Part shown: piece by piece, positions 1 to 64,000 of the stretch
Position numbering within the stretch: position 1 is the first letter of the stretch
Layout: the number at the start of each line of letters is the position of its first letter
Source: a virus
DNA length: 64,000 bases
IMG/VR virus record: IMGVR_UViG_3300039008_000243
Location: 1-64,000 of that record
Direction: 5' to 3' (one strand)
Position numbers and translations under genes: made by a program
Notes under the pieces: generated by a model
Database searches by the model: none
The model's input: only the letters and a program-made list of their open reading frames with translations
Told to the model about the DNA's origin: nothing

Positions 1-9
1 AATGAACTA

Positions 10-36
10 CCCCATCTTACTTCGTTGAAGATGGGG
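10..36 (-). other. Perfect 9-bp hairpin overlapping the tnpB stop codon. Candidate IS subterminal hairpin or 3' part of the omega/reRNA scaffold
   Basis: ccccatctt (10-18) pairs with aagatgggg (28-36) around a 9-nt loop. In IS200/IS605 elements the tnpB 3' end and downstream end encode the guide RNA scaffold. Any guide would lie outside the window. Confidence 0.4.
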
Positions 37-1396
37 TTTCTACATCCCCATCAGTAAGTTGAGATTTTTGACGTTTCACGCGACCTAGTTGCTTCATACT
101 TCCAGCATTCTTGCGTTTACTGGTGCTTGAAGTAGAGCTAGAATCATCTACGTCTAAGAGGCTAGTTCCTAACCCCTGTAGATTGTTGAAATACCAAAGC
201 AACATTACTTCTGCGGCTGCGATATCACGCTGTTGAGTATATCCGCAGTTGTTACAAACGTGAGTTCTTTGGTCTAAACTTTTCTTTTCTTGATGTCCAC
301 ATTTAGGACAAGTTTGTGATGGTTTAACCTTACAAGTAGGAACCTCAGCAAAAAAACCGCCAATGTCTGATAATTTAGCTTTTAGAGCATCTTTTATCAT
401 GCCCATACCAACATCAAGAATTGATTTATTTAGACCGGACTTTTGCTTTTTACGTCTACCTTCTTGACGCAGTTGTTCATGGGGGAAACCCCCAAGACCA
501 CACTGCGTCGCTTTTTTTGCTTTGGCACTCATGTTTTTGACTTCTAGTTTTTCAGTTACTACCGTGCTGTTACCGCGAATTATCCGTGTAGTTTCCTGGT
601 GAACAAAATTCTGTCGTTGGTTAGAAACTTTACGATTCAACTTACCAACTAACTTTTGAGTTTTTTTCCACCTTCTAGAAGCTTTTATTTTCTTTTTGAA
701 ATTACCTGCGCGTTTACGACGTTTAGCTTTACCCAATTGTTGATTTCTTTTTTCTGCTTTCCTAAAAAATCTAGGAGCAGGAATTAACCCATTATCGTCT
801 CCGTTCGTCCAAGCAATAGCATCATTACAACCTAAATCAATTGCAACTGTTCCACCTTCAGATGGACGGCTATTCTTCAACAAAGTATCGTCAACTTCTA
901 AAATTATGGAAGCATACCATTCACCATTACGATGAACAACATCTAAAGCTTTAGGATGTCCCCAAAGTCTAACCTTTCCACGCATTTGAATTTGACCGAT
1001 TTTTGCTAATTCTAAATATCCATTATCACCAGTGCTATGAACTTTCCATCCAGTAAATGATGGATAAGTCCAACCTGAATAATGCTTGATTGATTTGAAT
1101 TTAGGATATGCCCCAAGTCCTTTGAAAAAGCGTTGAAAAGCAAAATCAACACGTTTCAAAGTTGCTTGTAATGTTTGGGAGTTACAAAGCTTGTATTCCG
1201 TCCAAACTTCTTTGAAATCTGGCAAACAGTTCTGTTGCTCAAAGTAAGATACGGATTTACCAAACTTTTTGTAAGAAGTAATCCTGTTAGATACTGCGGC
1301 GTTATATAGGTCTTTATGCAGCTTCCGGTGATAATGTAATTCTGCATTCACTTTCTTAGTTGGATATAGCTTGAAAGTCCCTCTACGTAACGCCAT
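17..1396 (-). CDS. tnpB: TnpB (OrfB_IS605) RNA-guided nuclease-like transposon protein
   Basis: 459 aa. RuvC-like triad contexts AIDLG, TEKLEV and RDIAAA are present, with a CPKCG...CNNCG zinc finger between them and a basic linker (KRRKRAGNFKKK). Full length and apparently intact. Confidence 0.9.
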   Translation of the reverse strand: MALRRGTFKLYPTKKVNAELHYHRKLHKDLYNAAVSNRITSYKKFGKSVSYFEQQNCLPDFKEVWTEYKLCNSQTLQATLKRVDFAFQRFFKGLGAYPKFKSIKHYSGWTYPSFTGWKVHSTGDNGYLELAKIGQIQMRGKVRLWGHPKALDVVHRNGEWYASIILEVDDTLLKNSRPSEGGTVAIDLGCNDAIAWTNGDDNGLIPAPRFFRKAEKRNQQLGKAKRRKRAGNFKKKIKASRRWKKTQKLVGKLNRKVSNQRQNFVHQETTRIIRGNSTVVTEKLEVKNMSAKAKKATQCGLGGFPHEQLRQEGRRKKQKSGLNKSILDVGMGMIKDALKAKLSDIGGFFAEVPTCKVKPSQTCPKCGHQEKKSLDQRTHVCNNCGYTQQRDIAAAEVMLLWYFNNLQGLGTSLLDVDDSSSTSSTSKRKNAGSMKQLGRVKRQKSQLTDGDVETPSSTK

Positions 1397-1463
1397 CAGT
1401 AATCACCTCCTTTTCAGTTGCTTAACTTATGTTATACTAGCACTGCACAATTCAGGTGTCAAC

Positions 1464-1886
1464 ATGAAAACTCAGCTAAGGAAAGGTGCTCATGCTGTTT
1501 TTAAGATTCAGTTTCACATAGTTTTTGTGACCAAATATAGAAAAAACGTTATCAATCAAACAATTCTCACTAAATTACAGGAAGTATTTAGTCGTGTTTG
1601 CGAAAAAAGAAAATGCGAATTGTTGGAATTTAATGGGGAAGAAAATCACGTACATTTATTGGTAGACGTTCACCCCGACAACAATACTTCGCAGTTGATT
1701 AGTTCCCTCAAATCAGCATCAAGTAGAATTATTAGGAGAGAATTTCAGGATTACCTAAAACAGTTCTACTGGAAGAAAGAAGACCCAAGTTTTTGGACTG
1801 ATGCATACTGCGTTATTTCTGCTGGTGGTGCGCCACTAGAAATAGTGAAAGAATATATAAAATCTCAAGAAACGCCTAAAACATAA
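1464..1886 (+). CDS. tnpA: IS200/IS605 family Y1 (HUH) transposase TnpA
   Basis: ATG at 1464 inside track ORF 1371..1886. HUH motif (HVHLLV) and a C-terminal Tyr region (AYCVISAGGAPLEIVKEYI) are present; about 140 aa, typical for TnpA. Confidence 0.9.
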   Translation: MKTQLRKGAHAVFKIQFHIVFVTKYRKNVINQTILTKLQEVFSRVCEKRKCELLEFNGEENHVHLLVDVHPDNNTSQLISSLKSASSRIIRREFQDYLKQFYWKKEDPSFWTDAYCVISAGGAPLEIVKEYIKSQETPKT

Positions 1887-1972
1887 TGTTGCCAAAAACT
1901 CAACTATCCTCAAAACTCTTTCACCTGTGGTGAAAAACATTTTAAGGACGTTTCGTTTTTGACTCGCTTACA

Positions 1973-1997
1973 TCCCCAGGCTGTAGAGCCGTGGGGA
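1973..1997. other. Imperfect subterminal hairpin of the IS (tnpA-side end)
   Basis: tccccaggc / gccgtgggga with one bulged G and a 6-nt loop, about 90 nt after the tnpA stop. This is the kind of imperfect palindrome bound by TnpA. Confidence 0.5.
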
Positions 1998-1998
1998 A

Positions 1999-2115
1999 TT
2001 ACGCGAAATTAGTTAAAGCCCTGATAATAGAAGTTGCACTCACAACTGGTTCGCCATTAGATGCTTTATAAAAATCTAATGGGGTATCCTCAAAATCAAA
2101 TTTAGCTAAAAACAT
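1999..2115 (-). pseudogene. N-terminal 38-codon remnant of a Bro-N/antirepressor-like gene truncated by the IS insertion
   Basis: Manual translation gives MFLAKFDFEDTPLDFYKASNGEPVVSATSIIRALTNFA*. This follows the Bro-N pattern F-x-F-x(n)-dGEP-x-x-x-a-x-x-i-x-x-aL. The frame runs into the IS hairpin and stops at 1999-2001. Confidence 0.45.
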
Positions 2116-2126
2116 TATTAGCAAAG

Positions 2127-2171
2127 CAATATTGTCTACCCAATATTGCTAGCACATTCATGACAATATTG
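2127..2171. promoter_or_regulatory. Three copies of the 8-bp palindrome CAATATTG upstream of the truncated Bro-N-like gene (operator-like array)
   Basis: CAATATTG at 2127-2134, 2141-2148 and 2164-2171, directly 5' of the remnant start codon at 2115 on the minus strand. Confidence 0.35.
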
Positions 2172-2285
2172 CAAAGGAAAGATTGATATAATTTAAATTC
2201 AATAAGCATTTTTACTCATCCTAACAAAACACCCTTTGGCTCTAATTTGACCAGGGGAGGCTTTTTATTGAGGCTCTAGGGGGAA

Positions 2286-2894
2286 TTAATTAAGGGGTCT
2301 TAAGCGTTTTTCTTGGCGCTTTAGACACTCTTCCCGACCCTTTTTAAGCTCAATTAACCAACATATATGTCTTAGGGTTTCTTCATCAGGAAATTCCCCT
2401 TCGCCATGCCAATCTACCCACGGATTTCTGGGATCTCTGGAATAGGCTTTGATTTTCTTTGGGGGTTCCTTCTTATTGGCTGGTTTAAGGGCTTGAACCT
2501 CCTCCCTGAGAGCTTTTAGCTGGTCTGTGATGTCTGAAGCAGTTAAATGTGTTTCTCCCGTTTCGACCAGGGTTCGGATATGTATGTTGCACCAAACCCC
2601 AAATTTAGGAGATAGCCATCTCGCTATCTCAATTGCTACTAAAGGATGCCCCCAAGTACTGGCATCACCCCCAATATTATTAGTGGTTGAAACAACCAAT
2701 CCATCAGGGGGGATAATAATCCCCCCCTGCTCTGTAAGGGTTTCAGCCAACGCTTTTAAATAGTCTTTTGACTGTGTAGTTTTTAACCAATCTTTTAATT
2801 TCTTTCCGTGAGTTCTACAAAGAGATCCAAGATTCACATACTGATCTGAATCGCGTTGTTCAACTGTTTGACCCTCATATGTTAAAATTGTCAT
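2286..2894 (-). CDS. KilA-N domain protein
   Basis: N-terminal pattern YVNLGSLCRTHGKKLKDWL...STWGHPLVAIEIARWLSPKFGVWCNIHI is typical of a KilA-N DNA-binding domain, followed by a charged C-terminal half. Confidence 0.7.
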   Translation of the reverse strand: MTILTYEGQTVEQRDSDQYVNLGSLCRTHGKKLKDWLKTTQSKDYLKALAETLTEQGGIIIPPDGLVVSTTNNIGGDASTWGHPLVAIEIARWLSPKFGVWCNIHIRTLVETGETHLTASDITDQLKALREEVQALKPANKKEPPKKIKAYSRDPRNPWVDWHGEGEFPDEETLRHICWLIELKKGREECLKRQEKRLRPLN

Positions 2895-3453
2895 GATTAT
2901 TAGCCTAATCCTACTAGGTGAACGTCTGGTAGCTGATAAGAGCCAAGTTATGAGCTTGGCTGCTACTCAATTCATTCTAACAAAAATCCCCCTTTGGCTC
3001 TAATTTGACCAGGGGGATTTTTCTTTTCTGTAATTCCAATATACCCACAAACATCCCTTTAGAGGCATCTGTGAGCCTCATGAAAGCTTTTCACCCTACT
3101 CCCATGCCCTATTCGATGGTTTGCCCAAACAAGAGCCTTTAAAGAGCCAAATAAGAGCCTCATGAAAATCCCCTGTAGCCTAACAAGTTTTCATAAGTAT
3201 TTGTACTCACTAAGAGGGATGTAACAGGAGCCGCCTTAGCGACAACCTGAAAAAGCTTTTATTTAATTACGTAGTTAATTCCTGTGTCCGCTCAATAATC
3301 CCCTGTGTGCAAAATATATGACCAGGGTACTTAGAACTTTTGGAAATTTTTCTAAATATCATAAAAGCTTTTAAAAGTCAATCCCCATTCTGTATCATAA
3401 CCTGATACATTTAGCCGCTTCTTAGTGACTGGATTTTGCTGTTTTAATCAATT

Positions 3454-3822
3454 TAGTGACTTTTTAGTGAGAATTTTAAGCCATTTTAAGCCCTCAAAAG
3501 CAGTCTGTGACCAGGGTTTGGAATTTTTTAGTGAAAAAACGGTTTTCACACATGAAAAAAGTTGAAGAAATCGGACAATACGGAATATACCATAGATATA
3601 TATCTATGTATATATCATATATAATAAATATATATATATATACTTATATAATTTCTATTTCCTTCTATACTTACCTCTTACTTAGAATCTTCTCTTTCAA
3701 ATCCGTAAAATGGGCTTTTTTGGTAAAAAGGCTTTGTTCAAATTTGCAAACCCTGGTCAGGTCTACTTTTGAGGCTATTTTAGGGGTCTTCAAGTGGCTT
3801 AAAATTCTCACTAAAAAGTCAA
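3454..3822. repeat. Long imperfect inverted repeat (arms about 3454-3520 and 3748-3822) flanking about 230 bp of (TA)-rich DNA. Origin-like or partition-site-like structure, copy 1
   Basis: There is a perfect 26-bp arm core, tgactttttagtgagaattttaagcc (3457-3482), versus its reverse complement (3796-3821). An inner 13-bp pair tgaccagggtttg / caaaccctggtca lies at 3508-3520 and 3748-3760. An 18-bp palindrome catagatatatatctatg sits at 3591-3608, with runs of atatatatat. TAGTGA boxes occur at about 3423, 3454, 3465 and 3528. The arms are about 28/30 identical to those of the 31.6-kb locus. Confidence 0.6.
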
Positions 3823-4079
3823 TAAATTCGTTAAAATTATGGGTAAATACGTAGAGTTTTTTAGGTTTTTTTAGAAAAATATACCAAATTTTTTTAAGCA
3901 ATATTACTTGTAAGTATGCTACAAGACTTAAAGAGCTTTAATGAGCTTTTATTTAGGCTGTTAAAAGGCTCTTATTAGCTGTTTAATAGCTTGATAATAA
4001 TTATTTAACTAATTTTAGGTTCTCACGCGCGCGACCTTTTTGAATTACGTAGTTAATTAGATAAACTTATATAAGGCTA

Positions 4080-4108
4080 TTGACAGAATCTTGTTTTTGT
4101 TGTATTAT
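4080..4108 (+). promoter_or_regulatory. Sigma70-type promoter for the RHH gene
   Basis: TTGACA (4080-4085), 17-bp spacer, TATTAT (4103-4108). The AATTACGTAGTTAATT site lies just upstream at 4043-4058. Confidence 0.6.
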
Positions 4109-4156
4109 GTACTTAATGAATTTTTTACGTGAGAGCTTTTTTAAAGTTTTATAAAA

Positions 4157-4381
4157 ATGCCCAAAAACACCCAAGAATTAGAACAGCAACCCAAAGCAAA
4201 GCCAGGGAAAAAACCTTTTACTGATCGCAGCCTAATTAAGACCTCTGTGTCAGTCGCTTTATCCCCTGCTATCAGAGAAAAATTAGACGAGTTGGCATTA
4301 TTAGATAATTGTTCTCGTTCTCAAATAATCACAAATATTATCGAAAACTTTTTTGAAAAACGTAGCAACACCGGTCGATAA
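4157..4381 (+). CDS. Ribbon-helix-helix (CopG/Arc/MetJ-like) DNA-binding protein
   Basis: 74 aa. A basic N-terminal tail is followed by beta-strand TSVSVALSP, helix AIREKLDELALLDN and helix CSRSQIITNIIENFF. Confidence 0.65.
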   Translation: MPKNTQELEQQPKAKPGKKPFTDRSLIKTSVSVALSPAIREKLDELALLDNCSRSQIITNIIENFFEKRSNTGR

Positions 4382-4445
4382 TTTTTTGTGTTATACTTAA
4401 AGCAACTAAAAATTATTTGAAATTTTTATTTGAAATTTTTTAAAA

Positions 4446-4829
4446 ATGGCTACAAAAGATTTTCAAAGGCGTGAGGCAGATTTTGTACAGACAGAAGCAG
4501 TGACTGTTACTTGGCAAGCAAATGAAGTAGGTACTGATTTATGGCTAGATGCTACAACCACTATTGCAACAGTAGATTACACCCTGGTCAGGTATGTTAT
4601 TCCTTTGGCAGTATCTAATCAGGAATTGTTGCCTGATGGTAACTACACTCAGGCATACCAGACTGGAGGAGTTTCTGTTTATGTTTTTGATGGTACAGAG
4701 ACTGCTTATGCAGCCGGGACAGCTCCTACCTTATCTGAAGGCACAAAGCTTTCTGAAGCTCCATCATCCTCTAAAACTTTGTTTGATATCGATGCTTACC
4801 TTTTAGCTAGGGGTGTTGCCAGAAGTTAA
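4446..4829 (+). CDS. Hypothetical protein (early cassette)
   Basis: 127-aa ORF with non-junk composition, followed by a strong terminator at 4868-4912. Confidence 0.55.
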   Translation: MATKDFQRREADFVQTEAVTVTWQANEVGTDLWLDATTTIATVDYTLVRYVIPLAVSNQELLPDGNYTQAYQTGGVSVYVFDGTETAYAAGTAPTLSEGTKLSEAPSSSKTLFDIDAYLLARGVARS

Positions 4830-4867
4830 TCCCCTGGTCTCTTAAGCTTTTTTGTAGATTAATTTGA

Positions 4868-4912
4868 GCTTACAAAACTGTTCTAAAGGTTTTGTAAGCT
4901 TTTTGGTTTTTT
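4868..4912 (+). terminator. Rho-independent terminator
   Basis: 11-bp stem gcttacaaaac / gttttgtaagc, 10-nt loop, then tttttggtttttt. Confidence 0.75.
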
Positions 4913-4949
4913 ATAAGAATATTGGGTGAAAACTTTTTTTGGAAATCTA

Positions 4950-5015
4950 TTGACAATTAATTAACTAGTTAATAAGATAGGTACATAAGATAAAAAACAA
5001 ACAGGGAATACTAAA
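4950..5015 (+). promoter_or_regulatory. Early promoter-operator-leader cassette P1
   Basis: TTGACA 4950-4955, 17-bp spacer containing the palindrome ATTAACTAGTTAAT (4960-4973), TAAGAT 4973-4978. The conserved leader is gtacataagataaaaaacaaacagggaatactaaaATG. Confidence 0.75.
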
Positions 5016-5462
5016 ATGACTTTAGATTTTAATTCAATCGGCTGTAATGATTTTAAACATGAAGAGTTTGGTAGATTACAAGTTGTAGGCTCTTGTGATT
5101 GGGTAACTGAATGCCAAAATTGTGGCAGAAAAAATCTTAAAAAGGCAATTGTAATGCAGGATTCCGAGGGTAATTATAGTTTTTATGGTTCTGAGTGCGC
5201 CCATGAAGCTTCTAAAGCTTATTCTAGAGGGCAAAGAGGACCAAAAAACTTTAAATCTTATCAATTTACTTTGAAAGGGCGTACTATTCGTATTACCCGT
5301 CATGCAAATGCTGAGAGAAAAACTCCCGATGGATGGGTATTTCAACCTATCGGAGGTTTGTGCAATCTTTTAGATGATACAAAAGACCAATGGAAAGATA
5401 TTCCAAACATTAATGAAATTTTAGCTATTCTTGAAGAGTACGCGGGTTATCAAAGTTTTTAA
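5016..5462 (+). CDS. Hypothetical protein with CxxC...C-x-H zinc-ribbon-like motif
   Basis: 148 aa containing CQNCGRKN...YGSECAH. It has its own promoter cassette. Confidence 0.55.
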   Translation: MTLDFNSIGCNDFKHEEFGRLQVVGSCDWVTECQNCGRKNLKKAIVMQDSEGNYSFYGSECAHEASKAYSRGQRGPKNFKSYQFTLKGRTIRITRHANAERKTPDGWVFQPIGGLCNLLDDTKDQWKDIPNINEILAILEEYAGYQSF

Positions 5463-5517
5463 TCTCTGCCCTCTATTTTTGAATAGGGGGCATTTGTTCT
5501 TCATTCTCTTTTTCATA

Positions 5518-5700
5518 ATGTCTCAAATAGTTATTGATGAGTTTTTTGCTGGTTATGGTACAGGTAGATATGGTAATGTAGTACCTTTAGAAGCTAGTTG
5601 TCAAGGTTGTTCTAGTTTACAAGGGTGGTATACTTTGGAGCTTCCTAACAAACCTCTTAAAAGGCTTTGTAGAACTTGTATCAAAAAACAGACAGGGTAG
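5518..5700 (+). CDS. Small zinc-ribbon protein (60 aa)
   Basis: ATG at 5518 inside track ORF 5431..5700; contains CQGC...CRTC. The upstream part of the track ORF looks like junk. Confidence 0.4.
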   Translation: MSQIVIDEFFAGYGTGRYGNVVPLEASCQGCSSLQGWYTLELPNKPLKRLCRTCIKKQTG

Positions 5701-5765
5701 ATCCTTTAGGTAAAACAAAGCCTTTATACATAAACAAACCTGGTCAAATCTAAATATACTAAGAG

Positions 5766-5792
5766 TTCCAAGGAGACTTGGGATTTTTTTTT
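5766..5792 (+). terminator. Rho-independent terminator
   Basis: ttccaag-gaga-cttggga followed by T9. Same element as at 7433-7458. Confidence 0.7.
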
Positions 5793-5822
5793 AAATGTGT
5801 AAAAACTTTTTTTGGAAATCTA

Positions 5823-5887
5823 TTGACAATTAATTAACTAGTTAATAAGATAGGTACATAAGCAAAAAACAAACAGGGAATACTAAA
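5823..5887 (+). promoter_or_regulatory. Early promoter-operator-leader cassette P2
   Basis: TTGACA 5823-5828, palindrome ATTAACTAGTTAAT 5833-5846, TAAGAT 5846-5851. The leader is near identical to that of P1. Confidence 0.75.
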
Positions 5888-6340
5888 ATGACTTACTTAA
5901 CTATCTATGAAGCACCTGTAACACCATACTACACTTCTGAGACTAATTTTGAACAAATCGAATTACCTTTAGATGTGGATGCTTACTTCGACTCTTATGT
6001 CGAATCTCACCCCGAACAAACTCTGATTGGCGCCAAAAAGGCTCAGGAAGAGCCTTTAACAATCTCTTCCAAGGGTTTAGACCAGCCAGCAAGAGCTCTT
6101 GTTTTAGAGCTTGTGAGTAGCCTTACAAAGTCTTCCAGTAATCCTAAACACTATTATCTGGAACAGCCTCACTGTTATCCCCACAACAAGGTAATGAAGC
6201 TCTTCTGTACCTTACCTAAAACCCCTGGCAAAATCAAAATCACCTGGTCAATTAAAGCTCAAAGTACGGAGTTAATAATAGATTTCCGTCTAGGTGGCTT
6301 ATCTTTCAAAAGTGTCGAAATGGTTGTTACACCTTTTTAA
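5888..6340 (+). CDS. Hypothetical protein (early cassette)
   Basis: 150-aa ORF directly behind P2. Confidence 0.55.
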   Translation: MTYLTIYEAPVTPYYTSETNFEQIELPLDVDAYFDSYVESHPEQTLIGAKKAQEEPLTISSKGLDQPARALVLELVSSLTKSSSNPKHYYLEQPHCYPHNKVMKLFCTLPKTPGKIKITWSIKAQSTELIIDFRLGGLSFKSVEMVVTPF

Positions 6341-6422
6341 TGCAGACATCTAATCTTTAATAAATAGTTTAATTCCTGACATACACACTTTAATGCAGAC
6401 ATTTAATATCCATTGCAGACAT
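6341..6422 (+). promoter_or_regulatory. Triple direct repeat TGCAGACAT in the 95-bp gap before the next gene
   Basis: TGCAGACAT at 6341-6349, 6394-6402 and 6414-6422. Two copies sit in the longer context ttaatgcagacatYtaat. Confidence 0.4.
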
Positions 6423-6435
6423 ATAGGTAGTACAA

Positions 6436-6651
6436 ATGAACTATTATCAAAATCTCCGTCTAAGAATTAATAATATGCAGGTAGCTACAATGCTTGTCAG
6501 ACGTTTAACTGAAGCTAGTTGCAATACTTACGATGAGATTTGGGATCTATTTAATCTGATTTGTGAGAATCAGCAAGAAGAAGATACAAGAGTTTTAGAA
6601 TCAGAGTTATATGATCTTTTAGCTGCTGATCTAGCTTCTTGTTTGGGTTAA
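6436..6651 (+). CDS. Hypothetical acidic 71-aa protein
   Basis: ORF followed by the terminator at 6703-6735. Confidence 0.45.
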   Translation: MNYYQNLRLRINNMQVATMLVRRLTEASCNTYDEIWDLFNLICENQQEEDTRVLESELYDLLAADLASCLG

Positions 6652-6702
6652 TCCTAACTATTTGTATCAAAATTACACTAATAATAATTTAAAAATTTTT
6701 AT

Positions 6703-6735
6703 AAAAGCCTTCTAAATGTCTAGAAGGCTTTTGTT
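6703..6735 (+). terminator. Rho-independent terminator
   Basis: 12-bp stem aaaagccttcta / tagaaggctttt, 6-nt loop, T-rich tail. Confidence 0.7.
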
Positions 6736-6765
6736 ATTCTTATTAAGTAGTTAATCTATTGTTTT

Positions 6766-7398
6766 ATGAGAACTTTTGAGTATCAAGGTAAATCTTTTTC
6801 CCAACGAGATGAAGATGGCTTTTTTAACGCTAATGAGATGTGTGAAATTTTTGGGGAATTTTTAGATGATATTTTTAACCAAGACTTCATTTGTGGGTAT
6901 TTACATTCCTTAAAGTCTAAAGTCTTGTTTACGTATTCTCCTTATGATTCATTAACTTGTTGGGTACACCCTCGTTTAGCTCTTAGGATAGCCCAGGGAC
7001 TTTCTGATGAGTTTGCTATTTGGTTTGAGGATGAAGTACTAAATCTTTGGCAAAAGTCTCAGAAAAATTCTTTAGATGTTCATATGAAAGATATTAAAGT
7101 GTCCCTAGATGAGATTAAAAAAACTTTAGAGAGTTTTCCTGAACGGAAGTTGACCAGGGATGAAAAGTATGCTTTCAAAGCTGTTACAAATAAGATTTTT
7201 GAATATATAAAAACGAGTAGTGATGGTTTTGTTAGTATAACTTTCTTGCAACAAACCTCTTTAAACAAGAAACAGTGCCTTTTGAAGTATTTTAATATTA
7301 ATTCTATGCGAGTAGAACATTGGAAAGCCTTTGGGGGGATTGTGTCTGATCTAGGGTGGCTTAACTTTGACCAAGGGAAAGGTGTTTTCACAGCTTAA
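6766..7398 (+). CDS. KilA-N domain protein (second copy)
   Basis: FNANEMCEIFGE...CWVHPRLALRIAQGLSDEFAIWFEDEV parallels the 2286..2894 protein. Confidence 0.65.
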   Translation: MRTFEYQGKSFSQRDEDGFFNANEMCEIFGEFLDDIFNQDFICGYLHSLKSKVLFTYSPYDSLTCWVHPRLALRIAQGLSDEFAIWFEDEVLNLWQKSQKNSLDVHMKDIKVSLDEIKKTLESFPERKLTRDEKYAFKAVTNKIFEYIKTSSDGFVSITFLQQTSLNKKQCLLKYFNINSMRVEHWKAFGGIVSDLGWLNFDQGKGVFTA

Positions 7399-7432
7399 TC
7401 CCCCCCCTGGTCAAATCTAGATATACAAAGAG

Positions 7433-7458
7433 TTCCAAGGAGACTTGGGATTTTTTTT
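7433..7458 (+). terminator. Rho-independent terminator
   Basis: ttccaag-gaga-cttggga followed by T8. Confidence 0.7.
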
Positions 7459-7478
7459 GTAAATGTATAAAAAATCTA

Positions 7479-7543
7479 TTGACAATTAATTAACTAGTTA
7501 ATAGAATAAGTACATAAGACAAAAACAAACAGGAAATACGGAA
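7479..7543 (+). promoter_or_regulatory. Early promoter-operator-leader cassette P3
   Basis: TTGACA 7479-7484, palindrome 7489-7502, TAGAAT 7502-7507, conserved leader gtacataagacaaaaacaaacaggaaatacggaaATG. Confidence 0.75.
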
Positions 7544-8050
7544 ATGCTTTATACATTAACTACCCAAGCCCAAGATTTCTTATTTCAAAATGCTGAATTA
7601 TCTGGAGACTACCGAGGTATGGTGAAAGTTCTTAAAGTGTTAAGAGATAATTACGGAGTGATTATAGATATTTCTTTAAATTCTAAAAAAAGTGAGATTA
7701 TGCGGGTTTTTGAGGACTTATTAAATAGTGCACACTCACATATACAACATATTGATGAATTAAATCAGTTTAAGCCTAAAGACTTAACTACAGCTCATCA
7801 AGAGCCAGAAGAGCTTAAGGGTAAAAACTCTATAAATAGTTCTCCTTATAACCTGGGAACTAGCTTATATATTTTACTCAGAGAAGGTGCTTATATAACA
7901 GCTTACAATTTTTATCAAAGTATATCCGAGATAAGTCTATCCCAAGTTCTCTCTTACCTTAGTCAGAAAACAGACAGTTTATTTAGTTTTTGTAATTCTT
8001 TTAAACAAATGTTTCAATTACGTAAAACTTTAGATAAAATGTTTTCTTAA
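7544..8050 (+). CDS. Hypothetical protein (early cassette)
   Basis: 168-aa ORF behind P3. Confidence 0.55.
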   Translation: MLYTLTTQAQDFLFQNAELSGDYRGMVKVLKVLRDNYGVIIDISLNSKKSEIMRVFEDLLNSAHSHIQHIDELNQFKPKDLTTAHQEPEELKGKNSINSSPYNLGTSLYILLREGAYITAYNFYQSISEISLSQVLSYLSQKTDSLFSFCNSFKQMFQLRKTLDKMFS

Positions 8051-8098
8051 CTTTATTTCATAATCTAAGCTCTCCTTTTACACCTTATCTTTTTTGTT

Positions 8099-8416
8099 AT
8101 GTACTTTTCAAGACTTTCACTAAATTCTTTTTCTCTAGCAAATATCCCTTTTGAGTATGATACTTACGTAAGAATCTCTAGCTTTTTCACAGACTTTTTT
8201 GTTGCTACAAAGCTAAACTACATCACTACACAAGAACTTTTATCTAAAGATTTAATTTATAGACAGAGCTTAGGTATTATACTGGAACGTGAGAAGGTTT
8301 GTCATCAGCAATTGCTAAATGTTTCTGTTCTCAATACAATGGGTGTTAGACTCAATAGATATAAATTAGTTCATTTTAGTCCCCATCGTCAAACTTTTTC
8401 TCGCATTCTTTACTAG
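8099..8416 (+). CDS. Hypothetical protein
   Basis: 105-aa ORF, co-oriented with its neighbours and followed by a 14-bp-stem terminator. Confidence 0.4.
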   Translation: MYFSRLSLNSFSLANIPFEYDTYVRISSFFTDFFVATKLNYITTQELLSKDLIYRQSLGIILEREKVCHQQLLNVSVLNTMGVRLNRYKLVHFSPHRQTFSRILY

Positions 8417-8424
8417 ATATTAAT

Positions 8425-8458
8425 AAACCTTACGATTAATTCTGTAATCGTAAGGTTT
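8425..8458 (+). terminator. Rho-independent terminator-like hairpin
   Basis: aaaccttacgatta / taatcgtaaggttt, a 14-bp stem with a 6-nt loop. Confidence 0.6.
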
Positions 8459-8538
8459 CTTTACTTATAAAAATTTTTCCAAGGCTTTTATCTAACCTTT
8501 TATCTTTATAACAAATCTTTAAATATTTGTCAAGTTGC

Positions 8539-8563
8539 AGCCCTTATATTTTTTATAAGGGCT
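8539..8563. terminator. Hairpin downstream of the dCMP deaminase operon (convergent gene junction)
   Basis: agcccttata / tataagggct, a 10-bp stem with a T5 loop, 11 nt beyond the minus-strand stop at 8574. Confidence 0.45.
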
Positions 8564-8573
8564 ACTAAAGCGA

Positions 8574-9119
8574 TCATAATATTTTGATCTTTCTGAATTT
8601 TATTTCTTTATGGGTTGTTTCTAATAACTTAAGGTTTACAATTTTGAGTTTTTTTAGTCTTTCATATTCTGAAAGAATAGGGTTATTTTCCCTAATATCA
8701 AAGGTTATAATAAATTTAATCCCGAAGGCTTTTAAAGTCTTAAAACAAGCCATACAAGGCATATGGGTACAAAATAACACTAACCTATTTTGAGCATTCG
8801 GGATAGTCCAGTAAGGGTAGTAAAAACTTATACCAGATAAAAAAATGTTTCTTAACGCCATTATTTCTGCATGAATAGCTCTAGAAGAGACTTCAATTTC
8901 CATACAATGATTATCCCTATCTAAAACCTGGTCACACTTCTTAGTCATGGTACAAGGATTTCCAAAAACGGTGTTTACTCCTGTACTGATAAAGGTACCA
9001 TCGGTTAAATAAATACTAGCTGCCACTTGTTGTCCCAAACAAAAACTTTCTTGGGCATACTCTTCTAGTTGAGTTTTTATTTGGGTTATTTTTAGATTTA
9101 ATTCTGTGCTTATATTCAT
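8574..9119 (-). CDS. dCMP (deoxycytidylate) deaminase
   Basis: Zinc-binding motifs HAEIMAL and PCMAC (H-A-E ... P-C-x-x-C). Size is typical for a phage dCMP deaminase. Confidence 0.85.
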   Translation of the reverse strand: MNISTELNLKITQIKTQLEEYAQESFCLGQQVAASIYLTDGTFISTGVNTVFGNPCTMTKKCDQVLDRDNHCMEIEVSSRAIHAEIMALRNIFLSGISFYYPYWTIPNAQNRLVLFCTHMPCMACFKTLKAFGIKFIITFDIRENNPILSEYERLKKLKIVNLKLLETTHKEIKFRKIKIL

Positions 9120-9430
9120 TAATACCTTATCTCTCTTACTTTGATAATTTTACCTGAATTTATCTTGATGATTTTTAGATTTTGACCAGGTAATCTTTGC
9201 ATAATTGCTTTTATACTTCTTTTTAAGCTATTTGAATGATAGAAATCCTCTATCAAAGAGTTATCTGAAGCTTTTTGAACTGCATAGGTACTTAAAAGTC
9301 CTTTGGCGATCGCCATATTTCTTTCAAATACACTAAAATTTTTTATAACGGATTCCTCAACCTGATCAGGTATATCCTTATCTGCAATTAAACTACTTTC
9401 AAAGGTATATTTTTGCATTAAAAAACTCAT
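9119..9430 (-). CDS. Hypothetical protein
   Basis: ATG at 9430 (the track start at 9433 is a TTG). Stop overlaps the deaminase start. Driven by promoter P5. Confidence 0.5.
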   Translation of the reverse strand: MSFLMQKYTFESSLIADKDIPDQVEESVIKNFSVFERNMAIAKGLLSTYAVQKASDNSLIEDFYHSNSLKRSIKAIMQRLPGQNLKIIKINSGKIIKVREIRY

Positions 9431-9481
9431 CAAGTATAATCTTAATGAGTAATTGTATTATATTAACTAGTTAATTGTCAA
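9431..9481 (-). promoter_or_regulatory. Promoter-operator P5 (minus strand) for the deaminase operon
   Basis: TTGACA (complement of 9476-9481) followed by the palindrome ATTAACTAGTTAAT (9462-9475). It is 4 bp shorter than P1-P4, so the -10 assignment (TATAAT / TAATAC) is ambiguous. Confidence 0.5.
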
Positions 9482-9482
9482 T

Positions 9483-9581
9483 TTATAAGAATATTGGGTG
9501 AAAACCCCGTGTCTTTAGACCGGGGAGTGCCAAAAACTGTAGGTATTTGACACTCCCCGTGTCTTTAGATCGGGGAGTGTC
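9483..9581 (+). repeat. Hairpin-repeat element, two tandem units
   Basis: Unit A is ttataagaatattgggtgaaaaccccgtgtctttagaccggggagtgcc (9483-9531). Unit B is gacactccccg-tgtctttagat-cggggagtgtc (9549-9581), a perfect 11-bp stem. Segments can pair alternatively (A3'/B5'). Unit A recurs inverted at 63801-63848. Confidence 0.7.
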
Positions 9582-9785
9582 AAAGTGGATTTCTTTGATT
9601 GCTGAATTAATTTTGCCCTTGATTTCAGTTAAAAGGTTCAGTTTAATTACTGAACTTTTCTTTGGACTTTTCAGATATGCATTTTGCTTACTGCTATTGT
9701 GGATATTGGGCATCTACAGGAAAAACTCTTCTGTACGTCAAATACTAACTCCAATTACCTTTTACTATAGGTTGAAAATCATCCC

Positions 9786-11171
9786 ATGAAAATTACAGCA
9801 CTTGACCCAAAGATGAATGAAGTTGTTAAGGGTACTCTCTTTAGCCGTTACAGTCGCTCTAATCTCAGTTTAGATGAATTATATGAAAGAGACTTTCAAG
9901 GTTTAGAAGGACAAGAGAAGGCTGAGGATTTTTATGAAAGGATTTTAGTTGGCTATGGTGATGAATCTATAGCAGAGCTAGGTTTTTGTCATGTAGCTAT
10001 CGAAGGTGTTTCTTTGCTGGCAGCTAAAGTTATCGAGGATAGCCGCCTTGGATTAAGTTTTATAGAGCGTTCTACCCGATACAATGACTACACACAAGCA
10101 GGTTATTACATTCCAAAAAACTTAAACCCTGGTCAAAAAACAGTGTACTGCCATTACATGAACTCTCATTTTGAGTTTTATCAAGAACTTAAAGGCGTTC
10201 TATCTAAAGCTTTTGATGATGAAGGGTTAGATAATCAATCCCCTAAGCGAACAAGAGAAGCAAGAGTTTTTGATGCTGTTCGGGGGTTATTACCAATATC
10301 TTCTTTGACCAGTTTAGGAGTTGCAGGTAATGGTAGAGCTTTTGAATTGTTGATTAATAAACTCTTGTCTCATCCTTTGCCCGAATGTAATTTAATTGGT
10401 GAGGAGATTTTACGAGAAGTTGAGAAAGTTTTACCTAATTTTGTGAAAAGAATTTCTACTAAAAAAGGGGCTGGATTCAGAGATTATTTAAGAAGTCTTC
10501 ATGAATTAAAAGAAACTTCAAAAAAAGCTTTTTATAATCATGAAAATTATGATAAAGATGATTTTAAGTTTGAACCAAATCAAAAACTTCATCTAGAGTT
10601 TTTTAATGATTTTTATAAATCAATTGGTTTAGAGTTTCTGGATATCCCTGATTTTTCAAATGATATACCCAAAGTTTTTTATGAAAATATTGTTTTAAAG
10701 ATTTTAGATTCCAGGAAATCACGTTTTGATAAGCTCCCTAGATGCTTTGAGACTGTATCTGTGGTGTTAGATGTAGCGAGTATATCTTTGGGTTGTTGGA
10801 GAGATTTACAAAGACATCGTATAGGACATCAAACATTTGATTGGAGTTTTGGTCAAGAAGCTAGAAAAAATCTCACTTTTGATATTCCAAAAGATTTTGA
10901 GTGTCTGGATAATAAGGATTTTTTCTATTATTACTCTAGATATACAAAATGTATGCAAAATGTCCTAGAGACTCCTTACAGCCTTTGTCTAGGACATAAA
11001 GTACCCTGGTCATGGTCTACAAATCTTAGGAGTTTAATTTATATGTTAGAACTTCGGAGCCAAAAACAAGGCTATTATGAATATAGACAGCTTGCCATTG
11101 ACATTTATCAAGAGTTAATTGAATTTTTTCCTAATTTTGAAGGGAAACTTTTTGTAGATACAGAGATTTAG
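9786..11171 (+). CDS. thyX: FAD-dependent thymidylate synthase ThyX, long form (461 aa)
   Basis: ThyX signature RHR-x8-S (LQRHRIGHQTFDWS) and N-terminal YGDESIAELGFCHVAIEGVS resembling the ThyX H-x-S-x-x-E-H block. About twice the usual length. Confidence 0.8.
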   Translation: MKITALDPKMNEVVKGTLFSRYSRSNLSLDELYERDFQGLEGQEKAEDFYERILVGYGDESIAELGFCHVAIEGVSLLAAKVIEDSRLGLSFIERSTRYNDYTQAGYYIPKNLNPGQKTVYCHYMNSHFEFYQELKGVLSKAFDDEGLDNQSPKRTREARVFDAVRGLLPISSLTSLGVAGNGRAFELLINKLLSHPLPECNLIGEEILREVEKVLPNFVKRISTKKGAGFRDYLRSLHELKETSKKAFYNHENYDKDDFKFEPNQKLHLEFFNDFYKSIGLEFLDIPDFSNDIPKVFYENIVLKILDSRKSRFDKLPRCFETVSVVLDVASISLGCWRDLQRHRIGHQTFDWSFGQEARKNLTFDIPKDFECLDNKDFFYYYSRYTKCMQNVLETPYSLCLGHKVPWSWSTNLRSLIYMLELRSQKQGYYEYRQLAIDIYQELIEFFPNFEGKLFVDTEI

Positions 11172-11257
11172 ATTTATGTTATAATTGGTATAAGTTTTTA
11201 AATTTATAATTTTTTTTCAGGGGTTATGAACTTTCTTGGATGTTTGTTTGGGTACAC

Positions 11258-11773
11258 TTACAAATTTCCTGGAGGACTTAAAGGGACTTCAGGTACAGTC
11301 CCAATCAGTACAGGTTCTCCTTGTCTAATTGTTGTATAAGTTAGTCGGGGAACTTCCCCATTTATGGCATTAAAAGGGGCTTGGCATATCAAGACTAACC
11401 CTCCTGTATCTTGGCTATCCACAAGCTGGTAAGATGTGATTACAAGCTTATCCTGAGCTATTACAGGGGTTACAGGGAAATCTTGGGAGATTATGAAAGC
11501 CTCCAAGATACTATACCTAAAGTAATTGTTGGCTATTAAAAGATTGACCAGGGTAGGTGATAGAGGTAGCGCCAGCTCAGTATCTTGATTATTTCCTGTA
11601 ATGTTTCTCTGTGGAGGATCATAAGTTACAGGTAAGTATTGATAATCCTCAGAGTTAAATACAAAAACCCCATTATTATCACTCCAGAAGTTCTGTATAC
11701 GATATGTTGCACCTTCTGAGGTAGTTAATTTGAATAGGTGCCCTATTATATAATCACTACGTGTAAAAACCAT
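11258..11773 (-). CDS. Hypothetical protein, last gene of the tail/fibre block
   Basis: 171-aa ORF co-oriented with the tail genes. No motif recognised. Confidence 0.5.
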   Translation of the reverse strand: MVFTRSDYIIGHLFKLTTSEGATYRIQNFWSDNNGVFVFNSEDYQYLPVTYDPPQRNITGNNQDTELALPLSPTLVNLLIANNYFRYSILEAFIISQDFPVTPVIAQDKLVITSYQLVDSQDTGGLVLICQAPFNAINGEVPRLTYTTIRQGEPVLIGTVPEVPLSPPGNL

Positions 11774-12524
11774 AATTTTTTTTAAATTTTTTTAAAAGTT
11801 TGAAAAAACTTTTATGCCCCCTGGTCACATAGATATTTATCCATTTTTCTAAGTCTTTTATTTCTTTTTGATTTTCCTTATTTAGGTAGGTGTCATTGGC
11901 TTTTTCTCTGTAATGTATTTGAATTACTCCATAAGAACCTTTTTTATCTTCAAGCATTTTCATTTTAACTATTTTAGCTTCTATAGATTCCATGTATAAT
12001 CTGCAAAGTTGATTACATTTATCTATAGAAAAAGTTATAAAATTATTTTTTTTCGCTTGGCTAGCTTTTATTTCTTCTTGTATAATATCTCTGTCAATAC
12101 AAGGATATTGTTTTTTTAATGAACTTAATAGCTTATCATGAGCTTCAAATAATACAATTAGCTCTTGCTTTTCTATTTGTTCTAATTTTATCCCCCCTTT
12201 GATAATACCAATAACTACTCTATCAGCCTTTAACTTTATTCTTATGTCTTCTAAGTAGTTGTTGATAACTTCTATAGCTTCTAAATCTTTGTAATTTATA
12301 TATTTTTTGGCTGTTTGGTAATAGTTTTCGAAAAGTTTCTTATTAGTTAAAATAAGTGCAATTAAGGCTATTAAAGCAGAGCTTACATTAGACCCTGCAT
12401 CAATAAGATCTGTGTTTTTTACACAGATTTCTATTTTTTCTTTTTCTATTGTTTCTATATATCTACAATTAATTCGGGTAGTCCCCAAAAAGTTGGTCAA
12501 GATTATTGATAACAGTAGCTGCAT
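11757..12524 (-). CDS. Hypothetical Lys/Ile-rich protein
   Basis: 255-aa ORF. The 5' 56 nt overlap the upstream gene, so the true start may be internal. Confidence 0.45.
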   Translation of the reverse strand: MQLLLSIILTNFLGTTRINCRYIETIEKEKIEICVKNTDLIDAGSNVSSALIALIALILTNKKLFENYYQTAKKYINYKDLEAIEVINNYLEDIRIKLKADRVVIGIIKGGIKLEQIEKQELIVLFEAHDKLLSSLKKQYPCIDRDIIQEEIKASQAKKNNFITFSIDKCNQLCRLYMESIEAKIVKMKMLEDKKGSYGVIQIHYREKANDTYLNKENQKEIKDLEKWINIYVTRGHKSFFKLLKKFKKNYGFYT

Positions 12525-12921
12525 TAGGGTTTAATAAAAAGAAGTTTGAGTAATTTTTTTCGTATTTTATAGGAATTCTTTGTGTTTCTGTTAATGTTTG
12601 CATAATTTGATTAAAATACCCTCTATTTATTTTTTTAACATATTTTACTAGGTATGAAGATAAGTCTAAATTTTGTGCTGTATCCGTAATTCTTTCTAAT
12701 AATGCCCCTGTTAATGGGGTCAATAGCATTTGTTTTTGTCTTGTTTGTCCTTCTATTTTTGGATATTTTACTTCAATGACTGCTATGACTTCGTATGGGG
12801 TGGCATAGAGATCTCCATCGGAATCTAGGCAAAGAGCATAATTATCTGTTTCTGGCACTATTTGAAGGACTCTGAATATAAAACCATCAGGGGTAAAAAT
12901 CTCAGTTATAAATTCTGCCAT
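12469..12921 (-). CDS. Hypothetical protein
   Basis: 150-aa ORF tightly packed after the fibre-like gene. Confidence 0.5.
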   Translation of the reverse strand: MAEFITEIFTPDGFIFRVLQIVPETDNYALCLDSDGDLYATPYEVIAVIEVKYPKIEGQTRQKQMLLTPLTGALLERITDTAQNLDLSSYLVKYVKKINRGYFNQIMQTLTETQRIPIKYEKNYSNFFLLNPNAATVINNLDQLFGDYPN

Positions 12922-12922
12922 T

Positions 12923-14215
<1,293 letters not shown>

Positions 14216-17200
14216 TTATATATCTCCAGCATTAATAGTTACAACCTGGTTAACAAACCAGTTAAAGGGTGTGAATGTTAGGGGCTCGCCTGTAAAAGTT
14301 AATAAGCCTGGATCAGAACTTATTAGATTTATATTAACATTTTCTAAAGGTTGTCTAGACAGTCTCACAGACAGAATAGTTTGGCTGTTTTCTGTCATAA
14401 CAATAGATGATGGGTTGATAATTACACTTATGTCTGAGTTATTCTCAGTATTTACTAAAATTCTATCTAAAGAAGCCAAGACCAGGGGATTAAATTCTCT
14501 TATCTCCCCTGAAATGTTAAAAATACCATATTCACTTGTGCTTACCACGGTCTCTATGTTTGGTACAGAATCAAAAACCCAAATACCCTCATATTCTGGA
14601 TAATTGAATAGTGTGGTATCAAAAGTAAAAGGAGTATTTAGTCCTTTGATATTATTATAAAATCTTATAAATTCTTTTGTTTTTTCACTACATAGGTTAT
14701 TATATCTGAAAGTAATTTTTCTATTCTTGGGTGATCTTTGCAAAGATAATCTTTGTTCGTTACCATCTGCATAACTTTGATATATATCAGGTATTTTTAC
14801 CTCCTCAATAGATTCTGAATAGTGGAAAGGCTGATTTTGATATGGAGGCACTAAAATAGGATATATAGGTAAATCGTCAATAGTATTTGGTTGTTGAATT
14901 AGAGCCTCGTTTATGATTATTTGGCTATAGAATTGAATAATCCAACCGTGCCAGATAGGAAAATATTCATTTTCACTCCCTACAGTGGGTTGTAAGCCTG
15001 CCCATGAGCCTTCCATAATCCCTGTATCTACAAAATTAGATGTAATGTAATCAAAACATCTATTGAGAGTACTTAAAGAGCTCTCCGGAAGTACCCCTGC
15101 AATATTACAATTAAGAGCTGTTAATCCTATGAGAGCTGAGTAACCAGGGTTTTCCGACTCTATTACAACTGCATCCCCAAACCTGGTCGGTGGTTGTAAA
15201 TTAGGTAGATTATTATCAAAAAAGTCTTTAATAAAATTCAAAAAGTTTTGTAAAATGCCTAACACTGAACCATCCTGAGTTTTTTGGTAGTATATGGCTA
15301 TTTCTAAATATGATTTATATATTATTTCTGCATCATTTTGGTTGTTTAATCTAAAATTATTCCAATCAAATCCATTTACTTTTTCAACATTTATAAAAGA
15401 TAGGATTAAGAATAAGCTAGGAGTATTTAAAACTTTAGAATTACTTCCATTTATTCTTGAATTTTCAGGGTTATAAGGATAAAATTCTCCATATAATAAG
15501 TTATTTGTAAAGTCTATATTATACCTTTGATTAGATAATTGTAATAATTGTTTTAAATTATTTGAAGCTGTTCCATCCGATAATCCTTGATGGGATAAAT
15601 TATACTTAATGTTTTCACTTACATCAGTGGAATTAAGTTCAGGAATAACCCCTGGGGCAAAATTTAGAGTATTTAAAGAGTTATTTGGGCTTTTTATATA
15701 CTCAATCTCCCAAATATAACTAACATTATTATTCAAATTAGATATTTTAAAATCTTTTATCCCTAACCCTATACTTAAAATTTCTAAAGGCTTTCCAATT
15801 GCGAATATATGAAGTTCTGTGTTATCTTCTAGTGCAGTTATTTTTATTTTCCTTAACTTTTGGTTATTTATTCCAAAAGAAATCCCCCAAGAGCTTGAAA
15901 ACGTTGTGTAGGTTATTGGAGATTGTACCAAGTTTAATGTGTATGTATCATACCCCACTGTCTCAAAAGAAACTAATATTGACTCATTAGTTTTATAAGT
16001 AATTTCAGGTAAAAGATAATCAAAAGCAATTTTGGTAAATTCAAAACTTTCTTCCTGATTAAAATTAATTACAAAAATTCCTGTATTGATTGTAAAAGAC
16101 TTGTAGTTAACGGTTTCATTAATTTTAGTTACGATTCCATCGCTAATAAAATCATTTTTTACTGAGAATGTATCTTGTTTGATATTAGTAAAATCTGAGG
16201 AAGAATATGAATAATCAGATAGGGTATTATTTATAATTTTATAACTTTTCCATTTATTTTCTAAACAAACTTCAATTACAGTCTCCCCCTGGTCACAACG
16301 ATGTCTGCATACAAAATTTGTGTTAAAATTTAATTCATAAACTTGATTAATTAAGGTAGCTTTGGCTTGGGGATTATTAGGGGTTAAATCTAATTCAATT
16401 GAATTAGTTTGGGGGTTTATTGAGTTTAATGTGCTGTTTATTAGGTTTAGTCTACAATAATTTAAAATTCTATCATTTTTTTTCTCAAAAATAGGGGTTA
16501 CTGGAATAGTATAAATATTTAGCCGATTTCTTAAAAGATTTACAAGGTTTTGAAAATTTGTATTTGTATTTGTATTATTCTGTAAATATAATTCATAAGC
16601 TTTTATTATAGACCAATAAATACCCAAAGGACTTTCCGATTTATCCGTTAAAATAGGATTTAGACTAAACCAACCCTCTAAATTGTTAACCAGGGTAGGG
16701 GCATTGATGTTAGTTATATCTTCTAGGGTATATATGATGTTCAAATCCCCTGTAAAGGTGGTATTTTTCAGAATTATTGTGCCATTAGCTTCTAGGGTGG
16801 TTTCTAACTCACTATAGATGCCAATTGTTCTCATGCGAAAACCATTAGTAACCCAATAATCTATCTCAAAGATTTCCCCATCTACAGAGGTTAGAGTATT
16901 TTTATATAGAAAATCTCCATCAAAAACGCAAAATACTCTACTAAGATTTGCAGGTAGATTAGCGACTCCATTTACAAAACTTACAGTTGCATACTCCCCG
17001 GATGCAAAGGTATCTCCAACCAAGGTTTCTTCCCTGGTCAGATTGTTTAAAGCTATTATCTGGTTCTGTAATTGGAAATTATTATCAGCCGGGTTCGCAG
17101 GTACTAAAGTGTTGGCAAAGTAGTTTATAATAGAGTTTAATTTGTTCAAAGATAGGGTTTCCCAGTCTACCTCTGTAGTGGCTAAAAAAGCTAAAAAATA

Positions 17201-17389
17201 AGCATAAGCAAGCTCTGCTTCATATTCAATTAAACTTACATTTGCATATTTTAATCTATTGTTTAAGAAAGCTAAAGGGCTTATAAAGTTAGTTGTTTGA
17301 TAAGAAGGGAAATTATTACTTGTAAAATTATTAATAAAAATGAGAGCTTTCTCTAATTCTATTTTTATTGTATTTGTATCAAAAGTCAT
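14216..17389 (-). CDS. Large tail fibre / baseplate-associated structural protein (1057 aa)
   Basis: Asn-rich repetitive composition. The C-terminus (LLTFTGEPLTFTPFNWFVNQVVTI) carries the same beta-sandwich repeat motif as the 22795..24258 protein. Start and stop are coupled to neighbouring genes. Confidence 0.55.
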   Translation of the reverse strand: MTFDTNTIKIELEKALIFINNFTSNNFPSYQTTNFISPLAFLNNRLKYANVSLIEYEAELAYAYFLAFLATTEVDWETLSLNKLNSIINYFANTLVPANPADNNFQLQNQIIALNNLTREETLVGDTFASGEYATVSFVNGVANLPANLSRVFCVFDGDFLYKNTLTSVDGEIFEIDYWVTNGFRMRTIGIYSELETTLEANGTIILKNTTFTGDLNIIYTLEDITNINAPTLVNNLEGWFSLNPILTDKSESPLGIYWSIIKAYELYLQNNTNTNTNFQNLVNLLRNRLNIYTIPVTPIFEKKNDRILNYCRLNLINSTLNSINPQTNSIELDLTPNNPQAKATLINQVYELNFNTNFVCRHRCDQGETVIEVCLENKWKSYKIINNTLSDYSYSSSDFTNIKQDTFSVKNDFISDGIVTKINETVNYKSFTINTGIFVINFNQEESFEFTKIAFDYLLPEITYKTNESILVSFETVGYDTYTLNLVQSPITYTTFSSSWGISFGINNQKLRKIKITALEDNTELHIFAIGKPLEILSIGLGIKDFKISNLNNNVSYIWEIEYIKSPNNSLNTLNFAPGVIPELNSTDVSENIKYNLSHQGLSDGTASNNLKQLLQLSNQRYNIDFTNNLLYGEFYPYNPENSRINGSNSKVLNTPSLFLILSFINVEKVNGFDWNNFRLNNQNDAEIIYKSYLEIAIYYQKTQDGSVLGILQNFLNFIKDFFDNNLPNLQPPTRFGDAVVIESENPGYSALIGLTALNCNIAGVLPESSLSTLNRCFDYITSNFVDTGIMEGSWAGLQPTVGSENEYFPIWHGWIIQFYSQIIINEALIQQPNTIDDLPIYPILVPPYQNQPFHYSESIEEVKIPDIYQSYADGNEQRLSLQRSPKNRKITFRYNNLCSEKTKEFIRFYNNIKGLNTPFTFDTTLFNYPEYEGIWVFDSVPNIETVVSTSEYGIFNISGEIREFNPLVLASLDRILVNTENNSDISVIINPSSIVMTENSQTILSVRLSRQPLENVNINLISSDPGLLTFTGEPLTFTPFNWFVNQVVTINAGDI

Positions 17390-17820
17390 TAGATTATACT
17401 AGGTTTTATAATTAAAGATGCTCCCACATCAACAGGGGTTCTTAATATCACAAATATATTGGTGAATCCCCCTTTTTTATTGTCTAACTTAAAAAACTCT
17501 TGTCTGTCGTTTGACCAGGTTATATCATTGTTTAAAAAATCTCTATAGGTGCCCCCACCATCATTAGAAATTCTGAAATTAAAACTTAATGATGTTGTAA
17601 CATTTTGAGATTCTATTGAATAGTTTAATAAAGATTTATCTCCAATACCTAAAGGAGTGCTTTCTAAATCTCCTAAATTAAGGGTCTCTTGAGCTTGTGA
17701 AATATCTACAGAGAAGTTTTCAGTGTTTTCAATCTTGAATCGGAAAACACCAGCAGGATTTTCATTAAAATCAAAATTTCTAGGATCTCCATTGCCATCT
17801 AAAAAGGTTAGTAAAGTCAT
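17389..17820 (-). CDS. Hypothetical structural protein
   Basis: 143-aa ORF whose stop overlaps the start of the 1057-aa gene. Confidence 0.5.
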   Translation of the reverse strand: MTLLTFLDGNGDPRNFDFNENPAGVFRFKIENTENFSVDISQAQETLNLGDLESTPLGIGDKSLLNYSIESQNVTTSLSFNFRISNDGGGTYRDFLNNDITWSNDRQEFFKLDNKKGGFTNIFVILRTPVDVGASLIIKPSII

Positions 17821-17826
17821 TTTAGT

Positions 17827-18225
17827 TTAGGAAATAACAGCTCTTAAAATAAAATTTAAGTCGAAACTAGGGTTTTCTAAATTTATAAATCTAGGGGTAA
17901 TATCAATTTTATTTTGGTCAAAAACCCAAAATTCATTTTCAATTAAAGCTTGATTTATTAAATTATTTTCAAAATTTTTTAAAATAATTGAAGGGAGCCT
18001 GAACACCCTGGTCGTCATTAGTTGTAAATCTACATAAAAATTTCTAATAAGATCAATATCTTCCTTACACTTGTTTATATATTCAAATCTTAATTTATTG
18101 TTTGTATTATACCATTGAGTGGGGTATCTAAATATATCTGTATTTTTATAATCTTCTCTAGTTCCATTGTAATCTGAAAGCTCTATCTGTATTTTATTTG
18201 GAATTAAAGGGGGTAAAACTGCCAT
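17827..18225 (-). CDS. Hypothetical structural protein
   Basis: 132-aa ORF in the tail block. Confidence 0.5.
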   Translation of the reverse strand: MAVLPPLIPNKIQIELSDYNGTREDYKNTDIFRYPTQWYNTNNKLRFEYINKCKEDIDLIRNFYVDLQLMTTRVFRLPSIILKNFENNLINQALIENEFWVFDQNKIDITPRFINLENPSFDLNFILRAVIS

Positions 18226-18266
18226 AACAATACTCTATAATAGATGTGTAGTTTGTATATAAAAAG

Positions 18267-18878
18267 ATGCCCCTATTTATTTTTGAAGGGATGGATTGTG
18301 TAGGTAAATCTACTATACAAAAAGAGGTTTCTGCTTTTTTTAAAAAAACTTTAAGAACCTCTATATCTACAAAACAGCCTTATTCTGAGAACCTTAGAAA
18401 GTTTGTCTTAGAAGAGTGCCAGGAAGGTATTTCTAGGCATCTAGCTTTTTCTGCTGATAGCATAAATCATATAAACAGCTTAATTTTTCCATCTTTGAAA
18501 GAAAAACAAACTGTTTTTTGTGATCGTTGGTATCCTATATCTGAATACATTTATAGAGAATTTACCTTAGATTCTGATTTAAAATTTTTAGATATATCTA
18601 CTTGTGGTCTAATTGCAGACATAATTTTTATTTTATCACCTCCTAAATCAGTAGTTAAAAATAGACTAATACGAAAATTCCAAAAAGACGGGCATTTAAA
18701 TAGTATTGAAACACGTTTATACTATGATCAGGGTTACTTTGACCATGTGTATAACTCTTATCTAAATGCTGATACACATCCTTTTTTAAATAAATTAGGT
18801 AAAGAAATTTTTGTACTAAAAGAAGAAAACTATAATACTAATTTGAATACTATTTTTACACTGCTTTTAACTTCTTAA
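18267..18878 (+). CDS. tmk: Thymidylate kinase
   Basis: P-loop FEGMDCVGKST and DRWYPISEYIY (the DR-x-x-x-S-x-x-aY motif of dTMP kinases). A lone plus-strand gene inside the minus-strand tail block. Confidence 0.8.
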   Translation: MPLFIFEGMDCVGKSTIQKEVSAFFKKTLRTSISTKQPYSENLRKFVLEECQEGISRHLAFSADSINHINSLIFPSLKEKQTVFCDRWYPISEYIYREFTLDSDLKFLDISTCGLIADIIFILSPPKSVVKNRLIRKFQKDGHLNSIETRLYYDQGYFDHVYNSYLNADTHPFLNKLGKEIFVLKEENYNTNLNTIFTLLLTS

Positions 18879-21607
18879 GTTATTATAGTCAAGCCATCTT
18901 GAGTCAATATTTCAGGCTTCCAAAGTATTGCTGTAATATTGACTTGGAGATCTCTAGGTTCTATTGAAGTGATTCTATAAATTTTTTCATTTATGTTTGT
19001 GTTGATTATTAAGATATCCCCTGAAAAACCTTCTCGACGTGGTTGTATGGTTTCTTGAAGTCCTGAGACTGTAATTGTATTATTCCCCCCTAAACTATAA
19101 TCTAATTCAGTCTCTATAGGAGTATTACTTGCAGGATCTAAGTGATAAACATTCACTTTACTATTTACAGGATTTATATAGGGTTTTAAAGGTTTTGATA
19201 ATGCTATAGTTTGAACCCCTAAAGCTAAGTTACCTGCTATTATGCAGAAACCACTGTATTCGGCATTAGTTTCCATAGGAGCATACTGAATAATAATGAG
19301 GTTACCCGCTTTTTCTGAAAAGCCCTGGATACCTGTAGAAAACTTTATACTTCTATCCTGGATTCTTCTGGATTTAAGATATCTAGATGCTACTGTAATA
19401 GCTTGTGCTTCGTTAGTGATGCTCTTATAATTCAAAGATTCTACGACCAGGGGATCTATACCTTGTGCAGCTTCATTAGTCAATACTGTAATAGTTGTAT
19501 CGACCCTGGTCGAATCATCTTCGAGTGCTGAATAAGTGAGGTTAACTTGGTTAATTGTTCTGGGGTCTGGGTTACTTTGTTCAAAACTTCCCGGTATAAT
19601 GTTACTAACAGAATAAATACCCGTTGGTAAAGTCTCTTGTTCGGGAATCAACCCAAAATTTCCACTAAATTTCGTAGGAAATAAAGTGGAAGCTAAGGAC
19701 TCTTGGGTGACAAAAGAATCAAATTGTATTTTATCTGTAATAACATTATCCCAAAAAAAGTTGTTTGCTTTGACAAAAGCTCTTGAACTTACAATTGAAG
19801 GAAAATCAATAAAATCTTCTTGAATATAATTACCTAGTCCCGTTTCTTTATTCAATAAAAGGTAAACATATAAATCTGGAAAGTAATTAATAGAATCTAT
19901 AAAAAAGACTAAATATCTATCACCAACACCCCAGCCTAGATTATTTGAAGTTATAGTGGTTGTTGTAAAATTTGTGATATTTGCTTCAATTTTTTTACTA
20001 ATATTTCTTATAATGATTGTGAAAGAACTTTCATAAGAGTCAAAACTAAAATTAGCACTAGGATCTATCAAGCTTCCTGAAGTGCTCCCAGAGCCGGCTA
20101 ACCCTGTAAAAAGATGTTGTCTACCTTTTATACCTTTTTCAACCTTATCACTACGTGTAATGCTGCCTGATAAGGCAGGATCAGCTTTGATTTCATCATA
20201 AGCTAAGACCAGGTTTTTATAGTTGGTTACTCTTGATTGACCTATTGCATCTGGAGTGACAATTTCATTCACACTTGTCAAAGTGATGGGGGGTGTGTTT
20301 GTGGTTGAAATTGTTTGAAAATCCTTTCCATTCGTTCTAGATATCCACCCTGTGATAAGTCCATTTCTTGATTCATAGACAATAGTTACACCAGCTATTA
20401 TAGATGTCTGCAAAATACCACTATCATCTAACTCAATTGCTTCCCTTGAATTTAATACCCCTTCTTCATTGCCTTCTGCATAAGGTATAAGTTCTATTTT
20501 ATGTTTGCTTAAGGATAATCCTTGGATAGTTAAGGATCTACGAAAAACATTTTGTTCTTCATGTTGAATTACAAAGTTTTGCAAATAAATACCATCGATA
20601 AACAATTGGAAAACAGTCGCCGCTTTAGCAGATTCCCCTTCATCGTCAATTGCAAACAGTTGACATCTAAAATTTAAATCAATTCTATTACAACGTTTTG
20701 TTGTTGTGTATGTAGCCTTAATAATTCTGTAAAATACATCACCACCTGTTGTAGGTAAGAAAGTATTTGTTGTGACCAGGTTATTATCTCTGTCAATACT
20801 TGTTATTCTGAATCTAGTATTATTGACTATATACTCAGATCCAAAAGTAAAACGATCTGTCACATCTTCATCAGTTTCAAACCCATTCCCATTAAAAATA
20901 TCATTAGAGCCTGAATCCCATAGCCATTGTGCTGCACAAACATTGAGAGAACGTGGTGAGATTACTTGAGAATAATTTAAAATTTGGGGGTAAGGGGTTT
21001 GTGTTGATGTCCCTAATTTATATTCAGTAAAAATATTATCAGTGGGGTAGTTTTCTTTTAATTGTCCATTTATAAAGCTTTCATCCGAATTTATAGAAAG
21101 AAATTCCCCTAAACCTAATGATCTTAACAAGTAAAGGGTTTGTTCTCCATTAAAAGTTGCAATTCGGCTATATATTACGTCACCGGGGATAGCTAAAGAT
21201 CCTTGGTTATTTGTATCCGTATTAGTGAATACTAAAGGGATTACCCCACCTAACCTAGGGGGTGCTGGTGCAGAATCAAAACCTGGTACGTTTGATGCTG
21301 TATCAGAATCTTCAGTATTTTTCTTTCTATTACCTCCAAATAAGCGCCAACCTATGGAACCCCCTATTAAAGCTCCCATAAAAGAAGACACACCAATTAG
21401 ACCAGGGGCAAAAAAGAACCCTAAAGCAGCAAAACCTACAAAACCCAGAACTCGTCCATTTTCAACAGGACAATAATAAACATTTAAGCACCATAGTTGC
21501 CTATTTTGGAATTGCTGATTTTGATACTGAACAAGTAAAATATATTGTAAATCCCCCTGGTCGAATGAAGTTAATTCCTCTAGCTTTTGTATTGATGTTT
21601 TATTCAT
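18875..21607 (-). CDS. Putative central tail tip / host-specificity (gpJ-like) protein, 910 aa
   Basis: Call rests on size and its position next to fibre genes. The N-terminal glycine-zipper hydrophobic segment GFVGFAALGFFFAPGLIGVSSFMGALIGGSIGWRLFGG is unusual. Confidence 0.45.
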   Translation of the reverse strand: MNKTSIQKLEELTSFDQGDLQYILLVQYQNQQFQNRQLWCLNVYYCPVENGRVLGFVGFAALGFFFAPGLIGVSSFMGALIGGSIGWRLFGGNRKKNTEDSDTASNVPGFDSAPAPPRLGGVIPLVFTNTDTNNQGSLAIPGDVIYSRIATFNGEQTLYLLRSLGLGEFLSINSDESFINGQLKENYPTDNIFTEYKLGTSTQTPYPQILNYSQVISPRSLNVCAAQWLWDSGSNDIFNGNGFETDEDVTDRFTFGSEYIVNNTRFRITSIDRDNNLVTTNTFLPTTGGDVFYRIIKATYTTTKRCNRIDLNFRCQLFAIDDEGESAKAATVFQLFIDGIYLQNFVIQHEEQNVFRRSLTIQGLSLSKHKIELIPYAEGNEEGVLNSREAIELDDSGILQTSIIAGVTIVYESRNGLITGWISRTNGKDFQTISTTNTPPITLTSVNEIVTPDAIGQSRVTNYKNLVLAYDEIKADPALSGSITRSDKVEKGIKGRQHLFTGLAGSGSTSGSLIDPSANFSFDSYESSFTIIIRNISKKIEANITNFTTTTITSNNLGWGVGDRYLVFFIDSINYFPDLYVYLLLNKETGLGNYIQEDFIDFPSIVSSRAFVKANNFFWDNVITDKIQFDSFVTQESLASTLFPTKFSGNFGLIPEQETLPTGIYSVSNIIPGSFEQSNPDPRTINQVNLTYSALEDDSTRVDTTITVLTNEAAQGIDPLVVESLNYKSITNEAQAITVASRYLKSRRIQDRSIKFSTGIQGFSEKAGNLIIIQYAPMETNAEYSGFCIIAGNLALGVQTIALSKPLKPYINPVNSKVNVYHLDPASNTPIETELDYSLGGNNTITVSGLQETIQPRREGFSGDILIINTNINEKIYRITSIEPRDLQVNITAILWKPEILTQDGLTIIT

Positions 21608-21968
21608 GCCTGTAATAACTATCTATAAGCAAATTTTCTAATTTTTCTATTTTAGCTTTATCTGCAATGTATAAAATCCCTTCTAAATCCCCAAAATTCA
21701 AATAAGTTCCTATATTATATTGTTTATTATTGCCTGGTTCATTAGGATTTACTAAACAAACAATATCTAAATGTTTAGGGATTTCAACTTTTTTTAATAA
21801 TGTTTGCAGTTGAGTCTTAACACATTTTCTATAGTTACCTTTAGGTAATCTTTTTTTGTTGTAGTAATTTCTGACCCATTGGGCTAATAAAAAGCAATCC
21901 CATTTACCTAATTTGAAAGGATCTTGCGGGATTGCTTGATAAAATTTTAAGTATTTAGGCACACTCAT
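21600..21968 (-). CDS. Hypothetical protein, possibly a degenerate NlpC/P60-like protein
   Basis: WDCFLLAQWV resembles the NlpC/P60 Cys motif, but the His region is not conserved (QYNIGTYL). Overlaps both neighbours by 4-8 nt. Confidence 0.35.
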   Translation of the reverse strand: MSVPKYLKFYQAIPQDPFKLGKWDCFLLAQWVRNYYNKKRLPKGNYRKCVKTQLQTLLKKVEIPKHLDIVCLVNPNEPGNNKQYNIGTYLNFGDLEGILYIADKAKIEKLENLLIDSYYRHE

Positions 21969-22792
21969 TCAGGAATCCAATCGACAAATTCCTTATCATT
22001 ATAAACCCACCTATAAATTCCTTTATAAATCTCTGATTTCCTTATTTTTAATTCCGGAAAAAGAATTAATTTATGGTTCTCTTCATTACAAACTAGAAAT
22101 AATTCTGGGTACTCTCCTTTAGGAATTACAATTATTTGCTTTTTTTCTAAGGAAGTATATTGATTGAATTGATCTGTGTTAGGTTTAAGGATTACTCCAT
22201 TTTGTAAAATTTTAAGAGTTCCCTGTTCTATTGTGTCACTTAAATCAGGTTCTTTTGGTGGGGGTACTACCTCAATGTTTTCAATAATACCTTCAAAAAT
22301 GGCTTTACCAAAATCTTTAGAAGAGAATTTTTGCATATCGCTTTGGTTGGTTACAAAGCCACATTCAACCAGGATAGCAGGCATTTTAGTACGTCTAAGT
22401 ACAGATAAATCTCGTCTAACTTTAATCCCCCGATCAGCATAGCCTAAGCTAGCCATTTTTCTTTGAATTGAGGCAGCGAAGGGCATTACTTTGTGGGATT
22501 TAGCATAGACCAGGGTTTCTACTCCGTGTGCTTTGAAACTAGCCGCATTTAGATGGATGGAGACAAATAAGTCAGCATTCCAGTTATTGGCTTTTCTTGA
22601 ACGTTGTAAAAGACTATCTCCAAGACTTTTTGCACTTTTTGGAGTGACATTCAAACATGTAATGTTATGTTTTGTTAAACGTTCAATTAAATCCTCCCCG
22701 ATAGCTTTAGCTAAAGGATCTTCACTTTTATAGCCAACAGCACCTGTATCTACCCCTGGCTGATTGTGCCCAATATCGATTGCTATTAACAT
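21965..22792 (-). CDS. N-acetylmuramoyl-L-alanine amidase (Amidase_3 type endolysin) with C-terminal extra domain
   Basis: IAIDIGHN...GAVG, FVSIHLNA, VETLVY and ILVECGFVTN are the conserved blocks of AmiA/B/C-type zinc amidases. Confidence 0.9.
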   Translation of the reverse strand: MLIAIDIGHNQPGVDTGAVGYKSEDPLAKAIGEDLIERLTKHNITCLNVTPKSAKSLGDSLLQRSRKANNWNADLFVSIHLNAASFKAHGVETLVYAKSHKVMPFAASIQRKMASLGYADRGIKVRRDLSVLRRTKMPAILVECGFVTNQSDMQKFSSKDFGKAIFEGIIENIEVVPPPKEPDLSDTIEQGTLKILQNGVILKPNTDQFNQYTSLEKKQIIVIPKGEYPELFLVCNEENHKLILFPELKIRKSEIYKGIYRWVYNDKEFVDWIPE

Positions 22793-22794
22793 AT

Positions 22795-24258
22795 TTATAC
22801 ATTATTTATTGTAACTGTACTAAAATTTTCTAGAGAATGACAGGTGTCAACAATGGTTTCACCTAACCTAGCCAGGGTTGTCAAGTTTTCTGCATATATC
22901 CTCCATTGAGGAACAATAGAACATACAGGGTTTGTATCCCCAGATATTTCCCACCGACCTATCCAGTTAGAATCAGGAACAGAGATAATATCAGTGAGCC
23001 TAGGTAGAGGATTGCCAGCTGAAGGGGTACCAGGCACAGGTGTTGGATCATAAGAAATTTGCACTTCCCAATTATCTGGAATTGAATTTAAAATTTCAAC
23101 AGGTACATCTGGAACTACTACCCCATCCCAATTAGGATCACTGCTACTTACATTAAAGCTTATATCTACATTTTCATTCATTGTAATATCTTGAGAATTT
23201 AATGTGAGAGTTTGTGGAGTACTAAAATTCTCTGAAGTAAATGTTAAAGGAGTACCTGATAGAGTTAGTACATCTGTATCAGAAGAGATTGCAGATATCA
23301 CAACATCTTCAGTAGGAGCTTGACTTAGAGATATCTGCAATGGAGTGCTATCCTGTTCATCAAACTGGATAGGTAATGACTCTACATAAGTTAATGGGGT
23401 TACATTTACATTTACATCATAATCAGGTTGGATGACATTGTTCCAATCACTGTTGACACTGGAAACCGTGATAGAGATTGTGGTAGTACCATCAGCATTT
23501 TGACCAGGGGTGATTGACACATTAGTCACCTGGTCAGTCGTATAGTTTTCTGGGGAAAATACTAGGGTTTTGCTAGTTCCCCCATCTACTTGCACTACCG
23601 CAGGATCGTTGCTTGTAATTGTGATTGTCACATCATCGAAAGGATTTTCAGACAGATGTATAGCTAAATCAGTATCTGGATTTGACACGATATCTAAGTT
23701 TAAAGGACTTGTGAGTTCTATTTCTAATGTACCATTAAAACCCGCATTAAACCCTGAATCAGAGAATTCTAAGGGCTGAATAGCCCCTGTATTGCCTATC
23801 CATCTTAGACCAGGTACTGGGGTTACATCATCACCATCAACATTAGTAATAGATCCCTGAATACCATTTTGGAATCTCACATATACCTGGTCAAAAGGTT
23901 GTGTAACATCGAAAGTATTGTCAAGTAAGGGCTGGACATCTTCATAATTCCTTACATAAATAGGTACTGTAGTGTTTTGAGAATAACCTAATACCACTTG
24001 AGCTCCATCTGTACTTTCAAAGTAATCAGATAAAAACTCATCGATTAAGACAATACCACATATAGGGGCATTTTCTGTATCGGGTACACTAACCCCTGAA
24101 CCCATTTTTTGCACCAGCATTCCGAATAAAATAGGCTCAGCCCCTTTATTAACCAGTTTTCTAAGTGAGCCTCTTATAAGACTTCCTGCGTGTTTAGATA
24201 TGAAAGTGCCAGGGTTTAGAGACTTACCTCCAAAAAAAACTATCTCATTTTGTGTCAT
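22795..24258 (-). CDS. Structural protein: decoration-protein-like N-domain plus Ig-like beta-sandwich repeats
   Basis: The N-terminus (MTQ..PGTFISKHAGSLIRGSL) is paralogous to the 55660..56208 protein (MTQ..PGTFASSNGSRVIRGSL). It is followed by repeats with LVFSPENYTTDQV / LTFTSENFSTPQTLTL motifs. Confidence 0.55.
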   Translation of the reverse strand: MTQNEIVFFGGKSLNPGTFISKHAGSLIRGSLRKLVNKGAEPILFGMLVQKMGSGVSVPDTENAPICGIVLIDEFLSDYFESTDGAQVVLGYSQNTTVPIYVRNYEDVQPLLDNTFDVTQPFDQVYVRFQNGIQGSITNVDGDDVTPVPGLRWIGNTGAIQPLEFSDSGFNAGFNGTLEIELTSPLNLDIVSNPDTDLAIHLSENPFDDVTITITSNDPAVVQVDGGTSKTLVFSPENYTTDQVTNVSITPGQNADGTTTISITVSSVNSDWNNVIQPDYDVNVNVTPLTYVESLPIQFDEQDSTPLQISLSQAPTEDVVISAISSDTDVLTLSGTPLTFTSENFSTPQTLTLNSQDITMNENVDISFNVSSSDPNWDGVVVPDVPVEILNSIPDNWEVQISYDPTPVPGTPSAGNPLPRLTDIISVPDSNWIGRWEISGDTNPVCSIVPQWRIYAENLTTLARLGETIVDTCHSLENFSTVTINNV

Positions 24259-24259
24259 A

Positions 24260-24298
24260 AAAATACTCTGTGTAAGCTTTTATTACACAGAGTATTTT
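24260..24298 (-). terminator. 16-bp-stem hairpin between the replication genes and the late/structural genes
   Basis: aaaatactctgtgtaa (24260-24275) pairs with ttacacagagtatttt (24283-24298). On the minus strand it ends in a T-run 1 nt before the ATG at 24258. Confidence 0.6.
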
Positions 24299-24365
24299 AA
24301 CATTTTTTAATATTTTAGATGATGTGTTTTTGTAAATTTAATTTTGAAGTTGTTAGGCTATAAAT

Positions 24366-24860
24366 CTATATATTAGGGGGACAATCTCTAATTTTGTCAA
24401 ATAAATTAAGCCCATAAGTGGCTAAACCTAAAGCTTGCCATAAATCATCTTTAAACCCATAAGTAACCCCTGGACTAGTTTTAGTTCCGGGTCTACCATA
24501 AATTTCAATCATTTTAGCTCTTATATCTTTATCATTAGCTTGTGAAAATTTGCATAAAGCTGATACATAAGTTTTTCTGGGTATTAAGAAAGTTTTTATA
24601 TTCATAGACTCTGAGATTTCTACAAAACGCCCTATAGCTATTGCAGTTTGGATTATTGAATCTCCTTGGACATTTCCATAAGATTTTATAGTTTCTATGA
24701 AAATTATATTATATTGTGGGGAGCTATTATTTAAAGACCTTTTAAGAAATGTTCTTATTTCCTTATTGTTTTCCAATTTTTTGTTTAAAATTTTACCTTT
24801 CTTCAAAACAACTAAAGCGGATTTTTTATTACCAGGGTCAATCCCAATAATCTTAGTCAT
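24366..24860 (-). CDS. RuvC-like Holliday junction resolvase
   Basis: N-terminal IIGIDPGNKKSALVV (catalytic Asp), IFIET (Glu) and C-terminal KDDLWQALGLA (D-x-x-D-A-l-a-l-A). Confidence 0.7.
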   Translation of the reverse strand: MTKIIGIDPGNKKSALVVLKKGKILNKKLENNKEIRTFLKRSLNNSSPQYNIIFIETIKSYGNVQGDSIIQTAIAIGRFVEISESMNIKTFLIPRKTYVSALCKFSQANDKDIRAKMIEIYGRPGTKTSPGVTYGFKDDLWQALGLATYGLNLFDKIRDCPPNI

Positions 24861-25149
24861 TTATTTCTCCTTTTTTAAGTACTTGGTAGATAAATTCTAT
24901 ATGATTTTTTTGTTCATCAAAACCTATTAGTTTCACCCAAATATAACTAAAACTTTCTATAAATTTTTTCTCTTTGTTATTGAAGACAACATATGTCTTT
25001 AGGGTTAAGTGGTTTATTAAATTTTGGGTATTCTTATTTTTATTTAACCCAAAAATAACATAAGGATTATCTGGATTATAAAACCAAAAACTAGAAAATA
25101 GTTGGTTATTTAATGTTAAATTGAGTACTTGCATTACTTTTCCGCCCAA
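24853..25149 (-). CDS. Hypothetical protein
   Basis: 98-aa ORF overlapping both neighbours by a few codons (translational coupling). Confidence 0.45.
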   Translation of the reverse strand: MGGKVMQVLNLTLNNQLFSSFWFYNPDNPYVIFGLNKNKNTQNLINHLTLKTYVVFNNKEKKFIESFSYIWVKLIGFDEQKNHIEFIYQVLKKGEIND

Positions 25150-27659
25150 TTATTCACTAAACAACTTTCGGGTTCCCAAGAATCTGGCTGATATGAGGGT
25201 ACCCACTCTATAAAACATTCTGCCATAGTTCTATTAACAAACTCGGCAACTATTAATTCATACCTTTTAGAGCATTCACAACCCACCTCATCATGAGTCA
25301 TTTGCCAAATCATAGCTTTCCATTCAGGGTGTTTTAAGAATTCTGCATGGATTAATCCAAGAGCTTTTTTAATGATAGTACCTTCCAACCTAAGCCAATT
25401 AAAACTCACAATATCGGTAGCCTTACCTTCCCAAATACCAGTATAATTGTTGGGGAATTTTTCTACAAATAATCTACCTCCATCTATGGATTTAGACATA
25501 GCATATAATTTAGCCCCAGAAACCCCTATATTTTGAAATCCCTTACTAGTATTCAAATTAAACTTTAAATTATGTTCATTGGCTTTTCTTATAGCTTCAA
25601 GTTGAAATTTATAACCCACGGCATAACGAGATCGCCAACCTTTTATATATTTTTTACAGGTAGAAATCTCTTCTAACTGGTCAGCTTCTTTTAGGAAAGT
25701 GCTTTGTAACGTTGTCCCACCGTTCAGATTTAAACACCCATAATAAGTGACTTTACTAGCCTTATAAACTTCATCGACCAAGGGTTGGAGTTCATGAGTA
25801 AGGTCTTTGTGTATTTTTTTGATTTCCCAAGGATCCATGGGTTTCCCCATAGCATCAAAAATTCCACTAGCTGTTATATAGTGCTCCTTGAGTCCTTGCT
25901 CTTTAGCTTTTTTAAGTTCAGGTTCTCCACTAACTTCACCAAAAATTTGACTATGGCTCCCATTAAAATCAACAATAATCATGCTTTTGTTATATGGAAT
26001 CATCCACAAAAAAGCTAAATAATCTATTTTTAGAAGAGCAAAAAGAAAGTAACTACTGGTCAAGTAACTGTGTGAGAAAGCTTTTCTAATATTTTCTAAG
26101 CCTAATTGTTGTTTTTTACGTGAAAGTTTAGGTATATTTTGAGCATTAGGTTTACCTGAAGTAGTACGACCGGATGCTTGATCACCATTTTGGTTGTAGA
26201 AAGTAAAAATTCTCCCTTGTTTATAAAATTTTAAATAAGATTCTATATATTCTAAATCTTTTTTTACTGATCTATAAAGCAAAAGATTTTTTAACATTTT
26301 TAATAAATGTTGATGATAAAATATTTGACTTTGGTAAACATATTGGTTTGTAGATTTCGTTGTTCTTAAAATAAACTCAGTGACTGATGGGTTATCTGTT
26401 GCAGGCTCTCCGTCTTTATTCTCAATTATTACTTTAATATTAGATAAAAAATTAAGTAACTGTTTTGGACTATTTATGTTTATATTAGAATCTAGGTCTG
26501 ACCAGGGTTTTTTAAGAACTTTTAAAGCTTCTTTTCTCTGTTTAGCTAGTTTTTCTAAAGTTTTTTTGTCCGTAGGCAGCCCTGTTGTGTTGAGATTATT
26601 AAAAGCAGGAATAGATGATAATTCCGCTTTTACTACAGCTTCCATACCTTCTGCAAGGCACTTATTTAAAAGAACTATACTTGCTAAGAATGTGTATTTG
26701 GGATCGTTAGCCGCATAATTTATCTGATTGTTTGTCAAAGGTAAGAACCAATCAAAAGATTGATTTTCTTTATCTAGAAAGATACCTAATTCCCTTGCAA
26801 CTATTTCTTTTAAGGTATGAGGAAATCTCACCCCACTAGAGTTAAACCCCCTGCTTAAACCTGCATAATAAATTTGGCTGAGTATCCGGGTATCCACTAT
26901 ATTATTCATGAAGATTCCAAATTTATTTTTAAACCATTTACCCTCAAAAGAGGCATTTTGTACAAAGATCCTACAATGAGGATCTGATAATTTCTCTACT
27001 ACTTTTATAAAAGATTCATTTTCCTCCCAACTAGAATAAAAATCATATACTCGGATCTTATCTATTTGGGGCAAGTAGACTTGAACAAGTCTAATCTCCC
27101 CTGTCTGGGGGTTAAAAGCACCTTCTTGATAATTATGACCATACGTTTCAATGTCAATTGATAGATCAAGGGTGCTTTCTAAAACTTTTACATATTCTTC
27201 AGTATCTTCTAGCAAAATGTCTTTATTGAGGATTTCTTGGTTCGCATAATCAGGTTGATAAGAATCTCTTAAAATCTTTGTCTTCTCTATATCTTTCTGT
27301 ATAGCAGACACTTTTTTAGTGGCTTTTCTCAATCCAACCTGGTCAAATGAAATTAGCTCTACAACATCATTAAGGATTAAACCAAAATCATCACATTCAT
27401 TTACCACATAATGAAAATTTTGATAAGCTTGAATTAGAAATTTATAACCATTAAATGCGAATAAAGACCCTATAGGATATTTTGGATTAGTTATTGTTTT
27501 AATTTTTCTTAAACCTTTAGTTGACCAGGGGATTCTGATTTCTTTGTTTTCACATTGGCAAACATAGCTAAATGCAACCATATCTAAATCTATGACTAGA
27601 CATTTAAACCCATCAGGATGTTTAAAGGAATCCTTTACTTGATATCTTGGTTTAGGCAT
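25134..27659 (-). CDS. Family A (Pol I / T7-like) DNA polymerase with 3'-5' exonuclease domain
   Basis: Exonuclease motifs DIETYG, NASFEGKW and YAANDPKY. Polymerase motif A VDFNGSHSQIF, motif B KASKVTYYGCLNLNGG, motif C QMTHDEV. Confidence 0.9.
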   Translation of the reverse strand: MPKPRYQVKDSFKHPDGFKCLVIDLDMVAFSYVCQCENKEIRIPWSTKGLRKIKTITNPKYPIGSLFAFNGYKFLIQAYQNFHYVVNECDDFGLILNDVVELISFDQVGLRKATKKVSAIQKDIEKTKILRDSYQPDYANQEILNKDILLEDTEEYVKVLESTLDLSIDIETYGHNYQEGAFNPQTGEIRLVQVYLPQIDKIRVYDFYSSWEENESFIKVVEKLSDPHCRIFVQNASFEGKWFKNKFGIFMNNIVDTRILSQIYYAGLSRGFNSSGVRFPHTLKEIVARELGIFLDKENQSFDWFLPLTNNQINYAANDPKYTFLASIVLLNKCLAEGMEAVVKAELSSIPAFNNLNTTGLPTDKKTLEKLAKQRKEALKVLKKPWSDLDSNININSPKQLLNFLSNIKVIIENKDGEPATDNPSVTEFILRTTKSTNQYVYQSQIFYHQHLLKMLKNLLLYRSVKKDLEYIESYLKFYKQGRIFTFYNQNGDQASGRTTSGKPNAQNIPKLSRKKQQLGLENIRKAFSHSYLTSSYFLFALLKIDYLAFLWMIPYNKSMIIVDFNGSHSQIFGEVSGEPELKKAKEQGLKEHYITASGIFDAMGKPMDPWEIKKIHKDLTHELQPLVDEVYKASKVTYYGCLNLNGGTTLQSTFLKEADQLEEISTCKKYIKGWRSRYAVGYKFQLEAIRKANEHNLKFNLNTSKGFQNIGVSGAKLYAMSKSIDGGRLFVEKFPNNYTGIWEGKATDIVSFNWLRLEGTIIKKALGLIHAEFLKHPEWKAMIWQMTHDEVGCECSKRYELIVAEFVNRTMAECFIEWVPSYQPDSWEPESCLVNNWAEK

Positions 27660-29169
27660 TATAGATTCTCCTCAGTGAATAATTTATCTCAGTTTCTTGT
27701 GCAGACCATTTAGCTAATTTAGCAACTTTTTGATAATCTGTAAATAATAAGTTAGGTAATGCTGCAAGCATATGTCTAAATTTTTTGTGCTTACTATATT
27801 TTTCATAGAAAAAGTATAAATTTATATCTTTTTTATTATTTAAATCTAAAAACCCTTCTGCTCTTATTTTTTCGGGTATATAAGTTTTTGTATTTGTGCC
27901 AGGGGAGTAAGGACTATCTTTATCAGGTTCTTTAGCAGGTAAACAATTAAAAAAACCACATTCAGAACATTCTTCTATGTGGGGGACACTCCTATTTAAT
28001 TTTCTGATGTCTTTTTTAATAGTACTTCCACATTGCTCACAATTCCATTTGTAATTTTTTCCTTCTTTACCTTTAAGTGTGTAAAATCGATATCTGCAAG
28101 GTAAGCCATGATACCCAATCATTCCTACATGATCTAATATAATTTGAGTCTTTCCAGGTTTGTATCTGTTACCTCGCCCGTTACCCTGGTCGCATAAAAC
28201 TTCTGAAGCGGTTAACCTAAGCCATTGGACACATTCTACGTCAGGAATATCTAAACCTTCAGAAATAATATTTACATTGGTTAGAATTAAAAATTTTGGA
28301 TCTTCCCTAAATTGCTGTAAGATATTCTCACGGGCTTTTTTGGGTACAGATATTATTTCATTATTGACATATCTTTTTGTAGCAAGAGACTTCGCAATTT
28401 CTCTACCATAAATTTTTTGACCTAATTTGTTATATTCTGCTTCAATTTTTTGAGCATGGTGGATAGAAGTACAAAAAACTATGGTTTTTTTACCTTTAGA
28501 ATATTTTAACCAGTTTTCTACAATTTCTTTATTAATTTTTGGTTTTTTTAGATAATCTTCTTGTTGTTGTAAATCAAAATCTCCCATTTTCATATCAAGT
28601 CGCATGGTATAAGAATTAATAGGGGGTATTTCATAGGGAGCTAAGTAATTATTGTCTATATACCATCTGTAATCACCTCCAGGTAAAATTCTATCAAAAA
28701 GATTATCAAAACCTTTACCATCCAATCTGACAGGGGTAGCGCTCCAACCTAAAATCCTAACACTCTTATCTTTGTAAAATTTAACTACTTCTTCAAAAGT
28801 AGAGGCTTTTAAATTGTGGCACTCATCAAATAAGCATAATTTGGGAATAGTTTCTAACTTTTCTTTTCGTCTATACAAAGTTTGTATTGTACATAAAATA
28901 ATGGGTTTTTCTAAATTAGTTTTCTTATTAGCGGATACAAAGGAAACTTGACCGGGATATTCTTTTTCAAAAGTTTTATAAAAAGATTCAACAAGATAGT
29001 CTTTAGGACAAATAATAAACACTTGTTTACCCTGGTCAACGTAATACTTAGCTACATAAAAAATCTCTAAGCTTTTTCCTGTACCTGTAAAGTTCTGTCT
29101 AATTACATTATCGAAAGATTTGACCAGGTTATTTATAGCTTTTTGCTGGTATTTTCTAGGTTCATACAT
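27652..29169 (-). CDS. SF2 DEAD/DEAH-box helicase with C-terminal zinc ribbon
   Basis: Motif I FTGTGKS, motif II LFDECHN, motif III WSATP, motif VI QGNGRGNR. C-terminal CEQCGS...CSECG. Confidence 0.85.
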   Translation of the reverse strand: MYEPRKYQQKAINNLVKSFDNVIRQNFTGTGKSLEIFYVAKYYVDQGKQVFIICPKDYLVESFYKTFEKEYPGQVSFVSANKKTNLEKPIILCTIQTLYRRKEKLETIPKLCLFDECHNLKASTFEEVVKFYKDKSVRILGWSATPVRLDGKGFDNLFDRILPGGDYRWYIDNNYLAPYEIPPINSYTMRLDMKMGDFDLQQQEDYLKKPKINKEIVENWLKYSKGKKTIVFCTSIHHAQKIEAEYNKLGQKIYGREIAKSLATKRYVNNEIISVPKKARENILQQFREDPKFLILTNVNIISEGLDIPDVECVQWLRLTASEVLCDQGNGRGNRYKPGKTQIILDHVGMIGYHGLPCRYRFYTLKGKEGKNYKWNCEQCGSTIKKDIRKLNRSVPHIEECSECGFFNCLPAKEPDKDSPYSPGTNTKTYIPEKIRAEGFLDLNNKKDINLYFFYEKYSKHKKFRHMLAALPNLLFTDYQKVAKLAKWSAQETEINYSLRRIYNA

Positions 29170-29200
29170 ATAATTACGTAGTTAATTTTTATATCAAAAT

Positions 29201-29227
29201 AAAAACACCTAAGATATAGGTGTTTTT
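29201..29227 (-). terminator. Rho-independent terminator (usable on both strands)
   Basis: aaaaacacct / aggtgttttt around a 7-nt loop, flanked by A/T runs, between the 379-aa gene and the helicase gene. Confidence 0.6.
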
Positions 29228-29247
29228 ATTTAACTTTTTAATTAAGG

Positions 29248-30387
29248 CTAGAAAACTTCCATAAAGTCTTCCTCGACAGAATCATCAAAAGTACTTAAGG
29301 ATTCTAATAGCTCTTTTTTATTTATTTTTTCATTTTGAGATTCTAGTACAGAAGGATCTCTATAAACGCTTTGTTGGGGCTCAATCAACATCAAACTATG
29401 TAAAGGATTCCATTTATCAGGATTACCATTATTAAACTCTGTAACAGTTAATAAAAGTTTTCCACCGTTATCTATGCATTGCCTAACCCTGGTTAGATAA
29501 GGGGGTATTTCTTGTCCTTCATAATTTATATAACCAGGTGCAGATAATTTTTTAGCAGCTAATAAGTTCTCTCTTATTTGAATTTTATCAGGTATAGTTG
29601 TGTTACCTTTTTTATCTAGAGCTTGAAGAGTATTATCTTTGAGATATAAAACATAAAAAAAACCAAATTGATCCGAAGCTCTATCAATAGCTATAACATC
29701 GAAAATAAGAGGATTAGGTAAGTTTTTATGCCCTGTTTCTCTGAAAGGCCTAACAAAATCTATCAGTTGGGCTGGAAAATTTCCTGTAGGCTTTTTGAAA
29801 AAATCATTTAAATCTTCAAGGGTTTTTGCTTGAGATATTTCGTTATAATTATAAAGTTTTTGAGAATCCCTTTTTGATGGGTTTAATGAACCTCTGACAG
29901 CAAACCTAAAAACACCCTGTGATGTCTTAGCTATTAATTGAAACTTACAAAAAGCCTCTTGTTTTTCTGAGGAAGGAGTAACTTTTATTTTAAGTTTTTC
30001 ATCAATTATGAAAAACTTACCATCATCTTCCTCTAAAGGTTTAATATCTTTTATAGGTAATTTTTCTTCTCCAAAAATTAACCCTACACGTTCAGTATTA
30101 CTATTTTCTTTAAATTTTTGTAAATTAAATGTGTAAAAACCATCAACTTGATATTGGAAATGTCCAGGGATAATTTGTATTTTTTTAACTCTTATCTTCG
30201 CAATAGGGGATTCTAAACTTATTCCAAAGCATTCCTCACAAACTATTTTAAGGGCATCCCCTGTCTCTTTTGAAGAACTTCTTATTATGTCTAAAGTGCT
30301 TACAGGGTGATATTTTTGATAAATTTGTGTTGAGTCTAATATTTTGGAAAAATCGAAATTCTCTAATTCTAATGAAACAAAACTCAT
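29248..30387 (-). CDS. Hypothetical protein in the replication module (379 aa)
   Basis: Long ORF between the parB-like and helicase genes. No motif recognised. Confidence 0.6.
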   Translation of the reverse strand: MSFVSLELENFDFSKILDSTQIYQKYHPVSTLDIIRSSSKETGDALKIVCEECFGISLESPIAKIRVKKIQIIPGHFQYQVDGFYTFNLQKFKENSNTERVGLIFGEEKLPIKDIKPLEEDDGKFFIIDEKLKIKVTPSSEKQEAFCKFQLIAKTSQGVFRFAVRGSLNPSKRDSQKLYNYNEISQAKTLEDLNDFFKKPTGNFPAQLIDFVRPFRETGHKNLPNPLIFDVIAIDRASDQFGFFYVLYLKDNTLQALDKKGNTTIPDKIQIRENLLAAKKLSAPGYINYEGQEIPPYLTRVRQCIDNGGKLLLTVTEFNNGNPDKWNPLHSLMLIEPQQSVYRDPSVLESQNEKINKKELLESLSTFDDSVEEDFMEVF

Positions 30388-30469
30388 TGGATTAAATCTC
30401 TAAACTTTACAAAAAAACTAGCTAAAAAGAATATTTTTATATAATACCTTTTTAGCTCTAAAAAATCAA

Positions 30470-31546
30470 CTAATTAACTTTTTTTTTCTCAGCTACTTTT
30501 GCTTTTGCAGCTCTTGTTTGAATTTTACTTGATTGCTTAACTATATTGGTCAATAAAGCGACCAGGGTGTTAGGTGCATTAGCCTCTGATTCGGCATCTA
30601 AGATAAAACTCACTACAATATCTAAATCTTCATGTACATTTGCAGCTAAACCTTTAAGCTCCCCAAAAGTCCTGGTTTCTTTTTCTTCTTGTGTTGATGA
30701 ACTATCAGAAATTGCCTGATCAGTGTCGAGGGAATTTTCTACTAGAGATTCTGTGGGAGTTGTGGTTAATCTTTCAACAGCCTTCCTCACATCATGGGAT
30801 TTTACAGTAATTCTACCCTCATCCATAGCAAAGTCTGCTGATTCTTCTAACAATTGTGTAACAGAAATATTAGCTAACTCTTTGTTATTCTTCAAAGCTT
30901 TAACAACTTCTCCAGCAGCCGTCACATTCAATTCTTCATTATCTACCCATTTAACAATTTCGGGGTAATCACACTCAAAAACAGCTCTTAATTGATAAAA
31001 CCGGGTTGGACTAATTCCATAAGCTTCCGCAATTAAGAGCTTTGCTTTATCTTCTGCCTTATCTTTTTTATTAGCATCTAGAAGTTTTTTAACTTTTTCA
31101 AAGCGAGGATCCTCGTTTTGAGCTAATTTGATAGCATAAGGCAAAGAATCAATAATACCTTGCCATTTTTCACGTAAAGAAATTCTTTTATCAAGATTAC
31201 CAAAACTTATCTGCAAAGAATTTAAGGTTAAAGGGTCATTTGCAAGCTTCTCTGTTAATAGAATAAAGGGAATCTCTGAATTGATTTCAGAGCCATCTTT
31301 GACTAGATTCTCTAAATTGTAGTGACGGCGGTTTCCTTCAATAATTTTGTACAAAACTTGGGGGTTTTCTGGGTTTGTATGGGGAATACATAAAAGAGGA
31401 TCAATAATACCCCCAAGTTTTTCTATAGAATCTTTTAGTTCTGGATAATCTAAATTCTGTCTAAAGTTTTCAGTATTTCTTTCAAACTGTTGATAATCGG
31501 CAAAAGAAATAGGGGACTCTCCAATAGTGTTTAAGAGGTTACTCAT
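30470..31546 (-). CDS. ParB/Srx-fold N-terminal domain protein (ParB-like)
   Basis: IIEGNRRHYNL matches the ParB GxxRxxA/arginine-patch box. A helix-rich middle is followed by an acidic/lysine-rich tail. No ParA-like ATPase nearby. Confidence 0.7.
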   Translation of the reverse strand: MSNLLNTIGESPISFADYQQFERNTENFRQNLDYPELKDSIEKLGGIIDPLLCIPHTNPENPQVLYKIIEGNRRHYNLENLVKDGSEINSEIPFILLTEKLANDPLTLNSLQISFGNLDKRISLREKWQGIIDSLPYAIKLAQNEDPRFEKVKKLLDANKKDKAEDKAKLLIAEAYGISPTRFYQLRAVFECDYPEIVKWVDNEELNVTAAGEVVKALKNNKELANISVTQLLEESADFAMDEGRITVKSHDVRKAVERLTTTPTESLVENSLDTDQAISDSSSTQEEKETRTFGELKGLAANVHEDLDIVVSFILDAESEANAPNTLVALLTNIVKQSSKIQTRAAKAKVAEKKKVN

Positions 31547-31579
31547 AAATAAATGAAAAATTTTTAATTACTCATAATA

Positions 31580-31608
31580 ATTATCCATAGAAAATTTAAA
31601 ATTGTCAA
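31580..31608 (-). promoter_or_regulatory. Sigma70-type promoter for the parB-like/replication operon
   Basis: On the minus strand: TTGACA (31603-31608), 17-bp spacer, GATAAT (31580-31585). The -35 box is the outermost part of the left inverted-repeat arm. Confidence 0.55.
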
Positions 31609-31982
31609 CTAAAAAACCTAATTTTCCTCTTTTTTAACTTTTTTAGTGACTTTTTAGTGAGAATTTTAATCCTTTGAAACTCTTGTAACTAAGAACTGAC
31701 CAGGGTTTCAGAGTTTTTTAGCCGAAAAATACTATTTACATATTTCCCAAAAAGTAAAAAGACTATTCTATATATATACATATTTTTATATAACTATATA
31801 TTCATATAAAAATATGTATATATAATAAACTAAATTTTTAGAAATCCATATGGTAAGATTTGGTAAGAAAATCATTGAAATTCTTGCTATATAAAGGTTT
31901 CAGCGAATAAAATACCTTAAAATTCTCACTAAAAAGTCCCTAAAAAAGTTAAAAAAGAGGAAAATTAGGTTTTTTAGTTGAC
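31604..31982. repeat. 66-bp near-perfect inverted repeat flanking 247 bp of (TA)-rich DNA. Origin-like or parS-like structure, copy 2
   Basis: Arms at 31604-31669 and 31917-31982 have one mismatch (tagtgac vs tagggac). A nested perfect 21-bp inverted repeat lies at 31771-31791 and 31804-31824. Tandem TAGTGA boxes are present in the arms. The structure lies between divergent replication operons. Confidence 0.7.
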
Positions 31983-32007
31983 AAAACCCTGGTCAATTCT
32001 CTATAAA
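31978..32007 (+). promoter_or_regulatory. Sigma70-type promoter for the primase/helicase operon
   Basis: TTGACA 31978-31983 (end of the right repeat arm), 18-bp spacer containing CCTGGTC, TATAAA 32002-32007. An operator-like site ATTAACTAGTCAAT follows at 32011-32024. Confidence 0.55.
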
Positions 32008-32033
32008 ATTATTAACTAGTCAATCAAATACAT

Positions 32034-34694
32034 ATGGATCACCAAGATTTTGAGCTCATTCCTGCAAAGAGTATGGATATACTTTCTTTGTTTGGTCATA
32101 AGTCTATATATATCCCCTGCAAGGCTATAGAAGGTAAGAAAGCGGCTATCCTTCAAAACTGGTCACAAAAAGCTTTGAAGCCCGAAGAATTGCCTCCTAA
32201 CTCTGAGATGATAGCCTTACGCTTAGATGACTATGTAGCTATTGATTGCGATGGTGAATCAGCTTTAAATTACTTTATAGAATCTTTTGACCCTGGACAA
32301 ATCAAGACTTTTTATATATCCTCCATAGAGGCTAGAGGATGTTACATATTTAAAAAGCCTGAAAATTGGGAGTATAAGCTCTTTACAGTTCAAATTAATG
32401 AGGAATTATTAGAGATCCGCTCAGGTTCCGGTTGTTATCAAGTTATCCAAGGTATACACCCTGAAACCAAAGACTATTACTGGACAAATAATCTACCCCC
32501 TATAGAACTTAATTCTGAGGTTCTTCAATGGATTTCTCAACTTAAAAGACTCAAAGCTTTCCCAGAAAAAATTAAAAAATCTTATGAAACTATCTATTTA
32601 GATAAAAAAAACTTACCTGAAGACTTTAAAGTAAATTTACTTGATTTTGTTTCAAATGAAAACGCGAAGAATTATAAAAAGGGTGTAAAAACTTTTCGGA
32701 ATAACTCTGCATTTAACTTAGCTTGTGATTTGTTAGGATGTGAAGAGATATTCGATAATGCAGATATACCTATACAAACACCCCCAGAACAACTATTCCA
32801 AGAGTTTTGTGATAAATGTCCACAAACAGATTTTACAGCCACAGAAATTATTCAAACCTGGTCAAGTGCTAAGTCTCAACATAGGGAACCTTCTATATCT
32901 GCACAGACTTTTAATTATAAATGGCAAACACTTAGAAACCAATTAGGTTTAGATATAAAAAAACCTGTGGAAGAAAAGCCACAGGAAATAAAAACAACTA
33001 GCAATCAAAAAAACATTATGATCAGGTTGTATCAGATTATCAAAGATTTTGATACAAGTCAACTGCAAGAATTTTTTGATTTAGATGTTATTGTCAAAGA
33101 GCTCGCTATCAAGAATGAGTTATATGAGTTTGAATTCATTCAATACCTAAAAAAAGAGCTTCATATAAAAATACAGAAAGAGTCTGAACTGATTTTTCTA
33201 GGTACTGGCCTCCAAAATGTCAACTCTTTTAAGATAAAATCATTCTCAAAAACAAGATTTTATGAAGATTTTCAACTACATAAAAGTCTCAATGCATACC
33301 CTTTTGAGTTTTTATTTATCAACTTATTAACAGCCGTTTCTAGTCTTATTCCTCATAATCACAGATTATTTTGGAATAGTTCTGGCTCAGTCAACTCAAA
33401 TATTTTCACTATTCTCATTGGATCTGTGGCTTCAGGTAAGTCTAGGTTGATGGAGGATTTTTTAGATACCTGGTCAGAGCGGACTTTGATAGATAATAAT
33501 GCTTTTCATGATAACTACAAAAAATGGGAAGATAATTACAAAAAGTTCAAGAAAAAGTCTGTAGCAGCTCAGATAGAGTACTTTGAAGAACAAGGGGATG
33601 ATGTTCCTACAGGGGATACTACTCCAGAAGACAAATGGTTAGAAATTAATCCAGAACCCCAAGAGATATTACCTTTAAGCATTCGAGACAGCACTTTAGA
33701 GGGCATTCGGGATAATTGTTCAAAATTTGATAAGACCGACAGGGGTTTGCTTTGGGCGGTTGATGAATTATCTACAGCTCTGTCTACCTTGAGAGTACAT
33801 AGTAAGCAAAATAATGACCCCCTATCTAGTTTGCTTCCTATTTATAACGGAGATGTCACAAATCATTCCCGTGTATCTGACCAGGGTAAACGATTTGGTT
33901 ATTATAATGTCTCTTTGCTAACAACGACTCAATCTACTAGATTACTCAAGTTCTTTGATATTTCAGACCCCTCTGGTATTTTATCACGATTTTTATTCAT
34001 GCACCTAAAAGAAGACATAGAAACACCTTTATGCCATTCTATGTCTATTACAAGAGCACCCAAGCTAAAAGAGTTGCTGAGTGAGTATATTGATAGTTTT
34101 CAGTTAAAAATTCATGCAAATAATCAAGATGAAGCTTATTATCATTTATCTAAAGAGGCTTTTTATATCTTTTCGCAATTATATGACAGAATCAATGCAG
34201 TAGCTACTGAGATGCGACAACATGAAGTTGCCCCTGGAATTTCTCAATGGTTAAAAAGACTTCCTACTCATTTTGCTAAGCTAATTTTTGTGTGGCACCT
34301 TATTAAGTATGCAGAGGGGATAGAACCTAATAAGAATATAGTAAGCTCTGAAACAGTTAGTGAGATTGTACCAGTAATACTTTGGTTAAAAAATCAAACT
34401 GAGAGTGTACTTAAGCAAGTTATCCAATTATCCTTAAATAATTTAAAACCTGATGTACAAGAAGCTACTTTGGCTTTTAGAGATTTGCTGTATAAAAGCA
34501 ATAATGTTATCACAATGGATAGTTTTAGAAAATCAGGTTTACCTAAAAAACTTTGCTTTAGAGAGATTTATATACCTAGAAGCACACAAAGAGCTACTTT
34601 AAACGCGGCTGAAATCCAAGAAGTTTTTAGAGATATGGAAAGATACGGCTTGGGACACCATAATAAAGAGAAGAAAATTTTTACAGGGATTTAA
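32034..34694 (+). CDS. Bifunctional primase-polymerase / DUF3987-type (D5-like) helicase
   Basis: N-terminal prim-pol motifs VAIDCDGES and IQGIHPET. Walker A GSVASGKS, Walker B LLWAVDELS. 886 aa. Confidence 0.8.
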   Translation: MDHQDFELIPAKSMDILSLFGHKSIYIPCKAIEGKKAAILQNWSQKALKPEELPPNSEMIALRLDDYVAIDCDGESALNYFIESFDPGQIKTFYISSIEARGCYIFKKPENWEYKLFTVQINEELLEIRSGSGCYQVIQGIHPETKDYYWTNNLPPIELNSEVLQWISQLKRLKAFPEKIKKSYETIYLDKKNLPEDFKVNLLDFVSNENAKNYKKGVKTFRNNSAFNLACDLLGCEEIFDNADIPIQTPPEQLFQEFCDKCPQTDFTATEIIQTWSSAKSQHREPSISAQTFNYKWQTLRNQLGLDIKKPVEEKPQEIKTTSNQKNIMIRLYQIIKDFDTSQLQEFFDLDVIVKELAIKNELYEFEFIQYLKKELHIKIQKESELIFLGTGLQNVNSFKIKSFSKTRFYEDFQLHKSLNAYPFEFLFINLLTAVSSLIPHNHRLFWNSSGSVNSNIFTILIGSVASGKSRLMEDFLDTWSERTLIDNNAFHDNYKKWEDNYKKFKKKSVAAQIEYFEEQGDDVPTGDTTPEDKWLEINPEPQEILPLSIRDSTLEGIRDNCSKFDKTDRGLLWAVDELSTALSTLRVHSKQNNDPLSSLLPIYNGDVTNHSRVSDQGKRFGYYNVSLLTTTQSTRLLKFFDISDPSGILSRFLFMHLKEDIETPLCHSMSITRAPKLKELLSEYIDSFQLKIHANNQDEAYYHLSKEAFYIFSQLYDRINAVATEMRQHEVAPGISQWLKRLPTHFAKLIFVWHLIKYAEGIEPNKNIVSSETVSEIVPVILWLKNQTESVLKQVIQLSLNNLKPDVQEATLAFRDLLYKSNNVITMDSFRKSGLPKKLCFREIYIPRSTQRATLNAAEIQEVFRDMERYGLGHHNKEKKIFTGI

Positions 34695-34696
34695 AA

Positions 34697-35680
34697 ATGG
34701 TTAATGCAATTTTTTTTCATGGAATGGAAACGAGCAATCCTAAAGTTCCTTTGTTCCCTTGTCCTGATGGTATTGCAGGTGCTTGGGTATGTAAACAAAA
34801 ATACCCTAATGCGAAAGTTTTACCCTTGTCTTATGAGATGGTAAAAAATAACCCAAACGAATTCTTAAACCTGGTCAAAAAGACCAAAAGAGTTCTTTTT
34901 GTAGACATATCAATTCCCCCTGAAGTTCAGAAAGTGATGCAATCTTTCGGGGTTAAGTATAAAATTTTAGATCATCATGAAGCTTATTTAAAGAAATTAG
35001 CTGATTGTTTAATTTTTTCAGGATCTATAAAAGACAGACTTGAGAAATCTCATACTTACTATGATGTTAGGGAAAGTGGAGCAACTTTAGCTTGGAAACA
35101 TTTATTTCCGGATAAAAGTATGCCAGTTTTCCTCGAATATATAAGAGATAGAGACTTGTTTACTCAAGAGTTTGTTGACAATACTAAATTTCAACAAGAA
35201 GTACATTTAGCTATGGCTAATTTAAGAAGGTCTTTTGAACTTTTTGACATGTTAGCCCCTATGTGTAAAGAGGAATTACTATCCTTTTTACTACCTTATG
35301 GAACTCCAGCTTTGCAAAAAAGAAAAGAAAAAATATATAAAATTTTAGCAAAGAAAGTCAACAAAAAAGGACATATAGCTTACATAAAACTCCCAAAAAG
35401 CTATGTTTACCTTAAAGCAGACATGGCAATGTATCTATTACAAGACAACGCTGAGTTAGAACTGGTATTAATAGAGACTCCTGGTAACCCTAGAGTAAGT
35501 ATAAAAAGTAGAAAGTATTTAAATTTACTAAGTATATTTTATTACTTAGAAGAACTAGGAGGTCATCCTTCTGCAATCAATTTTCGCCCTAACCAGGGTT
35601 ATTTGAAATTGATTGAGGAGACACCTTTATTCTGTAACCTAAATTCAGATAATTTTTTGAAAGTCAGTCGTATCAATTGA
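34697..35680 (+). CDS. DHH-family phosphoesterase (RecJ/NrnA-like)
   Basis: Motifs PCPDGIAGA, LFVDIS, ILDHHEA (DHH) and IRDRDLFT. The first Asp-x-Asp motif is partly degenerate. Confidence 0.7.
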   Translation: MVNAIFFHGMETSNPKVPLFPCPDGIAGAWVCKQKYPNAKVLPLSYEMVKNNPNEFLNLVKKTKRVLFVDISIPPEVQKVMQSFGVKYKILDHHEAYLKKLADCLIFSGSIKDRLEKSHTYYDVRESGATLAWKHLFPDKSMPVFLEYIRDRDLFTQEFVDNTKFQQEVHLAMANLRRSFELFDMLAPMCKEELLSFLLPYGTPALQKRKEKIYKILAKKVNKKGHIAYIKLPKSYVYLKADMAMYLLQDNAELELVLIETPGNPRVSIKSRKYLNLLSIFYYLEELGGHPSAINFRPNQGYLKLIEETPLFCNLNSDNFLKVSRIN

Positions 35681-35731
35681 TTTAGTTTTTAACTATCATT
35701 TAACCCTGGTCACTTAAGTAAAAAAATTACG

Positions 35732-35778
35732 ATGAGTCACTGTTGTTTAATATATATTGCCAAACAACAGTGACTCAT
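35732..35778. terminator. 17-bp-stem bidirectional terminator
   Basis: atgagtcactgttgttt pairs with aaacaacagtgactcat around a 13-nt loop. On the minus strand a T7 run follows, 8 nt after the small RHH gene stop. Confidence 0.7.
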
Positions 35779-35785
35779 TGATTTA

Positions 35786-35953
35786 TCAGTATATATCTTT
35801 GATTTCTATACTGAAATATTTACATAGAGCTTCTATGAATACTTGTGTTCTAGATAACCCAGCATCTTTACATTTTTTTTCTAGCTTGTTGAAGAGTTGA
35901 TATGGTAAGTTTACAGAAGTCTTTTTTCTACGTTGTTTGTTATTGTTTGACAT
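35786..35953 (-). CDS. Small ribbon-helix-helix protein (55 aa, below the ORF-track cutoff)
   Basis: Manual translation gives MSNNNKQRRKKTSVNLPYQLFNKLEKKCKDAGLSRTQVFIEALCKYFSIEIKDIY. The layout (basic tail, beta-strand, two helices) is classic CopG/Arc. Followed by a strong terminator. Confidence 0.55.
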   Translation of the reverse strand: MSNNNKQRRKKTSVNLPYQLFNKLEKKCKDAGLSRTQVFIEALCKYFSIEIKDIY

Positions 35954-36000
35954 ATGCAAAATGAATATGGTAATGTGTTTACAGTTGAGTTAAAAGGATA

Positions 36001-36387
36001 GTGAACTTAGATAAGTTTGATTTAAAAGAAATTCCTGAGAATATTTCTAAAAGAAGGTTATTCAAATTGCTTGAATGTAGCTCTCAGACTTTAAGAGAGT
36101 ATCATGATATTGCTATGAATATTCCTGATTTTGAAAACGAATATCCTAGGGTTACTTCTAAGTCTACACCAATAACTAAAGTAGCCTTAACCAAATACCA
36201 AGTTTGGGTTATCTTTTCGCTTATAAAAGTCTCTCAAAGGCTTACTAAAAAGGAGGTAAGTAACGCAATTATTTATGAAGAAAACTTAGAATTCACCAAG
36301 AAATTTTCCAAAGCTTATTACTATGAAAATCACGGAATTTGCCAAGAAGCACAACCTAGATGTACAACAATTGAAGTCTTTGTGTAA
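36001..36387 (+). CDS. Hypothetical protein, possible HTH
   Basis: 128-aa ORF with a GTG start. RRLFKLLECSSQTLREYHDI is HTH-like. Confidence 0.4.
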   Translation: MNLDKFDLKEIPENISKRRLFKLLECSSQTLREYHDIAMNIPDFENEYPRVTSKSTPITKVALTKYQVWVIFSLIKVSQRLTKKEVSNAIIYEENLEFTKKFSKAYYYENHGICQEAQPRCTTIEVFV

Positions 36388-36808
36388 AGATAAGTTAGGT
36401 TATATTCCTTCGGAAACCGAACTTAATGATGCTTTATCAGAGCAGTTATTTCTTACTTCTAAAGATAATCCCAAATTGCTAGTCAGTGACCAGGGTAATC
36501 AACCCTCAAAGGAAATTCATTTAACTCTTTCTGAAGGGCAAAAAACTATTCTTACAGATTTAGTGACAGCAGCCCAACAAACTGAAAGGGAGTATATAGA
36601 ATGGCTTTTTAATATAGAACAGCAAATCTATAATAAATTAAACTCTAAATGTACACAACATCGCTTAGAAATGGTAAATAGAGTTAAGACAAATATGAAT
36701 CATTTCATGAAGGGGGAACTTCAAAAATCTTCTCTCCAAATACAAGATGAACAAGACCCTGGGCTAGTTAAAGCTTTAGGAGAGTATCTAGATTATGTCA
36801 ACAGTTGA
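36323..36808 (+). CDS. Hypothetical protein
   Basis: 161-aa ORF that overlaps the previous ORF by 65 nt. Confidence 0.45.
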   Translation: MKITEFAKKHNLDVQQLKSLCKDKLGYIPSETELNDALSEQLFLTSKDNPKLLVSDQGNQPSKEIHLTLSEGQKTILTDLVTAAQQTEREYIEWLFNIEQQIYNKLNSKCTQHRLEMVNRVKTNMNHFMKGELQKSSLQIQDEQDPGLVKALGEYLDYVNS

Positions 36809-36911
36809 AATAATTGCAAACATAATTCATAAAAGTTTAATCGTAAGCTTTTGGGTTTTCTTTTTTTATGTCATTTTTCTTCAAATTAAGCATCATTTAA
36901 GAGGTTAGGGA

Positions 36912-37628
36912 ATGAGAATTAATCAACAAAAAAAAGACACAAACTTAATTAAAATTGATTTTCAAGACGTAAAGACACAGAAAACACCTTTAAAAAGAAG
37001 AGTTAAACCTTCTAATTCAGAGTCAAAACTTACTCAAAATACCCATGCGACAGCTAAAAGTCTTTTACCCCCAATTATTGCGAGTAAACTAACTCAATTT
37101 TCACAAGCTTATGGGTTGAATTTTGATCTAGGTAATTTAAATTTTGATTCCATTAATCCTGAAGAGGTAAAGGCTTATCGCACCCTGGTTGAAATAATTC
37201 AAAATAAAGCAGAATTACTACCTGAAATTTTGAAGCTTTCTAAGCAAGTTATGAAAGCAGACCTAAAAATGGCTGATGCCCAATCTCAGCTAGCTAATGC
37301 AGCCATGCAACATCAAGTTAAACTTGATGAAAAAACAGCCGAGATTTTATTAAATTTTCAAAAATTTGAACATAAATCTAAAGCCCTTGCAAGTCGTTTA
37401 GCTAGAATTCAAAAATTAAGAGAAAGAGAATTTGAAGCACGCCAAGAGTTTTATGAAAATTCTGTATTAGGGGATGCTTTAGAGAGAGTTGATATCAAAA
37501 TAGAGCAAAGACAATTAGTTCAGAATCAGCTTCAAGGTCAGAAAGTTAAAACTTTAAAGAATAAAACTCAAAGAAAATTGGATACAAATGAACAAAGACA
37601 AACTTATATTGACTCTGCTCTGTACTAA
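36912..37628 (+). CDS. Hypothetical coiled-coil protein
   Basis: 238 aa, Gln/Lys/Glu-rich with heptad-like composition. Confidence 0.5.
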   Translation: MRINQQKKDTNLIKIDFQDVKTQKTPLKRRVKPSNSESKLTQNTHATAKSLLPPIIASKLTQFSQAYGLNFDLGNLNFDSINPEEVKAYRTLVEIIQNKAELLPEILKLSKQVMKADLKMADAQSQLANAAMQHQVKLDEKTAEILLNFQKFEHKSKALASRLARIQKLREREFEARQEFYENSVLGDALERVDIKIEQRQLVQNQLQGQKVKTLKNKTQRKLDTNEQRQTYIDSALY

Positions 37629-37700
37629 CATCCTAACATTAGCTTTCTCAGTTACTTTTCTTATATTTTTTCTGGTTTCCATAAGTTCTTAGTAACAGTT

Positions 37701-37725
37701 AACGTGGGTAAAGCCCACGTTTTTA
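37701..37725 (+). terminator. Rho-independent terminator 7 nt before the next start codon
   Basis: aacgtggg-taaag-cccacgtt followed by ttttattt. Confidence 0.65.
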
Positions 37726-37731
37726 TTTACC

Positions 37732-38115
37732 ATGGTAAGGCATTTAAAAAACATTCACGAGCTTTGCTTTTTTTCTAGCTTAAGCTGTGCGGCAACTTTT
37801 GTGACCAGGTTATTTCCAAATACTTTAATACCTATTTGCATTATTTTTTGTGGTATTATTTCTTATTTAATTTATGTGATTCAAGAAATTGAAGGAAATA
37901 AATCTTTAGCTAAGTTAATATTAGCTTCAATTCTTATAGGGTTTTTAGGGGGTAGTTGGGATTACTTTTATGTACAATCTATTATTAACCAACAATTAAT
38001 TGCTCAAATGTTTATTGGTTTTTTGGTAATAATTTCTTTAGTTTTTTTGTTCAAAATTTTTATAAACTCTTCCCCTCAAAATTTAAACAAACAGAAGGAA
38101 CATCATGAAAATTAA
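37732..38115 (+). CDS. Small integral membrane protein (3-4 predicted TM segments)
   Basis: Hydrophobic stretches LIPICIIFCGIISYLIYVI, LILASILIGFLGG and MFIGFLVIISLVFLFKIF. Confidence 0.5.
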   Translation: MVRHLKNIHELCFFSSLSCAATFVTRLFPNTLIPICIIFCGIISYLIYVIQEIEGNKSLAKLILASILIGFLGGSWDYFYVQSIINQQLIAQMFIGFLVIISLVFLFKIFINSSPQNLNKQKEHHEN

Positions 38116-38779
38116 AGAGAAATACACATTAATCTTCACTACAAGCTCTTTATTTTCTTTTTTCTTTCTTGTGTTAGCTTTTTGTGGAGATCTTCTCAAT
38201 TATTCTATCTATACATATAAGGAAAAAAATATATGGGGTAATTACCAAGAAAGATTAATACAGATTAATGAAAATGACAGAGTTTTTAAACAAACTCTAA
38301 ACGAACAAAATCTTACCCTGGTTGGTATTAGTTCTAGTAACCAAATGGTTTTAAAGCTAATTAGTTTAATTTGCACAATTCTTTGTTCGGGGTTTATACT
38401 GGTTTTTGGTGATAATCATCTAAATGAATTAAGTATTCAATCATCTGTAGATGAATTCACAGTACAAGCTCAAACAGAGATTAGGATGGATCAGGTTAAG
38501 AATAAATTTGCATTAGCTAGCAAAGCTTTACAGCAACAATTAATAGAAGAATTACAAGCTTTAGCTGATTTAGGTCAAGAAAGTTTTAATGAAGAGTTAG
38601 AAGCAGATGAAATTTCAGAAAGTAAGAATTTTAAGGTTGCTTTAATGCTTAAAGAAGACTATACTTTAGAAGAAGCTGTTTCTATTACATGGGAAGTTGA
38701 CCAGGGTACTGAAAAGCACCAAGAATTAATTGAAAGGTTTCTTAAGTCAAAATATAGTTATAATTCAATTGAGGAATAA
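38105..38779 (+). CDS. Membrane-anchored protein with acidic C-terminal domain
   Basis: TM-like segments LFSFFFLVLAFCG and LISLICTILCSGFILVF. Overlaps the previous gene by 11 nt. Confidence 0.5.
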   Translation: MKIKEKYTLIFTTSSLFSFFFLVLAFCGDLLNYSIYTYKEKNIWGNYQERLIQINENDRVFKQTLNEQNLTLVGISSSNQMVLKLISLICTILCSGFILVFGDNHLNELSIQSSVDEFTVQAQTEIRMDQVKNKFALASKALQQQLIEELQALADLGQESFNEELEADEISESKNFKVALMLKEDYTLEEAVSITWEVDQGTEKHQELIERFLKSKYSYNSIEE

Positions 38780-38782
38780 GCT

Positions 38783-39190
38783 ATGAAAAAGATTTTTAAG
38801 TATATGAAGAATTGCTTTAAAATTTTATTACATCTTGATGGTTGTGACAACGAAAGTATTATTGTTGATTCAAAAGAGTTTGAAAAGCTTTTAAGTAAAG
38901 TTAGCCGTCTAAAAACACAAAATTTACATATGACGGGTAGGTATAAAGAAATTGTTTTAGAGAATCAAAACCTAGAGAAATTAAAAGATTTTTATCAGGA
39001 TGCAGTTGAAAGATGGATGCAAGAATGCGTAAAGTTAAAAAATACTTTAGATATCTTTGAAGACTCTATAAAGGAGGATAAAAACTTAAGAGAGAAGCTT
39101 AGGAATAATCATAGAGATTTAATCAATTATTATGCAGATATTTTAAATGAATATACTAGACTCAAACAAAGAGAAACTTTAAAAGAATAA
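38783..39190 (+). CDS. Hypothetical coiled-coil protein
   Basis: 135-aa charged helical composition. Confidence 0.45.
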   Translation: MKKIFKYMKNCFKILLHLDGCDNESIIVDSKEFEKLLSKVSRLKTQNLHMTGRYKEIVLENQNLEKLKDFYQDAVERWMQECVKLKNTLDIFEDSIKEDKNLREKLRNNHRDLINYYADILNEYTRLKQRETLKE

Positions 39191-39216
39191 ATCTAAACTT
39201 CTGTATTGCTAAAAAT

Positions 39217-39247
39217 AAAACGCTTAGATGCTATGTCTAAGCGTTTT
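39217..39247. terminator. Bidirectional terminator between convergent genes
   Basis: aaaacgcttaga pairs with tctaagcgtttt around a 7-nt loop, with A-runs and T-runs on either side. Confidence 0.75.
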
Positions 39248-39251
39248 ATTT

Positions 39252-42200
39252 TTATCCCTGTAAGCCTACATTACGTCTGAAATTAACATCGTTTCTTAAT
39301 TGGTTTGCCACCTTGTTATAACCCCCTTCAGCTCCGTTTCTCGAAGCTTGTTGTATCCCCTGGTCGAATTGTTCTTTAGTCACATAATCCATTTCACCGA
39401 TGCTAACATATTCCACTGTCATATTTGTTTGCTGATTTCGACCAGGTATTGAAGTTGTTGATACTAAACCACCATTAGCATAACTAGGTAGGTTTCCTAG
39501 TAGTTGTTCAGGGGTTAACCCGGCTCTCATAAGCTCTTCAGTTCTATCTGCGGGGATAATTAACTCACCTTCATGTACGATAGCTAATCTAGGATCTCTA
39601 CCTGATTCCGACCGTTCTTTTCTAAGTCCGTCCATAAGTCCTTGGGAGTACCTTGGGTAAGTTCCCCCTTCTGCATAGTAAGGAATTTTTCCCCCCATTG
39701 GGTAATATGGAATTCTACCCCCCATAGGATATCTTCCAACCATTCCCCCCTCATAGAATAAGCCTCCAAAAAGCCCTCCAAAAATACTAGTGAGTCCTGT
39801 ATTCAATACTTGGGACAAAATAGAATTGAAAAAGTTATCAAGAACATTTTCTAAGGATGAAGTACCCATTATAATGTCAGTAATACCTGTTGCAAGATTT
39901 TGCATGGCATTAGCCCCGACTTCATTGAGAGTGTCTCCAAAAGTTTTGAATTTTTGATTGATGCTTTCTAGATTCATTTGATTAATGATTGCTAGATCTT
40001 CTTTCATCTTTGCAAAAACGTTATCAGGGATGGCATTATTAGCCTCAATAAGCTTTCTTTGGTTTAATTCTAGATCCTCTAGTTCTCGTTTATATCTAAG
40101 ATTTTCTTGCTCTCTTTCGAGTTCTCTGGACATTCTATTTTTGATAAAAGGATTACCCCTATACTGGTCAATTTCTAGCTGTCTTCTTTGAAAAGCAGGA
40201 TTATTTGCAAGGTCTTCAATTTCTCTAACCCTGGTCAACTTATCTTCATCATCTTGAATTGCTGCTTGGCGTTGATTAAACTTTCCGATAAGATTTAGCC
40301 GTTCTTTTGTCAACTCATTAACCTTAGATAACCCACTGGCTTCTTTTAAGTATTGTTCTATGGAATAATTAGGATCATTTATTCTCTTTTCTTGTAGACT
40401 ATTCAGTTGTTCTTGATAAGATACCCTTTGTTGCTCTAACTCATTTCTATTTTGAACTTTTACAAGATCTTTTTGAGAAAGAGTAGGATCTATCTGTTTT
40501 TTAGCTTCTAGTAATGATTGATTTGCTTGCTGAATAGATAACCTTCTCTTATCATTTTCCACAGCTTGCTTAGATAGTTCAAGCTCTTCCCTAGCTGTAA
40601 ACAAAGACCTGAGTTTCTCTTTAGTTTGTGATTGAATTAAGGGTAACTGATCAATTAATTGTTGAGTATTTTCTTTCTCAAATTTAAGGTTTTGAACACC
40701 TATTTTTAATTTTTCAGCTAACAAAGGTTTTTGCTTATCTAAGGCTATTTGAATTAATTCTTGACCCGCTATTATGTTTTGGTCAAGATTCTTAATTTCC
40801 TCTTTCTTTTCTTGGATGATTCCTAAGAATTTTTCGTCAATATTTAAAATTTGTTGATTAAACTCACCTAAACGCGTCTTCAAAGGATCTATCTCTTGGG
40901 ATAAACTTTTTTGTAACCCAAATAAATCATTTAATTTTTTAATTCTTTGCTTTTCTTCTTTAACTTCAGCTAAATTAGCTTTTTTTCTATTCTGAATTAA
41001 CTTAACCTGTTCAGAATAATTAAGATTTTGTTTTTGTATTTCTGCTGTTTGATTTTTAATTTGTTGAGCTTCTTTAGCTAACTCTGTAGCGTTTTTGATA
41101 GTTGTTTGAGCTTTTTGAAAAGCAGGAATATTACCTCTTTCACCTGCTTTTTGTTTTCTATCGGCTATTATAAAATCTTGAAGTTTTTTAGTATGCTCTT
41201 CTAGATTAATCTCCCCTGGTTTTGATTTGACTTGACCAGGTTTTTTGTATTTTGATATAAATTCTAGGAGTTGTTTTTTATGTGCTTCTAGAGACTCTTC
41301 GGTGAGTTTAGTTGGTTTTTCTAGAACGCTTAAAGCTGATTCAGCCCGTTTTACTCCAGGTTCTTTCTGTCTTGCTGCAAGCCTTTTTCGGGTAAATGTC
41401 TGAATATTTTTAAATTGTCCTTCAGGGGTACCTTGCCCCCCATAATAACTTTTTCTGCCTTTGTATTGTATAGATGCCCAATGAGGAGCTATTTTATTAA
41501 AAGTCCCCTGGTCAAAATTCCCTTTTAATACTTTATCAAGTACCCCCCGCTTATGCAGAGATGCGATAAAATACAAATCTTGAAGACCGGGGCTAAAGGA
41601 TTTTGGAGTGTCCTGACCTTGATAATTAATGATGCTTTCTAAATCTGTCCTAGCATTTTTACCAAACTGCCTTTTAACTCTTGAACGAGAGTAATTAAAG
41701 TCCATCATCTGGTATCGACCAGATGCACTAGAATTATACCTGTAAGGCCTACCCCCTTCAACAAAAGGATGTCCAGAGAAGTCTGATATGTTTTCGTTAC
41801 CTATTAACATCCCATAACCAAAGTTCTTAGTCCATTTGCGGAAATCAGTGCCTTCAGCACGAGCTACCGCATCGGATAAGGCTAGTATGTTAGGGTTATT
41901 TCTTAAACCATATAAACGTTTACCTAGGCTAGTTAAACGTTTGATTTCATTTTCAGATAAATCATTGCCTCCTCGACGTATTTCAGGCATTAAATTTGGG
42001 TTGCCCCCTGTAGGGGCTTTTTGTTGAGGAAACGGAGGGAGTTTTTTTCTGAATTTGTCTAAATAGTTTTCTGTGGTATTTTTACCCGGTTTTTTAAATT
42101 TTGTGGTTGCGTTCTCTATTAAGTTTGTTGAGGCTTTTTTTCCTATAGCATCCGCTTGTTTCTTATACCATTTCATGAACTGTTTAACATCTACATAACT

Positions 42201-45200
42201 ATAACCTTGACCAGCACTTAGAGTATCTTTAAACAAAGATTTTATATCATTAGGAATCCTAATCTTTAAATCAAGATGCCCTCCTGATGACCATTTATCA
42301 TTGACTGATAATTTTCCTAACCTTTTTCCTGCACCTATCTGCTGACCAGGTTTCAAATCTTTAAGGGTAGTCATATCCATATGACCATAGTCAGTATAGA
42401 ATTGCCCTTTACGACCAGGTAATTGAGAAACTACTCTTATAGCATTACTAGGTCTTCCTGTCACCTTGTCAGTAGTACCTCGCCCCCAACCCTTAAGTGT
42501 TTTAATTACACCAGGAAACATGGCTTGGACAACATCTCTAGACGTTAACCCTTCTGTGCTATCAAAGTCTATACCACTATGTATCCTAGTTCTCTTACCT
42601 GTTCTCCTGTTTAATCTCTTAGCCCAGAAAGCTTGACCAGGGGATACAGAACCTTTGAGAACCTGGTCAAAAGATTGTTTGGCACTAGGGGAAGCATAAA
42701 GTTTTTCTTTATCTTTTTTGACAACCTGGTTAAATAAATTTTGTACCCCATCAACAAAAGTTTTAGTTTTATTATCTAGATTTTCTTTAATTTTTTGAGA
42801 TTTATTCCCTGAAAGTTTATTAACTGCATCAAAGAATTTTTGAGCTGAATTTTTTTCACTTAAGAGTTTATTTGAATTTTCTTTACCAAAATTAGGTTCA
42901 AAATTTAATTTAAAAGTTTCTTTAATCTCTTTTTGTGTTTTGACAATTTTACCTACCAGGGTATCAAATTGATTATTTATACCTGATGCGACGTTTTCTA
43001 AATTTTTGAAACCTTTTTCTAAGTTTTCTGTTTCAGTGACAGATCCTTTTAGTGAGCTTTCAGTCTCTTCTAATTGGTTGTTTACATCCTTATATAAAGT
43101 TTTAGATTTATTAATCAAATCATTTAGATCTTTAGCTTTATATTTAATAGCTTCTTTTATTTCTTTAGCTTTATCAAAACCTAGAATCATTTTATCTATA
43201 TTTTGGTAGTCTAAAGTAATTTCAATAACCCCAGGTATAGATTTTGATAAATCTTGAGCAGATTTTAGAATACTATCAAATTCTCGACTAGATGCTATAT
43301 TAGAACTAACCTTATCTAGCTGGGCTTGTGCTAGGTTATTAGCACTTTCTATTTCTGCAATTAATAAGTCAGCATAAGCACTAATTAACTCATCATCGGA
43401 ACCAATCAAAGCTGTGGCGATTTTATCTGTAGCTTTTGATTGTTTGAGAGTCAGTAAAGCTTTTTTGTATTCTTGCTTTGCATCTACTAGAGATTTTTCT
43501 TGCTCTTTATAGAAATCTAAAACCTGGTTTAATTGATCTTTTATTGTATCTTGAAGAGCCTTTCTCAATTCTAAGACACTAATACGAGTCTCTGCTAATG
43601 CATCTTGTTCATCTCTAAAATCGGCATATTGTTCCAACAAATATTTAGATTGCTCACTTTCAGTTCTTTCAGCTATCTCCCTTATCTTAGCTACACCTGT
43701 CTCAGCTCCAACACCGAATGCTTTTAAAGTTCTTTGGGCTACTTCATTAAAATTAAACAGATTCTCCTTTAAATCTACTGTGGATATTTGTGCTTGCAAT
43801 TCGCCTTCAATTTTAACAAGTTCAGATAATTCTTTAGAAAAATTTAAATCACCACTTGTTAGATTCCTAGATGCTAGAGATATCTTTGTGGCATTACTAA
43901 TATCTGTTATCTGACCCAAAGTATCTTCTAAGGCTATATTTGAGTCTATTATTTGTCTTTTTAACAAATCAAAGGCAGTTGCAGCTAAACCTAGTTTCTT
44001 TAGTATGTTTTCTAAAATCTCTTCTAAGGATTTTGTTACGGACTCTACCTCTTTACTTTGTTGTATAAATTCCTTAGAAGAGATTAAACCTTCATTTCTT
44101 TGCTTTTCTAAAATCTTACTGGTTTTTTTAAGTTGATCAATTCTAGTACTAAGTTGACTCTGTAAAGCTGCTGATGGTTTTAAAGCTTCATATCTTTTCT
44201 TAACTATCTCAGATTCTATTTTAAATAATTCCTTAATTTTTTTAGTGTTATTAGGTTCTAAAACAACTAAAGCTTTTTTATCTTCTTGAATCTGAGTTAA
44301 TTTCTTATCGATGGAAATTACCTGGTCAACTGAATTATTGAATCGAGTGTTTTTAGATATCTTTTCTAAGTTCTTAGCTAAGTTTATTAGTTTGGCTAGT
44401 TCTAATCTAGAATCTTTTAGTCTCTTAACCTTTTCCTCAAAAGAATTGTCAAAGGGGTTTAAAAAGCCTTTTTTATTTTTTTTATATAGTCTATCTAAAT
44501 CTTTATCATTTAAAGATTCTTCACCTAAAAGCTCTCTAAAAACTACACCGGGGTCAAAACCTCTAATTGTTCTAACCCACCATCTTTCTAAAGAAGAGAC
44601 TGTTGTATTTTGAGATGTTTTTTCATTATTTTTGGTAAGTTTACTCAACTCTTCCTGGGCTAATTTAGCTTGTTGTGTGAAATTTTTTAAATCTCCTGAC
44701 ATATTTTTAAATGCCATGGACATTCTGTTAGCAACCTCTACTACTGTGTTAATTAGTAGAAATTGCTTAACAAAAGTTTTTAAACCTGAAATAACTGCAT
44801 TGTTAGTCCAAGATTTTATTTGGGTTCCAATACCTCTAATTCCCTGATCTTTGCCAATTTTAATGAGTTCTGTACCAAATAACTTTATAAGTGTAATAGA
44901 CCTCATTAGACCAGGGGCGGCTAAAGTAGCAATTAAAGAAGTTGAAAGTTTTACAATGTTGCTTAAATTGTTGTCAATAAAGTCAAATCCTATAGTTTTA
45001 ATTTTATTAACTATCTTTTCAATCTCTAAACCTACCCCACCTATTGAATTCTGTAATCTTAAGAAAGAATTTTCTGCTCTATTAGCAATAGCAGAAGCAG
45101 ATTCTAATCTTTTAGGTAAATCACTTGATGTTTCAATTGCTGCTTGTTGAGCGAAACCTATTAAAGCTTCACTACCTACACCACCTTGCCTCATTCTATT

Positions 45201-48200
45201 AAGAAAACTTGGGATATCTTGACCTTGAGATCTAGCAAATATACCAACAGCACCAGGGGCTGCTTCAGCTAATTGTCCTATAATTTCTTCAGCATATATC
45301 TGCCCTTTAGAAGCAGATTGTATTATAGCAGCAAATGCTCTTTGTGTAGCATCCCGGGAAGTAGAACGAACTGCAAAAAATTCTTGTAAATTATTTAGAG
45401 TATCTATGGCTCCTTGCCCTTCTAGAGGTGTTCCTAATGTAGCAGGTAAGAATTGACTGGCACCCTCTAGAGCGGATTGCATCGATAGTCCTAATTTATC
45501 AGCTTTTTCAGTAAAATCGTCAAAGAAATTATTACCAATCTCTCCTCCACCTAAAGCAAAGCTAAATGTTCTCTTGAATCCATTGAATTCCCTGGTAACT
45601 TCTTTAGCACTATCAACAAGATCAAATAGTTGACCTGAAAAAGTAGTAACGATTGTACCCGCTATAGCTAAACCCGCAAAATCACCTAAAACTGATGTCA
45701 AATCAAAACCAATACTATCTGTAAAACCTTTAATCCCTGCTTGAGCTTCTTCAAATAATTCGTAGAGGATATCACCAAATGGAAGATTCTTCATAAATTC
45801 TTTTAAGAGATCAAAACCTTGTATGAAGCCTTCCGCAACTGCTTCACCTATATGGTAAGTTATCCTAGACGGTGACCTTATTTCAAAATCATCCTTCATT
45901 TTTTGAATTATTGCTTGATTGATTTTAGATAATTCTTCTTCTCCTACAGATAATTTATCTTTAATGCCTTCTATTAAGCCTGAAAAAATATCTTGACCTA
46001 ACTGGTTTATTTCTGTATCACTATCTTCACTAAAGGATTCAATAGTAGCCTTTAAAGCAGCACCAAAAGCTTTTTCATCTATTTCCCCTGGAGTGATTTC
46101 AAAGAATACATTATATTTCTTTAAACGATTTTCTAAATTTTTAGTCAGTTCTTGTAAAGTTGTATCATCTAAGTCATTAAAATTAATAGTTGCTTTTAAA
46201 GGTGTTCCAGCGAGTTTACTACTTAAGTCTGTCTTAGCTCTTCTTAAATCCGTTTGCATCACAGATTCAAGTATTTTAGCTACATAACTACTACCTAAAT
46301 CTACAGGAACTTTTTCTGAAATCTTCTCTTTTAGTTTATCTTCAGGTAAATCAAAAGCTAACTTACCTGTAACTCGCATTTTATCTAATTTATCAATTAC
46401 CTGTGAAATTTGCCCTAGAGTTTGAGCTATTTGGCTTCCCCATCTAGTCGCAAAGTCAGAACCTTCTAGAGCTTTATAAGTCTCCTTAATTGCTATTTGA
46501 GCATTTTTAGCTGTTTCATACAAACTGGTCGCTTGTTTATTAGCTTCATCTATATTATTCTTTAGTTCGGCTTTAACATTTTTAAAAGATTCTCTTACTA
46601 ATTCAGATGTTTTTTGAGCATCCCTAACTTCAGGAGGTGTGAAATTTTTCTGAGCATATTCTTGAAAATATTTTTGAGATTTTGCCTCGGGTTTTTTATA
46701 TCTATTGATATCTAAAGAATCCAGGTTGCTTTGAGCTTCTAAAACTTTTTTAAAAATATCATCAGGGATTTTAGAACCATTTTCTATATAATCATTTAAA
46801 GCTGCTTTAAACTCTTCAATTATCAAATAAAAAGGTTCTAGTTTTTTATTGAATTCATCCGTTATTTTATCGAATTGAATCTTATTTCCCTGTGATATAA
46901 TAAATTTTTCTAAATTAACGGATATTTCCTGTGCTTTTTGATTGTTTAGCTCTTTTTCAGAAAACTGGGCTATATATTTAAGAAATTTGATAGCATTAGG
47001 CTTAAACTCTTTTATTATTTGATTCTCTAATTCATCTTCACGAGGTGTCAATTTTAATGAGGATATCTGTTTTTGAACTTTAATAGAATCTTTAAGTAAT
47101 TCTTTAGGAATTTCTGTTCCTAATTTTATATTATTATTCAATGCTATATGAAAATCATCCATCAGCTTTTCAAAATCTTTTAATTGGGATGAAAATTCTT
47201 CTGTCTGATCGGATAAATTTATTAAATTTTTTGTATTTTCCATCCAGAGACCATAATCAACTAATTTTGAAGCTTTTTCTTCATTATTTTTAGAATAAAA
47301 AGCAGGGTCTTTTATATTAGATTGACCAGTGGCGGCTAAAATAGATTTTAATAAAGTAGAAAATTCTGAAGGTAACCTTTTTTTAATATCAATCTCTTCT
47401 CTTCTATTAACTTTTAAACTAGTCTTACCAAAAATATGTAGAGCTTCAGACAACTCTAATAATGCCTTTGGAACTTCGGTGTCTTTATCTACATTTTCTT
47501 TTAAAACTTTCTCAAAATCATTTAAAACTTTCTCAAAAGTTTTTAAATGATTTTGAATTATATCAGGTAAGCCCCCCCAGTTCAGATCTTTTTTAAGATA
47601 CTTCAAAAGTCCTTGAAAATCTTCTAATCTTTTTTGTCTTTGTCCAGATTGGCTAGTAAAAAAGCTATATACACCTTCTTCCTCTGGAATTACTTTAGAT
47701 CCTACTCTTATACTTTTTTGTAATTGTGGGATTTCTTGATAAGCTTTGCTAATGAATCGAATAGTAGAAGATAAATCTTCTGGAGATAATTGAGTAAGAA
47801 TTTCTTCAGGTATTTGTAATTTTTTGCCTAAGAATTTCCCTAGGATATCCAAATATTCTGCATTTTTTTCATAAACAGCATTTGCAACCAATACTGATTG
47901 ATCTCCTGCACCAGCCGCCGATAATAAAGCATTCAAGTTACTATCATCAATAGGATTAGAAAGGGATGCTTTTCTTTGCTTTTGATAAGCATCTGCAACC
48001 TCATTAAAAGCATCCAATAAGTTATTTGTACGTACAGAATCTGGATCAGCAAAAAACTTATCAATAGTTCCTTGCATCCTAGTAAGTTTATTTATTCTGT
48101 TAGACAAGGCTAGTGTAGGTGCTAAATACTCCGGAGCTAAGGTAGACCCTACATACCCTGGCATTTGTCTTTCCATTTCAGATCTTACGGTAGGATCGGA

Positions 48201-50033
48201 GTAGTAAAGCTTAGGGTCATGAACAGCCATACTTGGCGCTGTAGCAAAACCAGGTATTACCGTTGTATTTGCTGTAGGAGAGACAAACTGAAAAGGGAAG
48301 GTTAAAGGGTCTTCTTTACCTATCAAAGCGGTATAATTAGGGTTATACCAACCAGATTGGCCATATAAACCAGCACCTACCCCTACCCCAGTCATTGGTA
48401 CCCCCAACTGGTTAGCTAGTTGTACCCCTTGTTCCATAGGATATACTCCCCCAGAAAAGGCTGTACCAGATATTTTGATATCTGGATACTTTTCTTGAAT
48501 AGCCGCAGCTATAGAAGCTATTCTGACTGAGTCGGGATTAAAACCTTTGAAGGAAGTTCCTAAAAGTTTTTCAAAGTTTTGAATAGTAAATACCATGTCC
48601 TTAGAGATCTTTCCCCCAGTAAGATCCACAAGTAGATTCAAAAGTTCAGATTCAGTGTCGTTAGGAGATCTATCGGTATATGTATTAGGTACTGGGATGA
48701 CCGCAGTTTTTTCATTAAAAAGTGGGGACATCACATTAGCTATATCAGCACCCCCCTTACCCTTTAATTGTTGAAAACCTCCCATGGTTAGAACAACATT
48801 CTCTTTACCTTCTAAATTAGGCATTCCACCAGGTAATTTGACTCCCCTGGTCGCTACTTGCTCTCTAGCTAGATCTAAGGCTTCTCTTTGTATGACTTTA
48901 TTTTTGAATCTCAAAGGGTGCCCTAGTGCTTTGACTAATAAACCTATTAATTGCAATTCTCTTTTAGGTACTACCCCTCGCTGTTCTAGGAATTCATTAA
49001 AATCTGGGATACCCCCTTTAGATTTAGTATCCTTCATATATTGAATAAAAGCTTTTTTTAGTTCTTTGGGTTGCTTACTCATCTCTGTAGAGGCAATTGT
49101 TTGAAAAGCTTCTAAACGTTTCAAACTTTTTTGTAAGATGTTATCTACTGGATCTTTTAAGTTATCGCTAAAAATTTGTTTGAATACATTATTAGATACC
49201 TCTGTTTGAGTTCCATCTTTATTAGTAATAATCTCTTTATCAGTAAATTTTTGAGCATTTTTAAGCATATAGACCAGGTTGGCTAACCAATCTTCAGCGA
49301 TTAAAGATACTGCTCTCATTTTCCTAGCATCAAAAGTTGTATCAAAGAAATCAAACATTAATGCCTGTGCTTTTGTAATATCCGCTTTAAAATCTGATAT
49401 CTTTTTGTAATTTAAAGCATTAGATAACTCTTCAAAAGCAATTTTACCTTTTTCTTTGAAAAACTCAAAAGATTTTATAGTAAAATTATCAACTTTTTGA
49501 GAAAGATTGAGAGATTTTACGTTTAAAATTTTATTAAAAGATTTCTGAAACTGTCCTGAGATTGTTTCACCTATATTCAAGAATACACCTGAAAAGAGAG
49601 CTTTGAAAGGACTTGAGATAATGGAGGTAATTCTACTTAAAAAGCCTGTTTTTTGACTTTTAATTAGCTCTTTAATCCCTGCTTTAAAAGAAGATTGTAT
49701 AATATTACCTAAAAACTTATCAGACCTGTTAGATTGTTTTAAAAAGTCTGAGGTCTTTAATAAATCTAATCTTTTATTATTAGATACAGGTTTAGATGCC
49801 AAAGATTTTTTAGAATCTTGATAGGTGTTTAATTTATTCTCAAACCTAGCCAGGTTTCTATTTAGGCTTTGTAAATTACTGTTTAAAGTTGTAGTTTGAG
49901 GTGATCGAGTTGAAATAGAATTTAAGGAAGGTTGAAGATTTAAGAAAAAAGTTTGTCGATTTAATGCCGAAATATCTTTTTTTAATTTTCGGGTATTTAA
50001 GAAAGCATCAACACTTATAGAGGCTACTTGCAT
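39252..50033 (-). CDS. Tail tape measure protein, 3593 aa, with embedded M23 peptidase and lambda-R-like lytic transglycosylase domains
   Basis: A giant, mostly coiled-coil/helical ORF located downstream of the putative major tail and chaperone genes. See the domain features below. The C-terminus carries GG(R/K)IPYYPMGG repeats. Confidence 0.85.
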   Translation of the reverse strand: MQVASISVDAFLNTRKLKKDISALNRQTFFLNLQPSLNSISTRSPQTTTLNSNLQSLNRNLARFENKLNTYQDSKKSLASKPVSNNKRLDLLKTSDFLKQSNRSDKFLGNIIQSSFKAGIKELIKSQKTGFLSRITSIISSPFKALFSGVFLNIGETISGQFQKSFNKILNVKSLNLSQKVDNFTIKSFEFFKEKGKIAFEELSNALNYKKISDFKADITKAQALMFDFFDTTFDARKMRAVSLIAEDWLANLVYMLKNAQKFTDKEIITNKDGTQTEVSNNVFKQIFSDNLKDPVDNILQKSLKRLEAFQTIASTEMSKQPKELKKAFIQYMKDTKSKGGIPDFNEFLEQRGVVPKRELQLIGLLVKALGHPLRFKNKVIQREALDLAREQVATRGVKLPGGMPNLEGKENVVLTMGGFQQLKGKGGADIANVMSPLFNEKTAVIPVPNTYTDRSPNDTESELLNLLVDLTGGKISKDMVFTIQNFEKLLGTSFKGFNPDSVRIASIAAAIQEKYPDIKISGTAFSGGVYPMEQGVQLANQLGVPMTGVGVGAGLYGQSGWYNPNYTALIGKEDPLTFPFQFVSPTANTTVIPGFATAPSMAVHDPKLYYSDPTVRSEMERQMPGYVGSTLAPEYLAPTLALSNRINKLTRMQGTIDKFFADPDSVRTNNLLDAFNEVADAYQKQRKASLSNPIDDSNLNALLSAAGAGDQSVLVANAVYEKNAEYLDILGKFLGKKLQIPEEILTQLSPEDLSSTIRFISKAYQEIPQLQKSIRVGSKVIPEEEGVYSFFTSQSGQRQKRLEDFQGLLKYLKKDLNWGGLPDIIQNHLKTFEKVLNDFEKVLKENVDKDTEVPKALLELSEALHIFGKTSLKVNRREEIDIKKRLPSEFSTLLKSILAATGQSNIKDPAFYSKNNEEKASKLVDYGLWMENTKNLINLSDQTEEFSSQLKDFEKLMDDFHIALNNNIKLGTEIPKELLKDSIKVQKQISSLKLTPREDELENQIIKEFKPNAIKFLKYIAQFSEKELNNQKAQEISVNLEKFIISQGNKIQFDKITDEFNKKLEPFYLIIEEFKAALNDYIENGSKIPDDIFKKVLEAQSNLDSLDINRYKKPEAKSQKYFQEYAQKNFTPPEVRDAQKTSELVRESFKNVKAELKNNIDEANKQATSLYETAKNAQIAIKETYKALEGSDFATRWGSQIAQTLGQISQVIDKLDKMRVTGKLAFDLPEDKLKEKISEKVPVDLGSSYVAKILESVMQTDLRRAKTDLSSKLAGTPLKATINFNDLDDTTLQELTKNLENRLKKYNVFFEITPGEIDEKAFGAALKATIESFSEDSDTEINQLGQDIFSGLIEGIKDKLSVGEEELSKINQAIIQKMKDDFEIRSPSRITYHIGEAVAEGFIQGFDLLKEFMKNLPFGDILYELFEEAQAGIKGFTDSIGFDLTSVLGDFAGLAIAGTIVTTFSGQLFDLVDSAKEVTREFNGFKRTFSFALGGGEIGNNFFDDFTEKADKLGLSMQSALEGASQFLPATLGTPLEGQGAIDTLNNLQEFFAVRSTSRDATQRAFAAIIQSASKGQIYAEEIIGQLAEAAPGAVGIFARSQGQDIPSFLNRMRQGGVGSEALIGFAQQAAIETSSDLPKRLESASAIANRAENSFLRLQNSIGGVGLEIEKIVNKIKTIGFDFIDNNLSNIVKLSTSLIATLAAPGLMRSITLIKLFGTELIKIGKDQGIRGIGTQIKSWTNNAVISGLKTFVKQFLLINTVVEVANRMSMAFKNMSGDLKNFTQQAKLAQEELSKLTKNNEKTSQNTTVSSLERWWVRTIRGFDPGVVFRELLGEESLNDKDLDRLYKKNKKGFLNPFDNSFEEKVKRLKDSRLELAKLINLAKNLEKISKNTRFNNSVDQVISIDKKLTQIQEDKKALVVLEPNNTKKIKELFKIESEIVKKRYEALKPSAALQSQLSTRIDQLKKTSKILEKQRNEGLISSKEFIQQSKEVESVTKSLEEILENILKKLGLAATAFDLLKRQIIDSNIALEDTLGQITDISNATKISLASRNLTSGDLNFSKELSELVKIEGELQAQISTVDLKENLFNFNEVAQRTLKAFGVGAETGVAKIREIAERTESEQSKYLLEQYADFRDEQDALAETRISVLELRKALQDTIKDQLNQVLDFYKEQEKSLVDAKQEYKKALLTLKQSKATDKIATALIGSDDELISAYADLLIAEIESANNLAQAQLDKVSSNIASSREFDSILKSAQDLSKSIPGVIEITLDYQNIDKMILGFDKAKEIKEAIKYKAKDLNDLINKSKTLYKDVNNQLEETESSLKGSVTETENLEKGFKNLENVASGINNQFDTLVGKIVKTQKEIKETFKLNFEPNFGKENSNKLLSEKNSAQKFFDAVNKLSGNKSQKIKENLDNKTKTFVDGVQNLFNQVVKKDKEKLYASPSAKQSFDQVLKGSVSPGQAFWAKRLNRRTGKRTRIHSGIDFDSTEGLTSRDVVQAMFPGVIKTLKGWGRGTTDKVTGRPSNAIRVVSQLPGRKGQFYTDYGHMDMTTLKDLKPGQQIGAGKRLGKLSVNDKWSSGGHLDLKIRIPNDIKSLFKDTLSAGQGYSYVDVKQFMKWYKKQADAIGKKASTNLIENATTKFKKPGKNTTENYLDKFRKKLPPFPQQKAPTGGNPNLMPEIRRGGNDLSENEIKRLTSLGKRLYGLRNNPNILALSDAVARAEGTDFRKWTKNFGYGMLIGNENISDFSGHPFVEGGRPYRYNSSASGRYQMMDFNYSRSRVKRQFGKNARTDLESIINYQGQDTPKSFSPGLQDLYFIASLHKRGVLDKVLKGNFDQGTFNKIAPHWASIQYKGRKSYYGGQGTPEGQFKNIQTFTRKRLAARQKEPGVKRAESALSVLEKPTKLTEESLEAHKKQLLEFISKYKKPGQVKSKPGEINLEEHTKKLQDFIIADRKQKAGERGNIPAFQKAQTTIKNATELAKEAQQIKNQTAEIQKQNLNYSEQVKLIQNRKKANLAEVKEEKQRIKKLNDLFGLQKSLSQEIDPLKTRLGEFNQQILNIDEKFLGIIQEKKEEIKNLDQNIIAGQELIQIALDKQKPLLAEKLKIGVQNLKFEKENTQQLIDQLPLIQSQTKEKLRSLFTAREELELSKQAVENDKRRLSIQQANQSLLEAKKQIDPTLSQKDLVKVQNRNELEQQRVSYQEQLNSLQEKRINDPNYSIEQYLKEASGLSKVNELTKERLNLIGKFNQRQAAIQDDEDKLTRVREIEDLANNPAFQRRQLEIDQYRGNPFIKNRMSRELEREQENLRYKRELEDLELNQRKLIEANNAIPDNVFAKMKEDLAIINQMNLESINQKFKTFGDTLNEVGANAMQNLATGITDIIMGTSSLENVLDNFFNSILSQVLNTGLTSIFGGLFGGLFYEGGMVGRYPMGGRIPYYPMGGKIPYYAEGGTYPRYSQGLMDGLRKERSESGRDPRLAIVHEGELIIPADRTEELMRAGLTPEQLLGNLPSYANGGLVSTTSIPGRNQQTNMTVEYVSIGEMDYVTKEQFDQGIQQASRNGAEGGYNKVANQLRNDVNFRRNVGLQG
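41480..41900 (-). other. Lambda lysozyme (gpR, GH104-like lytic transglycosylase) domain inside the tape measure protein
   Basis: AVARAEGTDF...GYGMLIGNENISDFSGHP...SSASGRYQMM parallels lambda R: LAWSEGTD...GYDVIVGG..FTDYSDHP...STGAGRYQLL. Confidence 0.75.
42255..42640 (-). other. Peptidase M23 (LytM-type) domain inside the tape measure protein
   Basis: RIHSGIDFD (the H-x-x-x-D motif) and GGHLDLKI, at the position of the usual H-x-H motif, with the second His replaced by Asp. Confidence 0.7.
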
Positions 50034-50035
50034 AA

Positions 50036-50070
50036 AAATAAAGTCATAAATTTAATTTATGACTTTATTT
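50036..50070 (-). other. 35-bp palindrome (17-bp arms) ending 2 nt before the tape measure start codon
   Basis: aaataaagtcataaatt-t-aatttatgactttattt. Confidence 0.6.
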
Positions 50071-50084
50071 TAACATTATAATTT

Positions 50085-50342
50085 TTACTTATCTCTTAGG
50101 GGTGGTATAAGAGAGTCTAAATCTAATACGTCTTTTAGATTAGGTATATGATCAACATCAAAGCCTTTATTCACTCTCTTAGCTAAGGCATTCATATACT
50201 GACTAGCATATTCTCCACCAGAAAACCCGGATTGTACTACATAGACTGCCTGTATATTCTCTTTAGATTTAATCCTTTCTATTTCTTCTAATAAAGACAC
50301 CCATTCCCAATGAGGCAAATTAAGTGCATCAAACCTGGTCAA
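50085..50342 (-). CDS. Hypothetical protein, candidate tail assembly chaperone by position
   Basis: 85-aa ORF just upstream of the tape measure gene. The track start is a TTG embedded in a TTGACCAGG motif, so the start is uncertain. Confidence 0.4.
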   Translation of the reverse strand: MTRFDALNLPHWEWVSLLEEIERIKSKENIQAVYVVQSGFSGGEYASQYMNALAKRVNKGFDVDHIPNLKDVLDLDSLIPPLRDK

Positions 50343-50428
50343 ATTATAATAGTATCTTAAAACAGCTAATTCAGTTAGAATTTTTAAGTGGTACTTTTCT
50401 AGTATTTGACCAGGGTCTTCCCTTTTTT

Positions 50429-50911
50429 CTATTTCCCCTTTTTTATTTTCTCATTTTCTTCTTTATCATATTCGGCTAAGCCTTCACTAATAAAGCTAAA
50501 TAATTCATTAAGAACCACCAAAGGGCTAATACTTAAATTATTTTTAGATAAGTATTCTTCGATGATTTCGTCAAGCTCTTCTACAGAGTTTAATTTAGCT
50601 AGCTTATAAACATAAGTACTAATATGACTACCAGCTAAAGTTTGTTTTTCTTGTATTTTAGTAAATAACGTTTTTCTCTTTTTCCAATTTTCTTCATTTA
50701 TAAGATCTTCTGCGCTGAGAGCATCTAATTCATCTTGTAACTTAGTTGTTTGATCTATGACAAAATTAGAATAAAGACGACTTTCTGATATTTCTATACT
50801 TACAATTTCAGGTAGATATCTTGGGTGATAAAATTTTAGATTTAATTCGGGAAAAGATAGAAAAGGTTTTACTTTATCTCTTAAAATATCCGTCAGTTTT
50901 ATGTTTTTCAT
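50429..50911 (-). CDS. Hypothetical acidic protein, candidate tail assembly chaperone by position
   Basis: 160-aa acidic ORF between the major-tail candidate and the tape measure gene. Confidence 0.45.
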   Translation of the reverse strand: MKNIKLTDILRDKVKPFLSFPELNLKFYHPRYLPEIVSIEISESRLYSNFVIDQTTKLQDELDALSAEDLINEENWKKRKTLFTKIQEKQTLAGSHISTYVYKLAKLNSVEELDEIIEEYLSKNNLSISPLVVLNELFSFISEGLAEYDKEENEKIKKGK

Positions 50912-50950
50912 TTATAATTAGCATTGTGGCTTATATTCATTATAAATATA

Positions 50951-51004
50951 CCATAAATAAAAGCTTGCATAATTTTTATTAGTCATGCAAGCTTTTATTT
51001 ATGG
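50951..51004 (-). terminator. 20-bp perfect-stem hairpin after the putative major tail protein gene
   Basis: ccataaataaaagcttgcat (50951-50970) pairs with atgcaagcttttatttatgg (50985-51004) around a 14-nt loop. Confidence 0.65.
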
Positions 51005-51021
51005 TAATTATTAAGAGATAA

Positions 51022-51657
51022 TTAAGGGTCAGGGTATTCTGCAATAGGAAGTAAAGATAAATCCCCACGTAGGAGACGATCCTTGCCTGTATCAGGGTTA
51101 GGAAATGCGGTACCTGTTAAAGTCCAACTAAATTGCTGCTGTAGCCCAAAATTAGGTGTTGCATCTGCCTTAATGTTAACCCAAGGCATTACGTACCAAT
51201 TTTCTTTGTCAGTATCAATTTCGTCTCCACAAGCAAAAGGACGAATTACTACTACTTTATAGGGGAGCTCATCACAGTTCCCTACAGTTAATCCCCCTTT
51301 ATCTGAAAAGCGATGTAGACCAGGGTCTGTACCTGGAACAGCACCCGGAGTGTAAACGGTATTAAAGGCTCTTTCCACTAGGTCTGTGGACTCTTGAGCA
51401 ATACTTGCTGTGAACATTACCTCAAGACCCGTGAAAGTCTCTGAAGTTGGTTGTTCGGACACTTGGGTGTTATTTCCTTGAGTCACGTCTCGGATCGTAA
51501 TAACTAAAGGCTCTAGTTGGTCAATTTTGGTTAAAACCAAAGTAGAATCCAGTGATTGCCAAGTAGGGAAAAATACATCATCTACCAGAGTTTTTAAGTC
51601 TGCTGGGTAAAGACCTATGGAGACTTCCGCAGGAAATCTTCCTGGAGATTTAGTCAT
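51022..51657 (-). CDS. Putative major tail protein
   Basis: 211 aa. The position (head-tail genes, this gene, strong hairpin, chaperone candidates, tape measure gene) matches the canonical siphovirus order. No motif recognised. Confidence 0.5.
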   Translation of the reverse strand: MTKSPGRFPAEVSIGLYPADLKTLVDDVFFPTWQSLDSTLVLTKIDQLEPLVITIRDVTQGNNTQVSEQPTSETFTGLEVMFTASIAQESTDLVERAFNTVYTPGAVPGTDPGLHRFSDKGGLTVGNCDELPYKVVVIRPFACGDEIDTDKENWYVMPWVNIKADATPNFGLQQQFSWTLTGTAFPNPDTGKDRLLRGDLSLLPIAEYPDP

Positions 51658-51764
51658 AAGTTAAATTAATGTAATTTCTTATATGGGATTTAAAACAATT
51701 ATACCATAACAAGATTTGCAAGAATATTTAGAAAAAGATAAGATTTACTTATATAAAAATTCTA

Positions 51765-51827
51765 TTGACAATTAATTAACTAGTTAATATAATAGGTACA
51801 TAAGACAAAAACAACTGGTTACTCAAA
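51765..51827 (+). promoter_or_regulatory. Early promoter-operator-leader cassette P4 (inside the late structural region)
   Basis: TTGACA 51765-51770, palindrome ATTAACTAGTTAAT 51775-51788, TATAAT 51788-51793, leader gtacataagacaaaaacaac.... Confidence 0.75.
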
Positions 51828-52199
51828 ATGGAACACTATATCAATAAAGCAGCCGCCAAAAGAATTTTAAACACCCCCCACATTTATTCTATAAAAGAAG
51901 TTAATGGATCTATTCTAGTAGTTTACAGAAAAAATTATGGTAAAGCTTCAACTTTCCTTAGCAAAAAAGTTTTTAAAAGAGATCATGAAGAATTGATGGA
52001 AAAAGGATCCAAAAGTATTAGAGTTCTTTCAATTAATACTAAAAATTATACAGCCCAAGTAGTAAATATAGAAAATGGTTGTGTATATCATGTGGATATT
52101 CATAATAAAACTTGTACTTGCAAACACCACGAAAACACGGGAGCTTTTTGTAAACACTTAAAAGCTGTTGATAATGAAATTATGTCAATACCTTTTTAA
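51828..52199 (+). CDS. SWIM zinc-finger protein
   Basis: C-terminal CTCKHHENTGAFCKH matches C-x-C-x(n)-C-x-H. Confidence 0.6.
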   Translation: MEHYINKAAAKRILNTPHIYSIKEVNGSILVVYRKNYGKASTFLSKKVFKRDHEELMEKGSKSIRVLSINTKNYTAQVVNIENGCVYHVDIHNKTCTCKHHENTGAFCKHLKAVDNEIMSIPF

Positions 52200-52248
52200 A
52201 TTAATTTGACCAGGTTATAAGAATTTAAAATAATTTAGGGAAATAGAA

Positions 52249-52893
52249 ATGGACAAAAAAGAAACTTTAAAACTAATCAACAAAATTCAAAATGGCCAGG
52301 TGACTTTACAAGATACTTTAGAGATTTTAAAAGAATCTTTAGAATACAAACCCCCAAGTGTTGAATACTACACACCTATGGTAATTATACACCTGATTGA
52401 GAAAGTTTTTGTAGATTCTATAGATCTTGATCCTGCTAGTTGTGAATTAGCTAATAAGTTCGTACAAGCTAAAAAATATTATTCTAAAGAGGATAATGGC
52501 TTTATTAAACCCTGGTCAGGTAAAGTCTACTTAAATCCTCCTTATGGGTATGTGAGTAAAGAAGAGAAAATCTCTCAAATGTATAAGGGTAATTTAAAAA
52601 GGAATAGAACAGAAATATGGTTAGAAAAAGCTTTAAATGAGTATAAAAAAAGTTCTATAAAAGAATGTATCTGTTTAGTGAATAGGACAGGGGCACAATG
52701 GTATCGAGATGAGGTTAGAAATAAATTTAATGCCATTTGTGAGGTTAGCAAGAGGATACCCTTTATAGAACCTAAAACTGGCTTACCAGCAAAACAACCT
52801 AGATACTATAATGATGTTTTATATTTAGGGTTTAATATAGATAGATTTATTTCTATATTTGAGGAAATAGGGGAAACTAGACAAATAAACTAG
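52249..52893 (+). CDS. Phage Dam-family DNA N6-adenine methyltransferase
   Basis: YYTP...IDLDPAS...KPWSGKVYLNPPYG...CLVNRTGAQWY...ICEVSKRIPF matches the layout of the phage Dam (T1/P1-type) family, with the NPPY catalytic motif. Confidence 0.85.
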   Translation: MDKKETLKLINKIQNGQVTLQDTLEILKESLEYKPPSVEYYTPMVIIHLIEKVFVDSIDLDPASCELANKFVQAKKYYSKEDNGFIKPWSGKVYLNPPYGYVSKEEKISQMYKGNLKRNRTEIWLEKALNEYKKSSIKECICLVNRTGAQWYRDEVRNKFNAICEVSKRIPFIEPKTGLPAKQPRYYNDVLYLGFNIDRFISIFEEIGETRQIN

Positions 52894-53270
52894 TAAAATG
52901 TGTAGCACAAAAAAGCAAAATATTGCAAAGTATCTTGTAAATATTTGCAATCCATATTACTAGACAATTGAAAATTAGTCTTGGGTTCAGGGCAAAAAGC
53001 TAACATAAGTTCCTGAACTCTCCTGATTAAACCTTGTGGTTTTGTCAAAATCAAATCTTTATTGGCATAAAGAGTGATTTTAATCTTAGGTTGTTCAATA
53101 ATAGGATTAAAGTACAACCCTGCTGATGAATCACTAATAGTCTCAACAACTACCTTGGGTTTGTCTGTAGATAAACCTGAAGGATGTTCAGGTAATATCT
53201 CGACATCAGTTAAATTGTTTTTTAGATAATCAAAGATTTGTTTACGGTACTCAAAACGTATGCCTAACAT
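52890..53270 (-). CDS. Hypothetical protein, candidate tail completion/head-tail protein by position
   Basis: 126-aa ORF at the end of the head-tail gene string. Confidence 0.45.
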   Translation of the reverse strand: MLGIRFEYRKQIFDYLKNNLTDVEILPEHPSGLSTDKPKVVVETISDSSAGLYFNPIIEQPKIKITLYANKDLILTKPQGLIRRVQELMLAFCPEPKTNFQLSSNMDCKYLQDTLQYFAFLCYTFY

Positions 53271-53556
53271 AGATATGGCCAGGGAAATTATAGAGTATGG
53301 AACAGAGATTCAAAGTTTTGGAGGCAGTTTTAGATATAAAGTCTTAGGAGCTGTTTGTTTATTATATGATAAGTCCCAATTATCATGGTTTAATCCTGAA
53401 AAAGAGCAAAGATTTGTTTGTGATTTAGCCACAAAAAATAGGGCAAGTTATGTAGTTGAACTACTAGATTACCCTAAAATTGATGATAAAATTAAATTTT
53501 TGACTTCGCCTAAAAATTTGAAAAAAGACTTGAAAAATTGGTGGTATAACTCCTAA
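53260..53556 (+). CDS. Hypothetical protein (single plus-strand gene wedged between minus-strand head-tail genes)
   Basis: 98-aa ORF that exactly fills the gap between 53270 and 53553. Confidence 0.4.
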   Translation: MPNIDMAREIIEYGTEIQSFGGSFRYKVLGAVCLLYDKSQLSWFNPEKEQRFVCDLATKNRASYVVELLDYPKIDDKIKFLTSPKNLKKDLKNWWYNS

Positions 53557-53885
53557 GAAAGCTCATTTAAGATGTTATTCCTAATAGTATCTACATGACG
53601 AGACAAAATTGAATATCTAGCTTCTAACTGGAGTACATAATCAGTTGGTTTATGTACTCCAGTTTCTTTTATGATACCTGGAGCAATGACCCCTCCAACA
53701 ATTAAGCTATGTCTTTGAAAATCTTCATCAGATTCTACTCTGATAGTAGAATAAGCTCTTTGGGTATCAATATTGATAGTCTCTTGAACAGCCGGGACAG
53801 AGTTTTCTAAACCTTGCCTAATTTTTTGACCTAAAAATTTTTCTAGGTCTTCAACTCTTTGGAAAATTTTCATATTTATTCCCAA
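53553..53885 (-). CDS. Head-tail joining protein, HK97 gp10-like (tentative)
   Basis: 110 aa. The N-terminal pattern VEDLEKFLGQKIRQGLENSVPAVQE is reminiscent of the gp10 family, and the position fits. Confidence 0.45.
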   Translation of the reverse strand: MGINMKIFQRVEDLEKFLGQKIRQGLENSVPAVQETINIDTQRAYSTIRVESDEDFQRHSLIVGGVIAPGIIKETGVHKPTDYVLQLEARYSILSRHVDTIRNNILNELS

Positions 53886-54307
53886 TCATCCTCATTGATT
53901 TCTTCAACATTTTCACTATCCAACAAAGGATCTATAAAAGCATTAGTATTACGTCTGGGGATGATATAACCCTCAAATCTTTGACCAATAGTACATTCAA
54001 TTTCTTTCCACCTAGTTCTATGCCATTCATCTAGGATAAAATCTCCCACAATAGAGCCATCATCCCCTGGTCGAACAGAGGAAAAATCTGAATTACCTGG
54101 ATCTACTACTATAGGGGCTCTTAGGGGTGCTTGGATTGTTAAAGGAAATTTATAGGGTTTTACACAATTCCCTTGCAAACGAAATCGCTGCCCATAAGTC
54201 CCAGCCTCACGAACAGCTAAATTACGTTCATCTTTTTTTCTTAAACAGACCAGGTACTCAACACCCTCTATAAAAAGTTTTGCATTAGGTTTGTATAAAT
54301 CAGACAT
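53876..54307 (-). CDS. Hypothetical head-tail adaptor candidate
   Basis: 143-aa ORF overlapping its neighbours by 8-10 nt. Confidence 0.45.
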   Translation of the reverse strand: MSDLYKPNAKLFIEGVEYLVCLRKKDERNLAVREAGTYGQRFRLQGNCVKPYKFPLTIQAPLRAPIVVDPGNSDFSSVRPGDDGSIVGDFILDEWHRTRWKEIECTIGQRFEGYIIPRRNTNAFIDPLLDSENVEEINEDDWE

Positions 54308-54566
54308 CTACAACTTTTTCAGTGTTTATTTTAGCCTTGGCTGTACTTCTTTTTACAGTTTTATTTGCAGATTCTTCATTATCTAAAATTATTAGGATAT
54401 GATTATCAACTAATTGATTAAAGCTTTCATGAGTTTTTAGTCTCTCTAATTGACCAGGGGTGATTTCATTAAAACCCTGGACTAATTTAATTACACTTGC
54501 AGAGCCATTGCGAAAAGTTCTAGGTGTTTTTTTAGTATTTTTGATTACAACTTTATTAGCATTCAT
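54300..54566 (-). CDS. Hypothetical protein downstream of the capsid gene
   Basis: 88-aa ORF. Confidence 0.45.
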   Translation of the reverse strand: MNANKVVIKNTKKTPRTFRNGSASVIKLVQGFNEITPGQLERLKTHESFNQLVDNHILIILDNEESANKTVKRSTAKAKINTEKVVDV

Positions 54567-54617
54567 AAGTTTTCCCAGATTTTTACATATTAAGAGCTAA
54601 AGTTTCGGCTCATTTCA

Positions 54618-55619
54618 TTAAGATTTTTGAGCAAAAGTATAGTAAGAATTCATAATAGGTTGATTGAAAATCATTTCTGACACACCAATAAAGCCTACTG
54701 TCCTCCATGTAATACCATCATCTTTAACTCTTGGGGGTGTTCTAAAAGTATCCGACATTAATTTAAGGCGATTTTCAGGTTCACCTTCTTGGGGGACATT
54801 AAACAAACAGAACATATCCCGATTAGTGCCTTCAGGGAGCACCCCATATTGTTCTAATTTAGATGCAGAAAGCTCATTTAGTTCGGAGATGCGGGCTAAC
54901 CTATTTCCCCTTAAAGGATCAATCAAAAGATTATATGGAGTCTCATTAAGATCAATACCTGCCGTATTAACTTTTAAAAGTTGATTCAGCAAATCGGATG
55001 GAACTAATAATTCCATATCTGCACTAGTTAACTCAGTCTCTTTTTTCTTCTCATTAATAACATCAAGAAAGAAGTCATAAAGCTGTACAGGGGTTAAGGA
55101 GTAAAGATCTGTAGCTTCGGTGACTACATTCACTTCAGAGCCTGTTAGAAGCCCATCAAACTCTGTAGGGTCATTGGGGTTAAAATTTCCAAAAACTGTT
55201 TTGAGATGCACCCATTCTCTAAGAGCTTTTTCCATAGCAGCTTGGTAGTTAGCTACGATATCAACCACAGGGGCAGAATAGAGTGTCTGGGAACTCTGGG
55301 CTTCTCTTTGTTTGAGTAGTTCTAGAGAAGTCCATTCAGCCGCTATAGCTGCCACTGCAACATTATAGGAATCCGTCTCAATACCAAAATTAGCCAGGGG
55401 TATGTCAGTAGCGGTGCCACCATAGTCTGTAGCAACCCCTACATGATCTAAACGCAAAGTATGAATTTTATCAGTAGCAATCGAAATACCCCCTGGACGG
55501 GAGGTATGATGCATACCCTCGTAACCCCATGTACGAGGGTAAATTGTCTCATAAATTTTAGGTAAAACTCTTTCTGTCTGTTCTCTTAAAAATTTTCCAG
55601 CGCCAACAACATCAACCAT
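54618..55619 (-). CDS. Major capsid protein (HK97-fold, DUF2184-like)
   Basis: 333 aa. Call rests on its position after the portal, scaffold and decoration genes, and on composition and length typical of a major capsid protein. Confidence 0.7.
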   Translation of the reverse strand: MVDVVGAGKFLREQTERVLPKIYETIYPRTWGYEGMHHTSRPGGISIATDKIHTLRLDHVGVATDYGGTATDIPLANFGIETDSYNVAVAAIAAEWTSLELLKQREAQSSQTLYSAPVVDIVANYQAAMEKALREWVHLKTVFGNFNPNDPTEFDGLLTGSEVNVVTEATDLYSLTPVQLYDFFLDVINEKKKETELTSADMELLVPSDLLNQLLKVNTAGIDLNETPYNLLIDPLRGNRLARISELNELSASKLEQYGVLPEGTNRDMFCLFNVPQEGEPENRLKLMSDTFRTPPRVKDDGITWRTVGFIGVSEMIFNQPIMNSYYTFAQKS

Positions 55620-55659
55620 TAGAATAGCCTCAAAAAAAAATAATTTTTATAGATTTAAC

Positions 55660-56208
55660 TTAAACCATTGCAGAATCAGAAATATTAATTGCTGCAATTT
55701 TAAGTTGACCAGCACCGGTACCTAAAGTTAAATCAGGTGTAATGAAATTAACTCCTGACCATAGTCCATGATTAGCACTATCAGCATTAGTAAACCATCC
55801 AATCTCTTCAGAGCCTGGGGCTGTATGCCGATAATAAACAACATCCCCTGGTGCTATTGTTACTCCGGGCTCTAATTCCACCCAAATATCATCAAGACCC
55901 TCCGTGAAAATATTCATTAACTCTTCATTAGGATAGCCTTGCTGGGTATCGTCATCAATAGGAAAACCAGCAATACTAAAAGAAGCATAACTAGCAATTC
56001 CTATGGGTGTCCGAGTATCATCATTAGGTAATTCAACCTGGTTAGTCTGTCCAGCAATCTTAACCACTGGTCTACCAAATTTAATAAGACCCCCAGAAAG
56101 ATTGTAATAAGGTAATAAACTACCTCTGATAACTCGACTACCATTAGAAGATGCAAAGGTACCAGGGTAACCCGCGTCCATTACAAATTTAACTGATGTT
56201 TGTGTCAT
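55660..56208 (-). CDS. Head decoration/cement-like protein (DUF2190-like), paralogous to the N-terminus of 22795..24258
   Basis: 182 aa, immediately upstream of the capsid gene. Shares MTQ..PGTF.S...GS.IRGSL with the 487-aa protein. Confidence 0.5.
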   Translation of the reverse strand: MTQTSVKFVMDAGYPGTFASSNGSRVIRGSLLPYYNLSGGLIKFGRPVVKIAGQTNQVELPNDDTRTPIGIASYASFSIAGFPIDDDTQQGYPNEELMNIFTEGLDDIWVELEPGVTIAPGDVVYYRHTAPGSEEIGWFTNADSANHGLWSGVNFITPDLTLGTGAGQLKIAAINISDSAMV

Positions 56209-56218
56209 TTAAAACCTC

Positions 56219-56392
56219 TTATTTTTTATTACTGAAAAACCCAATTAAAGTTATAGTGACTAAACTTATTAAATCTTCAGTGTCAAAATTCTGAATATCA
56301 AAATGAGTAACTAAAGCCGTTGCAATAAGACCCAAAATTGATATTAAAGTTGTAAGAAAATCCGTGTTGATGTTAAAATTTTTAATTCTCAT
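56219..56392 (-). CDS. Small hydrophobic protein (57 aa, below the track cutoff)
   Basis: Manual translation gives MRIKNFNINTDFLTTLISILGLIATALVTHFDIQNFDTEDLISLVTITLIGFFSNKK. It fills the 207-bp gap. Confidence 0.3.
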   Translation of the reverse strand: MRIKNFNINTDFLTTLISILGLIATALVTHFDIQNFDTEDLISLVTITLIGFFSNKK

Positions 56393-56415
56393 AAAAATTT
56401 TTTAGAATTTTGGGC

Positions 56416-57738
56416 TTATTTTACTAAGCCATTCTTAGAAATTCGATCTTTAACTTTTTGTTGAGATTCATTCATTCTATCTTCAAAATCATTAGTAATT
56501 TCTGAAGAAGAAGAAGTGGAGGATTGCAAAGAATCTAATTGTTGTCGGATTTTATCATTAGAATCTTTTGGTTTTACACTAGTAGATAAAGCAGCCCAAA
56601 CACCATCTACATAACCTGTTAACTGATCGCCTGAGTAGGAATCAATTTTATTCGTTGGTAATTGATTCTTAATAAATAAAATTTTAATCTCTTCCGGGGT
56701 GAGTGAATAATCGGGTTGAAAACTTTTATTATCCGCACGAAACACAGGCAAAACTTTTTCCCATAATTGCATAGAATCTGCCATCATTTGAGAAAATTGT
56801 TCCACACTATATTTATTTTGGGAATCGTTAACACTTGATTGTAAAACTTCAATCTGACCAGTGAGTTTGGCGACTTCGGCTGATTGGTTATCAACAAGCT
56901 TTTGAGATTTATTTACAATGTTTTTAACATCCTCAGTTAAATGATATTTTTTACCTTCAATTTCAATCTCTTTACAATCAATTGTATTATTTCCAATAGT
57001 ATATGTAGTCATAGTTTCGTAAATTTTTCTAATATTTGTTTCAGTCTTTTCTATTGTACCATCATCATACTCATAAGTGGAAATTATATTTTCCTCAATT
57101 TCCATAAAAGTACTTGATTTATTATCTATTTTTGGTTCTACGCCTTTAAAAGTAAAAATTATTCTATCTTTGCAATCTTTTTCATCTGTTCTTACAGTGC
57201 TTTCCTGTCCTGCACGTCCTTCACCTATTTTTAAAATAGCAACATGATCATAAATTCTGGGAGATTGTACCCAACTATTAAGAGTTTTATCGTAATCTTC
57301 AAGATATCTGCGATAACCAGGGGAAATCTCAGCCTGTAAACCAGATCCTTCTGATAAAATATCATCAATAATAGCAATGGCTCTTTTATCTAAAATAGAA
57401 CTAGCTATAGAAAGTTTAGAGTCATTTTCTTTGACAATTTCAGAAAGAGTAGACCCAACCAGAATGTTCTCATCATTCTGGTCAAATGTTCTAGTCTGTG
57501 GGTGGCCTACGGTAACCGCCATACCTACAGCACTAGCTAAAGAGTCAGGGTGAAACAAGTTACCTTTAGTTTGGTGTTCATAATGAAAGGAATCTGTCTC
57601 AGGGTTGTAGTATTGTAGTTTCTGGTCTACAGTTCCTATAGTCATATAGACTCGATAAGTACCATCAGATTTTTTTTGCCACTGTAAATCAGTTTTTTCA
57701 GAACCAATTTTATCAAAAACAATATCGTAATTTTTCAT
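56416..57738 (-). CDS. Putative scaffolding / prohead protease-like protein (DUF2213-like)
   Basis: 440 aa directly after the portal gene, with a helical Ser/Gln-rich C-terminal half as in scaffolds. Confidence 0.5.
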   Translation of the reverse strand: MKNYDIVFDKIGSEKTDLQWQKKSDGTYRVYMTIGTVDQKLQYYNPETDSFHYEHQTKGNLFHPDSLASAVGMAVTVGHPQTRTFDQNDENILVGSTLSEIVKENDSKLSIASSILDKRAIAIIDDILSEGSGLQAEISPGYRRYLEDYDKTLNSWVQSPRIYDHVAILKIGEGRAGQESTVRTDEKDCKDRIIFTFKGVEPKIDNKSSTFMEIEENIISTYEYDDGTIEKTETNIRKIYETMTTYTIGNNTIDCKEIEIEGKKYHLTEDVKNIVNKSQKLVDNQSAEVAKLTGQIEVLQSSVNDSQNKYSVEQFSQMMADSMQLWEKVLPVFRADNKSFQPDYSLTPEEIKILFIKNQLPTNKIDSYSGDQLTGYVDGVWAALSTSVKPKDSNDKIRQQLDSLQSSTSSSSEITNDFEDRMNESQQKVKDRISKNGLVK

Positions 57739-57743
57739 AAAAT

Positions 57744-59084
57744 TTATAATAATTCAAGAACAAAAGAAAAGTCGTTATCTTTAAAAATTTCTTTTAAATC
57801 ATCCTCAGTCCTCACACCTAAGTCAAGTAACTTTTGATAATATTCAGTTAACTTCAAACCAAACTCAATATTTTCTGTATCTGACATTTTGAGCCCAAAA
57901 GGAAATATTATTTGTTTGTTGTTATAGGTTTCAGGGATTGAAAAAGAAGGGGATCTAACTAAATTATAAAGGATAAAATCTATATAAAATGACCATTTAG
58001 ATTTTGCATACTTATGTACTTGACATAACCATTCAAAATTTAGCATTCTAGCGGATTCGATATTATTACTTAGACCTGAAGTAGAGCCAAACTCAGATAA
58101 TAGTTTCCATCTGGGTATATCTACATTAGCCGCCAGGAATCCTTTCATCTCTGCAAGGACATCAGTCAAATTAGCTAAGTTTCTTTCTAAAGTACCTAAG
58201 ACCTCTTTATCTAAATCATAAATCCACATTTCTGAAATACTTTTATGTTGACTTAGATAATTAGCTCTAGCTTGGATAGCACTTTGATTAGTAGTTGTAC
58301 CTGAATCTTTATCTTGCTGCATTTTCAAACCTAGTCCTTTAATACCTAAAGTAAGCATTGAAGTGCTCTCTAAAAGTGAAGAGGTATTCTTTAAAGAAGC
58401 AGAAAAGATGGAAAAAGACTCTAGTAAAGAAGTTATTACTGAATCATGATGATAACCATTATAAAGATAGGACTCATAGCTCAAGATCTCTATCCCTGGC
58501 ACCTCTAAAACTCTAGAATGATGTACACGTATGCCTTGACTAGTGTATGCATAATCATCCACACCATAAGAAAAGCGATCTTGCTCATACACATATAAAA
58601 ATTCTATACCTTCGATTTGACCAAAGTTCAAAGGTGCATCTAAATTTTCATTATCTTTAAAACCAAAGACTATATAGGCTGTTCCATATTGTCGGGCAAG
58701 GATGTCTGCAAGTCTAAATGCCGAATAAATACCTCTGCATTTAATATTTGAGGAAAATTCTGTATAAACAGGTATAGCATCTAAATATTCTTTTAAGCCC
58801 TGGTTATTATAATCAGGAATATTAAATTTATAATCATTAGAATAAACACTTTCAGGATAAATAGAGCAGATACGAGATAATATGCCTGATTTACGTATCA
58901 AACCCGAAATTTCTCTACAGGTCAGCTTAGGAACTCTAGAGTCTATTCCAATTTCTTGAGTTTTTACTTTACCTGAAAATAAAGCAGCTAACTGAACAAG
59001 TTCATACTTAGCATCATTAGATATATCTAAAATATTAAAATCTTCAGTAGAAGTCTTTTTATCTGAGTTTATTATAGGTATCAT
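57744..59084 (-). CDS. Portal protein (DUF1073-like)
   Basis: 446 aa. LARQYGTAYIVFGFKDNE resembles the conserved aR-x-yGGA-l-l-l-G-x-dDG block of HI1409/DUF1073 portals. The position fits. Confidence 0.7.
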   Translation of the reverse strand: MIPIINSDKKTSTEDFNILDISNDAKYELVQLAALFSGKVKTQEIGIDSRVPKLTCREISGLIRKSGILSRICSIYPESVYSNDYKFNIPDYNNQGLKEYLDAIPVYTEFSSNIKCRGIYSAFRLADILARQYGTAYIVFGFKDNENLDAPLNFGQIEGIEFLYVYEQDRFSYGVDDYAYTSQGIRVHHSRVLEVPGIEILSYESYLYNGYHHDSVITSLLESFSIFSASLKNTSSLLESTSMLTLGIKGLGLKMQQDKDSGTTTNQSAIQARANYLSQHKSISEMWIYDLDKEVLGTLERNLANLTDVLAEMKGFLAANVDIPRWKLLSEFGSTSGLSNNIESARMLNFEWLCQVHKYAKSKWSFYIDFILYNLVRSPSFSIPETYNNKQIIFPFGLKMSDTENIEFGLKLTEYYQKLLDLGVRTEDDLKEIFKDNDFSFVLELL

Positions 59085-59090
59085 ATTTAA

Positions 59091-59468
59091 TTAAGCTAAT
59101 AAGACTGAAAAACAATGTTGATCTACATTGAGAAACCGATCTGCTGAATAACAATCTGGAATGCATGAGAGTTGACAATCTTCTAATTTTTGAAGTTCGG
59201 CTAAACGTTTAATTTGATTATTGATTGCTTCCCATTCCACCCCATCAGTCCCCTGAGCTTTGATAATACCTCCTCTAGGTACAAAAGCTTTTAGGTAAAA
59301 GGCTGCTGAGAAATAAGGTCTATAAATAGCAATACTATTATCTGACTTTAAACAACCTTTAGTGTTTTCTAAAATTTTAATTAACTCATTTTCATTTTCT
59401 TCTGAGTAGCAACTACCTATAAGTTTTTGACAAATAGTTAAAGCTTCTGTTATATTATCAATAAACAT
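59091..59468 (-). CDS. Hypothetical protein (first gene of the head operon)
   Basis: ATG at 59468. The longer track ORF to 59696 has a junk-like N-terminus antisense to the TerS-like gene. Confidence 0.45.
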   Translation of the reverse strand: MFIDNITEALTICQKLIGSCYSEENENELIKILENTKGCLKSDNSIAIYRPYFSAAFYLKAFVPRGGIIKAQGTDGVEWEAINNQIKRLAELQKLEDCQLSCIPDCYSADRFLNVDQHCFSVLLA

Positions 59469-59487
59469 GATAAATTTTTTATAGATT

Positions 59488-59928
59488 ATGACTATTTTAA
59501 CAGATTTAGAAAAAGAAGCTTTACTACATTTAAAAGAAATTCTTGACCAGGGGGGAGTGTTTGATAACCTGGTCGAAACTGTTACAACTACCGAAGAGAT
59601 TTTCCATGCTTGTACAAAACACAAGGTAATGAACTCCAAACCTAGCAGAAAAGTAGTAACAACAGTAGAAAGAAAAGTAACCAACAAAAAACACATTCCT
59701 GATTACATTTTAAGGTTTTTTCTAAATAAACAAGAGGTTAATCATGCTCTTTCTGTTTTAGAAAGAAATGGTTATCAAGCTATCATTGATGATAAAAATA
59801 AACAAAGTTTAGAAACTTTAAGAGAACAATTAGATGATATTTTAAAAGATGCTGACAATTCCCCAATTAACCAAGGTGACTATCAGGACTTCATCGAGGA
59901 CACACAAAGAGAATTCCTCGGAATTTAA
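59488..59928 (+). CDS. Putative small terminase subunit
   Basis: 146-aa charged protein immediately upstream of TerL. Called by position only. Confidence 0.4.
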   Translation: MTILTDLEKEALLHLKEILDQGGVFDNLVETVTTTEEIFHACTKHKVMNSKPSRKVVTTVERKVTNKKHIPDYILRFFLNKQEVNHALSVLERNGYQAIIDDKNKQSLETLREQLDDILKDADNSPINQGDYQDFIEDTQREFLGI

Positions 59929-61225
59929 GAAAAAGTTGCCTAAAGGGGGGATACTTTTACCTTACCAAAAAGAATGGTTGTTAAATTCTAAAAAATATCC
60001 AGTTTCTATTTGGGAGAAATCTAGGCGTATTGGAGCTTCTTGGGTAGTAGCCTGTGAAGCTGTTATGAATGCTAGCAAAAAAAACCATCCTGTAAATACT
60101 TATTACATATCTTATGAAAAAGATATGACAATGCAATTTATAAAAGATTGTACTTTTTTTGCTAAATTTTTTCAATCTTTGATAAAAGAAATCTACAAAG
60201 AAAAGATTATAGATGATTTTGGTAAAGATGCTTTAATTTTCAGAATCAGATTTAGTAATGGTTGTGAGATAGCCTCTTTATCTAGTAATAGTCGAAACTT
60301 AAGAAGTAAAAAAGGTAACGTAGTTATAGATGAGGCTGCTTTTGTGGATGATTTAGAAGAGGTCTTAAAAGCAGCTATAGCCCTTACCATATGGGGGGGA
60401 CAGATTAAAATTTTAAGCACACATCAAGGCAAAAATAATAGATTTAATAAATTAGTTTTTGAAGGTAGAGAGAATACTGATAACTACGTTCAAAAAACTT
60501 CTTTTATGGATGCAATCGACCAGGGTTTATATGAAAGATTATGCCTTTCAGGCACTTACCAAAATATAAAAGAAGAAAAACAAAAATTTATAAATAAAAT
60601 TTATAATATTTACAAAGATAATGCAGATGAAGAATTAGATGTTAAACCTAGAGAAGAGAGTGCCTTATCAGTATTCAGATCCACTTGGTTTATTATTTCG
60701 TCGGAGATACCAACTACATTTGATTACCTTATAAGAGCTTGGGATACAGCAGCTACTGACAAAGATGATAGCTGCTATACTGTGGGGACTCTTTTAGGGC
60801 TTAAAGGGCAGCAGATATACATTCTAGAATGGGATTACATTAAAGCTAGTGCGAGTGAAACACAGGAAAAAATAATTCAAGTTGCACGTATGGATGGCAC
60901 CGAAGTCGTCATCTATGTAGAACTTGAAGGGGGCAGCCAACCTATATTATGGCTTGAAAATAGCCTACAAAGTGTTTTAAAGGGGTATGAAATAATTGGA
61001 CAGAAAGTTATAGCCTCCAAGACTATGAGGGCTGTTTTAGCCGCCCGTGAGGCTCGTACACAGCCTTTTATAGTAGCAGAAACTGAATGGGCAAAAACTT
61101 ATATTGAAACTATATGTGAGTTTACGGGTTTAAAAAAGAAAGAGCCACTGATTAATGATTCAGTAGACTCTTTAAGTTTAGGTGTTAATGCTCTAATTGA
61201 AGGGTATAATCCTTTACTGGTCTAA
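59849..61225 (+). CDS. Terminase large subunit
   Basis: KSRRIGASWVVACEAV (KsRQ-G-s/t ATPase block), Walker B VVIDEAAFV, and nuclease-domain Asp block AWDTAATDKDD. An in-frame TTG at 59936, just after the upstream stop, is an alternative start. Confidence 0.8.
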   Translation: MLTIPQLTKVTIRTSSRTHKENSSEFKKKLPKGGILLPYQKEWLLNSKKYPVSIWEKSRRIGASWVVACEAVMNASKKNHPVNTYYISYEKDMTMQFIKDCTFFAKFFQSLIKEIYKEKIIDDFGKDALIFRIRFSNGCEIASLSSNSRNLRSKKGNVVIDEAAFVDDLEEVLKAAIALTIWGGQIKILSTHQGKNNRFNKLVFEGRENTDNYVQKTSFMDAIDQGLYERLCLSGTYQNIKEEKQKFINKIYNIYKDNADEELDVKPREESALSVFRSTWFIISSEIPTTFDYLIRAWDTAATDKDDSCYTVGTLLGLKGQQIYILEWDYIKASASETQEKIIQVARMDGTEVVIYVELEGGSQPILWLENSLQSVLKGYEIIGQKVIASKTMRAVLAAREARTQPFIVAETEWAKTYIETICEFTGLKKKEPLINDSVDSLSLGVNALIEGYNPLLV

Positions 61226-61278
61226 TAAGCAAAGAATTATTAGAATTATTAAAAGGTATAAAATCTGTTGAATTAATA

Positions 61279-61575
61279 TTATAACCATAATTGATTTTTA
61301 GCCTCAATAGATTTTAATTCCAAAGTCTTTACATCATAATGAATAAGGTAAGCAATATCCTTAAACACATAAATGAAAGAATGAACATAATTATCACAAG
61401 CAGGAAAGGGAATAGAAGGAGGATCTGAATAAAAATGGATTCTAGTCTTAATTTTATCCCATAGAGATAGAACTTCATCATCTATTTGATTAAGAAGTTC
61501 AAACTCTTTAAGAAGATAAAAAAGTTCTTTTTTTAGTTCAGCACACTTAAAAGACAATTTTAAATCTTTAAACAT
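61279..61575 (-). CDS. Hypothetical protein, tandem paralog A
   Basis: Shares EFEL-N-ID-E-L--WD-IK--IH-Y--P ... AY---Y---TL-L--IE-KN with 61581..61901. Confidence 0.5.
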   Translation of the reverse strand: MFKDLKLSFKCAELKKELFYLLKEFELLNQIDDEVLSLWDKIKTRIHFYSDPPSIPFPACDNYVHSFIYVFKDIAYLIHYDVKTLELKSIEAKNQLWL

Positions 61576-61580
61576 TTTAT

Positions 61581-61901
61581 TTAACCTACTAAATTTTTAC
61601 GTTCAATCCTTAACAAATCCAATGTGACCAGGTTATAAGTAAGGATGTAAGCTCTTTTCTTATAAAGTGTCACAAAAGAACATTTAGGTTTTTTCAAGGA
61701 AGCTAAGTCAGGAATGGGTTCAGCATAGTGATGTATGTTTGACTTAATTTGATCCCAAATGAATAAAATTTCAGCATCAATACAATTAGAAAGCTCAAAC
61801 TCCTCGATCAAATGGTTTAAATACCCTTGCAAAGAAGACACAATCATAAGATTTTTAGCTTGCAAAAGATTTTTCTGTATGTTAAACATGGGTAGTTGCA
61901 T
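61581..61901 (-). CDS. Hypothetical protein, tandem paralog B
   Basis: See paralog A. The two genes are 5 nt apart. Confidence 0.5.
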   Translation of the reverse strand: MQLPMFNIQKNLLQAKNLMIVSSLQGYLNHLIEEFELSNCIDAEILFIWDQIKSNIHHYAEPIPDLASLKKPKCSFVTLYKKRAYILTYNLVTLDLLRIERKNLVG

Positions 61902-61913
61902 TGAAAAATTTAG

Positions 61914-62432
61914 TTAAACTCCAGTAGACCCAAAACCTTGTTGTTGACGACCCGATACTTCCCTATACTTTTTAGAAAAAGAGTAAGAAAAACTAAATGT
62001 CTCAGGGATAAAAACTGGGCAACAAACTATTTGGGCTATCCTATCCCCTTGATAAATTGTATGAGCTTTATTTGAGACATTGGAAAGGATAATTTTAATT
62101 TCACCGGTATAGCCATAATCTATTGTTCCAGGAGAGTTAGAAACTACAAGCCCTTTTATTGATAAACTGCTACGACTCCTTACTTGAGCTTCTGTATACA
62201 TTTGAGTAAGCCCAATGTGACCCTCAAAATTAAAGAAAATAGGCTCGGGTAATTCTACACCCCATCCAGTCGGAATAATTTCAATCTGACCAGGGGATAA
62301 TGTTAGCTCTGCATTATCTTTACCATCATCTAAGAGAGCTCTCAAATCAAACCCAGAATCTGTACTATGCTTTCGAATAGGTGCTTGGGCTTTTGGATGT
62401 AATCTTACAAAATACATTAAATGTCTTCTCAT
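61914..62432 (-). CDS. dut: dUTP diphosphatase (trimeric dUTPase)
   Basis: Motifs DSGFDL, RSRSSL, GTIDYGYTGEI, GDRIAQIV and QGFGSTG. The true start may be the second Met (62417). Confidence 0.85.
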   Translation of the reverse strand: MRRHLMYFVRLHPKAQAPIRKHSTDSGFDLRALLDDGKDNAELTLSPGQIEIIPTGWGVELPEPIFFNFEGHIGLTQMYTEAQVRSRSSLSIKGLVVSNSPGTIDYGYTGEIKIILSNVSNKAHTIYQGDRIAQIVCCPVFIPETFSFSYSFSKKYREVSGRQQQGFGSTGV

Positions 62433-62482
62433 TTTAATAATTTAAGTGGATCTACAAAGGTTTCTAAGGCTAAAATTGAGGG

Positions 62483-62794
62483 TTATTTGAACTTTTTAGT
62501 ACATTTAGAAGACCTTCTAGTAAAGACTGTACTATAACAAACAAAAAGTACCTGGTGATCGTAAAGAGAAAAAGAGTCTATAGACTTAGGTTGAGGCTTA
62601 GGTTGGGGTTTTCTAGTGAATTTAAAAGGATTTCTAACCTCATCACAGTTATTTAAAAGGGAATCACCTAAAATTTCTTGACAAAGAGTTCTCTTATTTG
62701 AGTTAGCTCTTTCTTTAGCTTGACCAGGGGAGCAAAAAGATAGAACAATTAAAGAAGATAGGGCACAAGAAGAGAAAAGATTTTTAAGAGACAT
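62483..62794 (-). CDS. Small secreted Cys-containing basic protein (paralog 2)
   Basis: ATG at 62794 gives the signal peptide MSLKNLFSSCALSSLIVLSFCSPGQA. The C-[EQ]-x-[FI]-LG...C pattern is shared with 62854..63168. Confidence 0.5.
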   Translation of the reverse strand: MSLKNLFSSCALSSLIVLSFCSPGQAKERANSNKRTLCQEILGDSLLNNCDEVRNPFKFTRKPQPKPQPKSIDSFSLYDHQVLFVCYSTVFTRRSSKCTKKFK

Positions 62795-62853
62795 GATAAG
62801 AAACCAATAAGTATTTACAAGGTTTCTAAGGCTATTTATAAAACTTTGATTAT

Positions 62854-63168
62854 TTATTTCTTGCAACGGTTACGACGACCACCCAAACCATGACGATAAC
62901 CACGAATAGCTGCTACATCAGCTTCATAACCTCTAGGGGCTTTTTGTTGATTCTTACAAGTATTAGAAGGTTTTTTAGAAGGTTTTTGAGGACTTCTATT
63001 TATATTCTTACAAGAACCAGGGATAACAAAACCTAAAAATTTCTCACAACGAATAACGATCTTGTCAGATGTTTCAAAACGTCCTGAGCCTCTTTCGTTA
63101 GCAGAAACAGTTTGAGAAGGCAATAAAGAAGAGATCAACAACAAGGAAAGTAGCAATTTAGATTTCAT
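62854..63168 (-). CDS. Small secreted Cys-containing basic protein (paralog 1)
   Basis: Signal peptide MKSKLLLSLLLISSLLPSQTVSA, then a Lys/Arg/Pro-rich mature part. Confidence 0.55.
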   Translation of the reverse strand: MKSKLLLSLLLISSLLPSQTVSANERGSGRFETSDKIVIRCEKFLGFVIPGSCKNINRSPQKPSKKPSNTCKNQQKAPRGYEADVAAIRGYRHGLGGRRNRCKK

Positions 63169-63235
63169 GATTGTTAACTTAAGATGAAAGGAATAAAGTA
63201 GATGTACTAAATGAACTGGAAAGCTGTGTAAAAAC

Positions 63236-63385
63236 TTACTTAAGCTTATTTAAGTTTGTTTGTTGAATTTCTAATAGTAACTCCTGTTTGTCTACTTTTT
63301 TATCATATTCAGGGCGTTCAACAGGTTCTACGGGTTTAAAAGGAAAGGGAAAAGCCAGTGAAGGATTTTTGATTTCTTGTGACAT
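63236..63385 (-). CDS. Small ORF (49 aa, below the track cutoff)
   Basis: Manual translation gives MSQEIKNPSLAFPFPFKPVEPVERPEYDKKVDKQELLLEIQQTNLNKLK. Co-oriented in the operon. Confidence 0.3.
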   Translation of the reverse strand: MSQEIKNPSLAFPFPFKPVEPVERPEYDKKVDKQELLLEIQQTNLNKLK

Positions 63386-63440
63386 AAACTTTTAGATTTT
63401 TGGGGACTAAAAATTTTCTAAGGCTTTTTGATAAATTTTA

Positions 63441-63656
63441 TTAAAATCCAGGATAATTTCTTATACAAGAAGAGGATTTATTCTTCAAACTTCTCAAAAG
63501 TTTTGAGTTAGCTGTAGCATCGGTAGCGAGTTCAAGAAGATATTGGTGTAAATCTATTTGACGATATTGTCTATGGAATTTAATTATCTCTTGAAGTTCA
63601 TTAAAAACTTCTGTGGGAATTTCTAAGGCAATGGTTACGTGTTTGGGTTCTGTCAT
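63441..63656 (-). CDS. Ribbon-helix-helix-like small protein (71 aa), first gene behind P6
   Basis: HVTIALEIPTEVFNELQEIIKF has a beta-strand plus helix pattern. Weaker than the other two RHH calls. Confidence 0.5.
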   Translation of the reverse strand: MTEPKHVTIALEIPTEVFNELQEIIKFHRQYRQIDLHQYLLELATDATANSKLLRSLKNKSSSCIRNYPGF

Positions 63657-63717
63657 TTAGTATTCTCCGTGTTTTTCTTATGTAAACATAATAATTGATT
63701 AACTAGTTAATTGTCAA
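63657..63717 (-). promoter_or_regulatory. Early promoter-operator-leader cassette P6 (minus strand)
   Basis: TTGACA (complement of 63712-63717), palindrome ATTAACTAGTTAAT 63698-63711, TATTAT at 18 bp. The leader ttacataagaaaaacacggagaatactaaATG resembles P1-P4. Confidence 0.65.
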
Positions 63718-63763
63718 TAGATTCTAGAAAAAAAGTTTAAAAGCTTTAAAAGTTGATTCTTTG

Positions 63764-63792
63764 TTGACAATTAATTAATTAATTAATAGACT
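63764..63792 (+). promoter_or_regulatory. Divergent sigma70-type promoter P7 with (TTAA)n spacer
   Basis: TTGACA 63764-63769, 17-bp spacer attaattaattaattaa, TAGACT 63787-63792. It points into the hairpin-repeat element and out of the window. Confidence 0.5.
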
Positions 63793-63800
63793 AGGGACTT

Positions 63801-63848
63801 GACACTCCCCGGTCTAAAGACACAGGGTTTTCACCCAATATTCTTATA
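63801..63848 (-). repeat. Inverted copy of hairpin-repeat unit A
   Basis: The reverse complement, ttataagaatattgggtgaaaaccctgtgtctttagaccggggagtgtc, differs at 2 positions from 9483-9531. Confidence 0.7.
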
Positions 63849-63855
63849 AAAAAAA

Positions 63856-63879
63856 ATTCCTAGAAACATCTCTAGGAAT
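63856..63879 (-). terminator. Rho-independent terminator for minus-strand transcription entering from the right
   Basis: attcctaga-aacatc-tctaggaat, followed on the minus strand by T9. Confidence 0.65.
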
Positions 63880-64000
63880 CAATTAAGCTCTAATTTGACC
63901 AGGTTGATTATTCTCTAAAACATTTATTAGAGTCACAGGACATGGGAGCTTGCTCCTTACCCTGGTCATATTTAGCTAATAATTGTCCGAAATCTTCTGA

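Follow-up and report, generated by a model that had tools for sequence, protein, structure and literature searches.

Introduction

Primases start with purines, and sites of 3–4 nt suffice for known primases. The PrimPol of phage NrS-1 requires the template 5'-TTTGGTTA-3', with synthesis beginning at the first upstream base, and 5'-CCTG-3' is used by the human, Thermus, and BcMCM PrimPols (PMC8718748); the site of T7 primase is 5'-TGGTC-3' (PMC2910064). The NrS-1 genome holds a single, unenriched TTTGGTTA, at 17198 adjoining its primase gene, and therefore provides a precedent for word-specific initiation, not for genome-wide accumulation. The window analyzed here, 64 kb of an uncultured long-tailed siphovirus of Nostocales cyanobacteria, is densely marked with the word GACCAGG (CCTGGTC on the other strand). 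A TGGT core is common to its C-rich strand and the NrS-1 site; the 7/8 match to that site was noticed post hoc.

Results

An exact count of GACCAGG/CCTGGTC gives 83 copies (45 +, 38 −), as the preliminary description had estimated by eye. Its expectation of 1–3 chance copies also holds: dinucleotide-preserving shuffles give 2.69 ± 1.63 (maximum 6) and a zero-order model 1.67, an enrichment of about 50 times. The flanks are constrained as described, the 5' base being T in 58 copies, C in 15, A in 10, and never G, and the 3' base G in 53, T in 30, and never A or C; C is also absent from the second 3' position. The consensus with flanks is H-GACCAGG-K. One-off variants had been thought frequent, which is true of AACCAGG (20 copies vs. 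3.5 expected) and not of GACCAAGG, unremarkable with two copies in the window; the other 20 variants, pooled, reach about 1.5 times expectation. Exact copies and AACCAGG variants together form an array at 2249..63967 (53 +, 50 −).

Word GACCAGG, exact matches (coordinates, strand)
2249..2255, +
2565..2571, +
3007..3013, +
3320..3326, +
3509..3515, +
3752..3758, −
4583..4589, −
4833..4839, −
5739..5745, −
6243..6249, −
7152..7158, +
7406..7412, −
8927..8933, −
9184..9190, +
10128..10134, −
11005..11011, −
11546..11552, +
11820..11826, −
13906..13912, +
13996..14002, −
14480..14486, +
15182..15188, −
16288..16294, −
17033..17039, −
17513..17519, +
18007..18013, −
19445..19451, +
19505..19511, −
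20207..20213, +
20774..20780, +
21400..21406, +
21556..21562, −
22508..22514, +
23502..23508, +
23529..23535, −
23808..23814, +
23886..23892, −
26500..26506, +
27338..27344, −
27523..27529, +
28185..28191, −
29031..29037, −
29122..29128, +
30560..30566, +
31698..31704, +
31988..31994, −
32857..32863, −
33469..33475, −
33879..33885, +
34870..34876, −
35705..35711, −
36488..36494, +
37803..37809, +
38699..38705, +
39359..39365, −
39440..39446, +
40230..40236, −
41234..41240, +
41507..41513, −
42344..42350, +
42413..42419, +
42635..42641, +
42662..42668, −
44321..44327, −
44909..44915, +
48846..48852, −
49272..49278, +
50334..50340, −
50408..50414, +
51318..51324, +
52208..52214, +
52511..52517, −
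54066..54072, −
54248..54254, +
54452..54458, +
59545..59551, +
59568..59574, −
60518..60524, +
61626..61632, +
62288..62294, +
62722..62728, +
63897..63903, +
63961..63967, −

Variant word AACCAGG (coordinates, strand)
13395..13401, −
14245..14251, −
15142..15148, +
16688..16694, +
21733..21739, −
22367..22373, +
29488..29494, −
29532..29538, +
30671..30677, −
35591..35597, +
37184..37190, −
38317..38323, −
41215..41221, −
42725..42731, −
43523..43529, −
48248..48254, +
56037..56043, −
57315..57321, +
58799..58805, −
63015..63021, +

Of the 83 copies, 68 fall within ORFs and the other 15 between genes, with every frame and both orientations occupied, and the peptides first read at three sites (PGQ at 10128, PWS at 11005, TLV at 4583) are correct. 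The enrichment holds under codon-aware nulls, the 68 in-ORF copies comparing with 9.8 ± 2.7 after synonymous-codon shuffling and 2.8 ± 1.7 after codon-order shuffling. The word occupies 37% of protein-compatible positions, and peptide usage is distorted, DQG, PGQ, and PWS being among those over-used. These nulls, the saturation, and the peptide usage strengthen the earlier proposal: the constraint acts at the DNA level and independently of frame, as for Chi, uptake sequences, and HIP1. The four mechanisms suggested earlier fit less well. For biased repair of the VSP type, transition variants are not depleted, and Vsr and an m5C methylase were looked for and neither was found. A modification target is a further candidate, and the window does encode the Dam-family methyltransferase noted earlier; modification, however, offers no cause for the enrichment.

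52249..52893, +, Dam-family N6-adenine methyltransferase, weighed as rival reader (PF05869, phrog_111)

The host group is marked by an IS200/IS605 element with 75–84% amino acid identity to Nostocales copies.

17..1886, no strand, IS200/IS605 element, zero word copies
17-1396, −, TnpB of this element
1464-1886, +, TnpA of this element

The absence of the word from this element, remarked on before, is real but says little, since chance would place only about 2.7 copies in 2 kb (P about 0.07). Host-like Nostocales DNA (617 kb) holds 13 copies against about 41 expected, and GACCAGG is thus phage-specific, not host-wide. A Chi-like signal, which would share the DNA-level constraint, fits poorly with this depletion; in addition, the word lacks polarity and a RecBCD/AddAB-like gene is absent from the window. 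GACCAGG is a phage-private signal whose density is kept high by selection on the DNA itself.

RACCAGG (GACCAGG plus AACCAGG) occurs once per 1.19 kb on the + strand and once per 1.23 kb on the − strand, with the AACCAGG variants falling in the widest gaps between GACCAGG copies. Within each strand, sites are spread more regularly than expected at random (CV 0.72, P = 0.008, and CV 0.76, P = 0.023), while the regularity of pooled sites is non-significant (CV 0.87, P = 0.09). When strand labels are randomized over the pooled positions, the per-strand CV averages 0.91, compared with the observed 0.74 (P = 0.002). Because the regularity within each orientation exceeds that of the permuted labels, the word is read strand-specifically. 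An array of orientation-blind protein-binding sites could account for a dense word, but does not predict separate even coverage of each strand.

The genes of the window include a candidate reader.

25134..27659, −, family A DNA polymerase with 3'-5' exonuclease
27652..29169, −, ResIII/DEAD-box helicase
32034..34694, +, candidate reader, 886-residue PrimPol (AEP)-helicase (PF13148, PF09250, fold)
34697..35680, +, DHH (RecJ-like) phosphoesterase, adjoining the PrimPol gene (phrog_4771)

The candidate reader comprises, in order, PrimPol (AEP), helix-bundle, and DUF3987/VapE-like helicase domains and a C-terminal winged-helix-like end. It matches PF13148, and PF09250 over residues 1–220 (E = 1e-4), and conserves the DxD, H-P, and EGxRN motifs. 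Its AF2 models (pLDDT 81–85) predict a PrimPol fold: the top six PDB matches to residues 1–310 are all NrS-1 PrimPol N300 (E 2e-4 to 3.5e-3, probability 0.97–1.0), and the full-length model also matches the pRN1 primase. TM-scores are low (0.32–0.39) because the two domains differ in orientation.

Two paralogous regions resemble origins, one directly upstream of the PrimPol gene.

3440..3836, no strand, origin-like region 1 (arms, iterons, core)
31602..31984, no strand, origin-like region 2

Region 2 has 68-nt inverted arms, 99% complementary and bearing TTTTTAGTGA iterons, around an AT-rich (TA)n core at 31770–31830; region 1 has 65-nt inverted arms, the same iterons, and its AT-rich (TA)n core at 3585–3660. 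Exact iteron copies are confined to these two regions. In both, a + word lies left of the core and a − word right (31698 and 31988; 3509 and 3752), an arrangement in which synthesis started at either word would traverse the core. There is no switch of orientation at these regions, GACCAGG numbering 22 + and 15 − right of 32 kb.

Six further uncultured phage lineages, represented by fragments, each carry their own strand-balanced word, occurring about once per 600–800 bp in five (TAACCAAGGGG, CTTAACCAGGTT, GTCCAGGGT, GAAGCGGGGGT) and about once per 1.1 kb in the sixth (AATCCAGG). These words differ yet share the build of that in the window; of eight strands from relatives, seven have a CV below 1. 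On the would-be primer strand the word has a terminal G or G-run in the window and 5/6 relative lineages. The C-strand words include CCTGGTCA (window), CCTGGTTAAG (L207), and CCCCTTGGTTA (L038/L201). Upstream of its PrimPol gene, L205 has a matching origin architecture in its own word (ATCCAGG + at 1522, GTCCAGG − at 1887). All three contigs with this PrimPol family (window, L205, and L207/L208) carry a word, each a different one; the pairing covers these contigs, as the fragments of L038, L200, L201, and L203 exclude the PrimPol gene. L206, with a more distant PrimPol homolog in HIP1-rich cyanobacterial DNA, has no such word.

Discussion

The words may be distributed initiation sites of the phage's own PrimPol-helicase (ORF 32034–34694), a tentative proposal that we rate at somewhat under an even chance, and which accommodates the data better than methylation, VSP repair, a Chi-like signal, or a binding array. 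In its favor are the even spacing of sites on each strand at the observed densities, the inward-pointing words at both origin-like regions and in L205, the PF09250, N300, and pRN1 matches, the published template sites, the pairing of word and PrimPol family, and the G-ended word. Against it stand the unenriched NrS-1 genome, the constant orientation across the origin-like regions, the wordless L206 DNA, the low TM-scores, and the post hoc origin of the NrS-1 match; phage clade is also confounded with PrimPol in this sample, and the long-word requirement is hypothetical in its own right, given the short sites that serve known primases.

We infer both the reader and the primer start. On unwound DNA, the template recognized by the helix-bundle domain would be the C-rich strand, 5'-(M)CCTGGTCA-3'. 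The enzyme would begin inside the TGGTC core or, in template terms, immediately 5' of it, making a primer of G-rich-strand sequence, 5'-(A)GGK..., for extension by the family A polymerase. An enzyme needing a long word would meet it by chance less than once per 30 kb, and interchangeable copies would therefore have accumulated to about one every 1.2 kb per strand, the scale of Okazaki fragments, with further copies at the edges of AT-rich origin cores.

Lineage-specific words combined with turnover of sites are a new finding: the sites of a word change position while the word itself is retained. Under the PrimPol proposal, enzyme and word would co-evolve, and related phages would therefore differ in their "dialects."

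A heptamer maintained by selection

The heptamer GACCAGG is non-palindromic, differing from its own reverse complement CCTGGTC, and occurs 83 times in the window (45 plus, 38 minus) against 2.69 ± 1.63 copies (maximum 6) in dinucleotide-preserving shuffles. It is the top over-represented 7-mer, at approximately 50 times the zero-order expectation. The 5′ neighbor is T (58 copies), C (15), or A (10), and never G; the 3′ neighbor is G (53) or T (30), never A or C, and the base after that is never C, giving the consensus ttT-GACCAGG-K-t. A 5′ G is never found because GGWCC and GGNCC are extremely avoided (1 vs 28.9 and 1 vs 42.8 expected, positions 2001-64000); CCWGG, of equal base composition to GGWCC, is present in 158 copies. 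An origin of the word in a TnpB TAM or the insertion sequence of this phage was rejected, as the element itself carries no copy.

The 68 copies within ORFs (28 sense, 40 antisense) occupy five of the six frame/orientation classes, the sixth being one that would usually create TGA. The other 15 lie between genes, about twice as many as the intergenic share of the sequence would give. Synonymous-codon shuffling within genes yields 9.8 ± 2.7 copies in place of the 68, and codon-order shuffling 2.8 ± 1.7, which rules out codon usage or chance as the cause. The preliminary description, made by eye, had reported hyper-abundance (about 45 and 38 copies), constrained flanks (no 5′ G, only G or T at the 3′ side), and independence of frame and strand; exact counting bears out all three, and the enrichment persists against the codon-aware null. 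The word is carried at 68 of 182 protein-compatible positions (37%), and at 67–82% of those in the DQG/DQV, PGQ, and PWS frames. Word-compatible tripeptides are themselves in excess (182 vs 132 ± 11 in shuffled proteins), among them DQG (14 vs 2.5 expected), PGQ (12 vs 1.8), and PWS (5 vs 0.5). The protein sequences of the window are bent by the word.

The same description held one-off variants to be frequent, which is true of AACCAGG (20 vs 3.5 expected) but not of the other 20, together only about 1.5 times expectation. The transition variants, each with an expectation of 3.5, number 20 (AACCAGG), 7 (GATCAGG), 3 (GACTAGG), 2 (GACCAAG), and 3 (GACCAGA). Undepleted one-off variants are a prediction of mutation-selection balance around a favored word, and not of efficient near-cognate conversion.

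Thirty-five of the 83 copies take the form TTGACCAGG, T-runs follow some of the intergenic ones, and in the related contigs L203 and L207 inverted word pairs followed by T-runs form terminator-like hairpins between genes. These features would suit a transcription signal, either a −35-like promoter element (TTGACC) or part of a terminator hairpin. Such a role is nevertheless scarcely credible and is largely refuted by the distribution of the word: copies are mostly intragenic, in both orientations, and most are single and outside hairpins. The true early promoters belong to a different element with an operator, TTGACA-N17-TAAGAT, of which there are five copies, and a sigma-70 promoter was rejected on these grounds. 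A stoperator-type repressor array was likewise rejected from the ORF and orientation counts; the stoperators of cluster A mycobacteriophages are mostly intergenic and co-oriented with transcription. Close plus/minus pairs of GACCAGG inside genes are few (23502/23529, 42635/42662, and 59545/59568; about 3 vs 0.9 expected).

Promoters and repeats observed in the window
4950-4991, 5823-5864, 7479-7520, 51765-51806, and 63764-63805: early promoter copies, strong sigma-70 type (TTGACA-N17-TAAGAT/TAGAAT/TATAAT), with the palindromic operator-like spacer ATTAATTAACTAGTTAAT
5739-5836 and 7406-7503: 98-nt cassettes of word, terminator hairpin, and promoter
9505-9534 and 9555-9584: tandem 30-nt repeats CCCCGTGTCTTTAGA(C/T)CGGGGAGTG(C/T)CAAA, each with an internal CCCCG...CGGGG stem, inside a called 76-aa ORF (9483-9713) just upstream of the divergent thyX
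2226-2257 and 2984-3015: 32-nt direct repeat AAA(A/T)C(A/C)CCCTTTGGCTCTAATTTGACCAGGGG bracketing a KilA-N gene (2286-2894), with a related copy at 63874-63905; the repeat may mark a mobile or regulatory cassette

The phage and its host group

The window belongs to a tailed phage, with genes for a large terminase, portal, capsid, cement proteins, and an amidase. Replication genes encode a family A DNA polymerase, a helicase, and a DHH/RecJ-like phosphoesterase, and nucleotide metabolism is represented by ThyX, dCMP deaminase, dTMP kinase, and dUTPase. A Dam-family methylase and two KilA-N proteins are also present. An N4-like virion RNA polymerase was considered for the 3593-aa ORF and rejected in favor of a tape measure protein.

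Features of the phage genome
17-1886: IS200/IS605 element (TnpA and TnpB)
8574-11171, 18267-18878, and 61914-62432: dTTP-supply module (dCMP deaminase, an unusually long 461-aa ThyX, dTMP kinase, dUTPase/DCD)
39252-50033, minus strand: tape measure protein, PF20155, 3593 aa
52249-52893: Dam-family adenine methylase

At 1.5 Å per tape measure residue, an unusually long tail of roughly 0.5 micrometre is implied. The heavy dTTP-supply module is consistent with a genome of 32% G+C.

TnpB is 75–84% identical to copies from Dolichospermum, Scytonema, Calothrix, Nostoc, and Rivularia. An insertion sequence with Nostocales-like proteins sits inside a lytic-looking phage genome, and TnpB genes also occur in the related contigs L037 and L039. 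Besides GGWCC and GGNCC, other palindromes are avoided (positions 2001-64000: GGCC, 7 vs 42.8 expected; TTCGAA, 2 vs 21; ACATGT, 2 vs 21; ATGCAT, 7 vs 21). Several of the avoided palindromes are sites of Anabaena/Nostoc restriction enzymes (AvaII, AsuI, AsuII, AvaIII), and the avoidance fits restriction systems of these genera. Together, TnpB and the avoided sites point to a host that very probably belongs to the Nostocales. Another palindrome, AAGCTT, is enriched (64 vs 21 expected), with AAAGCTTT at 23 sites, and is also enriched in the contigs L038, L201, L206, and L207.

The host-like sample comprised 617 kb of cyanobacterial loci around TnpB homologs, almost all from Nostocales and standing for the host group at large. 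It contains 13 copies of GACCAGG against about 41 expected from composition, by which a host-wide feature was rejected; the word is phage-specific. The palindrome HIP1 (GCGATCGC) occurs about once per 1.3 kb in this sample and once in the window (0.1 expected from composition).

A megablast search of window positions 25000-45000 against 50,697 GenBank phage records gave no nucleotide match; in the same records the PrimPol had no match and TerL just half-length, Mu-like ones. TerL and PrimPol-homolog scans of IMG/VR yielded no close relatives, and a terminase scan of one metagenome was dominated by Mu-like terminases. The phage group is uncultured, without a close cultured phage.

Related phages carry different words

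Contigs of related phages were recovered through terminase homologs and, independently, through PrimPol homologs. GACCAGG is missing from these relatives, which instead have hyper-abundant, strand-balanced words of their own.

Words of related contigs
L038 and L201: TAACCAAGGGG; 18 copies each in 13-14 kb; strand split 8/10 and 9/9
L207/L208: CTTAACCAGGTT; TAACCAGG, 19 copies in 15 kb vs 0.33 expected; AACCAGG core split 10/11
L200: GTCCAGGGT/ACCAGGGT; CCAGGGT, 22 copies in 13.7 kb; split 11/11
L203/L204: tGAAGCGGGGGt; 21-23 copies in 11.9 kb; split 12/11
L037/L205: AATCCAGG; ATCCAGG, 16 copies in 17 kb vs 1.2 expected

By gene content and PrimPol, L037/L205 are the closest relatives of the window. 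L038 and L201 have a common word despite only about 65% DNA identity, and of five sites in a 2.5 kb alignment one is shared, one is a base off, and three are unshared. Individual sites are thus replaced under a constant word, which points to many interchangeable sites and one conserved, lineage-specific reader. The word of L203, GAAGCGGGGG, contains AGCGG and GAAGCGG, the latter being S. aureus Chi. In the literature searched, no description was found of the word strings, nor of phage-private, dialect-forming iterated words.

Four relatives (L039, L040, L042, and L202) are hyper-rich in HIP1/CGATCG in place of an asymmetric word. Within the terminase clade, HIP1/CGATCG reaches or exceeds host density in these four and in L203, which carries both HIP1 and a private word; L040 has 35 copies of HIP1 in 14 kb and L039 has 78 of CGATCG in 21 kb.

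HIP1 resembles the window word as a hyper-abundant, GC-rich, frame-independent oligomer of cyanobacterial-world genomes, at above-host density in some relatives of the phage. The CCWGG core of the window word is, moreover, the classic Dcm/Vsr target. A mutational drive of the kind proposed for cyanobacterial HIP1 (Elhai 2015, as cited in PMC5101192) would have a methyltransferase, for example the Dam-family enzyme, and very-short-patch-type repair convert near-cognates, with no function needed at any one site. The methyltransferase gene of the window and the HIP1/CGATCG richness of L039, L040, and L202 would suit such a drive, yet we consider it very unlikely here. Transition variants are not depleted, lying at or above expectation, and neither a Vsr nor an m5C methylase was found among the window ORFs, against the biased repair and the CCWGG-type cytosine methylase that the preliminary description had put forward. 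The sole methylase found, a candidate cognate enzyme, is of adenine type, and the C-rich strand of the word contains no A. Mutation does not predict the per-strand spacing and origin geometry described below, and HIP1 itself is far rarer in the phage than in its host group. HIP1 is a palindrome found throughout the host and associated with cognate methyltransferases, whereas the window word is asymmetric and confined to the phage.

Spacing is regular on each strand

Spacing was analyzed for GACCAGG and AACCAGG together (53 plus-strand and 50 minus-strand sites). On either strand the gaps vary less than random placement would give, with coefficients of variation (CV) of 0.72 (P=0.008) and 0.76 (P=0.023) and mean gaps of 1.19 kb (plus) and 1.23 kb (minus); gaps below 300 nt are half as many as expected, and those above 3 kb are also fewer. 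Regularity of the pooled sites is not significant (CV 0.87, P=0.09), and permuting strand labels over fixed positions raises the mean per-strand CV to 0.91 from the observed 0.74 (P=0.002). In the relatives, CV is below 1 on seven of eight strands. As each strand is regular and the pooled sites are not, the word is read in an orientation-dependent manner, with each strand needing its own coverage of about one site per 1.2 kb. Plus and minus copies are interleaved (48 runs vs 42 expected) and no polarity is seen along the window; a replication-polarity signal was rejected for want of a strand switch.

This result bears on a binding array, in which a phage protein (small terminase, KilA-N, or nucleoid-type) binds copies in either orientation for packaging, compaction, or self-recognition, with sites accumulating as do the uptake sequences of Neisseriaceae (DUS) and Pasteurellaceae (USS). 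DUS and USS are non-palindromic 9–12-mers found about once per kb, balanced between strands and in all frames. They form dialects by lineage, their sites turn over, and inverted pairs of them have come to serve as terminators, all of which the phage words mirror; both KilA-N genes also lie in cassettes flanked by longer, word-containing repeats. However, a reader blind to orientation predicts pooled regularity, where per-strand regularity is seen. Such a protein is at most a candidate, and the function would be new for terminases; a binding array is decidedly unlikely. DUS and USS further differ in belonging to bacterial chromosomes and in being recognized by a competence receptor whichever way they point, while the window word is phage-private, not enriched in host-like DNA, and evenly spaced per strand.

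Even spacing in each orientation is what would be expected of a polar signal needed both ways, and so suits a Chi-like word regulating a translocating helicase-nuclease of host or phage. Wherever phage DNA broke, such a word would halt its degradation and would also promote recombination-dependent replication, while wordless host DNA would be degraded. The phage words are asymmetric, G-rich, and 7–11 nt long, as in known Chi (at least 5–8 nt); phages rich in host Chi exist (LLS, 1 per 1.86 kb; P1, 1 per 1.9 kb; PMC12315714), and there, as here, the word is the most frequent oligomer of the phage genome, is kept by selection, and is accompanied by frequent near-cognates. The B. subtilis Chi, AGCGG (PMC5101192), lies within the L203 word. 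Genes for a ResIII/DEAD helicase and a DHH/RecJ-like exonuclease are present in the window. Against this, Chi is the word of the host and enriched there, whereas GACCAGG is not enriched in Nostocales DNA and differs between related phages. Chi is strongly oriented in cos phages (20:3 in LLS), unlike the interleaved 45:38 of the window, where the word is also about 2.5 times denser. Large cyanobacterial genomes conserve recBCD poorly, and Anabaena sp. 90 lacks it (PMC5101192). A scan of window ORFs, confined to the phage and covering all but about 5 kb of its contig, gave no RecB/AddA-like gene. Nor is the origin-flanking geometry predicted. We regard a Chi-like role as unlikely.

Origin-like regions

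Origin-like regions and the adjoining gene
3440-3836: origin-like region 1; words at 3509 (plus) and 3752 (minus)
31602-31984: origin-like region 2; words at 31698 (plus) and 31988 (minus)
32034-34694, plus strand: 886-aa PrimPol-helicase, its start abutted by region 2

The two regions are paralogous, each comprising inverted arms of 65–68 nt (83% and 99% complementary) around a (TA)n-rich core, and within the window exact copies of the arm iteron TTTTTAGTGA are confined to them. The cores are flanked by a plus word at the left and a minus word at the right. As these words point inward, 5′→3′ synthesis along the G-rich (GACCAGG) strand from either would cross the core. In L205, a 1.1-kb region upstream of the homologous PrimPol gene has the same plan in its own word; in L207, no inward word pair was found upstream of the PrimPol-homolog gene.

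Origin-like plan in L205
1522, plus: ATCCAGG
about 1690-1760: AT-rich core
1887, minus: GTCCAGG

A PrimPol-helicase as candidate reader

The 886-aa protein has a DUF3987/VapE-type helicase domain, and residues 1-220 match Prim-Pol (PF09250) just above the cut-off (E=1e-4; 23.2 vs 22.8 bits). Word-index protein searches found no homologs of the N-terminus; an exhaustive representative search with the N-terminal 430 residues found 68, mostly of 850–1050 aa. Their alignment retains the catalytic DxD, H-P, and an EGxRN...LAxDL helix-bundle signature, and alignments are too divergent for pattern scans. The AlphaFold model has a pLDDT of 81.5 (85.3 for residues 1-310). In a Foldseek search of the PDB with residues 1-310, the best six matches are to the NrS-1 phage PrimPol and helix-bundle fragment (N300), followed by CAPP Prim-Pol and RepB′; pRN1 primase and MCM/Cch-type helicases are further matches of the full-length model. 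TM-scores are low (0.32–0.39) because the two domains sit at a different angle. The PF09250 match, motifs, and modeled fold indicate that the window encodes an archaeo-eukaryotic (AEP) primase-polymerase with a helix-bundle domain. PDB sequence searches with the ORFs at 29248-30387, 30470-31546, and 34697-35680 gave no matches.

NrS-1 PrimPol recognizes template 5′-TTTGGTTA-3′ via its helix-bundle domain, starting at the first base upstream (Zhu et al. 2017, PMC8718748). The template site of pRN1 ORF904 is GTG, and human, Thermus, and BcMCM PrimPols use 5′-CCTG-3′, starting inside it (PMC8718748); that of T7 primase is 5′-TGGTC-3′ (PMC2910064).

C-rich strand of the word (template form in the window, AACCCTGGTCAAA)
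window: CCTGGTCA
L207: CCTGGTTAAG
L038/L201: CCCCTTGGTTA
L205: CCTGGATT
L200: ACCCTGGAC

Four of these five begin with CCTG and three contain TGGT(T/C)A. In a post-hoc comparison, those of the window, L207, and L038/L201 resemble the NrS-1 site and the human/Thermus CCTG, L038/L201 matching the former at seven of eight positions. The opposite-strand words of the window and five of six relatives have G or a G-run at their end, which would give a primer a purine start.

We tentatively propose that the word is the initiation site of the PrimPol-helicase. The enzyme would initiate at the word both at the origin edges and for repeated priming on each strand; copies would accumulate at Okazaki-fragment spacing through selection, possibly aided by a replication advantage of site-rich segments, and the helix-bundle domain and word would co-evolve. 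The NrS-1 system is similar in its domains (AEP PrimPol, helix-bundle, ring helicase-like C-terminus), in being the closest solved fold to residues 1-310, in its long, asymmetric, T/G-rich template word with a TGGT(T/C)A core as in the C-strand words of this clade, and in a site adjoining the primase gene. However, the enzymes are only about 14% identical in sequence, and the NrS-1 genome has a single TTTGGTTA (17198, just after the primase gene) without enrichment, with priming at GTG too, compared with about 100 copies of the window word on both strands. T7 gp4 sites (5′-TGGTC-3′, GGGTC, and GTGTC; PMC2910064) are comparable in that TGGTC lies within CCTGGTC and a recognized, partly uncopied template element precedes primer synthesis; they differ in serving a DnaG-type primase with a 3–5-nt site and no need of enrichment, in place of an AEP PrimPol with an 8–11-nt word.

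Other points weigh against the PrimPol as reader. Ordinary primases need only 3–4 nt, PrimPol and phage clade are confounded in the contig sample, and the likeness to the NrS-1 site was seen after the fact. The cyanobacterial contig L206 has a distant homolog in HIP1-rich DNA without a private word. This homolog lies in an integrative element (9336-13235), beside an MmeI-type methylase/endonuclease and an SNF2 helicase.

Implications

Iterated genome-wide words such as Chi, uptake sequences, KOPS, and HIP1 are rare windows onto DNA-reading machines, and to our knowledge those described so far are cellular, or host words borrowed by phages. New here is a phage clade with its own words, denser than any of these and changing between relatives; the nearest precedents are the borrowed host Chi and bacterial uptake sequences.

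It is possible, if somewhat doubtful, that the words form a private replication code. The PrimPols of this cyanophage clade would prime solely at an 8–11-nt word, and enzyme and genome would co-evolve into mutually unintelligible dialects (GACCAGGK, TAACCAGGT, AATCCAGG, GTCCAGGGT, TAACCAAGGGG, and GAAGCGGGGG). The word would be at once a lagging-strand priming signal, a self/non-self filter denying host and competitor DNA to the replisome, and an obstacle to lineages recombining productively; by analogy, it would be a phage counterpart of DUS dialects at the level of replication.

If the PrimPol is the reader, this would be the first genome shaped wholesale by primase specificity, and the clade would offer ready-made enzyme/site pairs for sequence-programmed priming and a k-mer signature by which uncultured cyanophages could be binned and classified. 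Should another reader be responsible, the words are still a directly testable handle on a DNA transaction yet to be recognized. They may also help to explain why HIP1 exists, because HIP1 takes the place of a private word in sister phages.

Follow-up and report, generated by a model that had tools for sequence, protein, structure and literature searches.

Two paralogous palindromic modules, candidate replication origins, in a tailed phage of filamentous cyanobacteria

The oriS and oriL origins of herpes simplex virus are palindromic, with an A+T centre and inverted boxes for an origin-binding helicase. In the satellite phage P4, two sites, ori and crr, are both bound by the C-terminal domain of the fused primase-helicase alpha. 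At the origins of staphylococcal pathogenicity islands (SaPIs), iterons in opposite orientation flank an AT-rich region, which is opened by a self-loading winged-helix helicase (PMC9371898). The oriL and oriR sites of the Bacillus phage SPP1 are similarly organised and one protein binds both (PMC6316719), and the Vibrio phage ICP1 has a theta origin for the early phase and activates a further one late in infection (PMC7145576). Proteins of the DUF3987 family, SF6 helicases related to MCM, carry a C-terminal winged helix, and their inferred role is that of the replicative helicase (PMC4889955); one member is a demonstrated 5'-3' helicase, the partner of an AEP primase (PMC11724360).

The 64,000-nt stretch of viral DNA analysed here (the window) represents a novel singleton tailed phage of the Nostocales, ie of filamentous cyanobacteria. 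It contains two related structures, A and B, of a palindromic design that is familiar; the structure is real, and the origin function is what we propose for it. Locus A, at about 3419-3836, is an imperfect palindrome, a module of approximately 400 bp around a (TA)-rich centre. The sequence-only reading had described arms at 3454-3520 and 3748-3822. They do form an imperfect inverted repeat, and their limits are corrected here to 3442-3506 (left, + strand) and 3772-3836 (right, - strand). The left arm is 65 nt long, 83% complementary to the right arm and 265 nt from it. Inside the arms is an inner pair of 20 nt (3508-3527 and 3740-3759, 90%), with a 12-nt indel between arms and inner pair. The left arm carries two boxes 11 bp apart on the + strand, AATTTAGTGA at 3450-3459 and TTTTTAGTGA at 3461-3470, followed by two copies of ATTTTAAGCC (3473-3492, +). 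On the - strand of the right arm are one TTTTTAGTGA box (3808-3817), a degenerate box, ATTTATTGAC (3819-3828), and a single ATTTTAAGCC (3796-3805). The additional TAGTGA boxes reported earlier at about 3423 and 3528 are also present: the outlying variant TTCTTAGTGA (3419-3428, +) has one mismatch to TTTTTAGTGA, and the inner box (3525-3534, +) is a TTTTTAGTGA inside TTTTTTAGTGAAAAAA, with TTTTTTAGCCGAAAAA at the matching place in B. A 23-nt core, TGACTTTTTAGTGAGAATTTTAA, occupies 3457-3479 (+), at the invariant block described below, and recurs exactly in the right arm at 3799-3821 (-). Duplex stability and TATA/ATAT density mark the (TA)-rich centre, 3585-3660, as a candidate DNA-unwinding element. 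It contains the 18-bp palindrome noted before, which is perfect (CATAGATATATATCTATG, 3591-3608), and an imperfect palindrome of 56 bp (3592-3647). An independent Logan assembly from the same sample is identical to window positions 1-4958 at every base.

Locus A lies in an ORF-poor gap of 1262 bp (2895-4156), in agreement with the 1.26 kb given previously. No coding signal was found in the gap, and RNA readings of it gave no Rfam family and no tRNA. A protein-coding reading of A was rejected: the two ORFs there (3507..3854 and 3671..3901), rightly taken for artefacts at the outset, have GTG/TTG starts and low complexity, and the (TA) tract reads YISMYISYIINIYIYTYIIS. The first gene to the left encodes a KilA-N domain protein (2286..2894, -) and the first to the right a 74-aa probable ribbon-helix-helix (RHH) DNA-binding protein (4157..4381, +), whose AF2 model has a pLDDT of 72 and whose top fold matches are the RHH domains of Arc, PrpA, ParD and MatP, all with E>1. 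The sequence AATTACGTAGTTAATT (3265-3280, +) occurs three times without mismatch, at 3265, 4043 and 29172. Locus A lies between the first two, and the copy at 4043 is just upstream of a strong promoter (4080-4108), which has its own upstream site and is separated from the right arm by about 245 bp. At 1.5 kb from A there is an IS200/IS605 element; as a weak, post hoc observation, its orientation is consistent with a replication fork coming from the right (rule from PMC5027513).

The arms of locus B (31602-31669, +, and 31917-31984, -) are 68 nt long and 99% complementary. The left arm has its boxes at 31640-31649 and 31651-31660 (+) and the 23-nt core at 31647-31669 (+); the core in the right arm (31917-31939, -) has one mismatch. 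The (TA)-rich centre (31751-31850) is the least stable 100-bp window and the second least stable 50-bp window, and holds a 54-bp palindrome (31771-31824) with 27-nt arms that are 93% complementary. Locus B lies between two divergent replication operons and heads both, its arms supplying the -35 boxes of both promoters. The TTGACA of the leftward promoter is at the outer end of the left arm (31608..31603, -). The rightward promoter has TTGACA at the outer end of the right arm (31978-31983), a spacing of 18 nt and TATAAA at 32002-32007; it was read by eye because the scanner accepts only T as the sixth base of the second hexamer. Leftward, the operon encodes a 358-aa protein, a 379-aa protein, an SF2 helicase and PolA; rightward, a primase-helicase and a DHH phosphoesterase. 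The gene for the primase-helicase, an 886-aa AEP primase/DUF3987 helicase (32034..34694, +), starts 50 bp downstream of B. Its product scored 75.8 bits for DUF3987 (E 4.9e-21) and 20 bits, under the cut-off, for Prim-Pol, and the AF2 model of its C-terminus has a pLDDT of 45, too low to place a winged-helix domain. The independent assembly is broken inside both arms of B, so that the orientation of the 247-bp interior is given by the window sequence alone.

Judged by alignment, A and B are true paralogues, copies of one elaborate structure. A block of 22 invariant bases, GACTTTTTAGTGAGAATTTTAA, is common to all four arms and has no other copy in the window. A search for the core TGACTTTTTAGTGAGAATTTTAA with up to three mismatches returned four sites in the window (3457+, 3799-, 31647+ and 31917-), with 0 expected by chance; the near-identity of the A core to the arm core of the 31.6-kb locus, tandem TAGTGA boxes included, had been seen correctly. 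Pairwise local alignments among the arms scored 60-131, compared with 19 +/- 3 (maximum 34) for shuffles. When all four arms were aligned, 36 of 83 columns were invariant, 22 of them consecutive, and none of 200,000 permutations reached such a run. The flanks around the core are only about 65-83% alike. In each arm two TTTAGTGA boxes, one helical turn apart, are followed by AATTTTAA(GCC), and in both loci the two boxes per arm keep their 11-bp spacing and are in opposite orientation across the AT-rich centre. The core is exact in both arms of A although the promoter hexamers of B's arms have been lost there. The two loci have the boxes and an extreme TA centre in common; promoters are not among the shared features.

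In nearest-neighbour duplex stability the two lowest places of the 64-kb window are taken by the centres of A and B, whether segments of 50 or of 100 bp are compared. At 50 bp the lowest value is that of the centre of A (-42.3 kcal/mol, against a mean of -60.5 and a standard deviation of 4.1), and the 50-bp centre windows of both loci are about 4 standard deviations above the mean. The two centres also have by far the highest TATA/ATAT density. Single-strand folding gave z = -13.5 for A and z = -15.2 for B. In an estimate from wedge parameters, predicted curvature puts the arms of both loci among the top 1-5% (top 2-3% for each arm of A), the centre is straight, and the maximum of the window is at about 3865, just beyond the right arm of A.

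Locus A is best explained as the second copy of a putative protein-binding and duplex-melting module, of which B is the better-preserved copy. The reading we favour, tentatively and somewhat short of an even chance, is that both are origin-type modules served by one phage protein, B being the primary origin and A a second origin or a bound secondary site. We infer the binding of a protein to the boxes, the identity of that protein, the melting of the centre and the start of synthesis. One phage protein would bind the boxes on both arms, in opposite orientation, wrap the curved arms and open the TA centre, on which two helicase rings could then load facing opposite ways. The most likely binder would be the AEP primase/DUF3987 (MCM-like) helicase encoded directly to the right of B. 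Locus B, inside the replication gene cluster and with arms fused to the -35 boxes of both divergent operons, would be the primary origin. Locus A, which keeps the boxes and the TA centre without the promoters, would be a second initiation site for other conditions, or a high-affinity secondary site comparable to that proposed for SPP1 oriR. The presumed initiator gene is adjacent to B (50 bp) and is 28 kb away from A; the arms of A are only 83% complementary, and A could be a decaying copy. The earlier suggestion of two origins is thus consistent with the box and TA anatomy and with the primase-helicase next to B. Its theta versus rolling-circle version found no support, since the only HUH enzyme found was the IS200/IS605 transposase; neither rolling-circle nor protelomerase genes were found in the scanned ORFs. 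Pairings of a lytic with a plasmid-prophage origin, or of an origin with a partition site, fared no better: Pfam and PHROG scans of about 58 ORFs gave no integrase, no ParA/ParB and no other plasmid-maintenance gene, and the scanned ORFs gave no sign of lysogeny or plasmid maintenance.

Compared with the described systems, the herpes simplex virus origins share the position between divergently transcribed genes and the presence of more than one copy per genome. They belong, however, to a eukaryotic virus, are palindromes of 45 and 144 bp and use the SF2 initiator UL9, and we regard them as a design analogy only. P4 has a similarly bipartite requirement in cis, for two separated clusters of the same short repeat. 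Its sites are 4.5 kb apart, however, and consist of octamer repeats, lacking a large palindrome or any TA centre at crr, and alpha is a different primase joined to a helicase of a different family.

The SaPI origins resemble the present loci in having short repeats, two or more to a side and in opposite directions, around a central AT-rich region (PMC9371898), and in adjoining the gene for a primase-linked MCM-like helicase; the C-terminal winged helix is a SaPI feature which is inferred here from the family. In contrast, SaPI iterons are of 5-6 nt in a compact origin, and here the unit is of 22-23 nt in arms of 65-68 nt and a module of about 400 bp. There is one SaPI origin, downstream of rep, whereas the phage has two copies, of which B precedes the gene and is fused to promoters. 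The phage primase-helicase had no detected sequence similarity to the solved Rep proteins and matched no sequence in the PDB. SPP1 likewise has two distant sites, each with repeats and an AT-rich unwinding region, in one lytic genome (PMC6316719, PMC3485210), one in the replication gene cluster and the other far from it, in non-coding DNA with transcription signals at either side. It differs in its direct repeats, in the location of oriL within gene 38, and in having a separate origin-binding protein and loader with a DnaB-type helicase. Its oriR is thought to be a roadblock that triggers concatemeric replication; no such role is known for A. ICP1 is a lytic phage with two initiation sites used at different times of infection; these came to light through read-depth profiles, and their description does not mention paralogous palindromes (PMC7145576).

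No relative was obtained by blastn of 2900-4400 against phages and plasmids or by tblastn of the primase-helicase against phages. The 22-nt core is absent from IMG/VR, from 185,579 species-representative GTDB genomes, from JGI metagenomes and from 36 loci in genomes of the Nostocales and other cyanobacteria. Searches of IMG/VR loci seeded with the primase, PolA and helicase proteins yielded no relative bearing the module, and in a search of 5.8 billion proteins the primase-helicase and the 358-aa neighbour of B matched only themselves. The helicase protein had a single relative, 45% identical, on a 9.8-kb contig (L005), which is without the module, the boxes or a comparable palindrome. The least stable segment of L005 lies upstream of the same replication genes and contains a small TCACT...AGTGA inverted repeat, probably by chance. 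A relaxed tandem-box pattern gave three metagenome matches, which were rejected as unrelated single tandem sites in GC-richer DNA. DnaA boxes were not enriched, and GC skew was discarded as an origin signal, its turns coinciding with gene-strand switches.

Rather unlikely, in our estimate, is that A and B are palindromic transcription-control regions, in which a phage regulator would recognise the TAGTGA boxes and co-regulate divergent operons, and the TA centre would be only a spacer or bendable DNA. The regulator might be the probable RHH protein (4157-4381), which is an alternative candidate binder of the boxes or operator, or a KilA-N protein. Locus A would then serve the early genes and B the replication genes, possibly with looping between them. 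For B, a role in transcription only would be an equally good explanation, since its boxes are 63-87 bp upstream of both promoter start sites, where activators also bind, as those of class I do, and its arms include the -35 hexamers. Transcription diverges at both loci, A has DNA-binding genes on both sides, curved upstream DNA often stimulates promoters, and other repeated operator-like palindromes are abundant in the genome, inside or beside promoters. The arms of A, however, have no outward promoter where B has one, and the strong promoter nearest to A is the distant one at 4080-4108 with its separate upstream site. Other early promoters have a different palindrome, TATTAACTAGTTAATA, which is a more natural target for an RHH repressor. 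Control by a regulator also leaves unexplained why the two least stable segments sit exactly between inverted sets of boxes, these being, without the promoters, what A and B share.

That the loci are selfish or neutral repeats, either a two-copy MITE-like non-autonomous element or, for A, a functionless decaying duplicate of B, is improbable. They do have long terminal inverted repeats about an AT-rich non-coding interior, a size of approximately 400 bp and two copies; the arms of A are more degenerate than those of B (83% against 99%) and have lost the promoter hexamers, and the IS200/IS605 element nearby indicates that the region tolerates insertions. The ends of IS200/IS605 elements are hairpins, however, not terminal inverted repeats. 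No cognate DDE transposase is present, inspection of the sequence beside A and B revealed no target-site duplication, and the core was absent from every collection searched. The arms of B supply -35 boxes to promoters that head replication operons. Conservation in A is concentrated on the core, contrary to neutral decay, although gene conversion could mimic this.

It is highly improbable that the modules are invertible switches (invertons) or paired recombination sites, at which a recombinase would flip the 250-265-bp segment between the arms, or recombine A with B, and so alter the expression of the flanking operons. A short AT-rich segment with inverted repeats at its ends does lie between divergent genes; there are weak promoter-like matches within the segments, and the short-read assembly is broken at the arms of B. 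Those breaks are, however, the behaviour expected of a 45-nt exact inverted repeat in a k=31 graph, and the segment between the arms of A occurs in one orientation only in the Logan assembly. The arms are much longer than is typical, consensus promoters belonging to the genes that flank B lie outside the segment, and no serine or tyrosine recombinase or invertase was detected in the about 58 ORFs or in gene calls for the 5 kb beyond the window. Partition, packaging (pac/cos) or telomere resolution is scarcely credible: repeated boxes with an adjacent RHH-type gene resemble type Ib centromeres, and a palindrome with a TA centre resembles protelomerase targets, but ParA, ParB and protelomerase genes were not found, there is no trace of lysogeny or plasmid maintenance, the nearby protein is only a probable RHH protein with fold matches that are not significant, both loci are 24-28 kb away from the terminase genes, and the palindromes are imperfect between arms and centre and are two in number.

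If A and B are origins, an otherwise unannotatable cyanophage gains a concrete replication model, with bidirectional self-loading of an AEP primase/MCM-like helicase at an origin of palindromic form. The second, paralogous site might set the timing of replication or redirect it, as is thought for SPP1 oriR. To our knowledge no origin recognised by a DUF3987 helicase has so far been defined, and the invariant core of 22-23 bp is a ready substrate for examining origin recognition by this family. There are few genetic tools for the Nostocales; phage-encoded-resistance constructs could be aimed at A and B, which are candidates for replicon engineering in these hosts as well. Should they be merely regulatory or decaying repeats, the finding would be an ordinary one.

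The inner GACCAGG-containing pair, listed earlier among the resemblances of the two loci, is indeed present in A, as copies of the 12-mer TGACCAGGGTTT at 3508-3519 (+), where the offset from the core equals that in the left arm of B, and inverted at 3748-3759 (-). Four of the seven copies of this 12-mer are at A and B. The 7-mer itself is not locus-specific, since it occurs genome-wide: GACCAGG/CCTGGTC has 83 copies in 64 kb, compared with about 3 expected, and TGACCAGGG has 36, compared with 0.26. The pair contributes little to the specific resemblance of A and B. No enrichment of GACCAGG was apparent in the cyanobacterial genome loci retrieved via the IS transposase, the 9.8-kb contig of the nearest relative has no copy, and a literature search on the 7-mer turned up only primers. 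There is a slim chance that the word is a polar signal read by the phage replication machinery, eg a preferred site for priming by the AEP primase/SF6 helicase or for its loading. The palindrome pair would then belong to a genome-wide replication 'formatting' system, of which we know no description for phages with AEP primases. A model of genome-wide polarity was dropped; the polarity of GACCAGG is no stronger than that of control words and is confounded with a mild antisense-to-gene preference. As a local observation, weak and post hoc, GACCAGG changes its orientation from + to - right at the centre of each locus (5/5 for A, 3/3 for B).

The structure at locus A is real, non-random and paralogous to locus B, and all that the sequence-only reading described of its arms, inverted repeat, core and TA structure is present. 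The arms of locus A lie at 3442-3506 and 3772-3836 (65 nt, 83% complementary), with a 12-nt indel between them and an inner pair at 3508-3527 and 3740-3759. Those of locus B, at 31602-31669 and 31917-31984, are 68 nt long and 99% complementary. The 23-nt core TGACTTTTTAGTGAGAATTTTAA occurs four times in the window, once per arm, and nowhere else in it even when up to three mismatches are allowed. All six pairwise alignments of the arms gave scores of 60-131, compared to 19 ± 3 for shuffled sequences, which bears out the proposed paralogy. In the four-arm alignment 36 of 83 columns are invariant, including a run of 22 consecutive columns that was reached by none of 200,000 column permutations. 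Because the invariant columns are clustered, the core is either constrained or has been homogenised by gene conversion. The likeness extends past the arms to TGACCAGGGTTT and then TTTTTTAG(TG/CC)(A/G)AAAAA, at equal offsets from the core; TGACCAGGGTTT is concentrated at these loci, with four of its seven window copies there. An independent assembly of the same sample is identical over window positions 1-4958. The two ORFs across locus A proved to be artefacts of the TA tract, as had been suspected, and the 1262-bp gap held neither coding-like sequence nor an RNA-family match.

Each arm is made up of phased short repeats. After two TTTAGTGA boxes, 11 bp apart, comes AATTTTAA(GCC), and in the left arm of A this recurs a single time 10 bp on; the T-tracts are spaced at about 10.7 bp. 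A wedge-model estimate placed all four arms within the top 1-5% of predicted curvature and the centres as straight, the window maximum being just beyond the right arm of A. Nowhere in the 64 kb is the duplex less stable than at the two centres (50-bp stabilities of -42.3 and -44.4 kcal/mol compared to a mean of -60.5, sd 4.1), which again rank first and second over 100 bp. TATA/ATAT density is by far the highest there. Each centre also has its own palindrome; that of A, the 18-bp element already noticed, is perfect (3591-3608, within 3592-3647), and that of B, at 31771-31824, is 93% matched. A third AT-rich, low-stability region, also divergent and intergenic, was seen at 51648-51847. It is the second most AT-rich 200-bp window, ranks 4-5 for instability, carries a copy of the palindromic promoter cassette described below and lacks the TAGTGA core.

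The best-supported reading, which we hold tentatively, is that locus A and locus B are origin-type modules. It is argued from anatomy, gene context and analogy, and was proposed because inverted repeats on bent DNA, with an easily opened centre, lie by the gene for an 886-aa AEP primase/DUF3987 helicase (32034-34694). Origins opened by self-loading helicases have the same design of inverted binding repeats, bent DNA and an easily opened centre beside the gene for a primase-linked helicase. The 886-aa protein would bind the boxes at both loci, melt the TA centre and load both ways; B would be the primary origin, and A either another origin or an additional high-affinity site. DUF3987 proteins belong to the SF6 helicases and are related to MCM; many are fused to AEP primases, a C-terminal winged helix has been described for them (PMC4889955), and one member unwinds 5'-3' and binds its AEP primase (PMC11724360). 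In SaPI origins an AT-rich region is flanked by iterons that point in opposite directions on its two sides; Rep recognises them through its winged-helix domain, and it is presumed that two hexamers load, one from either flank (PMC9371898). In SPP1, oriL and oriR are similarly organised and share a single binding protein, and fork stalling at oriR may set off the change to concatemers (PMC6316719). ICP1 has an additional origin activated late in infection (PMC7145576). Read this way, the module belongs to a familiar class, origins built of repeats and an AT-rich segment (SPP1 being the two-site case), here in a very novel phage. Two variants offered from the sequence found no support in the ORFs scanned: neither an integrase nor ParA/ParB was found for a plasmid-prophage, and rolling-circle replication lacks an HUH Rep, the sole HUH protein being the IS transposase.

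Both loci lie at points of transcription divergence, and it is possible, if less probable, that the modules are transcriptional control regions. At B two consensus-like promoters, TTGACA-17-GATAAT leftward and TTGACA-18-TATAAA rightward (the latter by eye), head the two replication operons, and their -35 hexamers are formed by the outer arm ends. The boxes precede the predicted start sites by 63-87 bp, ie at activator distances, so that transcriptional control accounts well for B. It explains A poorly, however, and leaves the extreme TA centres without a reason. At A no outward promoter was found at positions matching those of B; the right arm keeps GTTTTTTAG, which in B precedes TTGACA, but the hexamer is lost. 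Since A retains boxes and centre without promoters, the boxes would not act only via an adjoining promoter.

It is rather unlikely that the module is a MITE or a decaying duplicate: target-site duplications are absent, no further copy beyond A and B was found in any collection searched, the promoters of the replication operons take their -35 boxes from the B arms, and conservation in A is clustered. Same-sample Logan contigs stop 30 nt within each arm of B (31631 and 31955), as might be seen at an inverton or recombination site. The breaks are trivially caused, since a k=31 graph should break at an exact inverted repeat of 45 nt, and leave the orientation of the B interior to the source assembler alone; as no recombinase was found in the scanned ORFs, that explanation is improbable. 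A partition, packaging or telomere site is most improbable, the matching genes being absent.

To the left of A is a KilA-N gene (2286-2894), behind a hairpin at 2984-3020. To the right is a 74-aa protein that resembles ribbon-helix-helix proteins in its sequence pattern and predicted topology; its top fold matches were Arc, PrpA, ParD and MatP, none of them significant. The KilA-N gene is flanked by 32-nt direct repeats (2226-2257 and 2984-3015, 94% identical), each folding as a hairpin, eg AAATCCCCCT...AGGGGGATTT at 2984-3020, in which TGACCAGGG closes the 3' side of the loop and continues into the stem. These hairpins may serve as terminators, or may mark where a gene cassette begins and ends. 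AATTACGTAGTTAATT (TAATTA-N6-TAATTA) was found in three exact copies. Those at 3265-3280 and 4043-4058 bracket locus A, the second just upstream of a strong promoter (4080-4108), and the third (29172-29187) lies between the helicase gene and a 379-aa gene. Immediately before the 4043 site, in non-coding DNA, is CACGCGCGCG (4026-4035), the only alternating CG run in this genome of 32% GC. The promoter cassette, TTGACA-ATTAATTAACTAGTTAA-TAAGAT with a perfect 16-bp palindrome TATTAACTAGTTAATA inside the spacer, stands upstream of several early-region genes (4923-4996, 5796-5869 and 7452-7525; also 9461, 51774 and 63697), and looks like a promoter set that a single dimeric repressor controls. Just after the B rightward promoter, at about 32008-32025, is a half-degenerate copy.

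The inner GACCAGG pair that had been listed for locus A is present but not specific to it. No other word of the genome comes near GACCAGG/CCTGGTC in over-representation (83 copies, about 3 expected; 36 copies of TGACCAGGG, 0.26 expected). Copies are spread evenly at about 750-bp spacing on both strands, in all reading frames, sense and antisense, eg at 2249, 3007, 3320 and 3509 (+) and 3752, 4583 and 4833 (-). Cyanobacterial genome loci fetched via the IS show no enrichment of the word. At the centre of A, five of five copies to the left are on the plus strand and five of five to the right on the minus; at B three plus copies are followed by three minus, and these are the only window sites with runs of at least three on either side. 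An unbiased scan for one polarity-switch point on the 69-kb circle gave 3.5-4.0 kb, ie locus A, with 57 of 90 copies in agreement (permutation P ~0.009) and 14 of the 17 intergenic ones. The genome-wide strength of this polarity is no better than that of controls, being reached by 47% of 387 control words, and, with gene orientation flipping at both loci, a mild preference of the word for lying antisense to genes confounds it. The pattern is treated as post hoc and suggestive only. A weaker plus-to-minus switch lies about 0.6 kb to the right of 51648-51847 (between 52208 and 52511). The word is possibly a priming, loading, modification or nicking signal; that A and B are tied to it seems unlikely.

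The window comes from a tailed phage and takes in nearly the whole of its 69-kb contig, with genes for large terminase (59849-61225), portal (57744-59084), major head protein (54618-55619), endolysin, a family A DNA polymerase (25134-27659), an SF2 helicase (27652-29169), ThyX, dCMP deaminase and thymidylate kinase. The tape-measure protein, a single ORF of 3593 aa on the minus strand (39252-50033) matching the TMP_3 family, would be among the longest and implies a very long tail. Positions 1 to about 2000 are taken up by an IS200/IS605 element, with tnpB at 17-1396 (-), tnpA at 1371-1886 (+) and end hairpins at about 10-45 and 1970-2000. Its TnpB is 83-84% identical to copies from Dolichospermum, Scytonema and Calothrix and 75-81% to those of Rivularia, Anabaena and Nostoc, and the nearest polymerases among GenBank phages are from Nodularia phages (22% identity); these matches point to a heterocystous (Nostocales) cyanobacterium as the very probable host. 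The element is probably a recent insertion, as GACCAGG is absent from it; its outer end is the terminus of both the source contig and one Logan contig. From the IS608 layout, we take the tnpB-sense strand, here the window minus strand, to be the active top strand. Such elements insert into the lagging-strand template (PMC5027513), and the orientation fits a fork arriving from the right, which is one bit of information.

Among 5.8 billion proteins the primase-helicase and the 358-aa gene adjoining locus B have no relatives, and the helicase has a single distant one (45% identity) on a 9.8-kb contig, L005. Judged from its proteins, the phage is otherwise a singleton and very novel. GACCAGG is absent from L005. 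The least stable duplex segment of that contig (4277-4376) lies directly upstream of the homologous replication genes and holds TATCACT-TTTATATAT-TAGTGATA, a small inverted repeat with the TAGTGA hexamer in the opposite arrangement; this may be an analogous site, or it may be chance. A contig overlapping the right end of the window (L003, 1-4977, about 63.9-68.9 kb of the phage contig and mostly past the window) has two large genes (751 and 706 aa) that bear signatures of class II ribonucleotide reductase, inteins and LAGLIDADG; these are probably intein-containing RNR genes.

Follow-up and report, generated by a model that had tools for sequence, protein, structure and literature searches.

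In the temperate Streptomyces phage phiC31, a set of near-identical early promoters, whose sequences depart from the -35/-10 consensus, each carry a conserved inverted repeat that is bound by the phage repressor. For phage P1, 22 dispersed operators of the C1 repressor have been reported (PMC8546580), and the repressor of L5-type mycobacteriophages has more than 20 short sites genome-wide, located in promoters or in promoter-distant short intergenic gaps (PMC9283540). At the Pant promoter of P22, Arc does not prevent binding of RNA polymerase but keeps a stable open complex from forming, and at the Pcr promoter of pMV158 two ribbon-helix-helix (RHH) dimers of CopG primarily target a 13-bp symmetric element that overlaps the promoter (PMC2724298).

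In the viral DNA analyzed here, a stretch of 64,000 nucleotides (the window), at least six unrelated gene units are preceded by nearly the same promoter, in what looks, from the sequence, like a single repressor-controlled early regulon. The design is of a familiar kind and matches known dispersed-operator phage regulons. As with P1 C1, one repressor, here only predicted, would serve many operators genome-wide, including those of replication functions; however, the operator of P1, a temperate phage, is asymmetric and 17 bp long, whereas the site here is a 14-bp perfect palindrome set in near-identical promoters. Sites at 6742, 29173 and 3266 resemble the promoter-distant stoperator class of L5, but in L5 a monomer binds asymmetric 13-mers that are oriented with transcription. 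An L5-type stoperator system was rejected because the main site is perfectly symmetric and because the variant sites have no consistent orientation, those at 6742 and 29173 being oppositely oriented relative to their own genes. With Arc/Pant and CopG/Pcr the predicted system shares a small repressor gene placed first in its operon and a short symmetric element over the core promoter, but those proteins control one or two promoters and not six or more dispersed ones. The family of near-identical promoters paired with a conserved inverted repeat is reminiscent of phiC31, with the difference that the promoters here are of the TTGACA/TAnnnT type.

Phage and host

The phage is novel and siphovirus-like (long-tailed), and its host is probably a filamentous cyanobacterium; an IS element in the phage suggests a host among the Nostocales. 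The genome is a singleton: one Logan contig is identical to it, the next terminase is 47% identical, and there are no close relatives. Among about 50 proteins scanned, many of which gave no match, neither an RNA polymerase nor a sigma factor of the phage was found, and no integrase, partition or plasmid-prophage maintenance gene either. N4-type early promoters, DNA hairpins that a virion RNA polymerase recognizes, were rejected as a model since the giant ORF of 3593 aa (39252-50033) matches the tape measure family PF20155.

Putative early promoter cassettes

An initial annotation of this DNA had described a family of early promoters associated with a perfect 14-bp palindrome, ATTAACTAGTTAAT. 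The palindrome family is real and all coordinates given for it were correct, but it is larger than first described; a seventh, divergent promoter-like cassette, P7, and five variant sites had been missed (Table 1). P1 to P6 fit, as proposed, promoters of the host sigma70/SigA type, with a perfect -35 box, a spacer of 17 or 18 bp and a TAnnnT sequence at -10. All of P1 to P7 have an exact TTGACA, as do the primase promoter and the promoter at 4080, and TCTA is conserved ahead of the -35 box. The -10 boxes are TAAGAT, TAGAAT, TATAAT, TATTAT, TACAAT and TAGACT, with TATAAA at the primase promoter. Five cassettes had been thought to share one layout. This holds for P1 to P4, in which TTGACA is followed by ATTA and the 14-mer within a 17-bp spacer, but in P6 the palindrome directly abuts the -35 box, as it does in P5. 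Counting from the -10 boxes, the dyad would lie at about -25 to -12 in P1 to P4, -30 to -17 in P5 and P6, and -3 to +11 at the primase promoter.

Table 1. Coordinates of putative promoters, palindrome variants and candidate regulators in the window
Feature	Position	Strand	Elements or identity	Genes or surroundings
P1	4946-5015	+	TCTATTGACA, ATTA + 14-mer 4960-4973, -10 TAAGAT 4973-4978	A/C-rich leader of about 35 nt, then ATG 5016 of 148-aa orphan protein
P2	5819-5887	+	14-mer 5833-5846, -10 TAAGAT	Unrelated 150-aa gene (5888)
P3	7475-7543	+	14-mer 7489-7502, -10 TAGAAT	168-aa (7544) and 105-aa (8099) genes
P4	51761-51827	+	14-mer 51775-51788, -10 TATAAT	SWIM-like 123-aa gene (51828), Dam-family methylase (52249)
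P5	9419-9481	-	TTGACA abutting 14-mer 9462-9475, -10 TACAAT, spacer 18	104-aa gene; gene 8574-9119, which looks like a candidate dCMP deaminase
P6	63657-63721	-	TCTATTGACA + 14-mer 63698-63711 + CAAT + TATTAT, spacer 18	71-aa orphan (63441-63656), then small ORFs, dUTPase
P7	63764-63792	+	TTGACA-17-TAGACT	Divergent from P6
Primase promoter	31978-32033	+	TTGACA 31978-31983, 18-bp spacer, TATAAA 32002-32007, ATTAACTAGTCAAT 32011-32024	ATG 32034
Promoter of Arc/CopG-like gene	4080-4108 (region 4044-4117)	+	ATTACGTAGTTAAT 4044-4057, TTGACA-17-TATTAT, ATTATGTACTTAAT 4104-4117
Variant AATTACGTAGTTAATT	3266, 4044, 29173		Three identical copies
Variant ATTACGTAGTTAAT	3266-3279	.		Inside long non-coding stretch, without obvious promoter
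Variant ATTACGTAGTTAAT	29173-29186	.		3 nt upstream of helicase ATG (29169, minus strand)
One-mismatch copy ATTAAGTAGTTAAT	6742-6755	.		Between terminator (6701-6734) and KilA-N gene ATG (6766)
Candidate regulator 1, gp63441	63441-63656	-	71-aa orphan	First gene behind P6 (autoregulatory position)
Candidate regulator 2, gp4157	4157-4381	+	74-aa orphan, putative Arc/CopG-like RHH
Candidate regulator 3, gp35786	35786-35953	-	55-57-aa ORF, sequence pattern resembling strand-helix-helix

A leader of about 35 nt had also been reported for all five cassettes; it is nearly identical in P1 to P3 and only partially shared by P4 and P6. The P5 leader differs, with a hairpin plus U-run at 9425-9450. The leaders are unstructured, as had been stated (MFE 0 to -4.3 kcal/mol, with stability not above that of shuffled sequences), and carry GGGA, AGGA or GGAG 9-10 nt ahead of the ATG. 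The suggestion of weak Shine-Dalgarno usage was borne out, a loose Shine-Dalgarno-like 4-mer being present at just 17 of 54 genes. The proteins encoded downstream of the cassettes are mutually unrelated; thus the cassette spread by some route other than gene duplication and would be a portable module.

Distribution of the palindrome

A motif search with the 14-mer, which had been proposed as a check, found six exact copies, one in each of P1 to P6, and 13 sites in all at two or fewer mismatches, against 1.9 expected; none of 100 shuffles equaled this number. Single-mismatch copies are located at 6742 and at the primase promoter, where one had indeed been noted. A looser pattern, ATTA-N-S-TA-S-TTAAT (ATTANSTASTTAAT), matches 11 distinct sites where 0.04 would be expected, and all 11 fall between genes. 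The roughly 5 kb of genome past the end of the window contain no additional copy.

At least two classes of palindrome site are present in the genome, and control of all of them by the single repressor first proposed is only a possibility. The primase promoter has its site 3 bp past the -10 box, where it covers the likely start site. The promoter of the Arc/CopG-like gene has one variant 22 nt upstream of its -35 box and another overlapping -10/+1. The spacer of P7 consists of (ATTA)4, which creates a palindromic variant, ATTAATTAATTAAT, in which CTAG is replaced by TTAA; no ORF is found downstream of P7, which reads into a 23-mer/hairpin element and, in antisense, into the 3' end of the RNR gene. 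The sites at 3266, 6742 and 29173 are outside recognizable promoters, with no clear -35/-10 around 6742 and a terminator-like hairpin ahead of 29173. Each small gene in the 4.4-8.4 kb region had been described as having its own copy of the cassette and its own terminator. This is roughly the case, but a unit comprises either one gene or two, and the KilA-N gene has a variant site only, without a full cassette.

A predicted early regulon and its alternatives

We favor, with a probability of roughly 0.6, a reading in which the cassettes are promoters of the host polymerase that carry an operator for a phage repressor, forming a predicted co-switched regulon from a portable promoter-operator-leader module. 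They would be strong promoters for RNA polymerase with the primary sigma factor of the host, driving non-structural units (small orphans, nucleotide metabolism, the Dam-family methylase and primase). The palindrome would be the operator of a small sequence-specific dimeric or tetrameric protein, most likely phage-encoded, and this protein, bound within the polymerase footprint, would lower initiation so that the units are switched together. Steric occlusion, the mechanism first suggested, may not be how it does so, given the behavior of Arc at Pant. The simplest circuit would be negative feedback, in which early transcription leads to synthesis of the repressor and the repressor shuts off the early promoters, because the first gene behind P6 encodes a small helical orphan and the promoter of the Arc/CopG-like gene bears variant sites. 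The A/C-rich unstructured leader with its weak GGGA/GGAG box may provide uniform and efficient translation starts despite the mostly absent Shine-Dalgarno sequences, and the whole unit could have been inserted ahead of unrelated genes. What the sequence shows directly is its architecture, its statistics and the pattern of conservation; transcription starts, protein binding, direction of regulation, identity of the regulator and timing are inferred.

We argue from this pattern that the palindrome acts like a selected protein-binding site. All 14 columns of the 14-mer are invariant in the six copies, whereas the -10 box occurs in five to six versions. When P1 to P4 are aligned, none of the 24 columns that span the -35 box to the end of the 14-mer varies, whereas only 11 of 30 upstream and 3 of 5 in the inner -10 region are invariant. 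In P5 and P6 the 14-mer lies 4 bp nearer the -35 box with promoter spacing preserved (in P6, four other bases bring the spacer to 18 bp). The site also covers the likely primase start, and a variant of it overlaps -10/+1 of the promoter of the Arc/CopG-like gene. Both observations point to selection on the site.

Some of the conservation may simply reflect recent copying, since P1 and P2 are 95% identical across 74 nt; homology is likewise seen in the terminator-to-promoter stretches that precede P2 and P3. Differences among the spacers amount to entire ATTA units (one in P5 and P6, two in P1 to P4, four in P7), so replication slippage could yield part of the pattern without selection. Nevertheless, it is unlikely that the promoters are real and the palindrome, having no binding partner, is a by-product of recent copying or gene conversion and ATTA-repeat slippage. 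Copying alone would preserve the variable -10 box too, and the palindrome recurs beyond the homology of the cassettes, at the likely primase start and at the five variant sites, well in excess of expectation. Were the palindrome bound not by a phage repressor but by a host factor, or by an activator or co-factor from the phage, this would couple early expression to the physiology of the host or bring in polymerase. No phage protein is assignable to the palindrome, and single arrangements of TTGACA with TTAACTAGTTAA were found in unrelated metagenome contigs, so there may be cellular regulators that recognize similar sites; but the 60 kb of sampled Nostocales DNA is without such a site, and a protein normally hinders polymerase when bound over the start or inside a spacer of 17-18 bp, which makes this explanation a distinctly unlikely one.

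MerR-type activation through a spacer palindrome requires spacers of 19-20 bp. It was rejected, as the spacers here are not over-long but of optimal length, and an activator of this type would be unneeded. We consider it highly improbable that the palindrome functions chiefly at the level of DNA, either as a restriction-modification or nuclease target (ACTAGT, CTAG) or as a recombination site by which the cassette is moved, its location in promoters then being secondary. The cassette does precede unrelated genes, and its borders match terminators and other repeats. However, no recombinase or homing nuclease was found beside the cassettes, CTAG is not avoided in the genome (224 observed, 192 expected), ACTAGT (15 in total) is not confined to the cassettes, and the fixed position relative to the -35 and -10 boxes would be left unexplained.

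Candidate regulators

If the cassettes are controlled by a phage repressor, three small proteins are candidates for this role (Table 1). A family match was absent for gp35786. The gp63441 protein is helical, with a three-helix model of low confidence; it has no Pfam or PHROG match, found only itself among 1.84 billion representatives, and gave no meaningful match and no recognizable DNA-binding fold in a structural search. An RHH assignment for gp63441 was rejected, as neither sequence nor fold supports it. Among the three candidates, only gp4157 can credibly be modeled as an RHH protein. It resembles Arc/CopG without significant sequence membership: no match to an RHH family model in Pfam, PHROG or PDB is significant, but the weak matches are mutually concordant (Pfam RHH_1, 15.4 bits, below the 20.5 cut-off, E 0.018; PHROG Arc-like, E 0.0024; a CopG-family regulator in PDB, E 0.98). 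The predicted structure has an extended segment followed by helices at 37-50 and 54-70, and its core reaches a pLDDT of about 85. Its best Foldseek matches are RHH proteins (PrpA, Arc 1par and ParD), with target-normalized TM of 0.65-0.74 and rmsd of 1.3-1.6 Å, although at E > 1. The 1par entry is the Arc-operator structure.

The promoter cassettes and their palindrome

All the coordinates assigned to cassettes P1 to P6 in the initial annotation proved to be correct, and the cassette family is well supported as an observation. P1 to P4 have the order TCTATTGACA-ATTA-14-mer, with a 17-bp spacer, and the last T of the palindrome opens the -10 box. In P5 and P6 the 14-mer directly abuts TTGACA; in P6, CAAT separates it from TATTAT (spacer 18), and P5 has TACAAT at a spacer of 18. 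A further promoter-like cassette, P7, was not in the earlier list. Three positions distinguish it from P3, and two of these are symmetric changes (CTAG to TTAA), so that the palindrome, ATTAATTAATTAAT, is retained.

A motif search for the 14-mer, of the kind proposed with the initial annotation, gave 13 matches at two or fewer mismatches (1.9 expected), a number reached by no shuffle. No further copies were found in the 5 kb of the genome outside the window. The single-mismatch copy described earlier in the primase promoter is among these matches. The degenerate form ATTA-N-S-TA-S-TTAAT has 11 distinct sites against 0.04 expected, all of which are intergenic. Three identical variant sites and the site at 4104-4117 (Table) were absent from the initial annotation. 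At the symmetric positions 6/9, C/G is found in the six main operators and T/A in P7; the site at 4104, in the promoter of the putative ribbon-helix-helix (RHH) gene, is G/C-like, and the hybrid sites at 6742, 3266, 4044 and 29173 are mixed.

Table. Coordinates of the palindromic sites and of other features of the phage
Feature	Position	Strand	Description
Palindrome ATTAACTAGTTAAT	4960, 5833, 7489, 9462, 51775, 63698		exact 14-mer
One-mismatch copies	32011, 6742		32011 in primase promoter
Variant sites AATTACGTAGTTAATT	3266, 4044, 29173		identical
Variant site ATTATGTACTTAAT	4104-4117		covers -10/+1 of consensus promoter 4080-4108
Putative operator sequences			ATTAACTAGTTAAT, ATTACGTAGTTAAT, ATTATGTACTTAAT, ATTAATTAATTAAT
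P7	63764-63792	+	TTGACA-17-TAGACT; divergent from P6
P5 leader hairpin	9425-9450	-	10 bp, then UUUUUU
gp4157	4157-4381		Arc/CopG-like
gp35786	35786-35953		RHH-like pattern
gp63441	63441-63656		71-aa orphan
IS200/IS605 element	17-1886		at left end, inside phage genome
tnpB	17-1396	-
tnpA	1371-1886	+
Tape measure ORF	39252-50033	-	3593 aa
gp61279 and gp61581	61279-61901	-	paralogue pair
KilA-N pair	2286-2894, 6766-7398		paralogue pair
Similar non-coding regions	3439-3836, 31604-31985
23-mer TTATAAGAATATTGGGTGAAAAC	4911-4933, 9483-9505, 63827-63849	+, +, -	exact
Hairpins	9505-9525, 9555-9575, 63807-63827
Hairpin	9545-9585		13-bp stem

Selection or recent copying

The invariance of the 14-mer could reflect selection for its function or the recent spread of the cassettes. 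From TTGACA through the 14-mer, 24 of 24 columns are invariant in P1 to P4, compared with 11 of 30 upstream and 3 of 5 in the inner -10 box; across the six promoters there are five to six versions of the -10 box and one of the 14-mer. In P5 and P6 the sequence of the 14-mer is kept though it lies 4 bp nearer to the -35 box, and in P6 the spacing is restored by other bases. Sites also occur without the rest of the cassette: in the primase promoter, 3 bp past the -10 box and over the likely start, and in the promoter at 4080, over -10/+1. Because the 14-mer is invariant, keeps its sequence when shifted and recurs outside the cassette, we favor a functional palindrome that has not merely been copied.

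Copying has nevertheless contributed. P1 and P2 share 95% identity across 74 nt, and the terminator-to-promoter stretches 5' to P2 and P3 are homologous, so some of the conservation is attributable to recent copying. The genes that follow the cassettes encode mutually unrelated proteins; thus the cassette spread as a module rather than with gene duplicates. The spacer versions differ by whole ATTA units, differences that slippage can yield.

Leaders and gene units

The leader described as common to five cassettes is shared almost in full by P1 to P3, and only parts of it are present in P4 and P6. The suggestion that it is unstructured agrees with the folding of sequences that begin at the presumed start and include the first codons: their minimum free energies, 0 to -4.3 kcal/mol, were not lower than those of shuffled sequences. 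Weak Shine-Dalgarno usage was likewise confirmed, a loose Shine-Dalgarno-like 4-mer preceding only 17 of 54 genes; the cassette leaders, P4 excepted, have GGGA, AGGA or GGAG 9-10 nt 5' to the ATG. The P5 leader is unlike the others: past the -10 box and ahead of the start codon it has a hairpin and U run, possibly an attenuator or a 5' stabilizing hairpin. Each small gene had been described as having its own cassette copy and terminator. Between 4.0 and 9.5 kb lies a series of short units with one or two genes apiece, most of which end in a terminator.

Candidate regulators and proposed regulation

Repression is predicted to be the most likely direction of regulation, because the sites lie inside the polymerase footprint and the 17-18 bp spacers need no MerR-like distortion; it would act either by excluding the polymerase or by a block after the polymerase has bound. 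Neither a phage RNA polymerase nor a sigma factor was among the proteins scanned. The RHH repressor Arc, acting at P22 Pant, is reported to block a step after polymerase binding and not to exclude the polymerase, and two RHH dimers of CopG bind, as their primary target, a symmetric element of 13 bp that overlaps the -35 box (PMC2724298). The proposed regulatory mechanism is plausible.

The first gene behind P6, gp63441, had no match but itself in an exhaustive HMMER search of 1.84 billion representatives; its model has three helices at low confidence and no structural match. Promoter 4080-4108 drives gp4157, whose matches to Arc/CopG are weak but concordant. Its model is strand-helix-helix, with RHH proteins as the best, non-significant structural matches, and a word-indexed search returned the query alone. 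The two proteins have no mutual similarity. A third candidate, gp35786, is RHH-like in sequence pattern only. P6 and the 4080 promoter each carry family sites, an arrangement that fits an autoregulatory and early shut-off circuit. It is conceivable, though we think it improbable, that the site variants constitute a code, with two or three small orphan regulators (gp63441, gp4157, gp35786) that differ in their specificity for positions 6/9. The phage would then be a lytic cyanophage with a timed regulatory cascade, assembled wholly from one portable promoter-operator-leader module.

Comparison with other genomes and known systems

The cassette pattern had no match in viral contigs or in one genome per species; metagenome contigs gave only 14 single, unrelated matches, and the cassette is not present on three contigs of distant terminase relatives. 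TTGACA followed by a ATTAACTAGTTAAT-containing palindrome was seen in single promoters of unrelated organisms (metagenome contigs L003, L008 and L012/L013), L008 having TTGACATATTAACTAGTTAATATGATAAT, for instance; an operator role for this core sequence elsewhere is therefore possible. The 14-mer did not occur in the literature searched.

The control of many phage operator copies by one repressor is an already known design. Phage phiC31 follows it. In phage P1, one repressor binds 22 dispersed, asymmetric 17-bp operators (PMC8546580), and L5-type mycobacteriophages have more than 20 asymmetric 13-mers in promoters and short intergenic gaps (PMC9283540). The phage described here differs in that its site is a perfect palindrome, its sites lie inside near-identical consensus promoters with a common leader, and lysogeny genes are apparently absent among the proteins scanned. 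General concepts of phage regulation are left unchanged by the cassettes. To our knowledge, gene regulation in phages of filamentous cyanobacteria has been little studied, and the family, if confirmed, would represent a transcriptional regulon with clear limits in such a phage. It would also offer engineering parts for cyanobacteria: a strong consensus promoter set, a compact operator (14 bp) with naturally occurring variants, a short leader free of structure, and at least one tiny orthogonal repressor.

The phage genome and its probable host

The window holds most of a phage genome of roughly 69 kb, also present as a 69,015-bp JGI contig and a Logan contig; the latter is identical to the window and adds no sequence variation. 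Encoded in the window are the large terminase, portal, major capsid and cement proteins; a family-A DNA polymerase, primase (DUF3987), ThyX and helicase; and a Dam-family methylase and two KilA-N proteins. A dUTPase is annotated on the Logan contig, as is an intein-bearing class II ribonucleotide reductase that lies just past the end of the window. No tRNA or Rfam family was found in the window. Among 50,697 phage records there was no DNA match (Megablast) and no match to the primase (tblastn); in a set of 5.8 billion proteins the nearest other terminase shares 47% identity, leaving only distant relatives.

The host is probably a Nostocales cyanobacterium, since TnpB of the IS element shares 85% identity with copies from Dolichospermum, Calothrix, Anabaena and Nodularia, and the G+C content is 38% in the first 2 kb compared with about 32% in the remainder. 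A TnpB also adjoins the terminase on L017, a contig of a distant relative.

Only residues 1477-1661 of the 3593-aa ORF match a tape measure family. Tape measure length tracks tail length, which implies a very long tail. This match ruled out N4-like hairpin promoters, which the ORF had first suggested. Two large genes adjoining P6/P7 (319-4977 of sequence L002, beyond window position 64000) have signatures of a class II ribonucleotide reductase insertion domain, an intein and a LAGLIDADG homing endonuclease. The pair gp61279 and gp61581 is 41% identical, and the KilA-N pair 23% (E 6e-11).

Other repeats and non-coding elements

The octamer TGACCAGG/CCTGGTCA, mostly followed by G or T, has 58 sites between 2248 and 63968 (1.0 expected), on both strands and in every frame that does not create a stop; 14 of the 58 are intergenic and none is in the IS element. 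As a host signature, TGACCAGG failed: 57 kb of Nostocales DNA contained no copy. The Nostocales DNA sampled carries HIP1 (GCGATCGC), of which the window has one copy. In L018, a distant relative by its terminase, an octamer of its own, AACCAAGG, is repeated 18 times in 13 kb. The window octamer TGACCAGG looks like a highly iterated, phage-lineage-specific repeat.

In each of two similar non-coding regions, inverted copies of TTTAGTGACTTTTTAGTGAGAATTTTAA flank an AT-rich core that contains (TA)n-like runs; these regions may be replication origins. The second, with arms of about 70 bp, lies between divergent replication gene blocks, and its right arm includes the primase promoter; the end of the Logan contig falls exactly at 31955.

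The 23-mer TTATAAGAATATTGGGTGAAAAC matched nothing in viral collections, genome collections or Rfam. Its three copies adjoin P1, P5 and P7, and two are joined to a CCCCG-N11-CGGGG hairpin. One copy would be transcribed from P7.
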